Assembly (NCBI GenBank): GCA_963921275.4 | Contig: OZ001293.3 | Span: 672,001-736,000 of the forward strand | Source: an uncultured Hormoscilla sp. | Lineage (GTDB): Bacteria > Cyanobacteriota > Cyanobacteriia > Cyanobacteriales > Desertifilaceae | Direction: 5' to 3' | DNA length: 64,000 bases | Part shown: in pieces, positions 1-64,000 of the stretch | How the letters are laid out: every line of letters begins with the position of its first letter | Numbering within the stretch: the first letter of the stretch is position 1 | Made by a program: the position numbers and the translations under genes | Notes under the pieces: generated by a model | Told to the model about the DNA's origin: nothing | The model's database searches: none | Seen by the model: only the letters and a program-made list of their open reading frames with translations

Positions 1-357
1 ATCACTTATGGCTAGCCCAGGAGTTAAGAAACCTGGTTAAGAGCGCTCCGCGAGCACGCGCGTAGTCGTGTGCGACACTGCGTATAGGAAAAACCGGGTT
101 TCTGGGCTACGGGAAGTCTATTCATCAGCAACCCAGAAACCGGGTTTCTTAATTCGTTGCATTGATATGCTCACTCCCGATCGCCTCTTGACAGCTATTT
201 GCTAATGATTTCGCCAAGGGTCATCGTGAGTCAAGATGGTGACCGCAGTATCACTTGCCGATGTCTCCCGGGTTTTCGCCGTGCGTCCGGGAGACATCGG
301 AATGCGTGATAATATTTTAGATCACGCAATTGTCTTGTGATACTGGAGGTAGATTGC

Positions 358-645
358 TTATTCTGGTGGTAATATCTGACCTGTAACCCGTTCATATTCA
401 TCTTCAAGTAGCCACATTTGAGCTGATTCGTAGTCAGAACTGGAAAAGACAGTTTTATAGTTTTGCGCGGGATTATGGATGCAAAACTTACCTGTACTAG
501 ATTTGACTAACATCAGAATATAGGGCGGAGAGATGATCGGATCTGCCCAGATTTCCGCAAACTCCCATTCAGTTACTGGTTCGGGGTTTGGTGCGGGGAA
601 TGACGTGGTACTTATCTGTTCCTTTTCTAATTTTAATTTCACCAT
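358..645 (-). CDS. Small hypothetical protein, probable immunity/antitoxin partner of the upstream toxin-like gene (true start uncertain, probably near 575)
   Basis: ORF overlapping the stop of 569..928; acidic/aromatic C-terminus WLLEDEYERV. Confidence 0.5.
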   Translation of the reverse strand: MVKLKLEKEQISTTSFPAPNPEPVTEWEFAEIWADPIISPPYILMLVKSSTGKFCIHNPAQNYKTVFSSSDYESAQMWLLEDEYERVTGQILPPE

Positions 646-928
646 AGCTTAAGGGAATGCGACTACCATCATATTTTAGTATATAACCAATAGGTTCTGG
701 GAAGTATAGTCCATAGCGTTCATACTTATCCGATTCATCACTGATTCCCGTCCGTTCCCCCCTTAACTTAATCTCCTCTGCTACTCTCTCCATTGTTTCT
801 TGATCGTTGAATAGATACACTTTACCCTCTGCGTTCAGTTCTCTCTGCGCTTTTTCTGTTCCCGGCAGGTGTTTGTCAGTCAAGCTGATTCTAGGATCTA
901 CGGTTATTTGCCGTTTAATTCCTGTCAT
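569..928 (-). CDS. Putative nuclease toxin-like protein (DUF6972-like)
   Basis: ATG at 928 (MTGIKRQ); N-terminal DKHLPGT and C-terminal YHVIPR resemble small RNase toxin domains. Confidence 0.5.
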   Translation of the reverse strand: MTGIKRQITVDPRISLTDKHLPGTEKAQRELNAEGKVYLFNDQETMERVAEEIKLRGERTGISDESDKYERYGLYFPEPIGYILKYDGSRIPLSYGEIKIRKGTDKYHVIPRTKPRTSN

Positions 929-1095
929 ATTATTCAAAGGTAGATGAACAATTTTTATTAGACAACATAAATTAGCCAAGAGCAATTAAAAGCGATCGCC
1001 CCTTGACCCCCAGTCAGTTATTTGCTATATTGGGTTAAGCACCAAAGGAGACTGTGAACAACTGTAGAGGTCAAGTAAAATGAGGGCAGAAAAAA

Positions 1096-1401
1096 ATGAC
1101 AGTTTTGTCAGAGTTGGATATTTTAATAGAAGAAGGGCTGTACAAAGATAAAGAAGCTTTACCCCAAGATGCTATGGGAGCGCTGCTCAGGAGCAAACCA
1201 GAACTTCGCAGTAGGTTGGCACTTGCTCTGTACAAACGGGAAAAGGTTTTCCTGGCACGAGGGGCAGAAATCGCTGGGGTTGATGCCGAAAGTTTTAAGG
1301 AACTTTTACAGGAAGCAGGAATTGAACGTAGCATTGCCTCCGTAGGTGAGAATATTGAAAGCCAAGTTGAAAAACTTATCCGCATGAGGAACAGAAGTTG
1401 A
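1096..1401 (+). CDS. UPF0175 family antitoxin
   Basis: LALALYKREKVFLARGAEIAGV..FKELL motif; overlaps downstream PIN gene. Confidence 0.75.
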   Translation: MTVLSELDILIEEGLYKDKEALPQDAMGALLRSKPELRSRLALALYKREKVFLARGAEIAGVDAESFKELLQEAGIERSIASVGENIESQVEKLIRMRNRS

Positions 1402-1838
1402 TTATCCTGGACACAGATATCCTGAGTATGTTCGCTAAAACTGAAGCACTCAATGTGCTTGTAGAGTTTATGGGCAGGGAAAATATAAGGATGACGCCAG
1501 CTATTGCTGAGGAAATATCAGTTCCTTTGCAGTATGGGTATGACTTTTCCTTGCAAGTTTTGTCTCAGATTCCTATTGTGCCGATCGGCGTACAAGTCGT
1601 AGAGGAATTAGGGCGACTACAAACAATAGGAGCCACTATTGGGAAGCGTTTTTTGCTACTAACGACCTTTGGAATATTTGCCCAAAATCGAGGGGTGGAA
1701 GTGATTTATCTACAGGCTATCCTGCGAGTAATTTGGGTAAGTGGAATCAGAACTAAGGCGGGGGTAAGAGAATTGTTAGAACAGATCAAAAATGCAGATC
1801 GTCTGGTCCGCAGAGATGGAAATGAAAATTTTCGGTGA
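1398..1838 (+). pseudogene. PIN-domain toxin, apparently degraded
   Basis: MIILDTDILS PIN start; central acidic motif region appears deleted. Confidence 0.6.
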
Positions 1839-2074
1839 GAATAAAGGTGCATAGTACAGGGCTCCGGTCAGGGCTCCGGTGCGATAGCTTTTTTGGGGAA
1901 ATTTATTGTGCGATCGCTCATACATAATCAGTATAATACAAGGCATTTTGTTTGTGTAGCGGATCCTTACAATCGGCGAGGAGGCGATCGCCTAATTTTA
2001 TTAGATCTTAACTTAAGTTCATATCAGATTTAATGGTATGATAATTAAGTCAAACCTAATGCGCAAGATTATAA

Positions 2075-2416
2075 ATGCCTATTACTCCAGAAATACAAAC
2101 TCTCGTTAACAGACTGAACCAGGAACTAGACCGGACTGAGCAAACAGCGGGAGTGAATATAGTCAGAGAAATACTGTCACTTTTTCCAGATAATGCTATA
2201 ATGATTCAATACTTCGCCACTCTCAATAACTTCCTCTTCTTCGTAGAAGTTTCCAGAAGACGAATTCAGACTCTGGTTGAGACTATTTCACCAGTTTATG
2301 TGCCAGTTGATGTAATTCAGGAAGCTGGGGAAGATTTGGGAACGCAGCTGGGTCGGGTGCTAGAAGCTAAAATGGAAGTTGAACGGATGCTCAATCGCTT
2401 GGAGGAATTACGATGA
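2075..2416 (+). CDS. Conserved cyanobacterial hypothetical protein
   Basis: 113-aa ORF, translationally coupled (ATGA) to the next small gene. Confidence 0.6.
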   Translation: MPITPEIQTLVNRLNQELDRTEQTAGVNIVREILSLFPDNAIMIQYFATLNNFLFFVEVSRRRIQTLVETISPVYVPVDVIQEAGEDLGTQLGRVLEAKMEVERMLNRLEELR

Positions 2417-3623
2417 AAGAACTACCGTGCGATTCGTTCAGGCGTAAGCCGAAAATGGTGAAAGTCTGACTGGTTTCATTCGCCAGAAACTCTGGTCATC
2501 ATGAGGGTTAAATTCCCCCTCCCCAAGTACGGGGGTAACACCGGTCCTAAGTGCTACGGAGTCACATCGCCGTGGTGCGAAGCAAGGACTAAAATGTAGG
2601 ATAGCTGGCAGCCTAAGCCAGTGACGCAGCATGGCTGCGCCACGCTGCGCGATAGGAAAGATGCTCATGGTTAGAATAAGCGAACCTATGTAAACCTCGT
2701 CAATACCAACCAGCGGAATAAGGCTTATACGCTGGCCCAAAAGGGAAATGGTAGTTAGTGCTGGTTGTATTTACTGGCTAGCATCGTGCTCGAAGAACTC
2801 CCGGGGGATAGTAGGAACCTAAAAGCATCGTGAAATGATACCAGGGAACGAAGTAACCTCTTGTGAGCTGTCCTCATTTGGACAAGTCAGATGTAAAGCG
2901 CAAGCCACGAGGGGAGGGATGTCCTAAGAAAGCCAAAGCCTGGGGTAATGCCTAGGATATGCAGACGTAGAACGGATATGGTAAGAAGTTCTAAAAGAAA
3001 GTAGCCCTTAAATGTACTAAACCAGGAGCAATCCTAGGGAGTAATGGTGGATTAACGGTTCATCGACTGACCATAAAAGGCAAAATTTCATGGGACGAGG
3101 GACAAAGGGGGTAACCCAGAGTAATCCTACTGATGACAACAGCTTACCAACCAGTAGCCGGGTGCGGTTCCAGTCGCAAGCCCGGTTCCGAAAGGGAGGG
3201 TTGAAAAGTGATTTTCAGCTCGACCCCAGCCAAAGAGCGGTTTTGTGGTTTACTGGTTCACCCCCGCAAACCTTCCAGAGTTAGGTAGTTAACGGCTCCA
3301 CGACTGACCATAAGGGGCAAAATTTCATAGGACGAGGGACAAAGGGGGGTAACCCAGAGTAATCCTACTAATGACAACAGCTCACCAACCAGTAGCCGGG
3401 TGCGGTTCCAGTCGCAAGCCCGGTTCCGAAAGGGAGGGTTGGGGAGTGATTCCTAGCTCGACCCCGGCCAGATGAAAAGACACTACTTGAAATCCTGGAA
3501 ATGGCTCTGGCAGCTGAACAAAAAGCTAGAGAAATGAGTGAGTTTGCAACTGTGATCGCGTCAAAATATCAAAAACGGATGTCGGAAATCAGACAAGCAA
3601 GGAAACAAGGCGTAACTGAGTAG
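2413..3623 (+). CDS. Small hypothetical gene split by a group II intron (exons 2413-2426 and 3470-3623)
   Basis: Joining ATGAAAGAACTACC to AGATGAAAAG.. gives MKELPDEKTLLEILEMALAAEQKAREMSEFATVIASKYQKRMSEIRQARKQGVTE*. Confidence 0.7.
2427..3469 (+). mobile_element. ORF-less group II intron with two tandem DV/DVI 3' ends (3231 and 3469); collapsed twintron
   Basis: 5' GTGCGATTCG; two copies of AGCCGGGTGCGG..CGCAAGCCCGGTTCC DV, each followed by DVI ending CTCGACCCCRGCC. Confidence 0.85.
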
Positions 3624-3739
3624 ATAGGCCATAACAACAGATAACAGGCTGTACTACCTCCTGTCATCATCTTCTGCTTATTTACTCTTACCTAATGAAA
3701 CGATCTGCTAAAGGAACCATGTGAGGAGCAATAGCGTGA

Positions 3740-4108
3740 TTATACGTAAGAGCGAATATCTTCACCGCATTCATCGGCTAGAAAGCAGAGGGCGCGAAAC
3801 CGCAAACCGACCAATTGCTCGTAAAGAGGATTGAGCTTACACAGGGGTGGAATGTGGAATAAAGTACGTCCAAACAGTTTGATATCTCGTTCAAAGGGAC
3901 ATTGCGCTGGAATCAGTCTGGAGAGCAACCGCGCTGTGAAGACCTCATGAATTCGCCAACCATCCAGCCATGCCCGCGCAGGGCGAAGTAAATCGAAAGA
4001 GCGCGATCGCCCCTTAGCTGGGTTTATACATTCCCCAGGCTCATTTAGACTACTTTGATTGTCTTGTTCGATCCCAAACATAAGTTGAAAATTTGATGAG
4101 TTTGCCAT
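3740..4108 (-). CDS. Mo-dependent nitrogenase C-terminal-like domain protein
   Basis: IPAQCPFERDIKLFGRTLFHIPPLCKLNPLYEQLVGLRFRALCFLADECGED signature. Confidence 0.85.
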   Translation of the reverse strand: MANSSNFQLMFGIEQDNQSSLNEPGECINPAKGRSRSFDLLRPARAWLDGWRIHEVFTARLLSRLIPAQCPFERDIKLFGRTLFHIPPLCKLNPLYEQLVGLRFRALCFLADECGEDIRSYV

Positions 4109-4810
4109 CTCTTTATTGTTTTGATTTTGACTCTGTATCCTTCTCTATATCAAGATTCAGAATCAAACCCATTGTTCCGGACAAAGACAAATGGACGACT
4201 CCTGGTCAAGTTTCAGTAAATTTCCAGAAGCTATGACCAGACAAAGAGCAGTCGATCGCCATCTGTCCTAGAACTTTCGGTGTCTCCTGGGAGCTCGATG
4301 TCCCCCCAGAGGGGGACGCTTGATGTCTCCCGAGAGCGCTGCACAAAAGGGGAGACATCATAACCGCACTACCCCCGAGACATCGTAGTCGCACAACGGG
4401 GACCAGACACCGAGTCGTACTTGTTCGAGTCACCAGGCATTAATTGCTTGAGGCTCTTTCCCTAGCTTCAAACTCTCAGGGGGTTATGAACCAGAAACTT
4501 TACACTTATTTATTAATTGCAACGGTTCATAACAGTTTGTAAAGATTTGGTAAATTAAATTAAATGTAACGTAGATCACAAGTTGACCCTGGGGCCGCTC
4601 CCAAGGCTCAAGGAGCGCCACATCCCGAAGAGAAAAATATGAGAACAAGATTAAATCTAGTAAAGCTGGAGAGAACCGGTGAATCAGAATTGGTCAGAGT
4701 TTCACCAGTCTTATCAGAGTTGCCTCTGTTAAACCGGTGTGCCGTAGCCTCTGCTACGCTTTAGGGATAATGCCATCAGAGGTCCAATCAACTGCCAGAG
4801 AGATATAGCC

Positions 4811-5431
4811 ATGAGCATCGTTACCCTGCGATCGGTCAAAAAGGACTTTGGGATTAAGGAAATTCTCAAAGATGCCAGCTTCAGTCTGGATGCTACGGAT
4901 AAGGTGGGTTTAATTGGCACCAACGGTTCGGGTAAGTCAACGCTGTTAAAGATGATTGCCGGTATAGAGCCCATAGATGGGGGCCAACTGTCGGTTAACT
5001 CGGGGGTGCGGATGGTCTATTTGCCCCAGCAACCGGACTTGGACGAGCAGCGGACAGTGCTGGAGCAAGTTTTTGCTGACAGTGGCGAACAGATGACTCT
5101 GGTGCGGGAGTATGAGGAACTTTCTCACAAACTCGCCCGCAGTGCGGAGAAAAAGACTGCCAAAGAGAGAAAGCCTGCAAATAATAGCAAACCCCGCCGA
5201 CTTTCTAACTGGGAAAGGCAGGAGTTCGAGCAACTTGAAGAAAAAATTGCTAAGCTGGAAGCGGAGAAAGCCGAGGTGGAAAAAATACTGTATAAGGCTC
5301 CTGCTGGCAAGGTTACCCAGGTGCAAGAACTCTACCAACAGTTGTCCCAGTTGACTGGGGCGATCGATACTGCAACTGAGCGCTGGATGGAACTAGCAGA
5401 AAGAGACGCAGCACCCTCACCCACACCCTAA
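4811..5431 (+). pseudogene. ABC-F (Uup-like) ATPase with a large in-frame internal deletion
   Basis: Walker A GTNGSGKST and Q-loop joined directly to the C-terminal coiled-coil domain (ERWMELAE); no signature or Walker B motif, no second ABC domain. Confidence 0.8.
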
Positions 5432-5734
5432 CACCCACAGCCTAACACCCACCCTAACACCCACACCCTTTAGGATTCTGTTGGCGAATTACCATTCTGG
5501 AGCGATCTGCGAGAGCACCCGAGCAGGGAGCACCCGAGCAGGGAGAGGCGAGAAAATCATTGATTTCTAATGGTTGGGGGTCGCTGGGGGCGAGGCCCCC
5601 CAGTTGATTCGCCAACAGCAACCTTTAGGGTGTGGCTACAAGAACGAAGCCCGCCTGGGCGGGGAGGGCGGGCGCTCGGCCTTGAATTAAGAAACCAGGT
5701 TTTTCCAAAAAACCTGGTTTCTGGGCTACTGGCA

Positions 5735-6318
5735 CTAATTTGTCCCAGGAGCTAAATTGTTTTCATTCGCATTGCTCAAGAGAAACAAAATATATTGGTT
5801 AAGATTAACTCCTTCCCTAGAGGATGTTTCTGCCAAACGACGATGTAGATATTTAGGCATCCGCAATAGCAACTTACCGCTATAATCAGTCTCTGTGGTA
5901 GGTATAGGAATATATCTACCACTATCATAAACAGTCTCAACGCACAGTTGGCGAGCTCCAGCAATCTTATTCATTGTCTCTTCTAAAGTATCGCCTTTCC
6001 TCAGACATCCAGGCGGTGTCTCCTCTTTTGTGCTCCTACGATGTCTCCGCCGTGTCTCCCCTTTTGTGCTCCTACGATGTCCCCGCTTTTGTGCGGCTAG
6101 TGCTCCCCGAGGACATCGATCTCCCAGGAGACACGGCCCGGATAGTGCGGTTAGCGCTCCCGGGGGACATCGAGCGACCAGGAGACACCGCACAAGTCTT
6201 TAATCTCAGCAACATCCCCACCCTCTTCCCGATCGGGATAAACAGTAATCGGATAGTTTAACTTAAGGTAATAATCCAATGGTTTACCTTCAAGGTTAAC
6301 TTTATTGTTCATCATCAT
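5735..6318 (-). pseudogene. hicB: HicB family antitoxin frameshifted by a 179-bp palindromic insertion (6014-6192)
   Basis: YYLKLNYPITVYPD..AEIKDL|PGCL..GDTLEE; C-terminal YSGKLLLRMPKYLHRRLAE..EGVNLNQY RHH. Confidence 0.8.
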
Positions 6319-6469
6319 TTTCTATCTCCTTGCCATGACTCTAAATTTAACAACTCAACCACTCTCTTGATGCCAACTCTCTTGGTAAAAAGTCAGAGGA
6401 TATTGACAATGGGGGCGGGTGTGGTCTTGCACCAGTTGGTAACAGATCCCTCCAGCCCCCCTTAAAAAG

Positions 6470-8434
6470 CTATGTCTTACTCACATATTTCTTAACATTT
6501 GTCGGGGAGTGGGGGAGTGGGAGAGCGCATGCTGTGACAAACATATTTCTTAACAATTGTAGAAGCACTCAATCGGTGTTCCACTTCTGGTGAGCGCTAA
6601 ACCCTGGAAACAGCCATTATATTAGTTCCGCTAAGCCTGCGGCTTAATTTCATATCTATTTTATGGGAGCAAAACGATAAAATATGCGAGGGAATATCTG
6701 GGAATTTCAGCTATGCTAAATAATCCCAACGATGTCCGGAATGCTTGAGACTTGAAATCGAGAATGACACCGAGAGCCAACCATTGGCTATGTCATGCAA
6801 CCTTCGTAACCCTTGCCAAATAGTTTTCACTCCTGGTTCACCATCCCGTTTCCGTCCCAAAAAACCACCCAACTTAGCAATCAAACTCATACAAGTATTT
6901 ATTGTTGGTGGAGTTGATGGCGTATCGAAGTTTTATTTATTGTGCAGTAAAGAGCTTGCCACTCATGGGTTTCTAAAATCGGATCTGCTGAGGCCTCTGG
7001 GTTGTAACGAGCTTCATAGGTAAGCCACAATAATCGCCATGCCACGATCGTATAAGTGGCTAAAGCTCTTTCAATACGAGCGGCTGTTTCTAGTTGTAGT
7101 TGTTCTTTTCGACAACCACTTTTTAGTACATAATGGTAACGCTTAATTAACCAACGATAGCTATACCAACGCCGGCATGGCACCACCTCGTCAAAACCAG
7201 TAATTGTCAGGGTCGTTAACAACAACCAGCTAACTGGTTCAACTCCAACTGGTGGATCTTTTTCGGATGCTAGAATTACTTGTATTTTAATTAGCTTTAA
7301 TGATTTATAGTTAATATGTCCTTTTGGTGGTTGAATCTCTACATAAGTAGTGCGCAGAGTCAGGGTTGCTGTGTTCGGGAGTTTTTTGTAGTTCTATTAC
7401 TGCTTCTCCAATGGGAGCCACTTTGCCAATAGCTGATTGCAATTTCTCTACTGAGTCAACTGATTTAAAAGAACGGTTCTGATAAGCGCGAATTAAAAGC
7501 ATAGCTGACCCCACGCTGCGCGATCGGAATTAGCTCGCCTCGGCTGGGCTAAAAACTCATAAATATCTGCCTCGCGGTCCGCTACTGTAACTACAGTAAC
7601 ATCTGATGGAATAACTCTTTCCGTTGCCGATAGCGAGTCCAGCCACCGCGCCGTGTCTCCTGGGTAGTGCGACTAGCGCTCCCAGGAGACACGGCTGGCT
7701 TTCTTTATCTTTGGTTTCCCTTTTATGTCGAGAATGCTTTTTACCAATATTATAAATATCCCGTGCCCACACCTGCTGATTTAAAACTCCCAACAGTACC
7801 TGTCGCGCTAGTACAAAAAACAGAGTGAACTTTTAGTCCTCCGCTGGTTCTACTATCCAAATACCCCATTCCTTTTTTACTGGCATGATGGGTAAAATTT
7901 AGTTCAGTGGTGTCCTGAATTGCTAAAATCGTTTCATGTTGTTTTACTCGTTCAATCGTGCTTTGTTGGTGGCAATCGCGAATGGCTTCGGCTTGAATCT
8001 GTGGATTTGCTCAAAAGTCATAAGCTGCTTGGGTCCCTGCCCAATCTCCACAAGCTTGTGGTACCGTAGCATTGGGTTGTTCTGCTAAATATGATACAAT
8101 TTTCACCAGTATGAATGTTACGACGGAGATCGCCCAAATCAGCATATTTTAGTTCTTCTGCGGCCCAAGATTTCATGGTTTTCTGTCAATGGATAATTTT
8201 TGCTCTTCGTGTTCTATACAATATTAGCAACGCCAGAAGCTTGACTTGTTTTATTTAATCATTATTTTACTTTTTGGCACTGGCGAACGTCCCGACGCCG
8301 CAGCGCATAGCACATTTCGTATCGGACTATATATATTAATTTTTTTGAAGGATATTGTTAACTTTTTTGAATGTACTCAAATCAAGACGGTGTAAGGATT
8401 TCAGATTGTTAAGAAATATGTGAGTAAAGCATAG
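6470..8434 (-). mobile_element. IS4 family (IS50/Tn5-like) element with fragmented transposase
   Basis: TIRs CTATG(TC/CT)TTACTCACATATTTCTTAACA; 10-bp TSD CCTTAAAAAG (6460-6469, 8435-8444); fragments MKSWAAEEL.., QDTTEL, YSYRWLIKRYHYVLKSGC. Confidence 0.9.
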
Positions 8435-8581
8435 CCTTAAAAAGGGGGCTGGGGGGGATCTCCCGAGTGTGTGCAACTACTTTTGACCGCACCCAATAGG
8501 GGCGATGGTGATTACAATAGAGGATAAGAGTAAAACGGGCGATGGCCCGAAGGTTGGTAGTATAGATGCAAAAGAAAAGAG

Positions 8582-8821
8582 ATGAAACAGACCATTAACG
8601 CGATCTATGAAAAGGGTGTTTTCCTGGAAAATTTGGCAATATCGGAGGGAAAGCAAGTGCGACTGACAATGGAAACAAGCTCAGATACAACAGATTTGCT
8701 AGAATTAGCCGCTCAGGTTTATCAAGGTCTATCTGAAGAAGAAATAGATGAGATTGAACAAATAGCTCTCAATCGCAGTGATGGGGAGAAAAAACTGAGT
8801 AATTATTGTACTACATATTGA
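8582..8821 (+). CDS. AF2212/DUF104-like antitoxin (orphan)
   Basis: MKQTINAIYEKGVF...ISEGKQVRL motif. Confidence 0.7.
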   Translation: MKQTINAIYEKGVFLENLAISEGKQVRLTMETSSDTTDLLELAAQVYQGLSEEEIDEIEQIALNRSDGEKKLSNYCTTY

Positions 8822-9118
8822 ATTATATGCAGAGATAAGAGCGGCGATCAAAGGGGTATTCCAGAAATTATGTCATAATAAAATTATGGCGTTGAGCGGC
8901 TATTGAGTCGATTACTGTAGAGATGCAAGCGTTCAGCACCCCTACATTTCTGGTGGGGATTGTTATGGCTACTGGCGGTGTGGTTGGGTTTTGAGGCCTC
9001 AAACTAACCTACAGTTGCTGACACTTCGCCCCTACAGATTACAAGAGGCGATCGCATTCACCTGTGCCCGTGCTATGATACAATAGATGAGTGATAAGAG
9101 ATTCAAAAGTGGTAGGTT

Positions 9119-9415
9119 ATGCAGCAACTATCTGAAGCCAAGCAGGAAATTATCACCCGCATATCCCCGATTGTCGCCAAACTGATTCAAAGTAATAGTC
9201 TATTTGAAGAACTAGAGCAAGATAAAATGATCGAAATCATCTCCGAGGCGTTAGAGAAGCATTTTTCACTAGCATAAATCAGAGCCATGCCTGATGACGA
9301 CCTGACAGATAGAATTGATGGTGTGCTGGGGATACAAGTGTTGTATTATCTGTTAAGTGATTTCACCCCAGAGCAAATGGCAGAGTTCGAAGCCGCAATA
9401 CCGAAGCGGAAGTAG
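9119..9415 (+). pseudogene. Probable antitoxin of the downstream VapC, with internal TAA at 9275-9277
   Basis: Frame open on both sides of the stop, ending LSDFTPEQMAEFEAAIPKRK immediately upstream of the PIN gene. Confidence 0.6.
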
Positions 9416-9419
9416 TCAA

Positions 9420-9836
9420 ATGAGTTATCTTCTCGATACTAATATAGCCACCGCGATGTTAAAACAAGATGAAAGGTTAAACAGCAAATTAATACAGGTG
9501 CGGATTCGGAAACAACAACTGTATATTAGCTGTATGACATACTATGAGGTAAAAGGAGAACTGTTGGCTGTAAATGCGACAAGGAAGCTGTCTATATTTG
9601 AGCAGTTGTGTATTGACATATTTCAAATTTTGTTTTTGTCAAATCTAGAAATCATCAATAGAGCATCAGAGATATATGCCGAGTTAAGGCGCAGGGGGAC
9701 GCCTATCCAAACTGCTGATATATTGATAGCGGCTACCGCAGCAGCAGCAGGATTAATTCTGGTATCTCATGATTCTGATATGCTAAGGGTTTCAGCCGCG
9801 ACAGTAGAGGACTGGCTACAAATAGAAGGAAGATGA
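9420..9836 (+). CDS. vapC: VapC/PIN toxin
   Basis: MSYLLDTN, YYEV, ADILIAATA, LVSHDSD acidic residues retained. Confidence 0.88.
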   Translation: MSYLLDTNIATAMLKQDERLNSKLIQVRIRKQQLYISCMTYYEVKGELLAVNATRKLSIFEQLCIDIFQILFLSNLEIINRASEIYAELRRRGTPIQTADILIAATAAAAGLILVSHDSDMLRVSAATVEDWLQIEGR

Positions 9837-10279
9837 AAGAAGCATCAATGGTAGAAATGCAGGCAGTTGCTTCAGAAATTACCACTCAGCTTCCCGATAT
9901 CAAACTGTTGGTTTTGTTTGGTTCGAGAGCTACAGGTAAAGTCCATCCAGGAAGTGACTGGGATTTTGCGGTTCTCTACGACCAAGAATTGCTTCGTGCT
10001 AGAATGAAAAATTATTGGTATTGGTTGGAGATCGATCGCCTCCTGACTCAGATGTTACCATCAATTCCCATGGCAAAGATTGATGTAGCTGAACTGAATC
10101 ACTGTTCTCCGCTACTTGGCTATCAAGTGGCGCGTAATGGTAAGCTGCTGTACGAAAAGCATCCAGGAGAGTTTATTAAGTTTCAATGCTTGGCTGCGAA
10201 AATTTATGCAGATACAGCTAAATTCCGCCAAGCTCAATGGGAAGCTCTTAAATTAGCTTTGCGGAGGTGGGGAGTATGA
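9833..10279 (+). CDS. mntA: Minimal nucleotidyltransferase antitoxin (MNT, type VII TA)
   Basis: LFGSRATG..SDWDFAV motif; precedes HEPN gene. Confidence 0.85.
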   Translation: MKEASMVEMQAVASEITTQLPDIKLLVLFGSRATGKVHPGSDWDFAVLYDQELLRARMKNYWYWLEIDRLLTQMLPSIPMAKIDVAELNHCSPLLGYQVARNGKLLYEKHPGEFIKFQCLAAKIYADTAKFRQAQWEALKLALRRWGV

Positions 10280-10601
10280 GTCCTATTGAACGACATACGA
10301 TCGCGACTAGACTGGAGTTGATTCGGAAATATCTTAACGGTCTCCAGCAGTTTGAATCAGTTAGTCTGGATGAATATAGGCAGTATTTTGACAAGCAACT
10401 GATTGCCGAGCGACTATTACAGTTAATCCTTGAAGCAGCAACAGATATTAATAATTATTTGTTGGTGCGATCGCAGCAAGGGACTTCGGAAAATTACTTT
10501 GATTCTTTTATCGCAGCGGGAAGACAGGGCATAATCACCCCATAGTTGGCAGCACAGATCGCCCCATCAGCAGGACTCCGCAACAGATTAGTACATCAAT
10601 A

Positions 10602-12596
<1,995 letters not shown>

Positions 12597-12758
12597 TACG
12601 AGGATATTGATTCTTGACAAGTTTTTGTGGCGATCGAGTTAGCTTTGCAGCAATATTCCCTCTATGTCAGGCAAATTACTATTTATCTATAATCATTAGA
12701 ATCAGGTGCAGGTGAGGATCTGTAACTAGGCGGCGAACGGGCGATCGCCTCTGCAACC

Positions 12759-13085
12759 TTAAACACCAACCTCAACAGTTGGCAGACATAAATTCACCTG
12801 AGATTTCCAATCGGCAATCCACTCCTGGGGAAACTCTGCTGTAGCTGTTTTATCCTTTTGGTAGTAAACATCAGCAAGCAGACACTCCCACTGTGCCATC
12901 ACATCAGCAAGAATATCCCTGAGAAACTCCGCTTCAAGTGTATCATCATCTTTCCTTTCTCCTTCCATCAGTAACCAGTATTGTTCTTCAGCCCAGGTTG
13001 CCAAAGATTCACTCCCTAGGCTGTGGCTTTTGACTCGATCTAACATTGTCTGCAAATTTTTAACGATGCTTAGAGACTCTACCAT
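12759..13085 (-). CDS. Hypothetical acidic protein, putative immunity protein
   Basis: Overlaps the stop of the basic toxin-like ORF; acidic composition. Confidence 0.5.
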   Translation of the reverse strand: MVESLSIVKNLQTMLDRVKSHSLGSESLATWAEEQYWLLMEGERKDDDTLEAEFLRDILADVMAQWECLLADVYYQKDKTATAEFPQEWIADWKSQVNLCLPTVEVGV

Positions 13086-13393
13086 CTTTTAATTTCCTTA
13101 CCAGTCATGGGGTCAATTTCAATATGTCCGAGGTCTTGAGGTCTTTTGGGATGTACTCGAATCACTCTACCTTGACTATCATAGCTTTCATGCCAAGTGC
13201 GAATGAGTTTACCATCGGCAGCCTCTACTTCAACAACTGGTCCCGCTCCCGCTGTTCTTCCAGGCTTTTTCGCGGGTCGATAGCTGTCATAGTAACGGAT
13301 GCGACCGTTTTGCAGGACTTTGAAGAAGTCATATTTTGCAGCTCTCCGGGCATGGCCGGGGACTGATGATAAATCTATGTTACTTTGACTCAC
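13079..13393 (-). CDS. Putative polymorphic-toxin-type RNase domain protein
   Basis: Basic 104 aa; GRIRYY..KPG..RTWHESYD..VIRVHPK resembles CdiA/Rhs C-terminal toxin tips. Confidence 0.5.
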   Translation of the reverse strand: MSQSNIDLSSVPGHARRAAKYDFFKVLQNGRIRYYDSYRPAKKPGRTAGAGPVVEVEAADGKLIRTWHESYDSQGRVIRVHPKRPQDLGHIEIDPMTGKEIKRW

Positions 13394-13418
13394 ATATCTG
13401 ACTAGATCGCCATCTCTA

Positions 13419-13664
13419 TTAAATTATGACATGTTCCTTTAGAATTAGATAGACTGCGTCGGAAATTGAAGCCACCCAAGAGTTAGTTAAACGCGACTCT
13501 ACTTGGTTTTTTATCAAATGAATCAACATCCTGACCAGAAATGATTCGATATTTCGCAAAATTGCTTGTTTACTCATTCCCTCTAGCTCATCTACGATCG
13601 CCAAAGCGTCTTGATAGCGTTCCTCCAGGATGCTATTTCTTAGATCGATGAGTTCCTGCGTCAT
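13419..13664 (-). pseudogene. DUF29 family protein, truncated
   Basis: MTQELIDLRNSILE..ELEGMSKQAILRNIESFL..HLIK..RLTNSW. Confidence 0.75.
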
Positions 13665-13684
13665 AAATCTTGCCGGGTGCATCC

Positions 13685-14120
13685 CGTTTTTGCTCTACCA
13701 CGCCCTGGGAATGAGGGCACGAGGGTCTGTATCCCAAGACAAATGGAGCACATTAGAGGCAGAGCCTCTAGAATCTCATTCCCAGTCTCAGACTGGGAAC
13801 GAGGGTCCGTGTCCCCAGACAAATATCTCGTTCCCAGTCTCTGGCTGTGTCCCCCGATCGCTCGATGTCTCTCGGGAGCGCTAGTCGCACAAAAGAGGAG
13901 ACATCGTACTCGCACAAAAGGGGGGACATAGGGCAGGGAACGGTCTCCAGAGGCTCTGCCTCCTGTCAAGGCGCGAGATAACTTAGATATCTCGTATCTC
14001 GTTCCCAGTCTCTGGCTGTATCCCCCGGTCGCTAGTCGCACAAAAGAGGAGACATCGTACTCGCACAAAAGGGGGGACACAGGGCAAGGAATGGTCCCCA
14101 GAGGCTCTGCCTCCTGTTAA
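13685..14120. repeat. Cluster of REP-like repeats (GGCAGAGCCTC..TTCCCAG..CTGGGAACGAG) mixed with GACATC palindrome modules
   Basis: Repeated motifs also at 31060-31175 and 57655-57790. Confidence 0.7.
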
Positions 14121-14126
14121 GACGCT

Positions 14127-14667
14127 AATCAAAAATCATAAATGTTATCGCATTTATGAAGCTTCCAAAGCCTTCTTTCCTTTTTCCTCTTGCCATTCTT
14201 TAGCAATCTGTGCCACTTCCTCGATTTCCTCAAAATCAACCCGCATTACAGCCTTTTCAACTTCCACACTCGAAGCCGTGCTGACTTCAAGAATTTCTAC
14301 AAAACTGGCACATTGATAATCTGTATCTTCATACTCCTTAACCCGCTGTGACTCAATTACTAGTCTCTCGGATAATTCTTGCTGGCTAATTTTGGCCGCC
14401 TTTAATTAAAACCCATGGCAGGTGAGTTAGACTGTCAACTTCGATTTGTAAATCCTGCTTTTGGTCACAATCTCTTAGTCTTTCATATTCGGCAATTTCA
14501 TATTTGAACTCGTCAACTTGACGCTGATACGAGTTTCGATACATTTGCCAGCGCGTTGGGTCATTAGCTTTCAACACTTCATCGCTATCCAATTTAGCTA
14601 CTGTCTGTTCAAACCGCTGCAACCAATCTAATGTGTTCTGATATTCTTGCTCATTTTTGATCGTCAT
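14127..14667 (-). pseudogene. HTH antitoxin-like gene partnered with the DUF6932-like gene, frameshifted
   Basis: MTIKNEQEYQNT.. followed in another frame by YEDTDYQCASFVEILEVS. Confidence 0.6.
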
Positions 14668-14746
14668 AATTACCGCCTCTGTAAATCTATAGCAATGATT
14701 CCTTTGCGTGTATTGGTCCTACTATCGATTAAACTAAGCCAGGGAG

Positions 14747-17305
<2,559 letters not shown>

Positions 17306-18184
17306 GACTTTACTCTTGACATTACCGTGAGGGCGTCAGCGTATCCTACCCATTACAGATAGGCGTTTGCTTCTCCACGAAATCTCTCCCAGGTATGACC
17401 TGCCCTAATGGAAGGCAGCTATTGCGTCTTTGGTGACTACTCTATCCATCGACCGGTGATAGAGAGTCCATACCTGGTTTACTTCGTTCCTATAGATGAT
17501 TGGTCGTAGTTTTAGGTGGATTCCACCACGCCAGTTTTTTTGTCGGTGCTTGTTGGTCGGTCAACTACCCGCCAACGACCAGTATCCTATCCCTTTTGGG
17601 CCAGTGTGTCAGCCTTATTTCACTGGTTACTGTTGACGACGCTTCAAATCTTCACTTTATGTTCACCATCACTACTTGCTTGGCGATAACCGGTTTGGGC
17701 TACCAGTCATTGCGCCTTTTACTCCCGCTTTACGGATTGATGCCATCTCTACCGTAGGGAGAATGCTGTCACTCCTGCACCTGGAGGGGTGGGCTTTCAC
17801 CACCATCATCTATAAGTTGTCTAGGCTAATGGAACCTAGCTAGTGGTCCCCCATCGGTTATTCACCGGTGGTTTACACTAAACGAATCGCACAATTGAAA
17901 AAAGTCTATGTAAGGATTACCAGCTTCATCAGCAGGGTAAGATGCTGGGAAAATATCACCCCCATATATATTTCTTTGATCGTTACGACCTATTGCCAAA
18001 TTATATAAAACAGTATCGACGGACTTCACATATTCTAAAGGAACCCCATCGTCTTCCCAACAAGCATCGTAGTCTTCTGGTTTTACTTTACTGGTGACAA
18101 AACTGCCATCAATATAAATAATTCTACAGCCTGCCGCTTTTAACTTCGTCATTGCCCGTGACAAGCTTTTTATCAGGCGCTGTC

Positions 18185-18998
18185 TAGGGTGTTCACTCTG
18201 GGGCTTGAGCTGGTGGATGGAGTTCATGCATAATCTGTGTCAGGATGTTACCGGCCCCATGATACAAGGATCCCTTAGCTCAATCGAGCGTCTGGTCAAA
18301 AAATTCGGCGCCAAGCCACGATCTTTGGAAACCCTGGGCTATAGAGTTGCAAAAGAAACTCATGGCCCAGGGCCCAAGAGATTCGGATTCGAGATGAGCG
18401 AGAAAAGTCGAGAGCGAGTGTAACGCCGGGCCAAAATTGCCGAACAAATCATTCGAGAGTACCGCACAGCCGAAAAAAATCAAGCCATGCAACTGTCCGA
18501 CAAGCCAGATGCCGTTCCCCAGACGGCTGCCAGCGAGGTTGGCTCTGGAGATAATGAGCCAAGTCAGTGTTCTGCTGCACGAGGCCATCACTATGGTGTG
18601 TTTATTATTCACTTAGCGGTAGCATTCGTGGTCTCAAGCTTGAACAGTTATATCGAGCAAGAAACGACTTCGCTGCCAGCAGCCTTGCTGGGGTCTTCCG
18701 ATATCATTGAGTCTGTTTTTGGCAAATATAAGCTCTTCGAGCGCCAAGTCACCGCTCAAACATATGGGCCACTTGATGAGAGATGCTTCGGGCCCCCTCC
18801 TTACCGCTAAGCTGACGAGTGAGCTGAGCGAGCGCAGCCCTGGAAACGGTCCCATTTACTGCGGTTTCCGATTGGTATCGCTCTGTCTTTGGCCTCTCTG
18901 CCGCGGGCATTGCGTCGAGCTGTTTTTCAGGGGGCTAGGCAAGACACAGAATATGCATGAACTTTTAGGGGGAAAATTCCCCCAAAGTGAACACCATA
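18185..18998 (+). mobile_element. Internally deleted IS of uncertain family
   Basis: TIRs TA(G/T)GGTGTTCACT(C/T)TGGGG; duplicated target GGCGCTGTC; transposase fragment SSDIIESVFGKYK. Confidence 0.7.
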
Positions 18999-19380
18999 GG
19001 CGCTGTCTAGTAGATTGTCAAGGAATAATTGATGGGTAAAGCCGTTTAAGTTTGATGGGAGCATCTTCGGTGGTAAATTGCCAGTCAATTCTGCTATGTT
19101 GAGCATTTCTGCGCGACTCCCAAGCACTCACTTCTCGTTTCAAGCTCTCAATGTCGGGAATGGGACGGTCTAGACACTGACGAGTTAAGACACTCAGTTC
19201 AATTTCTGCCATGTTGAGCCAACTACCATGTTTAGGGGTATAATGGATTTCTAACAAGAGCGAGAATCCGTTTTGCTTCAGTAGGAGGAAAAGTTGCATA
19301 TAAAGCAGAGGGAGTGTGGATGGAGAGGTGGTCATGAATGACTATAATTATCTCAGCTGATGGATAGCATACATCTACTA

Positions 19381-20261
19381 GGGCGTGTCATCAGTTAAGC
19401 CAAACAACAGTAGCAGCCAGGTAGATAGCACCCAAGAAATTTTGAGCCGTCTTATCGTAACGGGTGGCATAGGCGCGATATTGCTTGAGTTTGGCAAAGA
19501 AATTCTCAATCTTATGACGGGCAATGCAAGAGATATTTGTCATAACGGCGTTGTTCTTTGCGATTGGATTTAGGCGGAATCACAGGTTCGCATTGCTGGG
19601 CTTCAAGACGTTTCAAAACCCGTTCGTCAGCATCATAAGCTTTGTCTGCGAGTAACGCATCAGCCTTAATATTATCAAGTAACAGATCAGCCCCTTCCAA
19701 ATCGTGAGCTTGACCGGCTGTTAAATGAAAATCCGTTGGGTTCCCCAATGCGTCACAGGTCGCATTAATTTTGGTACTCAAACCCCCTTTACTGCGCCCA
19801 ATGGCTTGGTCGCAATCCTTTTTTTTTGAGCACCTGCACTATGTTGATGAGCCCTTACAATCGTGGCATCAATCATCGCATATTCGTTATCGGCATCCTC
19901 CGCCAGTACCTTGAATACTCGTTCCCATACCCCTGATTTTGACCACCTACTATGGCGCGTATGAATTACCCGAAAGTCCCCAAATCGCAGGTATCCCAGC
20001 TCTATACCGATACAAGACTAATCGACAAATAAGCGGTTATCTTTAGCTGTCCCCCCCACATAACCCTCCCGACCTGGCAATAGGTCCTTGATTCTCTCCC
20101 ACTGGTCATCTCTTAAAGCATAGCGACGCATTTCTTCAAATTCTCCTGCTCTAACTTTTACCTTTTTATATCACACCGATATATCCTGGTTGTCAACTCA
20201 ATCATCTTGTTATATATTTTTGGTAGGAACCCCGGTCATTAATCTAACTGATGACACGCCC
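19381..20261 (-). mobile_element. IS5 family (IS427-like) element, degraded transposase
   Basis: TIRs GGGCGTGTCATCAGTTA; TA flanks; [28 protein letters not shown]-run at the orfA/orfB junction. Confidence 0.88.
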
Positions 20262-20373
20262 TAAATATTTCATTTGATGAGAATAATCTTGTTTAGTACG
20301 ACCCTCGGTAACTTCTACATGTCGCCATCCGCCCAAGGGTTCAGAGAATATGAAGATATCACAAACGCCATTT

Positions 20374-21206
20374 ATTAAACTAAGCCAGGGAGTTACCTCT
20401 CCGACTCGTCTTCAAAACCGGACGATCTGCTTTTCACCTCATCCGGCTCCTCAGTAATGCCACCCTTGTCATGGGTACGGCCACTACCATCACTGGCAGT
20501 CTTTATCTGCCGCTCTGTAAATTCTCAGAAGCAACTTAAAGACTACCCGTTCCAGCTTCCGCCAGGGGATACCCTTCCATTCATTCATCGATGTATCCAT
20601 CGTGCTTATGACGTATAGATTGCTACTTACAACTCTACTTTTGACATTACCGTGAGGGCGTCGGCGTATCCTACCCATTACAGATAGGCGTTTGCTTCTC
20701 CACGAAATCTTTCCCAAGTATGACCTGCCTGATGAGAGCAGATGTTACGGTGGCTACTCTACCTATCGACCGGTGGTAGAGAGTACATACCTGGTTTACT
20801 TCGTTCCTACAGACGATTGGTCATAGTTTTAGATGGATTCTATATGCCGGGTTTATTGTCAGTGCTTATTGGTCGGGAAACGAACTGCCAACGACTTGTA
20901 TCCTGTCCCTTTTTGGGCCAGCGTTTCAGCCTTTTCGCTGGTTCTAGATAACGACATTTATGAATCTTCGCTTTCGCTCATCATGACTACTTGCTCGACG
21001 ATAACCGGTAAGGGCTACCAGTTAGGGCGCCTTTTATTCCCGCTTTACGGATTGATGCCATCTCTACCGTAGGGAATATGCTGTCACTCCTGCACCTGGA
21101 GGGGTGGACTTTCACCACCATCATCTGTAAGTTGTCAGGGCTAATGGAACCCTGCTAGTGGTCTCCCAACCGGTTTCACCGGTGGTTTACACTAAACGAA
21201 TCGCAC
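20374..21206 (-). mobile_element. Group II intron of the RT-type lineage with almost the entire ORF deleted
   Basis: Same termini as 14728-17892; MNEWKGIPWRKLE..YRAA fused to the last ORF codons (HDKGGITEEPDEVK); removal restores IS630 R|NG. Confidence 0.9.
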
Positions 21207-22151
21207 CGAATCATTCGTAGTCATAGCGTCGGGGTTGACCTGGTAAGGATGGAAGGGGGATTTTGGTTTCACTTACTAACTGCTTACTTGTCTCGTCAAA
21301 ACAAACCACTGGATAATTTGGCTCGCCAAGGCACGAGTATAAAGGCTTAACACATCTTCCATATGGTAAACAAACTCGGCATTTTATTTAGGTGGAATTA
21401 CTCAACACTCCTGTAACCAAGGCTTTAGTTCATTTTTTTTTAAGGTTTGACCCACGGTTTCATGGGAAATACTCTCGACATACCCCAACTCAACCATGGG
21501 ATCTGCCAACAGCCTCAATGTCCATAAACCTTCGGTGTCTCCTGGGTAGTGCTTAAGGCGCTCCTAGGAGACACCGCGGCCTTCGGGAGGTTCTCCACAG
21601 GCCAGGGCAATTAAGTGAGCTTCTTGTTCCCCATCTAGTAAACGAGGTTTGGTACGAGTGGGCGATTGACGGGACAACGCCGCTAATAGACCTTCTTCTA
21701 CAAAACGCTTAGCTTATCGTTCAATGGTCGAAACGCTGATATCTAAAGCTTTATTAATCTCCAAGTCACTCCAACCTCCGGCTTCATTGTTAATATCAGC
21801 TTTTAGCAGAATTCGAGCATGGTTTACCTTGTAAGCGGCTGTTTTACCTCTCTTAGTCAGCCTTTCTAGGGCTTCCCATTCCTCCGTAGTTAGAGCAACA
21901 ACGTATTTTTTCTTAGGCATAATTCATAATTACCAGTGACATATGCCTTCTATTCTAGCTCAATCTATCCATCAATTCAAAAATGACAGACCACTAGTAA
22001 AAGTTGTAGCAAATCTCTCGTTAAATTACTCCCATTCGCAAAAATGAATTCTTGGTGGTAGATTGCCGTTTTCATCTAATTCTGGTATCACTACTTCACA
22101 CCTGCGCCATTTGCCTTTAACTGACTTTACTCATTAACCTTTCAACTCAAT

Positions 22152-22480
22152 ACCATTATACTGCATTAATCCCCTGCTTGTGCGAGCGCCCACACCTCGG
22201 CACTGTCAATTCTAGCATGTTACCCAACCAAGAGCTACATTTTAGTTTGGTTTCCTTCCGTCTACCCCACAGAAGGACTACATTAGCCCGGCCCTATACC
22301 ATTATACAGCAGAAACCGCCTGTCCATACTTCCAAGTGCGATCTCCCACACCTCGGCACTGTCAATTGTAGCACCTTACCCAACCAATAGCTACATTTTC
22401 GTTAAGTTTCGTGAAGTCTAGCCCACAGAAGGACTAAATTAGCGGGATTCCATTATACTGCATCAATCCCCTGTCCATAG
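22152..22480. repeat. Tandem ~140-bp degenerate repeat units (CATTATAC..CACACCTCGGCACTGTCAAT..CCCACAGAAGGACTA)
   Basis: Units repeated here and again at 25923-26300. Confidence 0.7.
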
Positions 22481-22789
22481 GGGTATGGTAAAAACCAGTT
22501 GGGTTTTGAAAAGTTCGGGGGGCCACGCGATCGCGCCCCACCCTCGCGACTATACCAAAAATTTTTCACTAATTATACCCCTGATCGCTCTTTTTTTTCT
22601 TACCTGCGCGAGTGCCATTATACTGTCTCAATTCCTGTTATTTTGCAATTAAAACTCCCGAATTCATACCAGATAATGCTTTCAAATTTTTCTGAAACTT
22701 TTTTTTAATTTTTTGGCCAAAATCCTTGACAATGACAAAATAAATCTGCTATCTTAAAAAAGTGAATTTGAAATAAATATAGAACTCCA

Positions 22790-22990
22790 ATGTCAAATAC
22801 GCAAACATCAACTAACCGCGAAAAGCACTCTGTAAAAATCATCATTGTTGGCGTACCCAAGGCTGTGATACGCGCGATTAATATTCTGCATGTGCTCAAA
22901 TTTGCTAAGGCCGGTGACTGGCTATAAGTTAAGCGGACTCTGGTTCCTGAAGAACTGATGATGGTCATCACTCTCGACTTTATGCTGTAA
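22790..22990 (+). pseudogene. Small cyanobacterial hypothetical protein with internal stop
   Basis: KIIIVGVPKAVIRAINILHVLKFAKAGDW* resembles a known small-protein family; upstream TTGACA..TATCTT, downstream GC hairpin. Confidence 0.45.
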
Positions 22991-23499
22991 ACCCCACGGC
23001 CCCCTTAGGGGGGCTATTTATAACTGCTAATCGCCGGTTAATTGCTGGCCAAAATCGGGCATTTGGAGACTCTTTTTCTAACCGGTTGCTTGGCGCGGCA
23101 AATATTTTATAGCGCGCGGATATGGCAGGCGATCTGGTTTCATTTCTGCTGATAAAAAAGCCCGGTTTCTACGTAGAAACCGGGCTTTTTTATCTTTTGG
23201 AGACTTATCTTGGTTATTGGTATGCAATTCGCGATCGCATTCGGAACGGACAGGACATTTGCCCGATCGCATTTTCTGGGCAGGATATTCGCGGGAGCAT
23301 ACGGACGGTATATTTGCGCGATCGCACGGACATAATATGGGAGATGCAGATGTTTTAGAGGTACCGGAGTTACTGCCGGGGTAGGAATTATCTGTTGTTA
23401 ATGTGTGTGTACCAGAGTTTGAATAAAAAGAGCGATCCTGTTGCGCAAAAGTATGCTAAGCTATTGGAGTGGGAGTAAAAGTGCGACTGGAGGAAAAAG

Positions 23500-24165
23500 A
23501 TGATACAAGCAGTTAGCGAGGAAGAAAGCATTTTAGAACAAGCAAACCTTAAGCCCTCAACAGCAGCAGTCCGTTCTGGTAATAATTTAGTTTTTGCAGA
23601 GTCAAAATCAAAAGATAGAATATCCGACTGTTGAGGATAAACCGATATCTGCTTATGAAGCGGCTAAACAGTGGGTAGGATGTGTCGATAGTGGCATTGG
23701 CGATCTGTCTTATAACAAAAAGTATCTTCAGGAATATTCAGCACCATGAAATCAAGAGTGATTGTAGATGCCAGTCCAGTGGTGGCGCTTATCGATAAAA
23801 GCGATCGCTTTCACCATTGGACAACAGAAATTTGGAAAACCCTTGCGATCCACTTGTTTACCTGTGAAGCAGTTATTTCAGAGACATGTTTTTTGCTGCA
23901 AAGAACTTATGGCGGACAGGATGGGGTAATTGATTTACTGAAAAGGGTATCCAAATTTAATTTAGCTTGAGTGAAGAGTTGGAAGCAGTTGGAAACTTGA
24001 TGCGAAAATACGAATCTGTGCCCATGGGGTTTTGCAGATGCTTGTTTGGTGCGAATGAGTGAGTCGAACGCAGGCAGTACTGTGTTAACATTAGATAGGG
24101 ATTTTCGCATTTACCGGAAAAATCGGACTGACCCGATCGATGTGATTATTCCATCCGAGTTATAA
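23500..24165 (+). pseudogene. Antitoxin (DUF2281-like) plus PIN toxin pair, both broken
   Basis: VGCVDSGIGDLSYNKKYL; VIVDASPVVALIDKSD; ADACLVRMSE..VLTLDRDFRIYR. Confidence 0.75.
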
Positions 24166-24236
24166 ATTATTGTGCGACCTATCGAAAGTATGCTAAGCTA
24201 TTGGAGTGGGAGTAAGAGTGTAACTGGAGGAAAAAG

Positions 24237-24518
24237 ATGATACAAGCAGTTAGCAAGGAACAAAGTATTTTAGAAAGCCTGCAAACCTTAACCCCTCAAC
24301 AGCAGCAGTCCGTTCTGGTAATAATTGAATTTTTGCAGTTGAAGACGCAAAAGCCGGAAATTCAGGAAACTGTAGAAAATGAGGACGAAGTTATTTCGAT
24401 GCTGGAAGCAGCAAAGGAGTTTGTCGGTTGTTTAGATAGCGGCCTAGGCGATCTGTCTATGAAAAAACAGGAGCTAAAGAAAGGATATAAGGCGATACGA
24501 TCGGAAAAGTTATCCTAG
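24237..24518 (+). CDS. DUF2281-like antitoxin (second tandem copy)
   Basis: LQTLTPQQQQSVL..FL; VGCLDSGLGDLS; same upstream sequence as the first copy. Confidence 0.65.
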   Translation: MIQAVSKEQSILESLQTLTPQQQQSVLVIIEFLQLKTQKPEIQETVENEDEVISMLEAAKEFVGCLDSGLGDLSMKKQELKKGYKAIRSEKLS

Positions 24519-24966
24519 ATACAGGACCCTGGCTAGCGGTTTTAGATAAAAGCGATCGCTACCATGATTGGGCAGTAAATCAATGGGGAAATATTACCAA
24601 ACCGGTGTTTCCGTGCGAAGCTGTTATTAGTGAGGCGTGTTTTGTCCTGAAAAATGTTTATGGGGGTGACGATGCAGTCATGGGTTTAGTGAGCGGTGTC
24701 TCCTCGGTAGTGCGAGTAGCGCTCCCAGGAGACACCGCGTCGAGGTTATATTGAGGTTCTTTTTCGTTTCAGCGATGAAGTGACTGTAGTGAGAGAGTTG
24801 ATGCCAAAATACAAATCTGTTCCCATGGGGTTTTGCAGATGCCTGTTTGGTGCGAATGAGTGAGTCGATCGCAGGCAGTACCGTGTTAACATTAGATCGG
24901 GATTTTCGCATTTACCAGAAAAATCGGACTGATGCGATCAATGTGATTATTCCATCGGAGTTATAA
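24490..24966 (+). pseudogene. PIN toxin (second copy) disrupted by a palindrome insertion
   Basis: VILDTGPWLAVLDKSD..; insertion 24694-24737; C-terminus near-identical to the first copy. Confidence 0.7.
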
Positions 24967-25295
24967 CCGAAATGAATAATACAATGTAAAAAAATAATGC
25001 TACAATTACTTCAACGTTATATTATTAGTCAGTTAAAACCGACTTTAGCTGTTAGCCGGGGGTTTGAACCCCCGGCGGGCTGACAGCGAAGTGAGAGAAC
25101 TTTCGCATCTAATTGTAGCTTTTCTCAGATAGATGAGGTACAGTGAATTACAGACATCACAAGGGTGGCATTGCACAATAACGGGATGATAAGCCTATTT
25201 GCAAAAGCTTGAAACATAGACTATAAGCCACTTTCAGCTATGTGCAAAAAAAGGTATCATCCCCCGTGCAACTCCTTTCTCCTCTTAAGGGATGA

Positions 25296-25691
25296 TTACT
25301 TAGCGATCGCCGAAACTTTTAGCGCCGCATTTGCTGGCATTGCTCTACCCAAGGGTTCTAGTTGTGATACGATCGGATCGAAGGCACAGTAGCAAACTAC
25401 AATTTCTCGCTTGGAACTATCAGGATAATTAGGGAAATATCTTTCCACGCGCGTAACAATCCAGTCTCCATCCCGAACATGAGTAGAACTGTCTGGAAAT
25501 CTCTCCGAAGCAAATTCCGCAATGTGTAAAAATTGCCGTAACCGATCGCCTACTTGAGGAATACTTCCCTTTTCAGTATAATCCAACTGTTCATCGAGGA
25601 TATCTGTTAATCCTCCCATAGGTAACTTGCGATTTTACCATCCAGGTTGTTCGGGTTCGGCATGAAAAATGATCCAGGTTTCACTGTTCAT
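25296..25691 (-). pseudogene. Cyanobacterial hypothetical protein with internal stop
   Basis: MNSETWIIFHAEPEQPGW*NRKLPMGGLTDIL.. in one frame. Confidence 0.55.
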
Positions 25692-25922
25692 GATAATTAT
25701 CCTCCATAAAACTTGTTTGTTCTCCTGCAAAGATACATTCTACTTTAAGAATGGGATCCCTTGTCCGTTCGACTCGAATTAGTTTTCATATGTTTAGTTG
25801 TGCCATTTTTTTGCATTGTTCGCGCATTGTTGCCGCGTGACGGTTTTCCCCTTTTTTCATTGACATAAGTTTATAGATATACTATCGCAAGGCATGCCCT
25901 GCGGGCGCTACGCTTTTACGTA

Positions 25923-26300
25923 TGGGTTTCCTTCTGTCTACCCCACAGAAGGACTACATTAGCCCGGCCCAATATCATTATACAGCATCAATCCCATCCG
26001 ATACTCCCAGGTGTGATCGGCCACACATCGGCACAGTCAATGTAGGTTGGGTTGAGGCACGAAACCCAACATTGAAGTATATTTATGTGGGGTTTCCTTC
26101 CGTCTACCCCACAGAAGGACTACATTAGCCCGGCCCAATAGCATTATACAGCATCAATCCCCTGTCCATACTACCTTGTGCGATCGGCCACACATCGGCA
26201 CTGTCATTGTGTCATTGGTCATTGTAGGTTGGATTGAGGCACGAAACCCAACAAAGAGCTACATTTTGGTTGGGTTTCCTTACGTCAACCCAACCTACGA
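25923..26300. repeat. BIME-like mosaic of ~140-bp units with REP palindromes GTAGGTTGGGTTGAGGCACGAAACCCAAC
   Basis: Direct inspection. Confidence 0.7.
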
Positions 26301-26331
26301 ATCGATCGCACTCATCAGGCGATCGCACTTC

Positions 26332-26676
26332 TCAGGTCAGGACGTTCTGAATCACGTTATCATCGACTACCAGGCTACTCGTGCCATCAGTGTAAGTGGT
26401 GAAACCGTCAGCGCTGTTAGAGCTGAAACCAGGCAAGTTGGCATTCACGGCATTCTCAGCAGTTCCCAGCACTGTTAAGCTGTTTTCCGAATCAGAGATA
26501 TTTTGCAAATCGCTGACTTCCAAGGTTAAGCTATTGCCCCCACCATTCAGGTCTAGGATCTCAATACCCCGGATGCGGGTATCGTCAATGGCGGTCAAGT
26601 CCAGATTAAACGTTCCATCTAGGCGCAGGGTATCTTCTCCACTACCGCCGATAATTTGGTCCAATAGTCCGGACAC
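26332..26676 (-). pseudogene. C-terminal fragment of a secreted RTX/Ca-binding protein
   Basis: GGSGEDTLRLDG..LDLT..IEILDLNGGGNSLTL. Confidence 0.65.
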
Positions 26677-27063
26677 TTTTGAGAAGAATTTTTATAATTC
26701 ACTATGTAACATATACAGTAATACCCCCCTGTTGTAGACAGCCAGTTGAAAAGGGAGTTTGTCTCCAAGCTATCCACCCTGTAGAGTGTCGTAGTAAACC
26801 AAATCTAAGAAGCACTCCTGGGATAATCTCGGAGAGTCTTTTCGCCTCACTGCTGGAAACAGCAGGCCATTTCTACAAACCCCCTTGCCAGTTTCTTGAC
26901 CATTGATAACCACCATTTTCGTGGCCATTAGGCATTGTCAACTACACTCTCCCCCTCTTCGGTACAGCCACTTGTCAACCTAGCGCAGCGCTCCGGAGCT
27001 TGTTGCGAGGCACGAAGCAATCTGCCGCTACGCTCCGGGGGCGCAGCCATGGGTACCTATCGC

Positions 27064-27867
27064 CGATGTCTCCTGTGTGCCGTCCATGTCCCCTGGGACA
27101 AGAGAACAAGCCGTATGGACCCTGGGACAAGAGCAAGGAGCAGAGATATCGAAAAGTAAGAAGTGCATCGGACCACAGAAAAGAAGGGGATGACGATGTC
27201 TCCTGTGTGCCGTCCGCGTATCGCGTATCCCGTAGCGTGGCCCAGCCATGGGTGGCCCAGCCATGGACCCTGGGACAAGAGCAAGGAGCAGAGATATCTT
27301 CGTCGCGGCTACAGGCTACGCTGGTAAGGTCGATAAAACCTTCCCCAGTCGCTTTCAGTTCCTTAAGACCCCCATTGGACGGCGTCGATGTCTCCTGTGT
27401 GCCGATAGCGCTGCGCTGGGGGCGCAGCCATGGACCCTGGGACAAGAGCAAGGAGCAGAGATATCGAACAGCTTTATACAGCGGTGGTGTGGTCTGTGAG
27501 GATCCGATGTCTCCTGTGTGCCGTTCGCGTATCGCGTATCCCGTAGCGCGTATCGCGTATCCCGTAGCGCGTATCGCGTATCCCGTAGCGTGGCCCAGCC
27601 ATGGGTGGCGCAGCCATGGGTGGCGCAGCCATGGACCCTGGGACAAGAGCAAGGAGCAGAGATATCGAAGGCAGCGCTGCGCGCACTGCGCCCTTGTTCT
27701 TTCTTGAATTCATTTTCCGCGCAGGGGCGTCAGTTTACTGGGCTTGCCCTAGGAACGGCACCCTCACGACTAAGCAGGAGATTCCCATGTCGATGTCTCC
27801 TGTGTGCCGTATCCCTTGCGGGAGCGCAGCCATGGACCCTGGGACAAGAACAAGGAGCAGAGATATC
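27064..27867 (+). repeat. Array of five co-oriented modular elements CGATGTCTCCTGTGTGCCG-[variable]-CCCTGGGACAAGA..GCAGAGATATC
   Basis: Units 27064-27150, 27194-27298, 27386-27465, 27505-27666, 27791-27867 separated by unique DNA; solo copy at 31177-31231 (-). Confidence 0.88.
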
Positions 27868-28564
27868 TTTCACGGCCAGTCCGGAAAGCCAAAACAGCAA
27901 GACAACAGTCAAGGGCCAGCAACCTGTGTCCCTTAACAGGCATGAGATACTATCGTCTCATGCCTGTTAAGGGACACAGCCACCGAGTTGAGTTTCGAAT
28001 CTTGCCTCCTCTAAAGGCGCTTCACAGAGCATATGCATGAACTTATTTATTTCCTTGGCTCCTCCAAGGAAAGATTAAATCTCACAAAGATGTCTCCCCA
28101 CCAGTTGTGCTTTTAGCGCGCTGCCGAAACGTGGGTAGTGCTCAACCGCGCTCCCACGTTTCGGCAGCACCAGGAGACATCGAAGGAACTACCAGAACCT
28201 GCTTGCCTACGGGGCTATAGCCTCCTAATTTTGTCCGGAGTATTGTTATTTGTGATTATATTTTACCACAAATCCAGCCGTAGGGTGGGTAGCGCTACGC
28301 GCACTCCGTAAAAGGCGCAGCCATAACCCACCGCCCCACTGCCGACAAACATAATTCTCCGATCGGGTGTTTGCCGTCGGTCATCAATATGTTATGACCG
28401 GTGCATCTTACGCCCGCTCGCACCCCAACCCCCGATCGCAGTGGGCGATCGCGCGTTCTCCATTACATTTATTTTTTCTGTCATTGTTCGGGAAAAATGG
28501 TATAATAGTCACATAGGTAATCGGAAATATTTGTTGGGGCTCTACTAAAACTCACTTTTGAATT

Positions 28565-28920
28565 ATGTCAGCAAAAGATATCTTTCACGACAACGCGCGA
28601 ACTGCTTTAGAAAAAGATGGATAGATAATTACTAAGGATCCTCTGTTTTTAAATCTGACTAAACAATTTAAAATTAATATATCTGGGAGGACAAAAGTTA
28701 CTTTCTGCTGAGAAAGACACCCGCAAGATAGCAGTGGAAATAAAAAGTTTTGTTGGCAAATCGGCGGTTTCAGAATTCCATATGACTGTCGGTCAATTTC
28801 TTAATTATCCTTTAGCATTAGAACAATTGGAATCCGAACGAGTGCTTTATCTGGCTGTACGACATTTATCAAGATTTTTTTACAGATTCCTTTGTGCAAG
28901 CTGTGCTGCAACACCCGTTA
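28565..28920 (+). pseudogene. xisH: XisH family protein
   Basis: MSAKDIFHD..ALEKDG*IITKDPL; IAVEIKSF..GQFLNY..LYLAV. Confidence 0.85.
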
Positions 28921-28984
28921 TTAATAGACCTCCCTCGTGAATTAGTGCTTGATAAGCTGTATTGATACCAAAATTGCAGTAGTA

Positions 28985-29473
28985 CTATTCTTGAATGACA
29001 GTACTTTTATAAATACTATACGCAAACGAGTTAGGGTTTAAGTTGATTCGCATGGTTTTTCCCACCATAGAACATGGCAAAGCCGAAATGAACAACCTCG
29101 ATCCATATGGATTATATTCTGCATGTTCAGCATCCTGAAATCCCAGAACATTTCGGGCATATTCAATCACTACATGCTGACAACCACCGCATGTCCCTAT
29201 AAACGGCCAGTCATTTTCTCTAGCAAACTGAATTGCGTTGAGTGCCCCTTTTAGACTTTGATAAGGGCTTCCTGGAGCACACCATAGAACATTAAATTGC
29301 TTCAGATATTTTTCGACAACATTTTGTTCTAATAAAGCTGTTGATAGCCATTGGATCTCGATTTTTATACCGAGATATCTTGAAGCATGATTGAGGGCAT
29401 CGTTAGTCGCTTTATGAGGTATAAAACTTTCATTATAATCATCAATTATTCCAATTTTAAAAATTAGGTTCAT
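28985..29473 (-). pseudogene. CTP-synthase-like glutamine amidotransferase, C-terminally truncated
   Basis: PGSPY, PFIGTCGGCQH..IEYARNVLG; catalytic HPE region absent. Confidence 0.75.
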
Positions 29474-29861
29474 GTTTACCTATCCTGCACTCAGTTAATT
29501 TTCGTTAAATTAATATATAAAATTCAAGATGCTATAACAAACAGCATTAGGATATTCCTCATGAGGAAAATCACCACAATTAGGGATAGCTACAAGTTGA
29601 GATTCTCGAATAGACTTTTTGAATAGATGTCCTGTAGATAAAGGAACTAATGGATCGTTTTCTCCCCAAATTAGAAGCGTAGGAGCCTTAAGAAGCCAGC
29701 TTGCCTACAACCGGCGCTCTATTCAGTGTAGCCCCAGTCTTTAGGCTGGGGGGCTGATGCTGTGGTAACCGCACTTTACCTATAGTAGACGCCAAAAAAT
29801 CATTTGTCAACCCTTTTTTGGTTTGGGAGCAAAAATTTTTCGCTACTTGCTTCAAACGCTT

Positions 29862-29974
29862 GGCGTTGCACATTTTGGGGATGATGCCCTTTTTTGCACA
29901 TAACTGAAACTGGCTTGTAGTCTAGGTTTAAGACTTCTGCAACTATGCCCATCATCCCGTAATTGTGCAACGCA
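29862..29974. mobile_element. MITE
   Basis: TIRs GCGTTGCACA..GGGATGATG; 8-bp TSD AAACGCTT; related degenerate copy at 25167-25275. Confidence 0.75.
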
Positions 29975-30325
29975 AAACGCTTATCTAGTAAGGGTTTAAT
30001 GGCATCAGTTCCTCATTCCCTCGTCTTCCCAACCCAACTGCGATCGTCCAGATTCTGCCGGTGATAACAATGGTATACAGCCCAGATATCTCATATTTAA
30101 AGAATCCCGATCGCGCCCGCTCGCCTCAACGTTCGCATACAACCGGTGCTCTATTCAGTTTTCCTGGTAGTCTGATGCTGGGGCGATCGCTCTTTGATCG
30201 ATTATAAATCCCGAAAAATTATTTGTCAAGCTTGCGAACATCTCAGCAATCTAGCCCGCGCAGGCGGGCTTTGTTCGTGTAGGGGGGGCTTAATTTCTTC
30301 ATTTAAGCATCCATCCGCTTCATAT

Positions 30326-30880
30326 TTACATCCCCAACAATCGCCTAATTTCCACTTGCAGATCGGGAAAGGCCAAGGGATTAACATAACCTTGTCTCAA
30401 AGTTTCTCTTGACTGATAGCCAAGCTGAGTAGGTTCTCGAAATACAATCAATTGTAAGGCGCGCACATTAATCAGCCAATATTCTCTAATCCCTGCTACC
30501 GAGTAAACCTGGCTTTTTACCTCCCGATCTTTACTCAGGCTAGAATCAGAGTATTCTATTACCCATAAAATATTTTCCGCATAGGGATGATGTTCTCGAT
30601 ATTCTCGTCCCAGACGCTGCACCACTGCAATATCTGGTTCCGGTTCCGAGTTACTATTAAGTAGTGTAATGGGCTTGCCTTGCCGGACTTTAGCCCGATC
30701 GCCCAATAAATACATCATATACTCTGCCGCCTCATCGCTGGCATAAGCATGGGGTTCTCCCTCTGGGGGCATTTCTACAATTTCTCCCTGTAACAACTCT
30801 ACCTGCCGTCCTGCTAAAATCCCCGCTGCCACCATGCTATGGTAGTCAGCAATTGTCCATTTCGCGGTTGTTAGCATCAC
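30326..30880 (-). CDS. Uma2 family endonuclease
   Basis: VELLQGEIVEM, SEPEPDIAVV, IEYSDSSLSKDREVK..YSVAGIREYW. Confidence 0.9.
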   Translation of the reverse strand: MMLTTAKWTIADYHSMVAAGILAGRQVELLQGEIVEMPPEGEPHAYASDEAAEYMMYLLGDRAKVRQGKPITLLNSNSEPEPDIAVVQRLGREYREHHPYAENILWVIEYSDSSLSKDREVKSQVYSVAGIREYWLINVRALQLIVFREPTQLGYQSRETLRQGYVNPLAFPDLQVEIRRLLGM

Positions 30881-31273
30881 TGGCGTTTCCTCGAATCCTA
30901 TCTTTTATCATAACTAATAGCCAGCACCATTGTCAAGGTAATTCACAAAAATATCTTTCGATGTCTTCGGGATGCTTCGCAAAAACCCCGAAGACATCGC
31001 TGACACATATGGGATCGCATCTGGTCGGCGCACAAATCTTAAACATTACTGGTTCCCACTGGCGACCCTTGGGAACGCAAACCAGAGGCTCTGCCTCCAG
31101 GAGCGAAAGCTGTAATCAACTGGAGGCAGAGCCTCGAAAATTAGCGTAGCGTGTTCCCAGCCAGAGACTGGGAACTTCGATATCTCTGCCAGAGTTCTTG
31201 TTCCAGGGGACTCGGCACACAGGAGACATCGAGGTAACCTACAGATGGTTTGAACTGCCGAATGATTACAAAC

Positions 31274-32857
31274 CTAATCGCCAATGATAGGCGATCGCAT
31301 GAACAAAGTCGAAGTATCCTGGAAAGCCACAGAAGTATTTGGCATCAGAGTCGGGACCGAGTTTCGCAACCGGGCCGTCAACTGCACCGTTGTAGCATCG
31401 TACAGCTGGGTAACCATTTTAGGATACAAACCAATCCCAATAATTGGCACCAACAAACAAGCAATAATGAATACTTCACGCGGTTCAGCATCTATCAGCG
31501 CTTCATGTTCAACTAACTCCTTGTTTTCCGGTCCGTAGCAGATCTCCCGGATCATAGATAGCAAGTAGATCGGAGTCAAGATCACGCCTACAGCGGCCAG
31601 GAAGACCACCACCACCTTAAAGGTTGAACTGTAGGCATCGCTAGTAGAAAAGCCGAGAAACACCATGACCTCGGCCACAAACCCACTCATTCCCGGCAAT
31701 GCCAAAGATGCCATAGAACAAGCAGTCCACATAGCGAAAACCTTGCGCATCTTCTGGCCGACGCCCCCCATTTCATCTAACATCAGAGTATGCGTGCGAT
31801 CGTAAGTAGAACCCACTAGGAAGAACAAACTCGCCCCAATCAAACCGTGGGAAATCATTTGCATCACCGCACCGCTTAACCCTAGGTCAGTAAAAGAGGC
31901 AATGCCAATCAAAACAAAACCCATGTGGGAAATCGAAGAATAGGCAATTTTCCGCTTCAGGTTACGCTGGGCAAAGGAAGTCAGGGCAGCATAAACAATA
32001 TTAACCACCCCCAGAATTACCAAGGCCGGGGCGAAGAAAGCATGGGCATCGGGCAGCATACCAGCGTTCATCCGAATTAGGGCATATCCCCCCATTTTCA
32101 GCAGAATCCCAGCAAGTAACATATGCACTGGGGCAGTAGCTTCCCCGTGGGCATCGGGAAGCCAAGTATGGAAGGGAATAATCGGCAACTTGACAGCGTA
32201 GGCAATGAAGAACCCAGCATATAACAATAGTTGGAAATTCAGCGCGTATTCCTTAGCCGCGATCGCCCTCATATCAAAGGTAACAGTATCGCCATAGAAA
32301 GCCATTGCCAAAGCAGCCAGCAAAATAAACAGAGACGCCCCAGCAGTGTAGAGAATAAACTTAGTAGCCGCATACAGACGCTTTTTGCCTCCCCAAATTG
32401 CCAGCAGCATATAGACCGGAAGCAACTCCAGTTCCCAGGCCAGGAAGAACAACAGCATATCCTGGATAGCAAACACAGCGATTTGACCGCCGTACATAGC
32501 CAGCATCAAAAAGTAAAACAGCTTGGGCTTCATAGTCACTGGCCAGGATGCCAACATTGCCAGAGTAGTAATAAAGCCAGTCAGGATCACAAGGGGCATA
32601 GATAAGCCATCAACCCCCACAGACCAATTCAAATCTATCTGAGGCACCCAAGCATATTGTTCTACCAATTGCAAATCGGGATTATTCAAATCATACCCAG
32701 TGCAGAAGGCGTAAATAATGAAAGCAAAATCAATTAGCCCCACAGTTAGACCGTACCAGCGCACAGTCTTGCCGTCCTTATCTGGTATCAATGGTATCGG
32801 CAGCGAAGCGGCAATAGGAAACAGAATTATTGTTGTTAGCCAGGGAAAATTTGCCAT
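31274..32857 (-). CDS. ndhD1: NAD(P)H-quinone oxidoreductase subunit 4 (NdhD1)
   Basis: [28 protein letters not shown]; downstream of ndhF1. Confidence 0.96.
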
Positions 32858-32980
32858 TGTTAATTGCTAATTGCTAATTGTTCATGGTTCACTTGTAGGG
32901 TGAAATATCACTGACATTCGATGTAGGGTGGGCAGTGCTCACCTTCCCGCTAGATGTAGTGGGCACTGCCCACCTGACTG

Positions 32981-35119
32981 CTAGCTAATTCCTGAGACAA
33001 TTACTAAGCCTAGCACCGCCCCAAACACAATCAGGGCATAGAATTGGGCCCGACCATTCTCGAAATATTTCAGACCTTCGCCAGTGATAACTGCAATAAA
33101 ACCAGTCAGGTTGACTGCCCCATCCACGATCCGAAAGTCCACTTCCATCACCTGTCTGGCTAAGCGTCTAGACCCCTGAACGAAGAGGGCATCGTAGATA
33201 TCGTCAAAGTACCACTTGTTCAGAGATAGCTGATACAAAGACTGGATTGAATGGGCGATCGCCCCTGCATCAAGCTTCCGAGTCAGATACATCAGGGAAG
33301 CGACAGTAATGCCAATCAAGGCAATACCCACAGAAGATCCACCCATAAGCAGAAACTCAGACCATTCAAATTCAGCAGCAACTTCATGCAGTTCTGTCGC
33401 CACCTCACCTGGGGGATAAATAAATTCCTCAAAGAAGTTAGCAAAAGGCGTTCCCACCAAGCCAACCAACACCGAAGGAATTGCCAGAGTCATCAGTGGC
33501 AGAGTCATGCTCAGAGGCGACTCGTGAGGATGTTCCGCATGATGATGACGATCGCGATCGCGATCGTCATCATGTCCGTCGGGACTTTCCTGATGGACTT
33601 TCGGCATCCCCCGGGTAGCGCGTCCCCCTCTGGCCGCAACTTCTAGTTCTTTAACATCCATCGCCCCCGGACCAAAAACCGGTTCTACCATCTCCACCCC
33701 AGCAGCTAGCTGAAGTTGCTCTCTAATGGACAAATCATTGCCCCGGAATTCCCCTAAAAAGGTAGAGAAATACATCCGGAACATATAGAATGCAGTAATG
33801 CCAGCAGTCAGCCAGCCAACTACCCAGAGGGCGGGATTAGCTGTAAAAGCGCTACCGAGAATTTCATCTTTTGACCAAAAGCCAGCAAAGGGCGGAATCC
33901 CGCAAATTGCCAGAGTGCCTACCAAAAAGGTCAAGCCCGTAACTGGCATATACTTCTGTAGTCCTCCCATCAGCCGCATGTCCTGTGCCAGCACTGGCTC
34001 GTGACCGACCACCTCTTCCATGCCGTGAATCACTGAACCAGAACAGAGGAACAGCATCGCTTTGAAGTAAGCGTGAGTCATCAGGTGAAATAGACCAGCA
34101 CCATAGGCACCGATGCCCATTGCCATCACCATGTAACCCAGCTGGGAGATCGTCGAGTAAGCCAGACCTTTTTTAATGTCGTTTTGGGTAATGGCGATCG
34201 AGGCCCCCAAAAACGCCGTAAAAGCACCCGTCCAAGCAATCACCGTCATTGCCGTCGGGATCTGATCGAACACCGGGTACATCTGGGCAATCAGGAAGAC
34301 ACCAGCTGCCACCATTGTGGCCGCGTGGATCAAGGCCGAGATCGGGGTAGGACCTTCCATCGCGTCTGGCAGCCAGACATGCAGAGGGAATTGAGCCGAC
34401 TTCGCTACTGGCCCTAAAAAGACTAAAACTGCGAATAACGCGGCCAGTCCACCACTGATATAACCATCGGAGACCAACTCAGACAGTTTTGTCCCCATCA
34501 CCTCGAACTCAAAGCTGCCAGTAGCCCAGTAAAGTCCTAGCATACCCAGCAGCAGACCGAAGTCACCGACCCGGTTAACCACAAAAGCTTTCTGGCAAGC
34601 ATCAGCAGCTAGCTTGCGATCGTACCAGAACCCGATCAGCAGGTAGGAACACATACCTACCAGTTCCCAGAATATATATACCTGCACCAGGTTAGGACTG
34701 ACCACCAGACCCAACATCGAAGAACTAAACAGGCTCAGATATGCATAGAAGCGGACATAACCAGGGTCGTGAGCCATGTAGCCATCAGTGTAGATCATCA
34801 CCAGAAAGGCCACCGTGGTCACAATCACCAGCATCAGGGAAGTTAGCTGGTCGATCGTATAGCCCATCTGCAGGTGAAAATCACCCGCCTTTGCCCATTC
34901 TAGAGAGAAGGTATAGGCTGAATGTCCCTGAATTTGACTCCAAAGCAGAGCAAATGATAAAGCCATCGATGCGCCCAAGAGGGAAACCACAAAGATGGCG
35001 TTCAGCTGCCGCAGCTTGTTAGTCTCATGGTTTAAGGATATTAGGCCCAAGCCGACCAGCATCGCACCTGCCAAGGGCAGGACTGGTATCAACCAGGCAT
35101 ATTGATAGAGCAGTTCCAT
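32981..35119 (-). CDS. ndhF1: NAD(P)H-quinone oxidoreductase subunit 5 (NdhF1)
   Basis: KSAQFPLHVWLPDAMEGPTP, GFWSKDEIL. Confidence 0.96.
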   Translation of the reverse strand: MELLYQYAWLIPVLPLAGAMLVGLGLISLNHETNKLRQLNAIFVVSLLGASMALSFALLWSQIQGHSAYTFSLEWAKAGDFHLQMGYTIDQLTSLMLVIVTTVAFLVMIYTDGYMAHDPGYVRFYAYLSLFSSSMLGLVVSPNLVQVYIFWELVGMCSYLLIGFWYDRKLAADACQKAFVVNRVGDFGLLLGMLGLYWATGSFEFEVMGTKLSELVSDGYISGGLAALFAVLVFLGPVAKSAQFPLHVWLPDAMEGPTPISALIHAATMVAAGVFLIAQMYPVFDQIPTAMTVIAWTGAFTAFLGASIAITQNDIKKGLAYSTISQLGYMVMAMGIGAYGAGLFHLMTHAYFKAMLFLCSGSVIHGMEEVVGHEPVLAQDMRLMGGLQKYMPVTGLTFLVGTLAICGIPPFAGFWSKDEILGSAFTANPALWVVGWLTAGITAFYMFRMYFSTFLGEFRGNDLSIREQLQLAAGVEMVEPVFGPGAMDVKELEVAARGGRATRGMPKVHQESPDGHDDDRDRDRHHHAEHPHESPLSMTLPLMTLAIPSVLVGLVGTPFANFFEEFIYPPGEVATELHEVAAEFEWSEFLLMGGSSVGIALIGITVASLMYLTRKLDAGAIAHSIQSLYQLSLNKWYFDDIYDALFVQGSRRLARQVMEVDFRIVDGAVNLTGFIAVITGEGLKYFENGRAQFYALIVFGAVLGLVIVSGIS

Positions 35120-35351
35120 CGCTAACGCCTACTTTATATTTCTTCACTATTTTTGCCAAATCGTTAACAATTGTGACACATGGATCCGGGTGTAAGTCTA
35201 AAGCTCATGTTAAAATCCCCCATCTGCATCCGGTCAGATGGGGGATTGCCGCTGTGTCCCCCGAGAGCGCTACTCGTACTACTCGGGGGACACAGACCGG
35301 TGGTTATTGGTCGGGATTAAATCATGGCCGCTCGCCTGCGGCGTCAGCCAT

Positions 35352-35726
35352 TCATTCTGAGATTTCTGCGGCTGCCACCAGTGAGATGGATGCCGTTGAT
35401 GTCTGGCCTATAGCGAAGGCCTCCAGTTGCTGGCACAGATCGTCAGCACTGTGAAACCCTTCGATCCGATACCGGACTTGGCCACCTTCAAATAGGAGCA
35501 AAGTTGGTAATGTCCTGAGTCGATAGGCATTGGCGAGTTTCAAACTCCGATCGGCATTGAGTCCAACCATTTTCATGGATGCACCCCATTGAGCCTGAAA
35601 CTTCTTCAGGGCTGGGGGGATCAGCCGACAAATACCACACCAAGGGGCCCAAAAATACAATAAAACCGGGGTGGAAGCTTCTAAAACTTCTGAAGAAAAC
35701 GTCCCTTCACTGACCGACAATATCAT
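35352..35726 (-). CDS. trxC: Cyanobacterial atypical thioredoxin (TrxC type)
   Basis: WAPWCGICR; conserved position upstream of ndhF1. Confidence 0.8.
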   Translation of the reverse strand: MILSVSEGTFSSEVLEASTPVLLYFWAPWCGICRLIPPALKKFQAQWGASMKMVGLNADRSLKLANAYRLRTLPTLLLFEGGQVRYRIEGFHSADDLCQQLEAFAIGQTSTASISLVAAAEISE

Positions 35727-35879
35727 GATCGTACAAGTTTGTTATCTTTTTTTCGTATCCTATTGGGATCATGCTACATCTATGTGGGATCGTTTGACTC
35801 ACTGAATTGCAAAATTAAGAAATTGACTGCTTCTGCATGGGCAACTGTCAAAAATTATGTCTATACCCTTGATAAATAA

Positions 35880-36608
35880 TCAATATATGGTATACCAAAA
35901 ACCAAGGCGCGACGTAGCGATGATTAACCAGGGATGCGCCCACCACAGCAGTCCGATAAAAGCAATGATGCCAAAATAGGCGGGGCGGATAAACTCTTGC
36001 CATTCCAGGGTTTGACGCCCCTGGGCGATCGCCAGAAAAGGGATGATAGAGGTGCTAGCTTTGACGGTTTCAAAGACTTGACCATAGCGGTCTGCGAGAC
36101 GGCGATCGCCATGCCAAACCCCAAATATATGATGTAGCACCAAACCGATTGACGTTACCATCGTAAAGGTAGTACCAATCCAAAGGGTATGGGCGATACA
36201 CCAAATCACCTGTCCGACCATTTGGGGATGACGGGTGACGCGAATGATGCCAGTAGAGTACAGATGAACTTGAGGCTTTTGCAGGGCAGCAATTTCCAGC
36301 AGATTAAAAGTAGCTGGGTAAAGAAAAAAGAAGGATAAGGCAGATAGCACCCATACCAGGGGTCTCACGCCTGCTACATCCTGCACCTGCCAGAGTTGCC
36401 AGCCATCATAGCGATGGTTAAAGAAGTAAACGATCAACACCACCGCCAGAGGCAGGCTGACTAGGGCAAACAGGACGCGATAGAGTCGGACGCCCATCAG
36501 TTTTTCTCCCCTTGGGCGACCCGCAGCTAGTCCGCTGTGGGCAACAGCAAAACCCAGCAGCAGTCCGATCATAATCAAATGGCTGTTCATTAACCAATCG
36601 TAAGACAT
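35880..36608 (-). CDS. NnrU family / 15-cis-zeta-carotene isomerase (Z-ISO)
   Basis: AHSGLA, FNLLEIAA, GIIRVTRHPQMVGQ, WHGDRRL; ATG at 36608. Confidence 0.88.
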   Translation of the reverse strand: MSYDWLMNSHLIMIGLLLGFAVAHSGLAAGRPRGEKLMGVRLYRVLFALVSLPLAVVLIVYFFNHRYDGWQLWQVQDVAGVRPLVWVLSALSFFFLYPATFNLLEIAALQKPQVHLYSTGIIRVTRHPQMVGQVIWCIAHTLWIGTTFTMVTSIGLVLHHIFGVWHGDRRLADRYGQVFETVKASTSIIPFLAIAQGRQTLEWQEFIRPAYFGIIAFIGLLWWAHPWLIIATSRLGFWYTIY

Positions 36609-36721
36609 AAACAGTAAGATTGTGAGAAACCGGATTATGAAGGCATTTTCCCACGATACTTGGAAGTTATAGCGACAGAAACCCGGTTTCTTGACCGATG
36701 TAAAACATAAACCCCGAAAAA

Positions 36722-38593
36722 CTAAAATAGTAAGTCTAGATCTAATTGTCTGAGATCCAGAGTCCAGAGACATCCCTGTGTACCCTCAAATGTAGCAATC
36801 ATCAGACCCGAAGTATGGAAAGAGGCGATCGCACTTATCTGTTTTGGTCCATCAATCTTCCCCACCACCGTTCCCTGCCGATCCAACAAGATAATTTTCC
36901 CCAGCATATCAGCAACCACATAACCCCAGGATGTGGCCGCCAGGAACTCTGGCTGAGGTAACTCCACATTTATCTGTCGGATGCGAAAAGGCTTGAAGTC
37001 GATTAACAGCAGGGATGTCTGGTTATTTGCCTGGGTAGCCAGCAGTCGATAGGGCACCCCACCAGCGATCGCCCGCTCCAGTAGCACTGGCAGCATCCAG
37101 GTGCCCACCTTAGTGCCCCGCCGGGTAAAAACCGACAGCTGCGTCCCTGTCTTATCAGGAGCTAACGCCGCCACATGACGTGAATCAAGCGCCAATAGCT
37201 GAGATGCTGCCGATTGCAGTTCAACAGTGATTGATTTGGGATGAATCGTCAAGGTTTCACCGCCAGTCAGGTGAGAACCGATCGCCCAATCACGCAAATC
37301 GAAAAGCTGCAATTGCTTGTCAGAAGTAGCAGCTGCTATCCAACGTCCGGCTGTTTCGACATCTGCCACAAAGTCACCGTCTTCTTTGGCTATCAATCCG
37401 ATCGAAACAACTGAGTACTCATTTGTCTCAGAGCGCAGGAAATAAATTGATCGATCGGTTACAATAAAACATCCTTGTTGAGAGCCGATCAATTTTTGCA
37501 CCGACTCACTCAGTTGCACCCGAGACAGCTGAAATGTTTCACCCCTATTTATTCCATCTGGATAAATCTGACATTCTACAACCGCTCCTGCGGCCCAATA
37601 TACCTTATCTAGAGATTTAATATTTAAGGGATCTTTACCAGAGGATGTTTCCTGTGAAGATATCACTGCTAGCGCAGCTACAGGTGCTCCAACCTGCTTA
37701 GTCCAAATAGCCCGGTCTCCTATCGGGACATTAGGTCTTACACCCCACCCGTCGATGAAAGAATAAGTTGATTTGTCCGACTCCTTCATCCTCAGAACTG
37801 CTACTTGAATTGTCTGTAACATCTCCGCTGCCGTATGATATCGGCGTGCTCGCAGCTTTTCTAAAGCCTTACTAATCACCTGTTGCAAATGGGAAGGCAC
37901 CTGGTTGGGAATCTCCACCTGCTGGTTAATATGAGCTGACATCAGCTGGGCAGGTGACCCGGAAAAAGGCCGATCGCCCACCAGCAATTCAAACAGCATA
38001 ATCCCCACAGCATAAATATCCGAGCCAATATTATACTGGCCGTAAAACCGTTCGGGAGCCATGTAAGCTGGAGAACCCGTATTATCCGATTTTTCCGGAA
38101 CGGTGGAATCCATCATTTCCTGAGTTAAGCGGGCAATGCCAAAATCAGAAATCCGGGCGATCGGGCCCCCTGGCCTTAAACTGAGCAAAATATTATCTGG
38201 CTTGATATCACAATGAACAATGCCACGGCTATGGGCATAGTGCAAACCCGCCAGCACCTCTGTAATCAGCCTTAAATTCTGCTCCCAAGACAAAGGCGAA
38301 TCGGACTCCATCAAAGTCCGCAGAGTCCCGCCCTCGCAATAATCCATCACCAAGTAGCGACCCGTGCTAGTATGCTCGATCGCCCTAAAGGTGACGATAT
38401 TAGGATGCTGTAAGCTCAACAGAAAGCGCAACTCCCGCAGAAACTTATTGGTGGGGAACCTATACCGGTCTAAATCTTTCAGAGCTACGATCTGACCCGT
38501 TTTGCGATGACAACCGCAGAATACCCGACCATATTGCCCTTGTCCCACCAGTCCCAATATCCTGTACTTGGATATTTGTGATTTTCTGTTCAT
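36722..38593 (-). CDS. Ser/Thr protein kinase (SpkG/Slr0152-like) with beta-rich C-terminal domain
   Basis: GQGQYG, VALK, HCDIKPDN, DFG, APE. Confidence 0.92.
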   Translation of the reverse strand: MNRKSQISKYRILGLVGQGQYGRVFCGCHRKTGQIVALKDLDRYRFPTNKFLRELRFLLSLQHPNIVTFRAIEHTSTGRYLVMDYCEGGTLRTLMESDSPLSWEQNLRLITEVLAGLHYAHSRGIVHCDIKPDNILLSLRPGGPIARISDFGIARLTQEMMDSTVPEKSDNTGSPAYMAPERFYGQYNIGSDIYAVGIMLFELLVGDRPFSGSPAQLMSAHINQQVEIPNQVPSHLQQVISKALEKLRARRYHTAAEMLQTIQVAVLRMKESDKSTYSFIDGWGVRPNVPIGDRAIWTKQVGAPVAALAVISSQETSSGKDPLNIKSLDKVYWAAGAVVECQIYPDGINRGETFQLSRVQLSESVQKLIGSQQGCFIVTDRSIYFLRSETNEYSVVSIGLIAKEDGDFVADVETAGRWIAAATSDKQLQLFDLRDWAIGSHLTGGETLTIHPKSITVELQSAASQLLALDSRHVAALAPDKTGTQLSVFTRRGTKVGTWMLPVLLERAIAGGVPYRLLATQANNQTSLLLIDFKPFRIRQINVELPQPEFLAATSWGYVVADMLGKIILLDRQGTVVGKIDGPKQISAIASFHTSGLMIATFEGTQGCLWTLDLRQLDLDLLF

Positions 38594-38677
38594 TGTTCAT
38601 TGCTAATTGCTAATTGAGCATTGAGAATTGCCCCATTAGGGCAGGTTTGGGGGCAAGTTGGGGGCAGGTTGGGACCA

Positions 38678-39337
38678 TTAGCCATTTACTAGCTTTTGCA
38701 TTATTTCGGCATGTTCTATCTTTTTTTCCACCATTTCTGAAACTGGCTGCAACCTTTCTTCTAACCCCAATACAAAGTGATTGCCCTCTGCTCCCAAGGA
38801 TTCGCAGCTTGTTTGGATGCACTCTAGTTCTTTGCCCGTCAGCTGGCTAAAGAAGGAACTTAAGACTCCTGCCTCCATAAAACAGACTGGGCGATCGCCT
38901 TTGGGACCATGAGCTGCCAAGGGAGAATTCACTATTTTTACCATCAAAAATTCTTGCCGATACTCTGAATTATCCAAATATATTTTACCCCAACCGTGGG
39001 TTTTCCAGCATTGTTGCAGACATTGTACAAACTCTACCATTGCCATCTCTGCCAGGGTATTTTTGTAGTAGTCGCTCAGTTCTTCACAGAAGCGAGCGTA
39101 GAAGTTTTTCCCCCACCAACGACCACAATTGTACAATACCAGACGGGATGCCTGACCTGTTTCTTTGTCCAATCCCGAATATATTGCTTGCAGTAGGGTT
39201 TCTGGCATTGCTATTAGGCGATCGCCCCGGCGATTTTCCAGCAATCCCAGTTCCATATCGCTGCGCACATATACATCTATCGCAAAGTAATTACCCGGTA
39301 TTCTATTATCTATGAGTAGATCTGCTACGGAAATCAT
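38678..39337 (-). CDS. V4R domain protein (Slr0144-like)
   Basis: GLLENRRGDRL, CGRWWG, HGWG, EAGVLSSFFS..CIQTSCESLG. Confidence 0.85.
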   Translation of the reverse strand: MISVADLLIDNRIPGNYFAIDVYVRSDMELGLLENRRGDRLIAMPETLLQAIYSGLDKETGQASRLVLYNCGRWWGKNFYARFCEELSDYYKNTLAEMAMVEFVQCLQQCWKTHGWGKIYLDNSEYRQEFLMVKIVNSPLAAHGPKGDRPVCFMEAGVLSSFFSQLTGKELECIQTSCESLGAEGNHFVLGLEERLQPVSEMVEKKIEHAEIMQKLVNG

Positions 39338-39497
39338 TTGTCCCTATTCCTTTGTCTCCTGGTCGCTTTTCTCCTGTGTCTCCTGGTCGCTCGATGTCCC
39401 CCCTCCAGGGGACGCGCGCACTACCCCCGAGACATCGTAATCGCACTAGCCAGGAGACACAGCCTGTTCCTCTACTTTCCTTGCCTAATCCTGGCAG

Positions 39498-39959
39498 CTA
39501 TTGCTTTATAAATGTTTCTTTCGCTATCGTTAATGACGGTTTTAGTAAACTGAGCTGTTCTTTACTCACGACTTTACTCAATTGCTGCCATAGTAGTCTA
39601 TACAGTTTTGTTTCGATTTGTGAAGTATTGTAAGTCTCCACAATTCCATCTAGCCAACCCTGCAATCTCTCCTTAACAAATGACTCATCATTCAGCAGCA
39701 TCGCCATCCCACAATAGCGCAGCATCAGCATAGCATTTTTCAGGCTCCGTTCTAAATCGGTCGTTTTTGCCTGAGGCAGTTGCGCTTCCAACTGGGACGC
39801 TACTGCTTGAATAATCTCTAGCTCTTTGTCTCGCAGTTGCTGATATGTTTCCAGGCGAGATGGTAATGATTCTACATACTGGCTAATTATTTTCAGTTCT
39901 TCTGGTTTTAGATAACGACTTTCTGCTTCCTTAAAAATTGCTTCGAGTTTTGGATGCAT
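39498..39959 (-). CDS. Phycobiliprotein-like globin-fold protein (Slr0145-like)
   Basis: EAESRYLKPEEL..LRYCGMAMLLND. Confidence 0.75.
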   Translation of the reverse strand: MHPKLEAIFKEAESRYLKPEELKIISQYVESLPSRLETYQQLRDKELEIIQAVASQLEAQLPQAKTTDLERSLKNAMLMLRYCGMAMLLNDESFVKERLQGWLDGIVETYNTSQIETKLYRLLWQQLSKVVSKEQLSLLKPSLTIAKETFIKQ

Positions 39960-39976
39960 AAACCTTTACATTCGTT

Positions 39977-40300
39977 TTAGAACAGACTGGAGAAATCATC
40001 CAGGGTAAATTCATTGGATCCCTCCTGTGCTGCTGGCTTGCTGGTGTCTGGCACTGGTGCTGCCACTTTATTTCCTTCCCAGGCGAAGCAGCTAAAAAAC
40101 TGAGTCACACTCAGCATCTGCGACAGCGGTTCCTTACTTCCTTGCCACACGGCTTCGCCTGCCTGCTTGATCTGCTGTACCTCTAGGGGCTGTAGATCCC
40201 AGTTGATCGCTGTAAAAAACTCTCCCACCGACCTTTGCAGCCATTCTTGACCTATTCCTGCTATTTTCCCATTTTGCTCCGATCTTGTCAACTGATTCAT
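39977..40300 (-). CDS. Hypothetical protein (Slr0146-like)
   Basis: SVGEFF..INW / SVTQFF..FAWEG repeats, FTLDDFSSLF end. Confidence 0.65.
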   Translation of the reverse strand: MNQLTRSEQNGKIAGIGQEWLQRSVGEFFTAINWDLQPLEVQQIKQAGEAVWQGSKEPLSQMLSVTQFFSCFAWEGNKVAAPVPDTSKPAAQEGSNEFTLDDFSSLF

Positions 40301-40980
40301 AGCAGTCTTTCTCCGGAACGTAAGCGTTTTTCGATATCCCGAGCTGTGGCCCCCTCATTCAGCCAGAAGCCAGCTGCATCAATCCTGTCTTTCCCGCCGA
40401 TCAGGAATTTACAGAAAGTTTCGCCCATAGAGTAACATTGGATTTCAATGCAGCCGAGTTGTTTGCGAACCAGTTCTGTAAAGAAGCCTGCGAATAGACC
40501 GGCGTATAGGTGGCAAACTGGCTTGCCTACATCTCCCAGGGTGCGGGCCACCGCCGAATCAAACAGGTTGATGAACATAAATCCCTGTTTGCGATCGCCC
40601 ATATCTACTTCCCAACGACCCCAACCTTGAGAAGTAAACGGCCACTACCAAGTTTCTAGTAAAAACATCAGGTTTGATTGCCGCATATTGCGTTCAAACT
40701 CCTGTTCAAACCACTTTTCAAAGAAGAAAGCGTCTTTTTGACCCCATTCGCAGCCGATCGTATACATAATAGCAGCTGAGGCATCCCCTACTTCCTCCTC
40801 TAACCCTTCTACCAGACCGATGATGAAGTCTTCAGAGGTGAGGACGTTTTGATCACCATTCCAGTCTACGATGCTGCCTCGGTCCTGGTCGAACTGGAAA
40901 AAATCCTGAAAGCCATAGTGATTGTGCTTCTTGGGGTTCTTCTGCTTCAGTCTGTGCAGCAGTGGATTTGCATCTACCAT
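40297..40980 (-). pseudogene. V4R domain protein (Slr0147-like) with in-frame TAG at 40645-40647
   Basis: LETW*WPFTSQGWGRW; both ORF halves are in the same frame. Confidence 0.85.
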
Positions 40981-41428
40981 AGTTTTGTCATGTTAGAAGT
41001 GGTTAATTTGTCAAGGGGTAAAATATCCAATTTTTCCGGCTCGGTGCCTGCCATTATACTATTGCAGACTTAAAAATCATCATTGAGAACTATACTGCGA
41101 ACCGTCAGGAACTACGCTTATTCTAGCAGCAAATATGTCCGGAGCGAGGGGGGGGATAATTGAAAGATCCAAGTGCTCTAAGAGTAACTCCCCCTGCCCC
41201 CGAAGCAATCTCCACACGCTGAGCTGGAGATTGCTAGTGCTCCGAAGCCTGTTGCGAGGTACGAAGCAATCTGCCGCTGCGCTTTTACGAAGTGCGCGTA
41301 GCGCTACGGGGGGGTCTGACAGTTTTGCATACACAGTTACTGCTTTGGGAGCCCCCCCACCGTTCCGGAAAAATCGCAATGACACCAACTTCTCCATTTG
41401 GCGTTCTTCTCTCCCTTTCAAAGTATAT

Positions 41429-41911
41429 TTAGGCATCGGTTGTCTTGGTCATGTATGATCCGATCTGGAAGTCAGTATTTTCCAGCTGCTTGAGGGTTGA
41501 TCGGGTGATCAGCTTGCCAGACTCTACTAGGACTTCGCCGGTGACTGGATGAAGCATATCCGTTTGGGCGCGACGGCCAATTAGGGCCTCAATGTCCTGC
41601 AAAGATTTGACATACATCCCCGGAGGCAGTTCAACGACGACACCGTCTTGCAAAACTCTCGATTGGCAAGCTAGTCGGGAATTGGGCTTACAGGAGGTAA
41701 TAATCTCTAGAGTGCGTTGTTCGCGGCGGGACATCCCGGACAGGAAATCCATGCCCTGCTTGATATACACGTGGCAGGTAGCACACATACCCCGTCCGCC
41801 GCATTCCTTGAGCACATCTAATTCCTTATCAATGAGGATAGACAGGAGATTGCCATTGGTTTCCACCTCAGTGAAGGTGGCGATCGGTTCTAGTTTGACA
41901 ATTTTGACCAT
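41429..41911 (-). CDS. 2Fe-2S ferredoxin with C-terminal extension (Slr0148-like)
   Basis: CGGRGMCATC..SRLACQ. Confidence 0.88.
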   Translation of the reverse strand: MVKIVKLEPIATFTEVETNGNLLSILIDKELDVLKECGGRGMCATCHVYIKQGMDFLSGMSRREQRTLEIITSCKPNSRLACQSRVLQDGVVVELPPGMYVKSLQDIEALIGRRAQTDMLHPVTGEVLVESGKLITRSTLKQLENTDFQIGSYMTKTTDA

Positions 41912-41945
41912 TAAATCGTTCTCCGTTAGCGCTAAGGCCTTAGGA

Positions 41946-42833
41946 CTAGGGTAACAACAGTTCTTTTTGTCGGGGGTTGAGGGCTTTTTGCTCAACTAGG
42001 ACGGGAAAGTCGCGGATGACTTTGGTACATCTGTTGATAAATGCTGCCACCCAGGACTGAAGCCACTCGATTTCCTGCTCTCGAACTTCCCCAGACTCTG
42101 ACTGGGTGGGAGAACCTAGAAAGCTAATTTGGGCTTTGCGGTTGACTTGGAAGTGGTTGAGCCACTCAATATTCTTGGGGCGAGAAGACTTCCAGTAATT
42201 GCTAATCACAACCACTCCTAGGTATTGGGTGGTGAACTCAGACAGGTGGTTGAGGGCTGCCAGGATGTCTTTGAGGGTAACTTGGTTTTCCTGATTATTG
42301 GCGTCATTAGGCGGCGGGGCGGAGTTTTTGAAGCCATTGCGCGAACCAGTATATGTGCCTGATGCTGTTGTCCTGTCCGGAACAGCTGCCTGGAAGCTTG
42401 GCCCGGACTTAGTCTCATCATCGCCTGTACCAGGCTTCCAGTAGCCTTCACCCGACAGAGTTATATTACCAGCTAGCAGGCGAAAGGTGGCTACGCCCGT
42501 GGATAGATCGGCGATGAGTGCTGCTTTGAGTCTTTGGAGAGCTGGTAAATAATCGGAGTAGACTAGATCGCTGCTAGTCAGCACCAGCAGGATCATGCCG
42601 GACGCTAGTTTGTAAATATAAACTTGGTGTGCTGCGAATTGAAATTCAAAAGACTCAAAGCTATCGGGCGTCGTCTCGACCACCTGGCGGATGCCCTGAG
42701 CTAGCGCTTCTTTCTGCTGGAAGTTCAGAGTGCTATCCACGCCATAAAAGTAGGGGCGGGATCGCCTATCCATGACGGCCACACCCGCAATTCCTGGTAC
42801 ATTCAGAAAGTACTCGACTACCTCCCGGTTCAT
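41946..42833 (-). CDS. Conserved cyanobacterial hypothetical protein (roadblock-like N-terminus)
   Basis: 295-aa ORF heading the cluster; FLNVPGIAGVAVMD. Confidence 0.65.
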   Translation of the reverse strand: MNREVVEYFLNVPGIAGVAVMDRRSRPYFYGVDSTLNFQQKEALAQGIRQVVETTPDSFESFEFQFAAHQVYIYKLASGMILLVLTSSDLVYSDYLPALQRLKAALIADLSTGVATFRLLAGNITLSGEGYWKPGTGDDETKSGPSFQAAVPDRTTASGTYTGSRNGFKNSAPPPNDANNQENQVTLKDILAALNHLSEFTTQYLGVVVISNYWKSSRPKNIEWLNHFQVNRKAQISFLGSPTQSESGEVREQEIEWLQSWVAAFINRCTKVIRDFPVLVEQKALNPRQKELLLP

Positions 42834-43109
42834 AGATATCTTATATGTCTATTTATTTTATTGCCGTTTCATGCCACAAAGTTATTGTGGGGAAGTTCTT
42901 GAGCGTAACAATTGTGGTATATCTGTACAACAGCCAGCGACCGATTGAGAACCCTGCCCTATCTCCCGACCCCTAGGAGCACAAAGGGGAGATAGGCCTA
43001 ATCATTATGTCATTTTCTCACCCTCTTACCAGTCGATGATGTCCCGTAGAACAGGTTCCGAATTATAAGCTGACAGCTGACTGCCTGCAATCGGTGCCTG
43101 TTGACCCCT

Positions 43110-43285
43110 CGGTGTCTCCTATGAAGTGCTCCTACGATGTCTTTTGTGCGATTAGCGCTCTGTATCTCCCCTTTTGTGCGATTAGCGCTCTGTATCTCCC
43201 CTTTTGTGCGATTAGCGCTCCCAGGGGACGCCTCGCCCCAGGAGATACCTCGCCTCGGGAGACATCTCCCAACCAGGAGACACCG
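43110..43285. repeat. Nested GACAYC palindromes with 30-bp tandem units CTTTTGTGCGATTAGCGCTCTGTATCTCCC
   Basis: Direct inspection; similar to 6014-6192. Confidence 0.75.
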
Positions 43286-43424
43286 CTGTCCGGAGTAGAT
43301 GGTGACGATTTTAGGTATAGCAAATATGTCTGATGACCTTCGTTTCACTTTGGAGCAGTTACGCATTCTCAAAGCGATCGCCGCTGAGGGCAGCTTCAAG
43401 CGTGCTGCTGACAGTCTCTATATA

Positions 43425-44436
43425 ACCTAAGTTGCGACCTATTAAAAAAAATATGAATTACCCACTTAGACTTTACAGATATTTGGGATATTTCGTAGCT
43501 TTTGATACAAAATTATATTTTTTTTGTGCTATACGGCGGGTTGGCTGTTTATAGGTTATAATGTACTAAAATAATAGTTAATTGCTGGGGGATGTAGATG
43601 ATGGAAGATATGATTACAACAATTTTTGTTCTTTGTGACGAGCTACTAAAAGCGTTAAATATAAAAGAAGATCCACAAGTAAAAATGAACAATGCCGAAG
43701 TGATGACAGTCGGATTAGTTGCTGCATATTTTTTCGGAGGACACCACGATCGCTCTTGTCAATTTATGGTCCAACACAAGTATATAAAAAATCTGTTAAG
43801 TAAAAGTAGGTTCAATCGTCGATTACACAATATTGACGAACCAATTTGGATGTTTTTCTTCCAAGTTATAGCTCAAACATTTAAAGAGCTCAATCCGGGT
43901 CAAGAATATATTCTTGATAGTTTCCCAGTGCCAGTATGTGATAATATTAGGATTGATAGATGCCAAATTTATAACAAGGAAGAATATCGAGGGTATATTG
44001 CCAGTAAAAAACGTTATTTTTATGGATTAAGAGTTCATATGTTGGTAAACAAAAATGGAAAGCCAATAGAATTTTATCTAGATACTGGTAGTTATAATGA
44101 TGTTAAAGTTTTGCAATCTTTTGGCTTTGACTTACCATCAAATTCAATAGTTTATGGAGATAAAGCTTATAATGATTATCAATTAGAGGATTTACTAAAA
44201 GAGTCGTCAAGTATAATGTTAAAACCTTTGCGAAAAAAGAACTCAAAAAGAAAAGAATATTCTTGTTTTGAATATATACAAAAAGTAACAAGAAAACAAG
44301 TTGAAACCTGTTTTAGTCGAATCACCAATTTGTTTCCCAAGTCAATTCATGCTGTTACATCTAAGGGATTAGAGTTGAAAATAATTCTCTTTATCATAGC
44401 TTTTTGTATCCAATTTTTATAGGTCGCAACTTGAGT
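43425..44436 (+). mobile_element. IS982 family element
   Basis: TIRs AC(CT/TC)AAGTTGCGACCT; TSD TATATA (43419-43424, 44437-44442); AT-rich. Confidence 0.92.
43598..44422 (+). CDS. IS982 transposase, apparently intact
   Basis: [36 protein letters not shown]. Confidence 0.92.
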
Positions 44437-45413
44437 TATATATCGCAACCGGCAGTTAGCCTGCAAGTGCAAAACTTGGAGCGGCAGTTAGAGGTGCCTT
44501 TGTTCGACCGGGGGGGCCGACGGGCTCAACTGACGGAAGCTGGCCATCTGCTGCTCAACTACGGAGAAAAAATCCTCTCGCTTTGCCGGGAAACCTGTCG
44601 GGCGATCGAGGATCTACAAAATCTCCAAGGTGGCACCTTGATTGTTGGCGCTTCTCAGACGACGGGGACTTACTTACTGCCCCGAATGATTGGTTTGTTC
44701 CGGTCTCGGTATCCTGATGTGGCCGTGCAACTACATGTTCATTCTACTCGCCGCACCTGTTGGAGCGTCGCGAATGGACAAATTGACTTGGCTATCATTG
44801 GTGGTGAGGTTCCCGCTGAACTGCAAGAGTCTTTAGACATTACTCCCTATGCTCAAGATGAACTGGCTTTAATTTTACCTGTATTTCATCCTCTAGCGGC
44901 TGAACCATTTATCCAAAAAGACGATCTATACCAACTCCAGTTTATTGCCTTAGATTCCCAATCGACCATTCGCAAGGTGATTGACCAGGTACTCACCCGT
45001 TGCGGCATTGATACTAGCAATCTCAAAATTGAGATGGAGTTGAATTCGATCGAAGCGATTAAAAATGCGGTACGGGCGGGATTGGGGGCCGCTTTTGTCT
45101 CAGTTGCGGCAATTGAGAAGGAGTTGGAGATGGAACTCCTCCATCGATCCAGAATTGAGGGGGTGGTGGTGCAGCGGATGCTGTCTGTGATTGTTAACCC
45201 TAATCGCTACCGCTCTAAGGCCGCAGAGACTTTTAGCCGGGAGATTCTGCCCACTTTCCATTGAGATTGTCCTGATAGTGACAATTTTGGCAGGGGCATC
45301 TATGGTTGCTATAACAGCTTTATTCCGCCTGATTTACGGGCTGTTATCTCGAATGAAAGTAGATTTGTTGATGATTAACTCTTGATTGTTAATTGTCAAA
45401 TTATAACTGTATA

Positions 45414-46385
45414 ATGAGCAAATTGAATCAACTAACCCTCAATTCTACCTTGGGTGATTTCCCCCTGCATGACTTCCAAGTGAATCCGAAAACTCCAGGC
45501 AAGGTTCTCGCTAATGTGTTTGCTTTTCGACCGGATCGGCCTGGGGCGATCATGGCTGATGAATCGCGCATGATTGGCATGATTTCTCGGCACAGGTTTA
45601 ACGATTGGATGAGTTCACCCTACGGCATAGAAGGCAATCAGCTTGTCGAAACCCAGCGGATTGAACTGGCAAATAAATCAGAGGAAATTGCCTAACTTAA
45701 TCAAGGATTTCAGCGAATTGGGCAACTGATATCTCAAAAAGCGACAAAGGCGTTTCGGGCCACTTTCTCAGGAGTAAACGTGATTTGTCGCCATACTAAC
45801 CAGATTGTAGATATCGGTCGGTTATTGAGTGAAGAACTAGAGAGAATTCAGGACAGTTATCAACTGATTAAAAGAGGGTCTCAGGAAGTCCAGCATTTGG
45901 CAGTTAAGGCAGCAATTGTAGCGAATAATTATGTGCCATAATTGCAGGGTTTTAGCCAGATAAATACTGAAATTGGGACATTAGTTAGTCAGACTTTTGA
46001 AGCGGGGCGTCAGATGGACCGTTCTGCCAATCGCTTCATGCAGAAAATTGAAGAATTTACGGAGTCTGCTCATCGGGGGATGAGGGTGACAAAGTCTCTG
46101 ATCCAAGAGATTGAACAGGCGGAGATGCCATTAGCGGGGTTGGAGACATTGGTGTAACAGCACAACAGTAATTTGAGTCTGCAAAAGGAACCTGAAACTA
46201 TTACTGCTGCTGCTAACGGCCAAGAGAATCTAGAAGAGATAGCAGAGGGATCGCGGGCCCTGGTGGAAAAGTTAGCATTAGCAGAGGCAACGCTGTCTGA
46301 TTTGCAGGAAATGGCGAGGTACAAAGATTCTGCGCCGATCGTGCGCAAGATCAGGCGAGCTTTGCATAAGCATAAAACCTATTGA
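45414..46385 (+). pseudogene. CBS-domain / methyl-accepting-like protein, fragmented
   Basis: LNSTLGDFPLHDFQV..GMISR..; several stops. Confidence 0.55.
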
Positions 46386-47080
46386 ATGTTTACTTGCGTG
46401 CCTACGATCCCGTTTGTAGTAAGGACTTTAGTCCTTACTGTTTGTCGCGCTGTTTGTAGTAAGGACTAAAGTCCTTGCCGTTCGGAAAGCGTATGTACCC
46501 TTGATAGGAATACAAGCAGAAGTTTGACTTATGCTAGATTCCGAATAATATTACAGCGCTTAACATAAAGATAGAATACAAAAATTATTGAATTGAGAAT
46601 TGATAATTGAGAAAAAATATTAGCCTCGTTTTTCCAATGTTCTGTATTAAACTGTCATGAAAAATGCTGTATATCCGGGGAATTACTGACAATTAATAAA
46701 ACCCGTAGGTCACCATCTAGAGCGCTAGCGAAACCTAACATCCTGTTTGGTTTCGTTTCTCAACCCAACCTACTGAGCTGCATTAACGATCGCGCCATAC
46801 GGATTTCCTATTATAACTTGCTCTCAGGCAAAGATAATTAATAGCTTGAAAAAAAATAGGCGTAGCCGCAGCTTGCTTTATTGAAAAAATAGCCAGGCGA
46901 GCGGGTGTGATAGCCTGATGTTTTGTTGTAAATTTAGGTGATGTTGACATTGGGGCTGAAGGAATGCTAAGCTGAGCGAAGCAAAAACTTGCAAGAGGGC
47001 AGCTACGGAAGAATTAGCGCTAAAGCGCAACTAAAAATGGGGCGATCGCCCGAAACAATTTCATCCCCAGCAGCAAAGTG

Positions 47081-47220
47081 GGCACTGGAGAGCGTATAAT
47101 TAAAAGGATCGTCTGAAATCCTCATCCAGTAAGGGATATAGCCATTTTATCCTCTGGGAACGAAACACCTGCCCTGTAAGGGTTTCAGCAGTTTTCTTGA
47201 ATCTTACGCTCTCCAGTGCC
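47081..47220. mobile_element. MITE (140 bp)
   Basis: TIRs GGCACTGGAGAGCGTA; 8-bp TSD GCAAAGTG. Confidence 0.85.
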
Positions 47221-47559
47221 GCAAAGTGAAATCAACTCAAATATGAAGTAAAACAGCTTTTTCGATTACTGTCGGGGCAAATTCTGTTTCTGCCTAGCGA
47301 TCGTCGCGCACTTCGTATCGGGCGATCACAATCAGACTGTACAACTGGGGGTGAAAATTCAGCCCGGAAACCGCACTTTTGCTATGAATTTGTGCCAATA
47401 TATAGATAATTTGGATGTTAATAGTCAATGGCGAGGCTATGTCCCTTGACAGGCGTGTAAAAATAGAATATCACCCCTATCAAGGGACATCGGTGGCGAA
47501 TGGATAATAGATAATAGCAATCAAAAATAATTAAAAAAAAATGAAAACTCAACTAAATA

Positions 47560-48910
47560 ATAATTTATTATGATGGGGCAAGTATCGCAATATTATGATA
47601 TTATTTGCTCTGTTTATTACTTTTAAGATCGGCGTTATGGTTCCAAATTTTCTCAGATATTTACAATTAAATAAGATGGGATCAGCATCAACCTATCAGG
47701 TCGTCAGCCCATGCTCTCCCAAGGCACGTTTAAAGCATTGCTGCTACTGCAAATACAGGTATAAAAAGATATTACTGTTGCCCAAAACTAACTGGCGATC
47801 GCCTACAATTTGTTTAAAAACTCTGACTGATTTCAATTCCGGTGTCATGGTAACAGGCGGTGAAGGACAACCTGTTTTTCTGACAGCTGTGGAGAATGAC
47901 AAAGCCAAGAGGATCGTCGGACAGGCCCTGGATATTTGGCTCTCTTATAAACAGAAATTAATCCCCATTTTAACTGCGAAAATACTATTGAACCAGAAAA
48001 GCTGCAAGAGGCTATCGCCTATGACAGCATAACCTCCAACTATTGGACTTAATAAATAGTTTTACCTTTGAATTAGAACAGATTACTAATCGCAAAGCTA
48101 CCGCTTGACAGCTCATCCAAACTTTTGGTATACTTCTGGCATTGTTTAAGTTTTTGATTCTGTTGTATCACACCTTAATAAAATTACAAGCTAGTGATGC
48201 CGAAATCGCCCAGGATCATCAGGAAATATCAGCCCTGAACCAGCAACTAACAGCGGAAAATAGCCGCATCAATGCTGAGATAGACGTGACGCGGAAATTG
48301 CAACAGATGCTCCTACCTAAAGAGCAGGAACTGAGTCAAATTATAGAGCTAGATATTGCAGGCTTTATGGAACCAGCTGCGGAGGTAGGTGGCGACTACT
48401 ACGACGTGCTTTATGGCAATGGGAGAGTAAAAATTGACAGCGGCGATGTCACGGGACATGGGTTAGAAAGCGGCGTCTTGATGATTATGGTGCAAACAGC
48501 AGTGCGTACCATGCTAGCAAATAATGAAACAGATACAGTTAAAATATTTAACGCCATAAACCGCACAATTTACGATAACGTGCAGCCAGTATCACTTGAC
48601 ATCCGCGATCTAATATATTACCATATCACGGATGTCAAGTGATACTGCCGGGTAAATTCCGAGAAAAACCTCACCCTCGCCTGGCTGGATTACTATGATG
48701 GTATCCCTCAGTTTGAGCGGACAACATGAAACTCTGATTGTGGTGCGCTCTAGCGGCGTGGTAGAACGGATTGATACGATCGACCTAGGTTTCCCGATCA
48801 GGCTGGAGTCCGACATTACCGATTTCATCGCCTCAACTAGGGTAGAGTTGCGGGGAAGTGGTGGCGCTGTATACTGATGGGATTATCGAAGCAGAAAATG
48901 ACCAAGGAGT
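47560..48910 (+). pseudogene. PP2C/SpoIIE phosphatase with sensor region, fragmented
   Basis: EVGGDYYD, GDVTGHGLESG, LYTDG; palindrome insertion 48588-48646. Confidence 0.8.
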
Positions 48911-49107
48911 GCTCTACGCTCAACCTGCGTCAGCTAGAATTTCTCAATAGTTCTGGCATCAGTATGCTCTCCAAATTTGTCATCAAGGTACGTCAGAAAA
49001 AAAATGTTACCATTTTGGTAATTGGCTCTAAAGGCATCCCCTGGCAGGGCAAGTCCTTGACAAATTTGCAGCGCCTAATGCCTAATTTGACCCTGGAGTG
49101 GGAATAA
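48911..49107 (+). pseudogene. C-terminal part of an Slr1659-like STAS regulator joined by deletion to the PP2C remnant
   Basis: LEFLNSSGISMLSKFVI..IPWQGKSL.NLQRL. Confidence 0.7.
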
Positions 49108-49182
49108 GTGCCGATGCTGCTACCAGTAACGTAAGCGTAAGGTGGGCACTGCCACCCTACATTTGACAACTAACCATTAATA

Positions 49183-49896
49183 TCACGGAGAGTCAGCGTT
49201 ATCAGGGATGGGTAAACAAATCTGATTATCTCCCTCAGTGCGGATCAACCCCTTCGATCGCAACTTGCCCATCAAGCGGGTAACCGTCACGCGGGTAGAA
49301 CCAATGGCGCTACCAATTTGGGCATGAGTTAATGACAAAGGCAGACAGTAACCGTTTTCACAGGATTCGCCGTATTCCTCAACCAACAGGTTGAGAAATC
49401 CTAACAGCCGGTCAATAGTACGCCGCTGTCCCAGAGTACTCAACCACAATAACTTCCGCTGGTGCTGATAACGAAAAGCATTCATCACCTCTCGCCGGAA
49501 GTGGGGCCAGTTATCCAAATCTTGCCAGTACATCCACACCACAGAGGTTTTGTCTATATGGGCATAACTTTCGATAGTAAAGGGCGAATGTGCTACAATC
49601 TCAAAAGGCTGTCCAGCTCCGACAAAACCTAAAAAAGATTCTTCTGGCGTCCAGTCGCTCAGATCTCGATGGCGAGTGAATCGCGACGAAGTGCTAGTAG
49701 CGGTGGCACTGACTTTGGAAATGCTCACCAGTCGGACAGCACCCCGTTGTACTAAATAGAGTAACCCCGGACGCACCGGAACCTTATCGTCTTTGTTAAA
49801 ATTCCGACACCTGTAATGTTCTTGGGCCCAGTCGATAATCCGTTGCCAAGTTAAAAAGGGCCGAGATGCCTCTGATTCTTGAGAAAGTGAAAACAT
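49183..49896 (-). CDS. devH: Crp/Fnr family regulator DevH
   Basis: RPFLTWQRIIDWAQEHYR; LTHAQIGSAIGSTRVTVTRLMG HTH. Confidence 0.9.
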   Translation of the reverse strand: MFSLSQESEASRPFLTWQRIIDWAQEHYRCRNFNKDDKVPVRPGLLYLVQRGAVRLVSISKVSATATSTSSRFTRHRDLSDWTPEESFLGFVGAGQPFEIVAHSPFTIESYAHIDKTSVVWMYWQDLDNWPHFRREVMNAFRYQHQRKLLWLSTLGQRRTIDRLLGFLNLLVEEYGESCENGYCLPLSLTHAQIGSAIGSTRVTVTRLMGKLRSKGLIRTEGDNQICLPIPDNADSP

Positions 49897-50180
49897 AGGC
49901 GACCAATTGTAGATATAGGATGGTATAATTTTGGTTGTTAACCCACAACCAGCAGCGCTGCAAATCGTAAATCCAAGAGTTCCAACGGGTACATTAGCTA
50001 CAATCAAACAAGCCAAATTAACTCCCGGTGTCTCCTATGCATGTGCGAGTAGGGGTCGGGAGACACCGCACCGGATAGAACTTACCCAGATATAAATGTC
50101 CCTGGTAAGTGTTTTATTCATCATTTGTCCCATATATAGAGTAGTAAAAAATACTTGTTCTAGACTAAAGAAAAATTGTT

Positions 50181-51249
50181 TTGTGTAAATTAGTGGTTTC
50201 TACGTCAGAGTTGAGTTTCCCAGAGCAGCCATCAACTCAGAGGATTTTCCCCACTGCTGCATGTCCTGCTTTTAAGTGCCTGCTACTAGATCGGCTTTTG
50301 CAGGTGATCGACCTACAGAATATTACACAGACCGATAATGGGCGATCGCCCCTCAAGGCTATGCTCTGGGAACGCTATGACGATGGTGCTAGCATCATCT
50401 ACAGGTCGGCGATCGCCCTCCGACTAGCCAGATCCCGACAGCTGAGCCCCCAGGACCTATGCGGTGTCTTCTGGTCGCTCGATGTCTCCCATATGGAATA
50501 CATGCTACGAGAGGCTTTTGGGGATGATTTCACTATACTCGTAGTGAGTCCTGGTTGGATTCAGCTGAGTCTCGGAGATTCTAGTTTAGCCCATTGGCTG
50601 CAATTTTTTACACAGACCTCATTCCCAATCAATTCTGAGTGGGTTATGTCTGTCCGGTCATCCTCTCAGCAACCGCCGGCGGACAGGATATTCCAGTGGC
50701 AATATGCTCATGCACACGGCTACGCCTGCTGTTCCCTCCTGCGGAACGGCGATCGCTCAGGGTCGATCGCGCAGCGTGCGGGCAGCGCAATCGCCCTCTT
50801 GCCCAACCCACCGTCGGCGACACTCGGCTGGCGGGCGATCGGGCCGATTGACTGGCTCACCTGCGAGGGTCAACTACGACTGGTGCATCCAGCTGAGCGC
50901 CAGCTGATTGGCCAGTTGTTAGCAACGGTGGATGGACTTTGTTGTCCCGACCGCCCACCCCAAGTCCGCACCTTCGATGTCTCGGGAGAGCTTGATGTCC
51001 CCCGGACGCACGGCGAAAACCCGGGGGACATCATATTCGCACTACTCCCGAGACATCGCTGTCCAATTAGTCCAGTCTTTAAGTCAGAGTTTTCTGACTT
51101 TTGAGAGTGCTTGTCGGATTTGGGGGGAGGTAAAAACCCAGACACCGCAGTTAGCGACTGCGAGATTGGGATTAATTTTAGCAGTTCAGCAAATCCTGAA
51201 ATTGTTGCTATCAGAGGTTTTGGGCGTTTTTGCTCCCAGCGAAATTTAA
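50181..51249 (+). pseudogene. DALR anticodon-binding domain protein, frameshifted by repeat insertions
   Basis: YRSAIALRL, PGWI, QYAHA..CCSLL, ARLGLI..VQQIL..LGVFAPSEI in a second frame. Confidence 0.75.
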
Positions 51250-51276
51250 ATTTTGAAAAAAAATTTGCTTTAGGGG

Positions 51277-51305
51277 GTGACAAATCGATCTTAGTGGGTT
51301 ATAGT
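51277..51305 (+). promoter_or_regulatory. Putative sigma70 promoter for the 6S RNA locus
   Basis: GTGACA-17 nt-TATAGT. Confidence 0.5.
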
Positions 51306-51306
51306 A

Positions 51307-52393
51307 AGAACCGTGTGGTGCGAATCGTTTTGGCGTAAGTCTGAAATATGGCGATCGCCGGGCTGGTTAATACCAGCAACTCTGGTCATCATGGGGGTTC
51401 AATTCCCCTTCCCCCAGGTACGGGGGTGACACCGGTCCTCGGTGCTGCGGAGTAACATTACCGTGGTGCCTCCCGAGGACAAATGTAGGATAAGGTCTCA
51501 GCCCAGAGACCGACGCCGCTAGGAAAGAGGCTCATGGTTAGAGCAAGCGAATCCCTGTAAGCATCGTCATCTTAAACAAGCGAAAAGAGGCTGACACGCT
51601 TGGTGCAAAATGCGCACGCAGTCCGCGTATCAGTGGTTGCACGTCACTGATATCGTACCCGAAATGACTGCCGGTGTATAGGGGAGACCTAAAAGCCTCG
51701 TGAAATGATACCAGGGAACGTTCCGGACAAGAGCGGTGCTGTCCAGATGGACAAGTCAGATGTGCGTCCGCGTAGCGTGCGCGCAGCGCCTAGCGCATGC
51801 CCGCGTGGGGAGGGAGGTCCTAAGAAGCTAATGCCCGGGGTAATGCCTGTGGATATGCAGACGTAGGACGGATATGGTAAAAAGCTCTAGGAGATAGTAG
51901 CCCTCTAAACGTGCTTAACCAGTGGCAACACTAGGTAGTAATGATGGACTTAAATCCTAACCGGGTAAAAATTTAGAGGCCCCATACGGGCACCTGTTAG
52001 TAAAGAACGGTCATAGTGGTTTTCTAGTTCCCCCCCGTAAACCTTCCGGAGTTAGGTACTCAACTAGTTCATGACTGACCATAAAGGGGCTATATTTCAT
52101 AGGGCAAGGGACAACGGGAGTAATCCCTAGTAATCCTACCCGTGACAAGGGTTTACCAACCAGTAGCCGTGTGCGGTGAAAGTCGCTCTTCAGGTTCCGA
52201 ATGGGAGGATTGTCCCGCGAGGGACAGCTCGACCCCGACCAGGAGCGAACCAGTGAGGGCACCGAGACGAAACACGGCCAGTCGTCGGTGCCCTTTCTGA
52301 TCTAAAACATCTCCACCACCGCATCCATTGAGCAGTTATCAGTGAGCAGTGACCACGTACCATGCCGAGTGACCACTTATTAGCATAGTTTCT
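51307..52393 (+). ncRNA. ssrS: Probable 6S RNA split by a group II intron (exons ~51307-51317 and 52241-~52393)
   Basis: Spliced form AGAACCGTGTG|AGGAGCGAACCAGT..AGGGCACCGA/TCGGTGCCCT stem..CTAAAACATCT..GAGCAGTTATCAGT..CATAGTTTCT; termini can pair; motifs recalled from cyanobacterial 6S RNAs. Confidence 0.7.
51318..52240 (+). mobile_element. ORF-less group II intron (923 nt)
   Basis: 5' GTGCGAATCG; EBS1 TGCACG (51638-51643) pairs with exon CGTGTG; DV/DVI ending CTCGACCCCGACC. Confidence 0.9.
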
Positions 52394-52483
52394 GGCGAGC
52401 AATATTTATATTGCTAATAATATCATGTTATCTATTGACAATTGTAAATTCGCAATTGACAATTTGGCATTTATGACATATTG

Positions 52484-52873
52484 GTGCGACTCGTTTAGTG
52501 TAGTGCGATTCGTTCTAGTCTAACGTGGGCAACTACGGAACGCTAGGCCAGGTCCAAACTGGTAACTCTGGTATTCATGGGGGTTAGATTCCCTCTCTCC
52601 AAGTGTGGGAGTAACACCGGTCCTTAGTGCTGCTGAGTCACATCACGGTGGTGCGGAGCAAGGACTTAAATGTAGGATAGCTAGCAGCCTAAGCTAGTGA
52701 CGCCGCTAGGAAAGATGCTAATGGCTAGAACAAGCGAACCTGTGTACGCCTCGTTATCTAGAACCAGCGAAATAAGGCTTAAAGCGCTGGCCCAAAAGGG
52801 AAATGGTAGTTTGTGCTGGTTCTTGCACTTGGCCAGTATCGCACTCTAAGAACTCCCGGGGTATAGCAGGGGC
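52484..52873 (+). mobile_element. Twintron 5' remnant: first 19 nt of an RT-lineage intron, then the truncated 5' part (52503-52873) of the ORF-less intron
   Basis: GTGCGACTCGTTTAGTGTA|GTGCGATTCGTTCTAG; matches the reverse complement of the 5' part of 15011-15844. Confidence 0.85.
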
Positions 52874-54354
52874 TCAGTTCGGGGCTTTTGCCTAATCTTG
52901 TGCTCCAATATGTGAGGTTCCCGTCGTATGGGCTTGCGGTCCCTTTCACTTTTACGTGTCTGATTATCTCAGTTTCGGAGTGTTTACGTATCTTCATATC
53001 ACCCTCTTTTGTCTTGCTTCGGAATCGCCATTTAGCATCCTGGTTTACAGACCAGTATTTATAGGTTATCCAGTTACTTGACTTGTTAGGGTGCCTCCTT
53101 TTGGCCCATTGCCATAGGATGTTCCATAGGTAGTTGTCCATATCGCTGTAAATTTCCTTGCTTACCACTGTCCTAAAGTAGTTTGACCATCCCCTTATTA
53201 TCGGGTTTAGCCTGCTTATTAGGGCCGCTTGTGGTGCTGTTATATGGCTAGTTACCATTTCTGATAACCGTTCTTTATGCTTCCCTATGGACTTATTACT
53301 GGGTTTGATTAGGGTTTTGAATCCTAGGGGTGTTCCGTTTGTTGATTTGCCGGTTCTGTATTTTCCCTCTTTATATTGCCTTATGTTAAATCCTAGGAAG
53401 TCGAATCCCGGGTTTTCTCCATTTAGCCTGTGGGCTATCTTTGTCTTTTCGGGCCTTCAACTCAAGCCCTATTCTTCTTAGCCACTCTGCCACCACTGTT
53501 TGCGCTCTGTCTATCATCTCCCTGTCTTCATGCATGATCACAAAGTCGTCTGCGTATCTGACTACCGTCAGCTTTCGCTTTTCCCTTTGTGTCTTTGCTA
53601 ATTCCATTACTGCTTCCTCTAACCCCTGTAGGGCTATATTGGCTAGCAGTGGGGATATGACACCCCCTTGTGGCGTTCCTGCCTCAGTTGTGTGCCATAT
53701 CTTCTTGTCAATCACCCCGGCTTTTAACCATGCCCGTACTTGTTTACGGATTGGTGACGTAGTATTTAATTTTTCGACTAGCGCTTTGTGGTCTATCCTG
53801 TCGAAACATTTCGCAATATCTGCATCTAATACCCATTTGGGTTTCTGTTTAATGCTGCTGAATATTGCCGCAATTGCATCGTGGCATCCCCGACCCGGTC
53901 TGAATCCGTATGAGTTCCCCTCCATATATGCTTCCCATTCGGGTTCAAGCGCAATCTTGAGGAGCCCTTGATTCGCGCGGTCGTGCATCGTGGGTATTCC
54001 TAAAGGACGTTTTTCTTCTCTCCCTGGCTTAGGAATCCATACACGACGTGTAGGCTTAGCCTTGTTTGAGATTTCAATCTGTCCTACCAGTTCTCGGCGT
54101 TGCTTTGGGGTTAGTGATTTCACACCATCCACACCGGCTGTCTTCTTTCCCTGGTTATCTTGTGTAACCCGTCGTACCGCTAGACATTTGGCAGCCCGGG
54201 AGCTTACCAGTAACCTTTGGAGCCTGCGAACTTTTTGCTTATTGCCTTCTTGTGCCGCTCTGTAAATTCGTTTTTGCAACTTAAAGACTACCCGTTCCAG
54301 CCGAGGCCAGGGGATATCCTTCCATTCATTCATCGATTTTGACATCGTGCTCAT
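52872..54354 (-). pseudogene. ltrA: Intron RT/maturase, frameshifted near 53455 and truncated
   Basis: TPQGGVISPLL, RYADD, NPIIRGW, YWSTRLGKSPEL. Confidence 0.9.
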
Positions 54355-54973
54355 GACGTATGTATTGCTACTTACAACTTTACAATTGACGTTACCGTGA
54401 GGGCGTCAGCATATCCCATCCATTACAGAAAGGCGTTAGCTTCTCCGCGAAATCTTTCCCAGATATAACCTGCCGAATGTAAGCAGATGTTGCGCCTTTG
54501 GTGGCTGCTCAACCTATCGACCGGTGGTTGAGAGTATGTACCTGGTTTACTTCGTTCCTCTAGATGATTGGTCGTAGTTTTAGGTGGATTCCTTATGCCG
54601 GGTTTATTGTCGGTGCTTATTGGTCAGAATTCAAACCGCCAATGACCATTATCCTTTCCCTTTTGGGCCAGCGTGTTTAGCCTTATTACGCTGGTTTGTC
54701 GTAACGACACTGTAAATCTTTGCTTTCGCTCACCGTGACTACTTGCACGCTGCGCGAAAAATCGGCGATGACCGGTTTAGGCTACCAGCCAGGGCGCCTT
54801 TCGTACCCGCTTCACGGATTGATGCCATCGCTACCGTGGGGTAAGTGCTGTCACTCCTGCACCTGGAGGGGTGGGCTTTCACCACCATCATCTAAAAGTT
54901 ATCAAGGCTAATGGAGCCTTGCCAGTGGTCCCCCTTCGGTTATCACCGGTGGTTTACACTGAACGAGTCGCAC
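52872..54973 (-). mobile_element. RT-type group II intron truncated at its 3' end (no HNH, DV or DVI)
   Basis: 5' GTGCGACTCGTTCAGTG at 54973; homologous to 14728-17892. Confidence 0.88.
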
Positions 54974-55048
54974 TAAAACGCCGACATTTTAACTTCTCTG
55001 TGCTGGGAAGCCGTAAAGTGTGTCTTACTACGAACGACTGACCCTCTA

Positions 55049-56027
55049 TAGTGAGTCTGTGCGATTCGTTCTAGCCTAACGTGGTCAAACACGGAACGCT
55101 AGCCCGGTTTCATTAGCCGGGAACTCTGACCGCATGGGGGTTAAATTCCCCTCCCCCCAGGTACGGGGGTGACACCGGTCCTCGGTGCTACGAAGCGACA
55201 TCATCGTGGTGCTAAGCGAGGACTCAAATGTAGGATAACTGGCAGCCTAAGCCGGTGACGCCGCTAGGAAAGATATCCAAGGTTAGAGCAGGCAAACATG
55301 TGCAAGCCTCGTTATAAGGAACCAGCGAAATAAGGCTATATGCGCTGGCCTAAAAAGGAAATGGTAGCTAGTATTAGTTTTAGACTCTGGCTAATATAGT
55401 ACTCAAATAGCTCCCGGGGTATAGTGTGGACCTAAAGGTATCGCGAAATGTTGTTAGGGAACGAAGTAACCTCTCGTGTGCTGTCCATCAGGACAAGTTA
55501 GATGTTAAGCGCAAGCCACGGGGGGAGGGATGGCCCAAGAAGCGAATGCCCGGGGTAATTCCTGGGATAACATCTACAGTAATGTAGATGATGCTGGGTA
55601 GCCAGCGCTGACGTGGGTCGGTGATACTAGGAAGCTGCTGGAATGAGTAATCCTAAAAAGCCACGGAACTAATCCGAAACGCAAGTGGAGGATAAGGTAT
55701 GGATAACTGGTAAAACTGACTTGAAAATGGTGATACTAACGGTTATCAGAACAACCACTCGCTAAACCAGGAAAGGGAAGAAAAGACAGGCGGCAAGGGC
55801 TAACGGAAGTAATTCCTATTAAGTCTACCTATGAAAAGGGCCTAGTACCCAGTAGCCGGATGCGGTGAAAATCGCAAGTCCGGTTCCTCAAGGGAGGGTC
55901 GGGAAGCGATTCCCGGCTCGACCCCATCCAAATCATTTGTGTAAATATTCTGGTAAATCAGCGCCCAAACCCTTGCGGGGCAAGTATTTCAGCAAACACA
56001 GATTGCACAACTAATTTAGGCTAGCTA
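55049..56027. mobile_element. IS630-type MITE (108 bp without intron) with a group II intron in its left TIR
   Basis: TAGTGAGTCT|AAATCATTTGTG vs CACAACTAATTTAGGCTAGCTA; TA flanks; TIR resembles the IS630 at 10602. Confidence 0.8.
55059..55929 (+). mobile_element. ORF-less group II intron (871 nt)
   Basis: GTGCGATTCG; EBS1 AGACTC (55382-55387) pairs perfectly with GAGTCT; canonical DV; end CTCGACCCCATCC. Confidence 0.92.
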
Positions 56028-56142
56028 TAGGCGCTTTCGTGCCTGGGAAGTAGTAAAGTGTGTCTTACTACGAACGGGGAAGACACACTTTACTGCTTAC
56101 TACGAACGACCGGAAGCGTAAGTCCTGACTAACTGACAGATT

Positions 56143-56613
56143 CTAGGGCAAAATAAGTGGCAAAAATTTGTCTGTCACGACGCTATTAATTTCCTGTGGT
56201 AAGTGGTCCATGCAGGGTTTGAGAAAGCCTTTGGCCGAGTTGATTAGTTCGGCGGGGATGACGCCGTCTTTGATAATCTGCTGTTGGTCGTAGATGTCGG
56301 CAATGAATAGGTTTAGGGCCCTAATCCGCTGCTTCAGTCCCTGTTCCAGCTTGGCCCATTCAGCCGCTGCTACAATCCGGGGGATGATATCAAAAGGAAA
56401 AATTCGCTCGGTTCCTTGGCGGTCCCCGTAGACGTTGAAGGTGACTCCCATCTTAAACAACGCTATCTGTGCTGCTTGTTCTCGCTGCTGGAGTTCCCCC
56501 TCTGATAGAGGGTCAGGCGTTTCTATCAAAGCCGCAGATTCTGGGCGTGGCATGCTGGCAGTGGCAAAAAGTTCGTCGTAGAAGTCCCCTGGATCCTATG
56601 ATGTAAACTGCAC
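56143..56613 (-). pseudogene. Circularly permuted type 2 ATP-grasp protein, truncated
   Basis: GVTFNVYGD..ERIFPFDIIPR..GLKQRIRALNLF.DIY. Confidence 0.8.
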
Positions 56614-56729
56614 GGGCTATTTTCTGCGATTGAGATCAATATTTATCATGCAGGTTCGTAGTGAGGATTTTAGTCCTCAAGCCGGTAAGCACTAAAGTGC
56701 TTACTACGAACCTAAAGTACTAACTAGGA

Positions 56730-57530
56730 ATGACTTATAACCGGTGGTCGCCGAAAGCTAAGCTGCTGCTAACTCTAGTGCAGCGGGATTTGGAAGCCCG
56801 ATACAAGGGTTCTGTTCTGGGTAATTTGTGGCCTTTGTTGAACCAGCTGTCACAGTTGCTGATCTATACCTATGTCTTCTCGATCGTCCTCAAGGTGAAG
56901 CTCAGTTTGTCTGGTGTACCGGCTAACAACTTGACCTTTGGCCTGTGGCTGTTCGCTGGCTTGCTGCCTTGGACGACCTTTATTACTAGCCTCTTGCAAG
57001 CCTCTACTTCTGCGATCGCCCAGCCAAATTTGGTCAAGAAAGTAGTCTTTCCCTTGGCCCTGTTGCCTCTGGTGCCGATTCTCGCAGCTTTTATTGAAAG
57101 TGGATTGGGAATGCTGACCTTAATTATCTTCACTAGCTTGTTCTCCCAGACCCTTCATGGTACTATCTGGCTTTTGCCCCTGGTCTGGTTGCCCCAGCTG
57201 TTACTGACCATGGGCCTGGGTTACTTGGCCGCTGGATTGACCGTGTTTCTCCGGGATGTGCCCCAAACCCTTGCAGTCCTGACTAATCTCTGGTTCTATG
57301 TCACCCCGATCGTCTATCCTGCTAATGTGATTCCCGAACCTTGGCGGACCTGGGTGCTTTGGCTTAACCCCCTGGCGGCGATCGTCCAGGTCTATCGCGA
57401 CCTGATTCTCACGGGACAGGTAAAGCATGTGGCTGAATGGGCGATCGCCACAGTTGTTTCTATCTTAGTCTTCTCAGGTGGCTTCTGGGTTTATCAACGC
57501 CTGCGCCCAGCTTTTGCTGATGTCCTCTAG
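56730..57530 (+). CDS. wzm: Polysaccharide ABC exporter permease
   Basis: RDLEARYKGSVLG..W; RD; TPIVYP; LNPL; FADVL. Confidence 0.92.
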   Translation: MTYNRWSPKAKLLLTLVQRDLEARYKGSVLGNLWPLLNQLSQLLIYTYVFSIVLKVKLSLSGVPANNLTFGLWLFAGLLPWTTFITSLLQASTSAIAQPNLVKKVVFPLALLPLVPILAAFIESGLGMLTLIIFTSLFSQTLHGTIWLLPLVWLPQLLLTMGLGYLAAGLTVFLRDVPQTLAVLTNLWFYVTPIVYPANVIPEPWRTWVLWLNPLAAIVQVYRDLILTGQVKHVAEWAIATVVSILVFSGGFWVYQRLRPAFADVL

Positions 57531-57830
57531 ACTAGACTATCGTTCTGGCCCGCCCCGCCCTAAAGGGACGGGCGGTGTCTGAAGCATGCCGCGTCCTTCA
57601 GGACAAGAGCATGCTTCAGACACCGATAATTGGTACAAAACCCGTCTGGGTTCGCTCGTTTCCTGACTCTGGCAGGGAACGTCTTCGGGAGGCAGAGCCT
57701 CCAGTCAGAATCATTGCTTCTAGACTAGCCTAGAGGCGGAGCCTCTAAAGCCGCGTCACCAGGCTCAGCCTGGTAACGAGATGAAACGAGAACCCACCCT
57801 ACACTCAACTTGAGATTACAGCCAGAAAGA

Positions 57831-59180
57831 ATGAGTGAAATTGCCATTTCACTAAAGAAAATATCCAAGTGCTTTCAGCGCTATGCCCGTCCGGCGGACC
57901 GCCTGAAAGAGCTACTGTTTCCTGGTAAAAGTCTGGCACAGAAGTTTTGGGCTTTGCGCGATCTCGATCTGGAAGTCCCCAAAGGACAGACTCTGGGTAT
58001 TGTCGGACGCAATGGTTCTGGAAAAAGTACCCTGCTGCAAATTATTGCTGCTACTCTCACGCCGACTACGGGTGCAGTTGAGGTGCAAGGCAGAATTTCG
58101 GCTCTCTTAGAACTTGGCAGCGGCTTTAACCCGGAGTTTACCGGTCGGCAAAATGTCTTTTTTAATGGACAGCTGTTGGGTTTGAGTCGCCGGGATATAG
58201 AGGATAAATTTGATGACATCGCCGCTTTTGCTGATATTGGTGATTTCCTAGAACAACCTGTTAAAACTTACTCTAGTGGCATGTTCGTTCGCTTGGCTTT
58301 TGCTGTCGCTACTAGCGCTGAACCTGATATTTTGATAGTGGATGAGGCTCTTTCCGTGGGGGATGAAGCTTTTCAACGTAAGTGTTTTGCTCGCATTCAA
58401 GATATTCGAGATCGGGGGGGGACGATTTTGTTTGTCTCCCATGCTGCGGCGACCATCGTGGAATTGTGCGATCGGGCTATTTTACTGGACGGCGGCGAAC
58501 TGCTCTTGCAGGGTACTCCTAAGTTTGTCGTTTCTAAATATCAGGAGTTTATTTATGCTCCGGGCGATCGGGTAGCATCTTTACGGCAAGAACTCCGCCA
58601 AGCTAATGAAAAGTTGCTGGCTGAGACTAATATAATAGGGTCAAAGAATATCCACTTAAATAGTAATCTTGAAGAAGAGACGCCAGAATTTTACGACCCT
58701 TCCCTAAATCCGGAAAACACGATATCCTACATTAGCCGGGGGGCAAAAATTATTAATCCCGGGATAACTACAATCGCCACCGGTAAGCTAGTAAATCATT
58801 TGAGCGGGCGTCGCAAATACCTTTACAGCTATTCAGTTCGGTTTTGGCAGCCCGCCCAGAATGTCCGGTTTGGTATGCTGATTAAAACTGTTAGTGGATT
58901 GGAGTTGGGAGGCGCTTCCTTTTCTCCTTCCTTTCATGAGAGCGTGGATTTTGAGGCCGAGCAAGTGGTCAGGGTAAAATTTAGATTTCACTGCCTGCTA
59001 CATCCGGGAGTTTATTTCTTAAATGCCGGAGTATCTGGTATGGTGGATGGAGAATTCGTTTACTTAGCCCGTTGTATAGATGCAGCTATCTTTCGAGTAA
59101 AATCGGAGGAAAAATCCTGTGGCAATGGAACGATCGACTTTAAGATTGAACCTAGTTTGAGTTTATCTGGGGAGGAGTGA
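57831..59180 (+). CDS. wzt: Polysaccharide ABC exporter ATPase with C-terminal carbohydrate-binding domain
   Basis: GRNGSGKST, YSSGMFVRLAF, VDEALSVGD. Confidence 0.93.
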   Translation: MSEIAISLKKISKCFQRYARPADRLKELLFPGKSLAQKFWALRDLDLEVPKGQTLGIVGRNGSGKSTLLQIIAATLTPTTGAVEVQGRISALLELGSGFNPEFTGRQNVFFNGQLLGLSRRDIEDKFDDIAAFADIGDFLEQPVKTYSSGMFVRLAFAVATSAEPDILIVDEALSVGDEAFQRKCFARIQDIRDRGGTILFVSHAAATIVELCDRAILLDGGELLLQGTPKFVVSKYQEFIYAPGDRVASLRQELRQANEKLLAETNIIGSKNIHLNSNLEEETPEFYDPSLNPENTISYISRGAKIINPGITTIATGKLVNHLSGRRKYLYSYSVRFWQPAQNVRFGMLIKTVSGLELGGASFSPSFHESVDFEAEQVVRVKFRFHCLLHPGVYFLNAGVSGMVDGEFVYLARCIDAAIFRVKSEEKSCGNGTIDFKIEPSLSLSGEE

Positions 59181-59189
59181 GAACGGTAG

Positions 59190-61211
59190 ATGATGGAGTC
59201 AGAAGGGATATTATATCCAGATGAGAGTAACTTAGTTATTCAAGAGTTTATTAGAGAGAAGGTTAAGTACCCAGGGTCATTTAAGTCCGGAATCAGTATT
59301 CGGGACGAAATGTATCTGTATGCCTTAAATAATGCTAAAGGCGATCGGGAAGAAGCTACCAGGCGCTACTATAGAAATGGTCGCCGGATTATGGATGCAG
59401 TCCAAGATCTAATCGGTGAGTACAGAGGGGGATTCGATCGCCTGGACTCTTTCCTAGATTTTGCCTGCGGTTACGGACGCTTGACTCGCTTTCTGATCCA
59501 GGAAATGCCCCCTGCCCGAATTTGGGTATCGGACATTGACGCCGCTGCGGTAAAATTTCAAATAGCGAAATTTGGAGTCAATGGCATAGTTTCGACGACT
59601 AATCCTCAAGATTATCATCCCCAGGACCGGTTTGATGTGATTCTGGCAAGTTCCTTTTTTAGCCATGTTCCGGAAAAACCCTTTGCTAATTGGCTACAAA
59701 AACTCTATAGTTTACTGTCAGATCGTGGATTATTAATTTTCAGCGTCCACGACTGGACCCTATTTCCTGGTAAGATGGTGGGAGGAATTCATTTTATCCC
59801 CCAGAGTGAGAGTCAGTCCCTGGATGGGCAAGAATATGGTACAACTTATGTGAGGGAAGCGTTTGTCAGTAAAGCGATAAAGCAAGGTGTGACGAGGGGC
59901 GAGGTAAATTACCAAAGGCGACCGCAAGGATTGTGCGGACACCAAGATTTATATATAATAGGTAAAGGCAGTTCGGCTAAGCTCACTGCCAGAAGTGATG
60001 GTTTAGGATCGGCAATGGAATCAAAAGTGCTGGCGATCGCGGGGATGCATCGTTCGGGAACATCTTTAACTGCTTCTGTACTCCAGAGTGCGGGAGTATA
60101 TTTGGGAGACAGGTTAGTCGGGGTAGATGTGGGAAATGATAAAGGTCATTTTGAGGATATAGATTTTGTCGAGTTTCACAAACAGCTCCTGCGATCGCAG
60201 TCTCTGGACGCCGATGGCTTGACTTTCCAGCCTCAGATGAATGTAGCTGATCGCTATGTTAAAATAGCCCAAGACCTGATCGAGGAAAAATCGGTGCATT
60301 CTCTCTGGGGATGGAAGGATCCCAGGACGACTTTGTTTTTGGACTTCTGGTTGCAGTTACTCCCGGATGTTAATTTCCTCTTGGTCTATCGATCGCCTTG
60401 GGAGGTGGTTGACTCCCTTTACCGCCGGGGAACGGACGAACTGATTGCCGCTTACCCGGAAAAGGCCGTGGAACTCTGGATGCATTATAACCAAAAAATT
60501 CTGGAATTTTACGACCGCGTCCCCGATCGCTGTCTGTTAGCATCGAGATGCCAAATTGTCAGCAATCCTCAGTTATTGATCGAGACAATTAATGAAAAGT
60601 TTCAGCTCAATTTAACTGAGCCAAGACATGATATAATCGCACCAGCGCTCATGGGGCAGTCAGTCAGTCAGACCCATAGACCGGTGTTGATCAAAAAATA
60701 CTTCCCCGCAGCATTAGATCTATATCTAGCGTTGGATGCCAAAGCGGCACCGATGCATGGAGAACCGAGTTTGTCTTGGTCTCAATATGTGAAATCATAC
60801 TCGCCCCAAGACTGGGGTTTTCGAGATTGGCAAGAAATAGGAAGTCTGAAAAGTCAAATCCAACTGCTGCAAACCCAAAACGATCGCACTCAACTCCAGC
60901 GGACTCAAGCCGAACTGCAAGAAACGCGATCGCAGCTGCAAGCAACTCAGTCCCAACTGCAAGCAACCCAGTTGCAACTGCAAGCAACTCAGTCCCAGTA
61001 CCAGCAGCTACAGACAGAAACGCAAGAGTTGAATTCGCAGCTGGAGGAGACGCGAGTGCAACTGTCTGAGACGCGATCGCAGTTGGACCAAACTCAGGTA
61101 AAACTGCTTGCATGTGAAGGTCAAATAGCTGCCATGGAAACCAGCAAGTTTTGGCGATTACGGAAAAGATGGTTTAAGGTGAAAAGGTGGATGGGTTTAA
61201 GAACTGAGTGA
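59190..61211 (+). CDS. SAM methyltransferase-sulfotransferase fusion with C-terminal coiled coil
   Basis: LDFACGYGR; GMHRSGTS and WGWKDPR; Q-rich heptad repeats. Confidence 0.85.
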   Translation: MMESEGILYPDESNLVIQEFIREKVKYPGSFKSGISIRDEMYLYALNNAKGDREEATRRYYRNGRRIMDAVQDLIGEYRGGFDRLDSFLDFACGYGRLTRFLIQEMPPARIWVSDIDAAAVKFQIAKFGVNGIVSTTNPQDYHPQDRFDVILASSFFSHVPEKPFANWLQKLYSLLSDRGLLIFSVHDWTLFPGKMVGGIHFIPQSESQSLDGQEYGTTYVREAFVSKAIKQGVTRGEVNYQRRPQGLCGHQDLYIIGKGSSAKLTARSDGLGSAMESKVLAIAGMHRSGTSLTASVLQSAGVYLGDRLVGVDVGNDKGHFEDIDFVEFHKQLLRSQSLDADGLTFQPQMNVADRYVKIAQDLIEEKSVHSLWGWKDPRTTLFLDFWLQLLPDVNFLLVYRSPWEVVDSLYRRGTDELIAAYPEKAVELWMHYNQKILEFYDRVPDRCLLASRCQIVSNPQLLIETINEKFQLNLTEPRHDIIAPALMGQSVSQTHRPVLIKKYFPAALDLYLALDAKAAPMHGEPSLSWSQYVKSYSPQDWGFRDWQEIGSLKSQIQLLQTQNDRTQLQRTQAELQETRSQLQATQSQLQATQLQLQATQSQYQQLQTETQELNSQLEETRVQLSETRSQLDQTQVKLLACEGQIAAMETSKFWRLRKRWFKVKRWMGLRTE

Positions 61212-61233
61212 GAATAATTACCAGAGATGTGAC

Positions 61234-64000
61234 ATGGCGAAAAATATTAAAGAAATAATCAAAGCAGTAAAGAAAAGGCTGAAACCGCTGAAATCATTGA
61301 TGATTAAACCAGGACAGCAAGAGGGAATCCCGACAGGAGACTTGCTGGGATATTTAGAATCTCCCCAGGTGATGGAGAAAAATATAAACGGCACTCTGCG
61401 GGTATCGGGATGGGTATTGCACAAACAGGCAAAAATTACCGCCTTGATGCTAGTGCGATCTGGTTTTCCCGAAGAACAGATTGCCTATGGGATCGCGAGA
61501 CCTGATGTCGCCCAAATTTTCCCAGAAATTGCTGGCGCCGAAGCAAGCGGGTTCGGGTGGAATATTCTTCTAGACCGGAATTATACGGGTAAAGTAAATA
61601 TTAAAATTTGGGCAATTCTGGAAAATGGCGATCGCCTTTGTTGCTTTGCGGCCAAAACTCAAGTCATGGCGTTGGTTCCAGACGATCCTCGCAGCAGTTT
61701 AAACCTATACCTATTTTTATCTACTGTCGCACGCAAAGCCTGGGTTGTTTATAAGCAAGGACGCCTGCCCCTGTCTCCCATTGTCTGGATCCGCTATCTG
61801 CGCCGCTACTACCGACAACTGAACGTGACCGTAGAATATGCTAACGTCATTCATCCCTGGCAAACACGAGACCCCTATCAGCGATGGATAGAAATAAATC
61901 GCCTCACCCCCAAACTGTTATCGCGGATGCAAGCAGATGCGGAAAAACTAAAAACCACAGGTGTCAAGATTAGCGTTGTTGTGCCAGTATACAATCCCCC
62001 CGTCCAATTTCTGCGGGAGGCGATCGCCTCTGTTACCGCCCAAATTTATCCCCAGTGGGAACTCTGCTTGGCAGATGATGCTTCCACCCTCCCTCATGTT
62101 AAAGAAATCTTAGAGCAAGGGCAAGCATCCGACCCCAGAATTAAAGTCATTTTTAGGGAGGAAAACGGTCACATTGCCGCTGCGACCAATTCCGCTTTAG
62201 ACCTGGCCACCGGCGATTATATCGCCTTTTTAGACCATGACGATTTGTTACCACCCGATGCCCTGTTGCATGTTGCCGAATGTATCAACAACCATCCTAA
62301 TGTAGACTGGATCTATACTGATGAGGATAAGATCGACGGCGAGGGTTATAGATTTGACTGTCAAATGAAAGGGGCCTGGAGTCCGGAAATGGCAATTACT
62401 CATAATTATACCCATCACCTGACAGCCATCAGAAAAAGTTTAATTGACCGAGTGGGGGGGATGCGGAGGGGATTTGAAGGGGCCCAAGATTTAGACTTAT
62501 TTTTACGAGTCACCGAACAGACTGCAAATAAGAAAATTAGACATATTCCCCATGTTTGCTATCATTGGCGCGTGCATCCGGAAAGTACCGCCTCCCACGG
62601 CACCCAAAAGCAATATGTATTTGATAGCGCCTATCGGGCTATCAAAGAGGCGATCGCCCGCCGGGGACTAAAGGCGAAACCATTCTTGCCGGCTATTTTC
62701 CAAGATAAGGGATTATGCCTGCATCAGTTAGCATGGGATAGTTCGATCTTAGCAGAAAATCCCGTCACGATCGTCATTCCCACCCGGGACAGAGTAGATC
62801 TGTTAGCTAAATGTATCTCCAGTCTGGAAAGAACTGTAGACCAGCGGTTTGTCAAAATTATAATTGTAGATGACCGTTCCGAGTCAGTCAAAACTCGCCA
62901 GTATCTGGAACAATTGGAAAATAAACAAATTTGCCGGGTAATCCGTCCAGAACGCCCGGATGGTAAATTTAATTATGCCCGGTTGGTGAATTTAGCAGCG
63001 GCAGAGGTGGATACTCCCCTGATGCTACAGTTGAATAACGATATCGAGGCGATCGCCCCTGGTTGGCTAGAAGACATGGTAGGATGGATGTCCGTAGAAG
63101 GAGTAGCAGTCGTTGGGGCAAGATTGCTGTATCCAGACCAGACAATTCAGCATGCTGGAGTTGTGGTGGGGACGAATCACGGACTAGCAGGGAATTTATT
63201 TAAGAGTCAACCCCAAACTGATTTGGATTATATCTTTTTACCCCATGCGGCCCGCAATGTCTCAGCAGTAACAGGGGCATGTATGTTAACTTCTACTGCA
63301 ATATATCGAGAATTGGGGGGATTTGATGGGGAAAATTTAGCTGTTGAGTTTAACGATGTGGATTACTGTATGCGAGTGTGGGAATTGGGTAAACGGATTG
63401 TTTATACGCCTCAAGCTACCTTAATTCATCGTGAGAGTGCTTCCAGAAAAAATATAGACTACAATCCCCGAGAACATCTTAGCTTCATTATAAAGCATCT
63501 GGGATATCGGGACCCCTTCTTTAACGAAAATCTCGAAATCGAGAATGAAATAAAGGCGATCGGAATGGAACTCAATCCCCTGCATTTCGGTCACGCCGAG
63601 AGAATATCTAACTTAAATATCCTGTTAATCACCCATAACCTGAACCTAGAAGGTGCGCCGCTGATGGCCTATGCTTTTGCTAAGCACTTTGCTACCGTCG
63701 GGGACTTTCAGGTGACGGTCATTTCTTTAGAAGATGGTCCCTTGCGTTGGGACTACGAATCCCTGAATATTCTCGTTAAAATTATAGCAGATAACCTCAA
63801 GGTACTTGACCCGGACTTAAACCAATATCGCCAGCGCCTGAAAAACCTGGGAGAAAGCCTTGACATCGCCCAGTTCGATCTAGTAATATCTAATACGATG
63901 GTGAGTTTCTGGGGAGTAGAGTTAGCCCAGCTATTTGGCTTGCCCAGTATCTGGCACATTCATGAAAGTAGTAATATCCCCAGAAGTATCGCTAAATTTT
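61234..64000 (+). CDS. Multidomain glycosyltransferase (GT2-GT2-GT4), runs off the window end
   Basis: ISVVVPVYNPP, DDAS, FLDHDD, IVIPTRDR, LNND, SAVTGAC, THNLNLEGAP; not in the ORF track because no stop occurs in the window. Confidence 0.88.
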   Translation, partial: MAKNIKEIIKAVKKRLKPLKSLMIKPGQQEGIPTGDLLGYLESPQVMEKNINGTLRVSGWVLHKQAKITALMLVRSGFPEEQIAYGIARPDVAQIFPEIAGAEASGFGWNILLDRNYTGKVNIKIWAILENGDRLCCFAAKTQVMALVPDDPRSSLNLYLFLSTVARKAWVVYKQGRLPLSPIVWIRYLRRYYRQLNVTVEYANVIHPWQTRDPYQRWIEINRLTPKLLSRMQADAEKLKTTGVKISVVVPVYNPPVQFLREAIASVTAQIYPQWELCLADDASTLPHVKEILEQGQASDPRIKVIFREENGHIAAATNSALDLATGDYIAFLDHDDLLPPDALLHVAECINNHPNVDWIYTDEDKIDGEGYRFDCQMKGAWSPEMAITHNYTHHLTAIRKSLIDRVGGMRRGFEGAQDLDLFLRVTEQTANKKIRHIPHVCYHWRVHPESTASHGTQKQYVFDSAYRAIKEAIARRGLKAKPFLPAIFQDKGLCLHQLAWDSSILAENPVTIVIPTRDRVDLLAKCISSLERTVDQRFVKIIIVDDRSESVKTRQYLEQLENKQICRVIRPERPDGKFNYARLVNLAAAEVDTPLMLQLNNDIEAIAPGWLEDMVGWMSVEGVAVVGARLLYPDQTIQHAGVVVGTNHGLAGNLFKSQPQTDLDYIFLPHAARNVSAVTGACMLTSTAIYRELGGFDGENLAVEFNDVDYCMRVWELGKRIVYTPQATLIHRESASRKNIDYNPREHLSFIIKHLGYRDPFFNENLEIENEIKAIGMELNPLHFGHAERISNLNILLITHNLNLEGAPLMAYAFAKHFATVGDFQVTVISLEDGPLRWDYESLNILVKIIADNLKVLDPDLNQYRQRLKNLGESLDIAQFDLVISNTMVSFWGVELAQLFGLPSIWHIHESSNIPRSIAKF

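Follow-up and report, generated by a model that had tools for sequence, protein, structure and literature searches.

An ORF-less group IIB intron lineage with many guide specificities, probably mobilised in trans, in a Hormoscilla genome

The window analysed here, a 64,000-nucleotide stretch of the genome of an uncultured Hormoscilla sp. (contig OZ001293.3), carries six related elements that resemble group II introns, code for no protein of their own and differ in their guide sequences, which raises the question of how such elements spread and how they came to address different sites. Our analyses support a single old lineage of protein-less group IIB introns that has spread as RNA with a helper acting in trans, a reading to which we assign a probability of roughly 0.85.

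ORF-less group II introns relying on a shared protein in trans constitute the standard model for the origin of spliceosomal introns and of the common splicing machinery. This genome, with 52 EBS1 variants among its 331 full ORF-less copies, filled and empty sites side by side, mosaics and about 21 long frames that are candidate helpers, offers natural data on which guide change and the strictness of the protein's share in target recognition can be counted, together with how far the RNA specificity of a helper can relax and how much of such a load a genome tolerates. Retargeting rules of IIB introns could likewise be learned from the guide/target table, used as a natural training set.

An ORF-less lineage and its RT-bearing neighbours

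Five group IIB introns in the window are full-length and ORF-less, and a sixth element is a 5' fragment of 371 nt; all belong to a single lineage that we name S-type (S1 to S6, Table 1). The six elements proposed in a first-pass annotation are all present, but two of the positions given as starts are the 3' ends of the minus-strand copies S2 and S3, and S5, although related to the others, is merely the fragment and not a full copy. All six begin with GTGCG, corresponding to the GUGYG feature of group II introns. As claimed before, none has an ORF: the ORF list holds no sense frame of at least 100 aa within any window copy, and the RT/maturase ORF in domain IV that marks autonomous introns is absent from them. 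One antisense frame of 100 aa is listed in S1, and the frames of neighbouring RT genes extend a few bases into S3 and S5. The DV/DVI model RF00029, with a gathering score of 40 bits, is matched at or above that score in three of the five full copies (S2, S3 and S6, 44-47 bits), whereas S1 scores 30.5 bits; in S4 no match was obtained at E <= 1, and the same DV is common to 8/8 copies of its family.

Table 1. Coordinates of the S-type and L-type features in the window
Feature	Position	Strand	Description
S1	2427-3231	+	Full ORF-less S-type intron, 805 nt; 5' GTGCG, 3' GCTCGACCCC+4
S1 guides	2703-2707; 2769-2774; 2809	+	EBS2 ATACC; EBS1 ATTTAC; EBS3 T
Second S-type intron, 3'-terminal fragment	3232-3470	+	Part of DIV, DV, DVI; directly behind S1
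S2	11688-12522	-	Full ORF-less S-type intron, 835 nt, TGCACT family; RF00029 47 bits
S2 guides	12161; 12196-12201; 12264-12268	-	EBS3; EBS1; EBS2 TCTAG
L1	14728-17892	-	RT-bearing group II intron; 5' GTGCG at 17892, 3' TTTAAT at 14728; S3 inside
S3	15011-15844	-	Full ORF-less S-type intron, 834 nt, TGCACT family; RF00029 47 bits
L2	20374-21206	-	833-nt ORF-less derivative of the RT-bearing (L) type, outside the S lineage
S4	51318-52240	+	Full ORF-less S-type intron, 923 nt, TGCACG family
S4 guides	51570-51574; 51638-51643; 51679	+	EBS2 TCTTA; EBS1; EBS3
L-type 5'-end stub	52484-52502	+	19 nt, GTGCGACTCGTTTAGTGTA; target of S5 insertion
S5	52503-52873	+	First 371 nt of a TGCACT-family intron; ends after EBS3, adjoins truncated L3
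L3	52874-54973	-	RT-bearing intron, 3'-truncated, RT broken
S6	55059-55929	+	Full ORF-less S-type intron, 871 nt, AGACTC family; RF00029 44.4 bits
S6 guides	55315-55319; 55382-55387; 55422	+	EBS2 TAAGG; EBS1; EBS3

The three copies previously noticed as nearly identical are S2, S3 and S5: S3 is 99.5% identical to S2, and S5, which lacks its 3' end, is 99.5% identical to nucleotides 1-371 of S2. Other copies of the S4 family are about 96% identical to S4, and many copies genome-wide are 100% identical to S6. The fragment behind S1 scores 28.4 bits against RF00029 at 3391-3468; identity is 91% between its portion 3289-3470 and 3052-3232, and 77% between 3232-3471 and the 3' end of S4. The 9-nt EBS1 loop first ascribed to all copies occurs only in S4, while in most copies the loop, as aligned, has 13 nt.

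The window also holds RT-bearing (L-type) introns, and the earlier statement that both of their RT genes are broken is borne out by the ORF list and Pfam. The L1 frame falls into pieces of 127 aa (a portion of RVT_N) and 354 aa (RVT_1 and GIIM), with S3 preceding the HNH part, and that of L3 into 322 aa (RVT_N and RVT_1) and 159 aa (GIIM). S3 is nested in sense within the L1 RT ORF, whose maturase part it separates from the HNH part; its removal in silico yields a 436-codon sense frame, and its junction is spanned by 45 paralogous sites. L3 is 78% identical to L1 and, read against the L1 flanks, shows at ~52900 the empty paralogue of the site filled by S3. L2 is 84% identical to the 5' part of L1 and 94% to its 3' 99 nt, falls with the RT-bearing introns in the tree and has just one other full-length relative in the genome, at 76% identity. 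The 19-nt stub next to S5 matches nucleotides 1-19 of intact L-type introns, a target site that is occupied elsewhere and vacant at two further places. The junction of S5 with L3 could be taken for an aborted insertion at the S3-type site, a reading that was rejected because L3 runs ~27 nt beyond that empty site and S5 belongs to the separate stub.

Covariation of guides with their targets

The guide/target pairs that had been quoted for EBS1 proved correct: TGCACT pairs with AGTGCA at 6/6 positions, with AGTGTA at 6/6 including one G-U and with AGGGTA at 5/6, TGCACG pairs with CGTGTG at 6/6 including two G-U, and AGACTC with GAGTCT at 6/6. The broader claim that each copy matches its own target holds for five of the six window copies, with 5-6 of 6 pairs each, and fails for S1, in which EBS1 ATTTAC faces ACTACC (1/6) and EBS2/IBS2 gives 2/5. 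The S1 pairing did not figure in the first list of pairs, and S1 is the sole carrier of ATTTAC genome-wide. EBS1 pairs at 5/6 positions in S2 and at 6/6 in S3, S4, S5 and S6; EBS2 pairs at 1/5 in S2, 2/5 in S3, 5/5 in S4 and 4/5 in S6, and position +1 is A in S2, S4 and S6.

Genome-wide, the covariation of EBS1 with IBS1 that had been predicted was evident. When each of the 52 EBS1 variants was represented by one copy, 266/312 positions paired, against a shuffle mean of 137.8 (sd 8.2), and none of 10000 shuffles reached this value; sliding the target window by 1, 2, 3 or 6 nt lowered the count to 130-137. Over 346 scorable copies, mean EBS1/IBS1 pairing was 5.18/6. EBS2/IBS2 behaved in the same way (187/240 pairs vs 104.6, sd 7.2, reached by 0/10000 shuffles), with a signal confined to one register (209/270 there vs 74-114 at five other offsets). 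The hairpin loop AAATAAGGCTT was also considered as EBS2 and rejected, being near-constant across families and free of covariation with the flanks; the true EBS2 is located some 15 nt further upstream. For EBS3, the base aligned with nucleotide 362 of S2 pairs with the majority +1 base in 39/41 families (A:T 26, T:A 7, C:G 4, T:G 2). This EBS3-IBS3 pairing places the lineage in subgroup IIB, the folding having covered DV-DVI, where the distal stem of DVI keeps its pairing through GC/UA/AU/CG changes among the 41 family representatives.

The guides are not the whole of target choice. The two big families have A at position -15 in 70% and 68% of their sites, and among 99 sites belonging to 39 other families 92% have a purine there; that a purine occurs there whatever the guide points to recognition by protein. 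Moreover, among sites matching the AGACTC guides at 12/12 positions, 83 are unoccupied and only 3 occupied, so pairing alone is insufficient for site choice.

Precise insertion, copy number and recent bursts

The genome contains 375 S-type 5' ends, all but about nine beginning with GTGCG in a scan whose motif itself required GTGCG with up to two mismatches, and 331 full ORF-less copies, which make up 4.1% of the genome and were limited to lengths below 1.1 kb by selection; the 41 family representatives measure 568-1004 nt. Copies are split between the strands (179 plus, 152 minus). A replication-strand bias was rejected, there being no pattern along the chromosome and a weak GC skew. Of all copies, 62/331 lie antisense to a frame of at least 150 codons and would accordingly not be spliceable from the mRNA of that gene.

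One might suppose that the copies multiplied as DNA, through segmental duplication or block recombination, and that the match of guide to flank was inherited with the block. This would agree with the 25 flank clusters of 2-11 copies in which the flanks are homologous on both sides. The hosts of these clusters are, however, themselves repeats (RT-bearing introns and other elements) of which unfilled copies exist, and the 331 copies occupy 275 distinct flank contexts, 250 of them having flanks unlike those of any other copy. Paralogous sites lacking the intron could be aligned over the junction for 136/331 copies, the identity stopping exactly at the intron ends and the gap ending exactly 4 nt after GCTCGACCCC; insertion was therefore precise, which excludes segmental duplication, and 52 different guides each fit different flanks. 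DNA duplication is refuted as the main route, and we give it next to no credence.

The introns might instead have travelled mainly as passengers inside moving RT-bearing introns or insertion sequences. Nesting does occur, with 32/331 copies in RT-bearing introns and 18/331 in other S-type introns, clusters of 11 and 9 copies at one shared site in RT-bearing introns, and a three-deep nest at G000:C1:1143255-1147413. However, 195/331 copies have no paralogous site at all, and S3 and S5 are 99.5% alike while the adjoining L1 and L3 differ as noted above and the S3 site is empty in L3. We regard the passenger route as highly unlikely. The related idea that the introns mostly land in other mobile elements is not supported either: at most 136/331 copies lie in repeated DNA, and of the window copies just S3 and the S5 fragment are found within other introns, while S1, S2, S4 and S6 have no paralogous site. 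The S2 site is unique, with no long ORF across the insertion point.

Movement was recent, as had been proposed. The largest families are AGACTC, with 145 5' ends, and TGCACT, with 79, and they represent the two latest bursts. Among the 138 full AGACTC copies, 61 are identical, and the mean is 1.24 differences in 871 nt (0.14%). The nearest AGACTC-type DNA in the four congeners searched is just 91-93% identical, which makes the burst younger than the species split. Contigs of four sequencing runs were compared with window positions 54000-57000; in three of those runs no contig covers the unique flank right of S6 or bridges the S6 site. S6-type sequence with other flanks is found in these three runs at 99-100% identity. 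Among the sequencing runs listed as holding part of the window, none is recorded as RNA.

Candidate helpers, exchanged guides and known systems

That the elements form one ORF-less lineage, as first suggested, is confirmed by phylogeny: 40 family representatives are split by a 100/100 branch from 13 RT-bearing introns and L2, at a separation of about 1.4 changes per site, and blastn aligns the two groups over patches of 42-359 nt only. The search for an intact RT, which had been advised, had a divided outcome. Intact RT-maturase-HNH genes lie elsewhere in the genome, but none resides in an intron with S-type RNA, nor did the tree place any RT-bearing intron of this genome with the S-type; the closely related ORF-bearing intron in the same genome that characterises TeI3-type systems is thus not found here. 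The genome has 75 GIIM matches and 21 related stop-to-stop frames of at least 550 aa, long RT-maturase-HNH candidates; RVT_N, RVT_1, GIIM and HNH are all present in 4/4 frames tested with Pfam. Thirteen RT-bearing introns with both ends, 2.37-2.42 kb long, were recovered, and 83 frames of at least 150 aa carry a YADD-type RT motif, 55 of them shorter than 500 aa. Two candidates for an S-type intron with its own RT, at C1:1145461 and C1:6624041, were rejected, both being complete RT-bearing introns with their own TTTAAT 3' ends inside an S-type domain IV.

Since the RTs of the window are broken and about 21 long frames lie elsewhere, mobilisation in trans by the RTs of this genome is the best reading, and at 1.4 changes per site such a helper would have to work on an RNA distant from that of its own intron. 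In the proposed mechanism, a copy would be transcribed, its RNA would adopt the ribozyme fold and splice, and it would be bound by a reverse transcriptase-maturase-endonuclease from an RT-bearing intron elsewhere in the chromosome. The RNA would then reverse-splice into a DNA site pairing with its three guides, EBS2 (5 nt) with target positions -13 to -9, EBS1 (6 nt) with -6 to -1 and EBS3 (1 nt) with +1, and the purine at -15 would also be needed, independently of the guide carried. By target-primed reverse transcription the helper may copy the inserted RNA into DNA, giving a precise insertion with no target duplication. New specificities would arise by nucleotide change in the guides and by recombination swapping the guide-bearing block of domain I, and each could give rise to a burst. 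Counting against the proposal are the distance between RT-bearing and S-type RNAs, the many fully matched but unoccupied sites, the mismatch of S1 with its site, the poor IBS2 of S2 and S3, the failure of the S4 family DV against RF00029 and the 62 antisense copies.

The swarm could nevertheless be a fossil that moved in the past by the same mechanism and contains nothing mobile or spliced now, for instance after loss of the matching helper. The missing RT-bearing intron with S-type RNA, the many well-matched sites left unoccupied, the many broken RT genes and the aberrant DV of the S4 family would all fit such an end. Set against them are the 61 identical AGACTC copies, a burst younger than the species split, at least 13 complete RT-bearing introns and the full domain sets of all four IEPs tested, and we consider extinction of the swarm unlikely, if less readily dismissed than the passenger route.

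As regards retargeting, families have exchanged the guide-bearing block by recombination: the divergence between TGCCTC and TCTATC is 0.5% in the guide block vs 26.7% elsewhere, and that between GCCATT and TGCTAC is 33.7% in the block vs 3.8% elsewhere. Hypermutation of the guides in the manner of DGRs is unsupported, EBS2 being kept in 143/145 copies of the AGACTC burst, and among the families whose scaffold diverges from that of AGACTC or TGCACT by no more than 2%, none has a changed EBS1. Saturation of targets as the driver of retargeting was rejected too, as 83 (AGACTC) and 103 (TGCACT) sites matching at 12/12 positions remain unoccupied.

The mechanism is already known from Thermosynechococcus elongatus, where ORF-less introns in EBS families, some of them in twintrons, are mobilised by driver IEPs (Mohr, Ghanem and Lambowitz 2010, PMC2882425), and it is left unchanged by our results, whose value lies in a scale more than tenfold larger and in the deep split between helper and dependant. 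According to the portions of that paper considered here, the group IIB1 introns TeI3 (ORF-less) and TeI4 (ORF-bearing) share with the present case ORF-less copies outnumbering ORF-bearing ones, families set by EBS1, EBS2 and EBS3 that fit their sites, (near-)identical copies within families, insertions into repeats and into the RT ORFs of other introns, and helper IEPs with RT, maturase and En domains. T. elongatus has 28 introns in six EBS families, 17 of them ORF-less copies in four families (PMC2882425); in the present genome the full ORF-less copies number 331 and the EBS1 variants 52. Its helper and ORF-less introns are 85-100% identical, whereas the S-type clade is deeply diverged; its protein recognition is described as minimal, whereas the -15 purine is kept across families here; and the same portions contain no guide-block mosaics (PMC2882425). 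EcI5 of Escherichia coli (CL/IIB1), as cited there, likewise has IIB-type EBS1/EBS2/EBS3 recognition and an IEP with En domain, but from its description is autonomous with its own ORF, unlike the S-type introns.

High temperature has been named a key factor for the high copy number in T. elongatus (in the parts of PMC2882425 considered). The present host may be non-thermophilic, as hinted by a sponge-metagenome run that holds part of the window and by titles on Hormoscilla; a literature search on Hormoscilla and introns gave nothing, and one on its genome and transposases nothing related. We tentatively suggest, at somewhat less than even odds, that the S-type introns form a long-lived clade which depends obligately on helpers and has no ORF-bearing sibling left in the genome, that they retarget mainly by swapping a domain I guide block a few hundred nucleotides long, with point changes on top, and that in this way they reached, in a probable non-thermophilic symbiont, the highest bacterial intron load that we found in print. 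If so, they would counter high temperature as what permits such proliferation, and the guide-block swap would be a natural cassette exchange.

In the portions considered of two papers on Arthrospira platensis (Fujisawa et al. 2010, PMC2853384; Miura et al. 2022, PMC8919778), likewise an intron-rich filamentous cyanobacterium (~6.8 Mb), one reports at least 150 introns, 71 with and 79 without RT, and the other 101, the largest number among 1,790 bacterial genomes surveyed. The 331 full ORF-less copies and 75 maturase matches found here exceed both counts, by an approximate margin given that counting methods differ, and those portions give counts only, with no guide/target analysis. Introns within introns are also known from the nested group II introns of Methanosarcina acetivorans (as cited in PMC2882425) and from a Trichodesmium twintron (in the part considered of PMC4649490); compared with these, nesting concerns a minority here, 50/331 copies.

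Introns of the window and their guides

Six elements of the window (S1-S6) were defined as members of an ORF-less intron lineage, here called S-type, by self-comparison of the window, junction sequences, alignment and coordinate checks, and are listed below together with two RT-bearing (L-type) introns and an L-type derivative. All six S-type copies start with GTGCG, and the first base of the 3' exon is A in the five full ones. Against the Rfam model of domains V and VI (RF00029), S2, S3 and S6 passed the gathering threshold (44-47 bits) and S1 scored 30.5 bits; a match to S4 was absent at E <= 1. In the self-comparison, S2, S3 and S5 were 99.5% identical, and the remaining copies showed 70-80% mutual identity. 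Re-reading EBS1 against the six upstream nucleotides, we found the guide and target pairs of the first-pass annotation to be correct, S1, which is unmatched to its own site, having been omitted from them. The six elements are confirmed as ORF-less group II introns, whose guides match their sites in all but S1.

Introns and other features of the window (window coordinates, corresponding to G000:C1:672001-736000 in the large contig of the genome; the upstream hexamer precedes the 5' end of the intron)
Feature	Position	Strand	Description	EBS1	Upstream hexamer	EBS1 pairs	EBS2 pairs
S1	2427-3231	+	805 nt	ATTTAC	ACTACC	1/6	2/5
S2	11688-12522	-	835 nt	TGCACT	AGGGTA	5/6	1/5
S3	15011-15844	-	834 nt	TGCACT	AGTGCA	6/6	2/5
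S4	51318-52240	+	923 nt	TGCACG	CGTGTG	6/6	5/5
S5	52503-52873	+	371-nt 5' fragment	TGCACT	AGTGTA	6/6	3/5
S6	55059-55929	+	871 nt	AGACTC	GAGTCT	6/6	4/5
L1	14728-17892	-	RT-bearing, S3 inside
L2	20374-21206	-	833 nt, ORF-less L-type derivative
L3	52874-54973	-	RT-bearing, 3' end truncated
Composite breakpoint	52484-52903		L-type stub, S5 and L3
ORF	3740-4108	-	Mo-nitrogenase C-terminal domain
ORF pair	9357-10279	+	PIN-domain ORF overlapping nucleotidyltransferase (Polbeta) ORF
Direct repeats	22148-27867		several families, 60-240 nt
CRISPR-DR28	30252-30275	-	single match
Long ORFs	30326-35119	-	adjoin the CRISPR-DR28 match

S1 is matched to neither IBS1 nor IBS2. Right after it comes the 3' part (239 nt) of another S-type intron, and the whole is bounded (2400-2426 and 3471-3500) by an imperfect direct repeat of ~15 nt (GATGAAAGAACTAC before, GATGAAAAGACACTAC after); the unit looks like a non-canonical insertion or rearrangement rather than a product of retrohoming. 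The TGCACG/TGCATG family, to which S4 belongs, has a common domain V (DV) in 8/8 copies (window 52150-52240 and seven others in the genome), which carries two mismatches in the lower helix and fails RF00029 at E <= 1; despite this aberrant DV, the family occupies eight different sites.

Both RT genes of the window proved to be broken, as previously annotated, when ORFs and domains were read: the frame of L1 falls into pieces of 127 and 354 aa, S3 lying ahead of the HNH part, and that of L3 into pieces of 322 and 159 aa, the end of the intron being missing. L2, derived from the RT-bearing type, lost its ORF separately from the S-type and, unlike the latter, has not spread, its only other full-length relative in the genome showing 76% identity. 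The composite breakpoint comprises a 19-nt L-type 5' stub (+), nt 1-371 of S5 (+) and, on the opposite strand, the truncated L3, which extends ~27 nt beyond an empty S3-type site; it is a deletion or inversion joint of two nested-intron loci.

Guide-target covariation across the genome

Using four window copies as blastn queries, 446 genome loci were matched, and a motif scan located 375 S-type 5' ends. A full ORF-less copy, defined by an S-type 3' motif less than 1.1 kb from the 5' end, was present in 331 cases; the motif lay at 1.1-2 kb for 22 ends and at 2-4 kb for six, and 16 were without it inside 4 kb. The summed length of the 331 copies is 287,907 nt (4.1% of the genome), and all of them lie on the large contig; none occurs on the six small contigs (156 kb in total), where ~7 were expected by length. 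The EBS1 loop is hypervariable inside a conserved hairpin, and the 346 5' ends kept for scoring (6-nt EBS1 and enough flank; 29 dropped) carry 52 distinct hexamers, the most abundant being AGACTC (145 ends), TGCACT (79), TGCCTC (17) and CATCTA (9).

With a single representative for each variant, EBS1 and IBS1 paired at 266/312 positions, as compared with a shuffle mean of 137.8 (sd 8.2; 0/10000 shuffles as high) and with 130-137 for shifted target windows, so that the covariation anticipated in the first-pass annotation is found genome-wide. EBS2 corresponds to a second hypervariable stretch, 5 nt within CGTYA[NNNNN]AAC, whose partner is target -13 to -9. This register is unique (209/270 vs 74-114 at five other offsets), and pairing reached 187/240 against a shuffle mean of 104.6 (sd 7.2; 0/10000 shuffles as high; 48 variants, one representative each). 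A conserved hairpin loop, the first candidate for EBS2, was dropped as it showed no covariation. EBS3 is a single column (S2 nt 362) that pairs with the majority +1 base in 39/41 families, and since the EBS3-IBS3 pair is a mark of subgroup IIB, the S-type was assigned to this subgroup.

Target information content is found at the expected positions, -13 to -9, -6 to -1 and +1, and additionally at -15, where 70% of the AGACTC and 68% of the TGCACT sites have A; in 99 sites of 39 further families, the proportion with a purine there is 92%. Because this preference is independent of the guide and the intron nucleotide expected opposite -15 is not complementary, we infer that -15 is recognised by the protein. 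Pairing by itself is insufficient for site choice, as 83 (AGACTC) and 103 (TGCACT) sites scoring 12/12 stay unoccupied. AGACTC occupancy increases with the pairing score, from 0.4% at 10 to 1.8% at 11 and ~3.5% at 12.

Insertion, recency and landing sites

For 136/331 copies, a paralogous genome site without the intron aligns through the junction. The alignment gap stops 4 nt past GCTCGACCCC, which fixes the 3' end in agreement with previously annotated positions 11688, 15011 and 55929. Duplication of already occupied loci was weighed against the diversity of flanks: the 331 copies lie in 275 flank contexts, 250 of them singletons, with 138 full AGACTC copies in 114 contexts and 75 full TGCACT copies in 59. 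S-type copies arose by precise insertion, not by duplication. By sequence reading, L3 retains the empty counterpart of the site occupied by S3 in L1, and the inner intron came after the outer introns had diverged, given that S3 and S5 are 99.5% alike vs 78% for L1 and L3.

The recent movement proposed at first pass is borne out by the AGACTC family, which has 61 identical sequences among its 138 full copies and an average of 1.24 differences per 871 nt; divergence in the TGCACT family is similar. In one sequencing run, read depth was 61.8 for a unique-flank contig and 9,326-9,504 for three contigs inside S6, a ratio of ~150 that gives a hint in line with the 145 AGACTC ends, depth being no copy number and the run possibly being the source sample.

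The suggestion that copies land mostly in other mobile elements did not hold: S3 and S5 are the only window copies to do so, and genome-wide 136/331 lie within any repeated sequence, 32/331 inside RT-bearing introns and 18/331 inside other S-type introns, one small S-type family being targeted to a conserved segment of S-type domain I. Relative to frames of at least 150 codons, 83/331 copies are sense and 62/331 antisense, and for 186/331 the site is not spanned by any such frame. A three-deep nest was observed at G000:C1:1143255-1147413, consisting of an outer S-type intron whose domain IV contains an RT-bearing intron, which in turn carries a TGCACG-family S-type intron at its ~nt 180; near C1:6624041, another RT-intron occupies the same domain IV site.

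Candidate helpers, relatives and change of guides

The genome contains 75 maturase-domain matches and 83 frames of at least 150 aa with a YADD-type RT motif. Twenty-three of these reach 550 aa, 21 of which share 65-100% mutual identity, and RVT_N, RVT_1, GIIM and HNH domains were present in 4/4 long frames tested. RT-introns with both ends number 13 (2.37-2.42 kb); their RNAs have the first 12 nt in common with the S-type and little more, blastn matches being short patches only. A tree built from the first 560 and last 90 nt of each intron, from which a short S-type representative of 568 nt and an RT-intron lacking a proper 3' end were excluded, separated 40 S-type representatives from 14 L-type rows by one 100/100 branch of ~1.4 changes per site. 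On the basis of this split and of the short blastn patches, no ORF-bearing S-type sibling occurs in the genome. Two apparent S-type introns with their own RT turned out to be complete RT-introns, each inserted into domain IV of an S-type intron. The core of the first-pass interpretation, a non-autonomous and retargeting ribozyme family, stands, apart from its clause on mobile-element targets, and the S-type would depend on helper proteins encoded elsewhere.

S6-like DNA was found in 4/4 other species of the genus (best identity 91-93%) and, as short matches only, in one of nine further genomes searched within the family; elsewhere in the order, matches were restricted to short patches, mostly of the DV region. 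A pattern scan of named genomes returned at least nine loci, all, among the matches listed, in Hormoscilla sp. MAG records, and part of the window is present in one run labelled as sponge metagenome; the host is probably a cyanobacterium of this kind. A literature search for Hormoscilla with 'intron' found no report on introns of this genus. The kind of element is already known. In T. elongatus, Mohr et al. (2010, PMC2882425) describe 28 introns, 17 of them ORF-less and in four of six EBS families, with ORF-less introns forming twintrons in RT ORFs and mobilised by driver intron-encoded proteins (IEPs), the same mechanism as that proposed here for the S-type; high temperature was put forward there as a key factor behind the high copy number. 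Reported counts include a top value of 101 introns over 1,790 bacterial genomes (Miura et al. 2022, PMC8919778) and at least 150 in A. platensis, 79 without RT (Fujisawa et al. 2010, PMC2853384). What this genome adds is scale, a deep split from the candidate helpers, and mosaics.

Guides differ between otherwise close families: CATCTA and ATTTGC differ at 8/11 guide positions vs 2.4% divergence elsewhere, with 29/34 differences inside nt 189-417. TGCCTC and TCTATC differ by 0.5% in the guide block and 26.7% in the rest of the intron, and GCCATT and TGCTAC by 33.7% and 3.8%, respectively; these mosaics indicate that the region of domain I carrying the guides was exchanged between families. Guide-focused point change occurs too, as 4/11 guide positions are still different in the common TGCCTC/TCTATC block. 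There was no sign of a dedicated guide mutator, EBS2 being unchanged in 143/145 copies of the AGACTC burst.

Among the other features of the window, the overlapping PIN and nucleotidyltransferase ORFs resemble a toxin-antitoxin pair, and the CRISPR-DR28 match is slightly above its gathering score.

Follow-up and report, generated by a model that had tools for sequence, protein, structure and literature searches.

The stretch of DNA analysed here (64 kb, referred to as the window) contains, at positions 51318-52240 of the plus strand, an ORF-less group II intron of 923 nt (intron A), which starts with GTGCG and ends with ...CGACCCCGACC. Its limits were established from empty sites in two Hormoscilla genomes (L001 and L002). 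Indeed, blastn aligned window positions 50544-51317 and 52241-52483 with positions 4285-5143 and 5144-5379 of L001, respectively, and the same two blocks were found at 10113-10971 and 10972-11207 of L002. In both genomes the blocks are contiguous, with the bases corresponding to window positions 51317 and 52241 lying next to each other, and in-silico removal of intron A yields a sequence identical to the uninterrupted gene of L001 and L002. A preliminary description of this DNA, made from its letters alone, had placed the intron at 51318-52240 and predicted a junction of GTGTG with AGGAG; the empty-site alignments show that these boundaries are exact, and the junction is the contiguous sequence of both relatives. 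Precise insertion together with a 5' GUGYG, taken as a criterion for group II introns, was thus found for intron A (empty sites; GTGCG at 51318), which lies in sense orientation relative to the small RNA (sRNA) gene that it interrupts.

None of the 13 stop-to-stop frames of at least 40 aa across intron A matched a Pfam family at E<=0.1. Intron A is therefore an ORF-less derivative without an encoded reverse transcriptase/maturase, as had been proposed. Along its full length, it is homologous to four other ORF-less introns of the 64-kb window, located at 2427-3469, 12522-11688 (minus strand), 15844-15011 (minus strand) and 55059-55929. It differs from these sister introns at 80 of the 480 columns that are invariant among them and, judged by this alignment, is an old, diverged lineage. 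A search of plasmid records for closer intron relatives returned seven matches, each covering at most 9% of the query. Both reverse-transcriptase ORFs of the window are split, and no intact reverse transcriptase/maturase ORF was found within its 64 kb. In addition, a pile-up of intron fragments was observed directly 3' of the locus.

The gene interrupted by intron A is very likely a Yfr2-like sRNA gene, Yfr2 being one of the two most widely conserved sRNA families of cyanobacteria. The uninterrupted sequences of L001 (5135-5202) and L002 (10963-11030) matched RF01701 (Cyano-1, Yfr2 family) over the entire model (positions 1-69 of 69) with 36.4 bits, the curated gathering score being 41. The E-value was 1.2e-4 in a scan of 501 nt of L001, and 0.0083 for each genome in a scan of 35.7 kb, where RF01701 was the sole match below E 1 among 4227 families. 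By itself, the 3' exon of the window (52241-52300, plus strand), which forms the putative body of the sRNA according to the RF01701 matches, the fold and the identity across the three genomes, scored 23 bits against the same model. This exon begins with AGGAG (52241-52245, plus strand), the second half of the 5' motif, and continues with a hairpin (52256-52294, plus strand) that has a 12-nt loop, GAAACACGGCCA, and is followed by the U-run TTTCT (52294-52298). The internal stem AGGGCACCGA/TCGGTGCCCT noted in the preliminary description is present within this hairpin, whose folding energy is -30.8 kcal/mol (z -3.56; 0 of 200 shuffles as stable). The 5' motif agrees with the consensus at 10 of 11 upper-case positions and is unpaired both in the RF01701 model and in the minimum free energy (MFE) fold, and the loop motif retains its first half, GAAACA.GG, and not its second.

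A three-way alignment of the window with L001 and L002 revealed 83 consecutive identical columns, extending from the -10 box to TTTCTG, whereas the non-coding flanks differ by approximately 4-16% from those of L001 and L002, with a 9-nt indel directly after the U-run. Conservation and family match point to a predicted RNA of 65-70 nt ending at the U-run near 52298. Its 5' exon, of about 5-9 nt (51309-51317, plus strand), has an end fixed by the empty-site alignment and a start deduced from its spacing to the -10 box. The insertion point of intron A falls in the middle of the conserved single-stranded 5' motif, between GUGUG and AGGAG. Copies of this motif elsewhere in the window amounted to two one-mismatch matches, compared with 2.9 expected by chance, and none of them is considered real. 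Neither a second Yfr2 copy nor a Yfr1 partner was found within the 64-kb window.

Yfr2 RNAs are described as bearing the Cyano-1 motif and as being transcribed mostly from their own promoter (PMC8400943). Their 5' motif is described as pairing with Yfr1/Yfr10, and the family as multi-copy with unconserved loci (PMC6778093). The Hormoscilla gene resembles them in corresponding to a short stand-alone RNA with its own, in this case predicted, promoter, and in having an unpaired 5' motif ...GUGUGAGGAG followed by a stem-loop with GAAACA in the loop. It differs from them in its score of 36.4 bits, below the curated 41, in the 9 additional bases between motif and hairpin, in a shorter, G+C-rich hairpin, in the loss of the second half of the loop motif and, within the window, in being interrupted by an intron. 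The homologues found with RF01701 belong to two close relatives only and, as their sequences are identical, the hairpin receives no covariation support.

The host had previously been taken for a probable gene of 6S RNA (ssaA), which binds the RNA polymerase holoenzyme, serves as template for product RNAs and acts as a global regulator, on the basis of sequence motifs and of a position just 3' of a promoter-like site. This attractive assignment proved to be wrong. No RF00013 match at E<=10 was obtained in any of five Rfam scans, covering window positions 50500-56500, positions 52200-52480 (3' exon), the whole 64-kb window, the uninterrupted homologue (L001 5000-5500) and all of L001 plus L002; a cmsearch against RF00013 was the refuting test that the preliminary description itself had named. 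Likewise, the RNA of about 165 nt with pairable ends that it postulated received no support, since the MFE fold of the 164-nt spliced sequence consists of separate local hairpins, with no end-to-end closing stem and no central bubble. Moreover, conservation falls directly after approximately 70 nt, in contrast to the rod of about 180 nt expected of 6S RNA. Like 6S RNA, the locus corresponds to a cyanobacterial gene for a non-coding RNA that follows a sigma-70-type promoter at short distance, but it differs in length and fold and has no match to the model, and a 6S host is regarded as extremely unlikely. What does stand is the claim that an ORF-less group II intron interrupts a promoter-proximal non-coding RNA gene. 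Instead of a single global regulator, Yfr2 is described as a multi-copy sRNA family (PMC6778093), and consequently the loss of one copy would matter much less than had been assumed.

It could also be argued that the host is non-functional DNA in which a hairpin and the GUGUGAGGAG string resemble Cyano-1 by chance, for instance decaying intergenic DNA with a terminator-like hairpin. The RF01701 score below the gathering score, the near-identity of the only homologues and the lack of a solid gene in the surrounding 1-2 kb are in line with this idea, as is the description of Thermosynechococcus (T.) elongatus introns as residing mostly in intergenic DNA (PMC2882425). Nevertheless, the match is full-length, covers the unpaired 5' motif as well as that of the loop, is correctly spaced from a promoter-like site, and was the only one below E 1 for all the families and sequence scanned. 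Furthermore, the 83 nt are invariant while the flanks vary, and the 9-nt indel occurs right after the U-run. On balance, chance resemblance is improbable, and a Yfr2-like host gene remains the preferred identification.

Two further readings of the host sequence were set aside. A small ORF or leader in the 3' exon (AGGAG, 7 nt, and GTG plus 15 codons) was attributed to chance because the frame lies inside the hairpin and L001 has no ORF of at least 100 aa for more than 1.2 kb downstream. A role of the hairpin as terminator of an upstream '307-aa ORF' is unlikely, given that this ORF has no family match and is fragmented in L001. A terminator scan gave 0 sites under a rule that considers loops of 3-8 nt only, the loop of this hairpin having 12 nt.

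Upstream of the 5' exon, a sigma-70-type promoter-like site was found at 51277-51305 (plus strand), comprising GTGACA (51277-51282), a 17-nt spacer and TATAGT (51300-51305), with 10 of 12 hexamer positions matching. L001 and L002 have the same two hexamers, with two base differences in the spacer. Since four such sites were detected in the 1.7-kb region scanned, compared with 2.0 +/- 1.6 in shuffles, the promoter match alone is not above chance. The GTGACA/TATAGT pair reported in the preliminary description is present, but one base away from the position that it implied. We infer that this site acts as the promoter of the sRNA, in which case intron A would lie approximately 5-9 nt downstream of the predicted transcription start.

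Exon recognition by intron A was then compared with that of its sister introns. EBS1 (TGCACG, 51638-51643, plus strand) occupies the loop of a hairpin with the stem ATCAGTG/CACTGAT and pairs with IBS1 (CGTGTG, 51312-51317, plus strand), the last six bases of the 5' exon, which contain the first half of the 5' motif. This pairing had been proposed before and involves all six positions (four Watson-Crick and two G-U pairs). When the homologous loops were confronted with their own 5' exons, introns D and E2 showed 6/6 Watson-Crick pairs, intron C 5/6 and intron B 4/6; on these alignments, the EBS1 loop covaries with the 5' exons in sister introns D and E2. A second possible EBS1, CGCACG at 51612-51617, was rejected because the segment is conserved rather than variable in the sister introns. 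The candidate EBS2 (TCTTA, 51570-51574, plus strand) lies in a segment that varies among intron copies and can form five base pairs with the candidate IBS2 (TAAGA, 51305-51309, plus strand), whose first base is also the last one of the -10 hexamer. The pairing postulated for EBS2 thus exists at the positions initially indicated, but covariation does not confirm it: inspected by eye, introns C, D and E2 showed no clean pairing between the corresponding segment and their own exons, and the assignment is accordingly tentative. Due to its overlap with the -10 box, IBS2 would be available in the DNA target and probably absent from a transcript of the predicted promoter.

Domain V of intron A (52165-52196, plus strand) is weak, as had already been pointed out. 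The AGC triad and the GAAA loop are kept and three stem pairs are broken, leaving 10 of 13 canonical pairs compared with 13 of 13 in five D5 copies from the four sister introns. The corresponding MFE is -6.8 kcal/mol, in contrast to -16.2 to -17.0 kcal/mol in the sister copies. Similarly, RF00029 matched intron A with only 20 bits (E 1.6, 52162-52239), whereas three other copies reached 44-47 bits. Intron A therefore shows neither an RF00029 score of at least 40 bits nor an intact domain V helix; its membership of group II follows from full-length homology to the copies that score 44-47 bits, and it is a degenerate member of the group. A domain V belonging to a different type of intron (20374-20451, minus strand; 7 of 13 pairs) was excluded from this comparison, the fixed 32-nt register being unsuited to it. 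Substitutions are not enriched in domain V of intron A (4 of 25 versus 76 of 455 otherwise invariant columns; Fisher p 1.0). Domain V has thus changed at the rate of the rest of the intron, and although this domain is usually the best conserved of all, no additional constraint on it can be seen here.

RNAfold also gave an alternative register of domain V, which has one bulged G, restores two pairs (U-A and G-C) and maintains six lower-stem pairs. Domain VI and the 3' end (52203-52240, plus strand) were assigned by alignment to the sister introns and from the RF00029 structure line of the copy at 55851-55927, the putative branch point being the bulged A at 52232, at a distance of 8 nt from the 3' splice site. 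The ending ...GRCC was established for intron B through reading-frame continuity. The core signals that remain intact in intron A are the 5' GUGCG, the AGC triad, the GAAA loop, the bulged A of domain VI, EBS1 and the A at the first exon position.

We interpret the locus as one copy of a multi-copy sRNA family that was struck by retrotransposition and is probably disabled or weakened. Intron A would have arrived by reverse splicing into DNA (retrotransposition/retrohoming), with EBS1 and possibly EBS2 directing it to its target and a different intron of this intron-rich genome providing the reverse transcriptase in trans. Transcription from GTGACA/TATAGT would begin approximately 5-9 nt upstream of the intron and produce a primary transcript of about 1 kb, with a tiny 5' exon that includes IBS1 and lacks IBS2. 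The mature sRNA of about 65-70 nt, including the motif for pairing with Yfr1/Yfr10, would then be formed only if a trans-acting maturase splices intron A. Given that three of the 13 pairs of domain V have been lost beside the catalytic bulge, splicing is probably absent or strongly reduced, which would leave this gene copy silenced or hypomorphic, a state that the cell could tolerate given that Yfr2 genes occur in several copies. If the host is indeed a Yfr2-like sRNA gene, the loss of useful splicing is slightly favoured; the combined proposition, that the intron sits in such a gene and that no useful splicing is left, has a nearly even chance of being correct. The alternative posed by the preliminary description, either a splicing-dependent or a knocked-out RNA, holds up.

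Several observations bear on the state of this copy. Damaged domain V, the split reverse-transcriptase ORFs of the window and the adjacent pile-up of intron fragments point toward decay. The alternative domain V register and the integrity of the other core signals count against a disabled state. The complete absence of exon changes in 83 nt also argues against a dead copy, as judged from the three-way alignment, since exon identity beside diverged flanks would be unexpected if the copy had been dead long enough for 4-5 substitutions to accumulate in domain V. Domain V of intron A may instead have been different, but active, at the time of insertion.

This leads to the possibility, which we consider real although less than even, that intron A is still spliced by a maturase acting in trans. 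The Yfr2-like sRNA would then be a splicing-dependent riboregulator whose pairing motif is built by exon ligation, and the intron would profit from a strong sRNA promoter, one Yfr2 promoter of Synechocystis being described as strong (PMC4094844). Besides the identity of the exons to those of intron-less orthologues next to diverged non-coding DNA, the sense orientation, the complete EBS1-IBS1 pairing, the preserved 5' end, triad, GAAA loop and branch-point A, and the six lower-stem pairs of the shifted register are all compatible with splicing. ORF-less cyanobacterial introns are described as able to use proteins of other introns for splicing and mobility, and splicing is presumed for an intron that T. 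elongatus has in its only tRNA-Ile(CAU) gene (PMC2882425). Against these points stand the three pairs broken beside the bulge, with an MFE of -6.8 instead of about -16 kcal/mol and an RF00029 score of 20 bits, the probable absence of IBS2 from the transcript, and a window devoid of an intact reverse transcriptase/maturase ORF. In a more elaborate version of this scenario, intron A would be driven by a strong sRNA promoter, preceded by a 5' exon of less than 10 nt and spliced by a maturase encoded elsewhere in the genome, and the activity of the intron or of the maturase would gate a Yfr1-Yfr2 titration network because the Yfr1/Yfr10-binding motif would exist only after exon ligation; this version is slightly less probable still. 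A weakened or disabled copy is the interpretation that we retain.

In bacteria, most group II introns occupy intergenic DNA or reside within other mobile elements, and the non-coding genes known to contain them are those for tRNA and rRNA. Our literature search found no paper on an intron in a 6S, Yfr2 or other sRNA gene. Intron A cuts the pairing motif of a Yfr2-like sRNA a few bases after its predicted promoter. If splicing occurs, the locus would encode the first bacterial regulatory sRNA to depend on splicing, and would represent a new way to make, and perhaps control, a bacterial riboregulator and a natural test of the minimal 5' exon length required by a group II intron. If it does not, the locus would represent a naturally inactivated Yfr2 paralogue for which sister genomes provide intron-less alleles, a pairing useful for asking about the role of an individual Yfr2 copy.

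The closest precedents come from T. elongatus, in which ORF-less introns of the TeI3 family are described as multiplying in the genome, relying on the proteins of other introns, forming twintrons and choosing their sites by EBS/IBS (PMC2882425). Like the TeI3 family and TeI4h, intron A and its sister introns are compact ORF-less introns that have multiplied in a cyanobacterial genome and, like TeI4h, the intron presumed to splice in the tRNA-Ile(CAU) gene, intron A lies within a non-coding RNA gene (PMC2882425). The likeness is one of description, and the host here is a regulatory sRNA gene instead of a tRNA gene. Intron A also differs from the T. elongatus introns in lying within approximately 10 nt of a predicted transcription start and in its damaged domain V.

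Two syntenic loci, L001 and L002, were found in Hormoscilla metagenome-assembled genomes using a neighbouring ORF as query, in a search that covered one genome per species and whose matches did not include the genome of the window itself. Comparison of positions 47000-58000 with both loci by blastn showed that L001 4285-5143 corresponds to window 50544-51317, and L001 5144-5379, beginning at the very next base, to window 52241-52483; the counterpart blocks in L002 (10113-10971, then 10972-11207) have the same layout. Thus, both loci contain an empty site, and the insert comprises exactly 51318-52240 (923 nt), from GTGCGAATCG at its 5' start to ...CTCGACCCCGACC at its 3' end, which bears out the group II intron that the preliminary description had placed there. 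Its ORF-less nature is likewise confirmed, as none of its 13 stop-to-stop frames of at least 40 aa had a Pfam match (E<=0.1). This intron, hereafter intron A, is homologous along its whole length to four further ORF-less introns in the window, located at 2427-3469 and 55059-55929 on the forward strand and at 12522-11688 and 15844-15011 on the reverse strand. Three intron copies of the window passed the group II intron model RF00029 (44-47 bits), and no match to this model was found anywhere in the 35.7 kb of syntenic sequence from L001 and L002. Intron A belongs to a proliferating family of ORF-less introns, of which it is an ordinary if somewhat degenerate member.

The host gene had been taken for a probable 6S RNA gene, an identity ruled out by the test that the preliminary description itself had named. 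No match to the 6S RNA model RF00013 at E<=10 was obtained in the 6 kb around the insertion site, in the 3' exon alone (281-nt scan with lax filters), in the whole window, in uninterrupted L001 or in all of L001 and L002, the uninterrupted loci serving as natural counterparts to the in-silico spliced sequence proposed for this search. Moreover, the 164-nt candidate, supposed to have pairable ends, folds without an end-to-end stem, and conservation breaks off right after a U-run at about 52298, with a 9-nt indel. By contrast, the Cyano-1 (Yfr2) model RF01701 matches L001 5135-5202 and L002 10963-11030 over its full length (model positions 1-69 of 69; 36.4 bits), with E = 1.2e-4 in a 501-nt scan of L001 and E = 0.0083 in the 35.7-kb scan of both loci, where no other match fell below E 1. 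Since this score lies under the curated 41 bits, the gene is named Yfr2-like here, and it is probably a divergent member of the Yfr2 family; a Yfr2-like sRNA gene interrupted by intron A thus probably replaces the 6S reading. The 73-nt uninterrupted sequence folds at -30.8 kcal/mol (z -3.56), with 0 of 200 shuffles folding as well, and the remaining body of the sRNA forms a strong hairpin with a 12-nt loop (52256-52294).

The 3' exon of the window alone reaches 23 bits against RF01701 (model positions 15-66). The portion of the match absent from it is the unpaired 5' motif (model consensus ..UGUGUGAGGAG; Hormoscilla CGUGUGAGGAG), which intron A splits between GUGUG and AGGAG. According to PMC8400943, Yfr2-family RNAs are characterized by the Cyano-1 motif and have their own promoter in most cases. 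Yfr1 and the Yfr2 family are described as almost universal among cyanobacteria, with nearly complementary conserved motifs; the 5' motif of Yfr2 binds Yfr1 and Yfr10, Yfr2 relieves Yfr1-mediated repression, and the first stem-loop of Yfr2 carries a second conserved motif (PMC6778093). The AGGA directly after intron A is the complement of the UCCU that was mutated in the Yfr1/Yfr10 motif in that study. The insertion therefore cuts the one stretch that an RNA of this type requires for partner titration. Yfr2 genes are multi-copy, and their loci are not conserved (PMC6778093); owing to the copy number, the effect on the cell is likely modest.

The preliminary description had also proposed that EBS1 TGCACG pairs with exon CGTGTG. 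Indeed, this loop (51638-51643) pairs with the last six exon bases at all six positions (4 Watson-Crick, 2 G-U), and the homologous loops of the sister introns covary with their own 5' exons, with 6/6 pairs in introns D and E2, 5/6 in intron C and 4/6 in intron B. This covariation supports both the assignment and an insertion by reverse splicing, through which intron A may have arrived at a site resembling its cognate one. The suggested pairing of the candidate EBS2, TCTTA (51570-51574), with TAAGA (51305-51309) exists, but the sister copies give no confirmation of this assignment. As TAAGA overlaps the -10 box, IBS2 would be part of the DNA target and is probably absent from the transcript. 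The promoter-like GTGACA-17-TATAGT (51277-51305; 10/12 matches) is present as described, and its hexamers are the same in L001 and L002, with two spacer bases differing; by count, however, such sites are not above chance in the region (4 versus 2.0 +/- 1.6 in shuffles). Transcription starting 6-9 nt past the -10 box would leave a 5' exon of just 5-9 nt or so, hardly more than IBS1. Intron A encodes no protein and the two reverse-transcriptase (RT) genes of the window are each split into two ORFs, so any maturase must be supplied by another part of the genome, as has been shown for ORF-less introns of Thermosynechococcus elongatus (PMC2882425).

Given the Yfr2-like identity, loss or strong reduction of splicing appears somewhat the likelier outcome for intron A. 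In its domain V (52165-52196), the AGC triad and GAAA loop are retained, but the pairing is as poor as had been claimed, with 10/13 canonical pairs versus 13/13 in each of the five domain V copies found among the four sister introns. This domain folds at -6.8 kcal/mol versus -16.2 to -17.0 kcal/mol, and its RF00029 score is 20 bits versus 44-47 bits for three other copies. Retained splicing is a serious though lesser possibility. Intron A is an old lineage, changed at 80 of the 480 columns invariant in the other introns, whose domain V may have been unusual yet active, and an alternative domain V register with one bulged G regains two pairs. Furthermore, 83 successive columns, from the -10 box to TTTCTG, are invariant among the in-silico spliced window, L001 and L002, whereas the non-coding DNA nearby shows differences of roughly 4-16%; decay of domain V after insertion would predict some exon change over an equal time. 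Against retained splicing, domain V and the remainder of the intron have diverged equally fast (4/25 and 76/455 otherwise invariant columns, respectively), and intron fragments are piled up downstream of the locus.

The closest described case is that of the ORF-less introns of T. elongatus, one of which lies inside the single tRNA-Ile(CAU) gene and is presumed to splice (PMC2882425). Two features are unusual here: the insertion into a gene for a trans-acting regulatory sRNA, within its pairing motif, and the distance of only a few bases between intron and predicted transcription start. Among the papers listed by searches that covered few subscription journals, none described an intron in 6S RNA (judged by title), Yfr2 or any other sRNA gene, and no literature on introns in Hormoscilla was found. 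The locus offers a neat natural experiment; should junction reads exist, it would be a first case of a spliced riboregulator in bacteria.

Ten group II intron 5' ends (GTGCGA.TCGTT) occur in the 64 kb, at 2427, 51318, 52484, 52503 and 55059 on the forward strand and at 54973, 21206, 17892, 15844 and 12522 on the reverse strand, and belong to two types, ORF-less (about 830-1040 nt) and RT-encoding. The intron at 2427-3469 interrupts a small ORF in frame, pairs at only 4/6 positions between EBS1 loop and 5' exon, and has a tandemly duplicated domain V-VI end (3058-3231 and 3232-3469). The one at 12522-11688, within the 5' leader of ORF 11302-11682, also lies just behind a promoter-like site (TTGCAA-16-TATAAT about 30 nt upstream, identified by eye; whole region 11688-12600, reverse strand). 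A twintron occupies 14765-17892 (reverse strand), with the ORF-less intron 15844-15011 inside an RT-type intron starting at 17892; the RT of this outer intron is divided between 16872-17255 and 15824-16888, and the outer domain V lies at 14765-14806.

A single CRISPR direct-repeat match (RF01356; 36.6 bits, cut-off 35) was found at 30252-30275 (reverse strand), where Tandem Repeats Finder, a tool not designed for spacer-separated CRISPR repeats, reported nothing. Upstream of the sRNA, the 307-aa ORF 50181-51104 (forward strand) matched no family in Pfam or NCBIfam; the stretch around it is G+C-rich and has long ORFs in more than one frame. This 307-aa ORF shows only 55% (L001) and 38% (L002) identity, is in pieces in L001, and is probably not a functional gene. 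Directly after the sRNA gene, the pile-up (52484-55929; empty site 52483|52484 in L001 and L002) begins with the first 19 nt of an RT-type intron, which is interrupted at 52503 by a fragment of an ORF-less intron reaching to about 52779. An RT-type intron on the reverse strand follows, starting at 54973, with RVT_N/RVT_1 (53386-54354) and maturase (52779-53258) domains in separate ORFs, and the complete ORF-less intron 55059-55929 closes the array. The DNA behind it (55930-56517) has no counterpart in L001 or L002, and a gene fragment adjoining the intron pile-up, 56143-56553 (reverse strand), encodes just the N-terminal ~136 residues of a circularly permuted ATP-grasp protein, with a match to positions 1-63 of the 374 in the profile.
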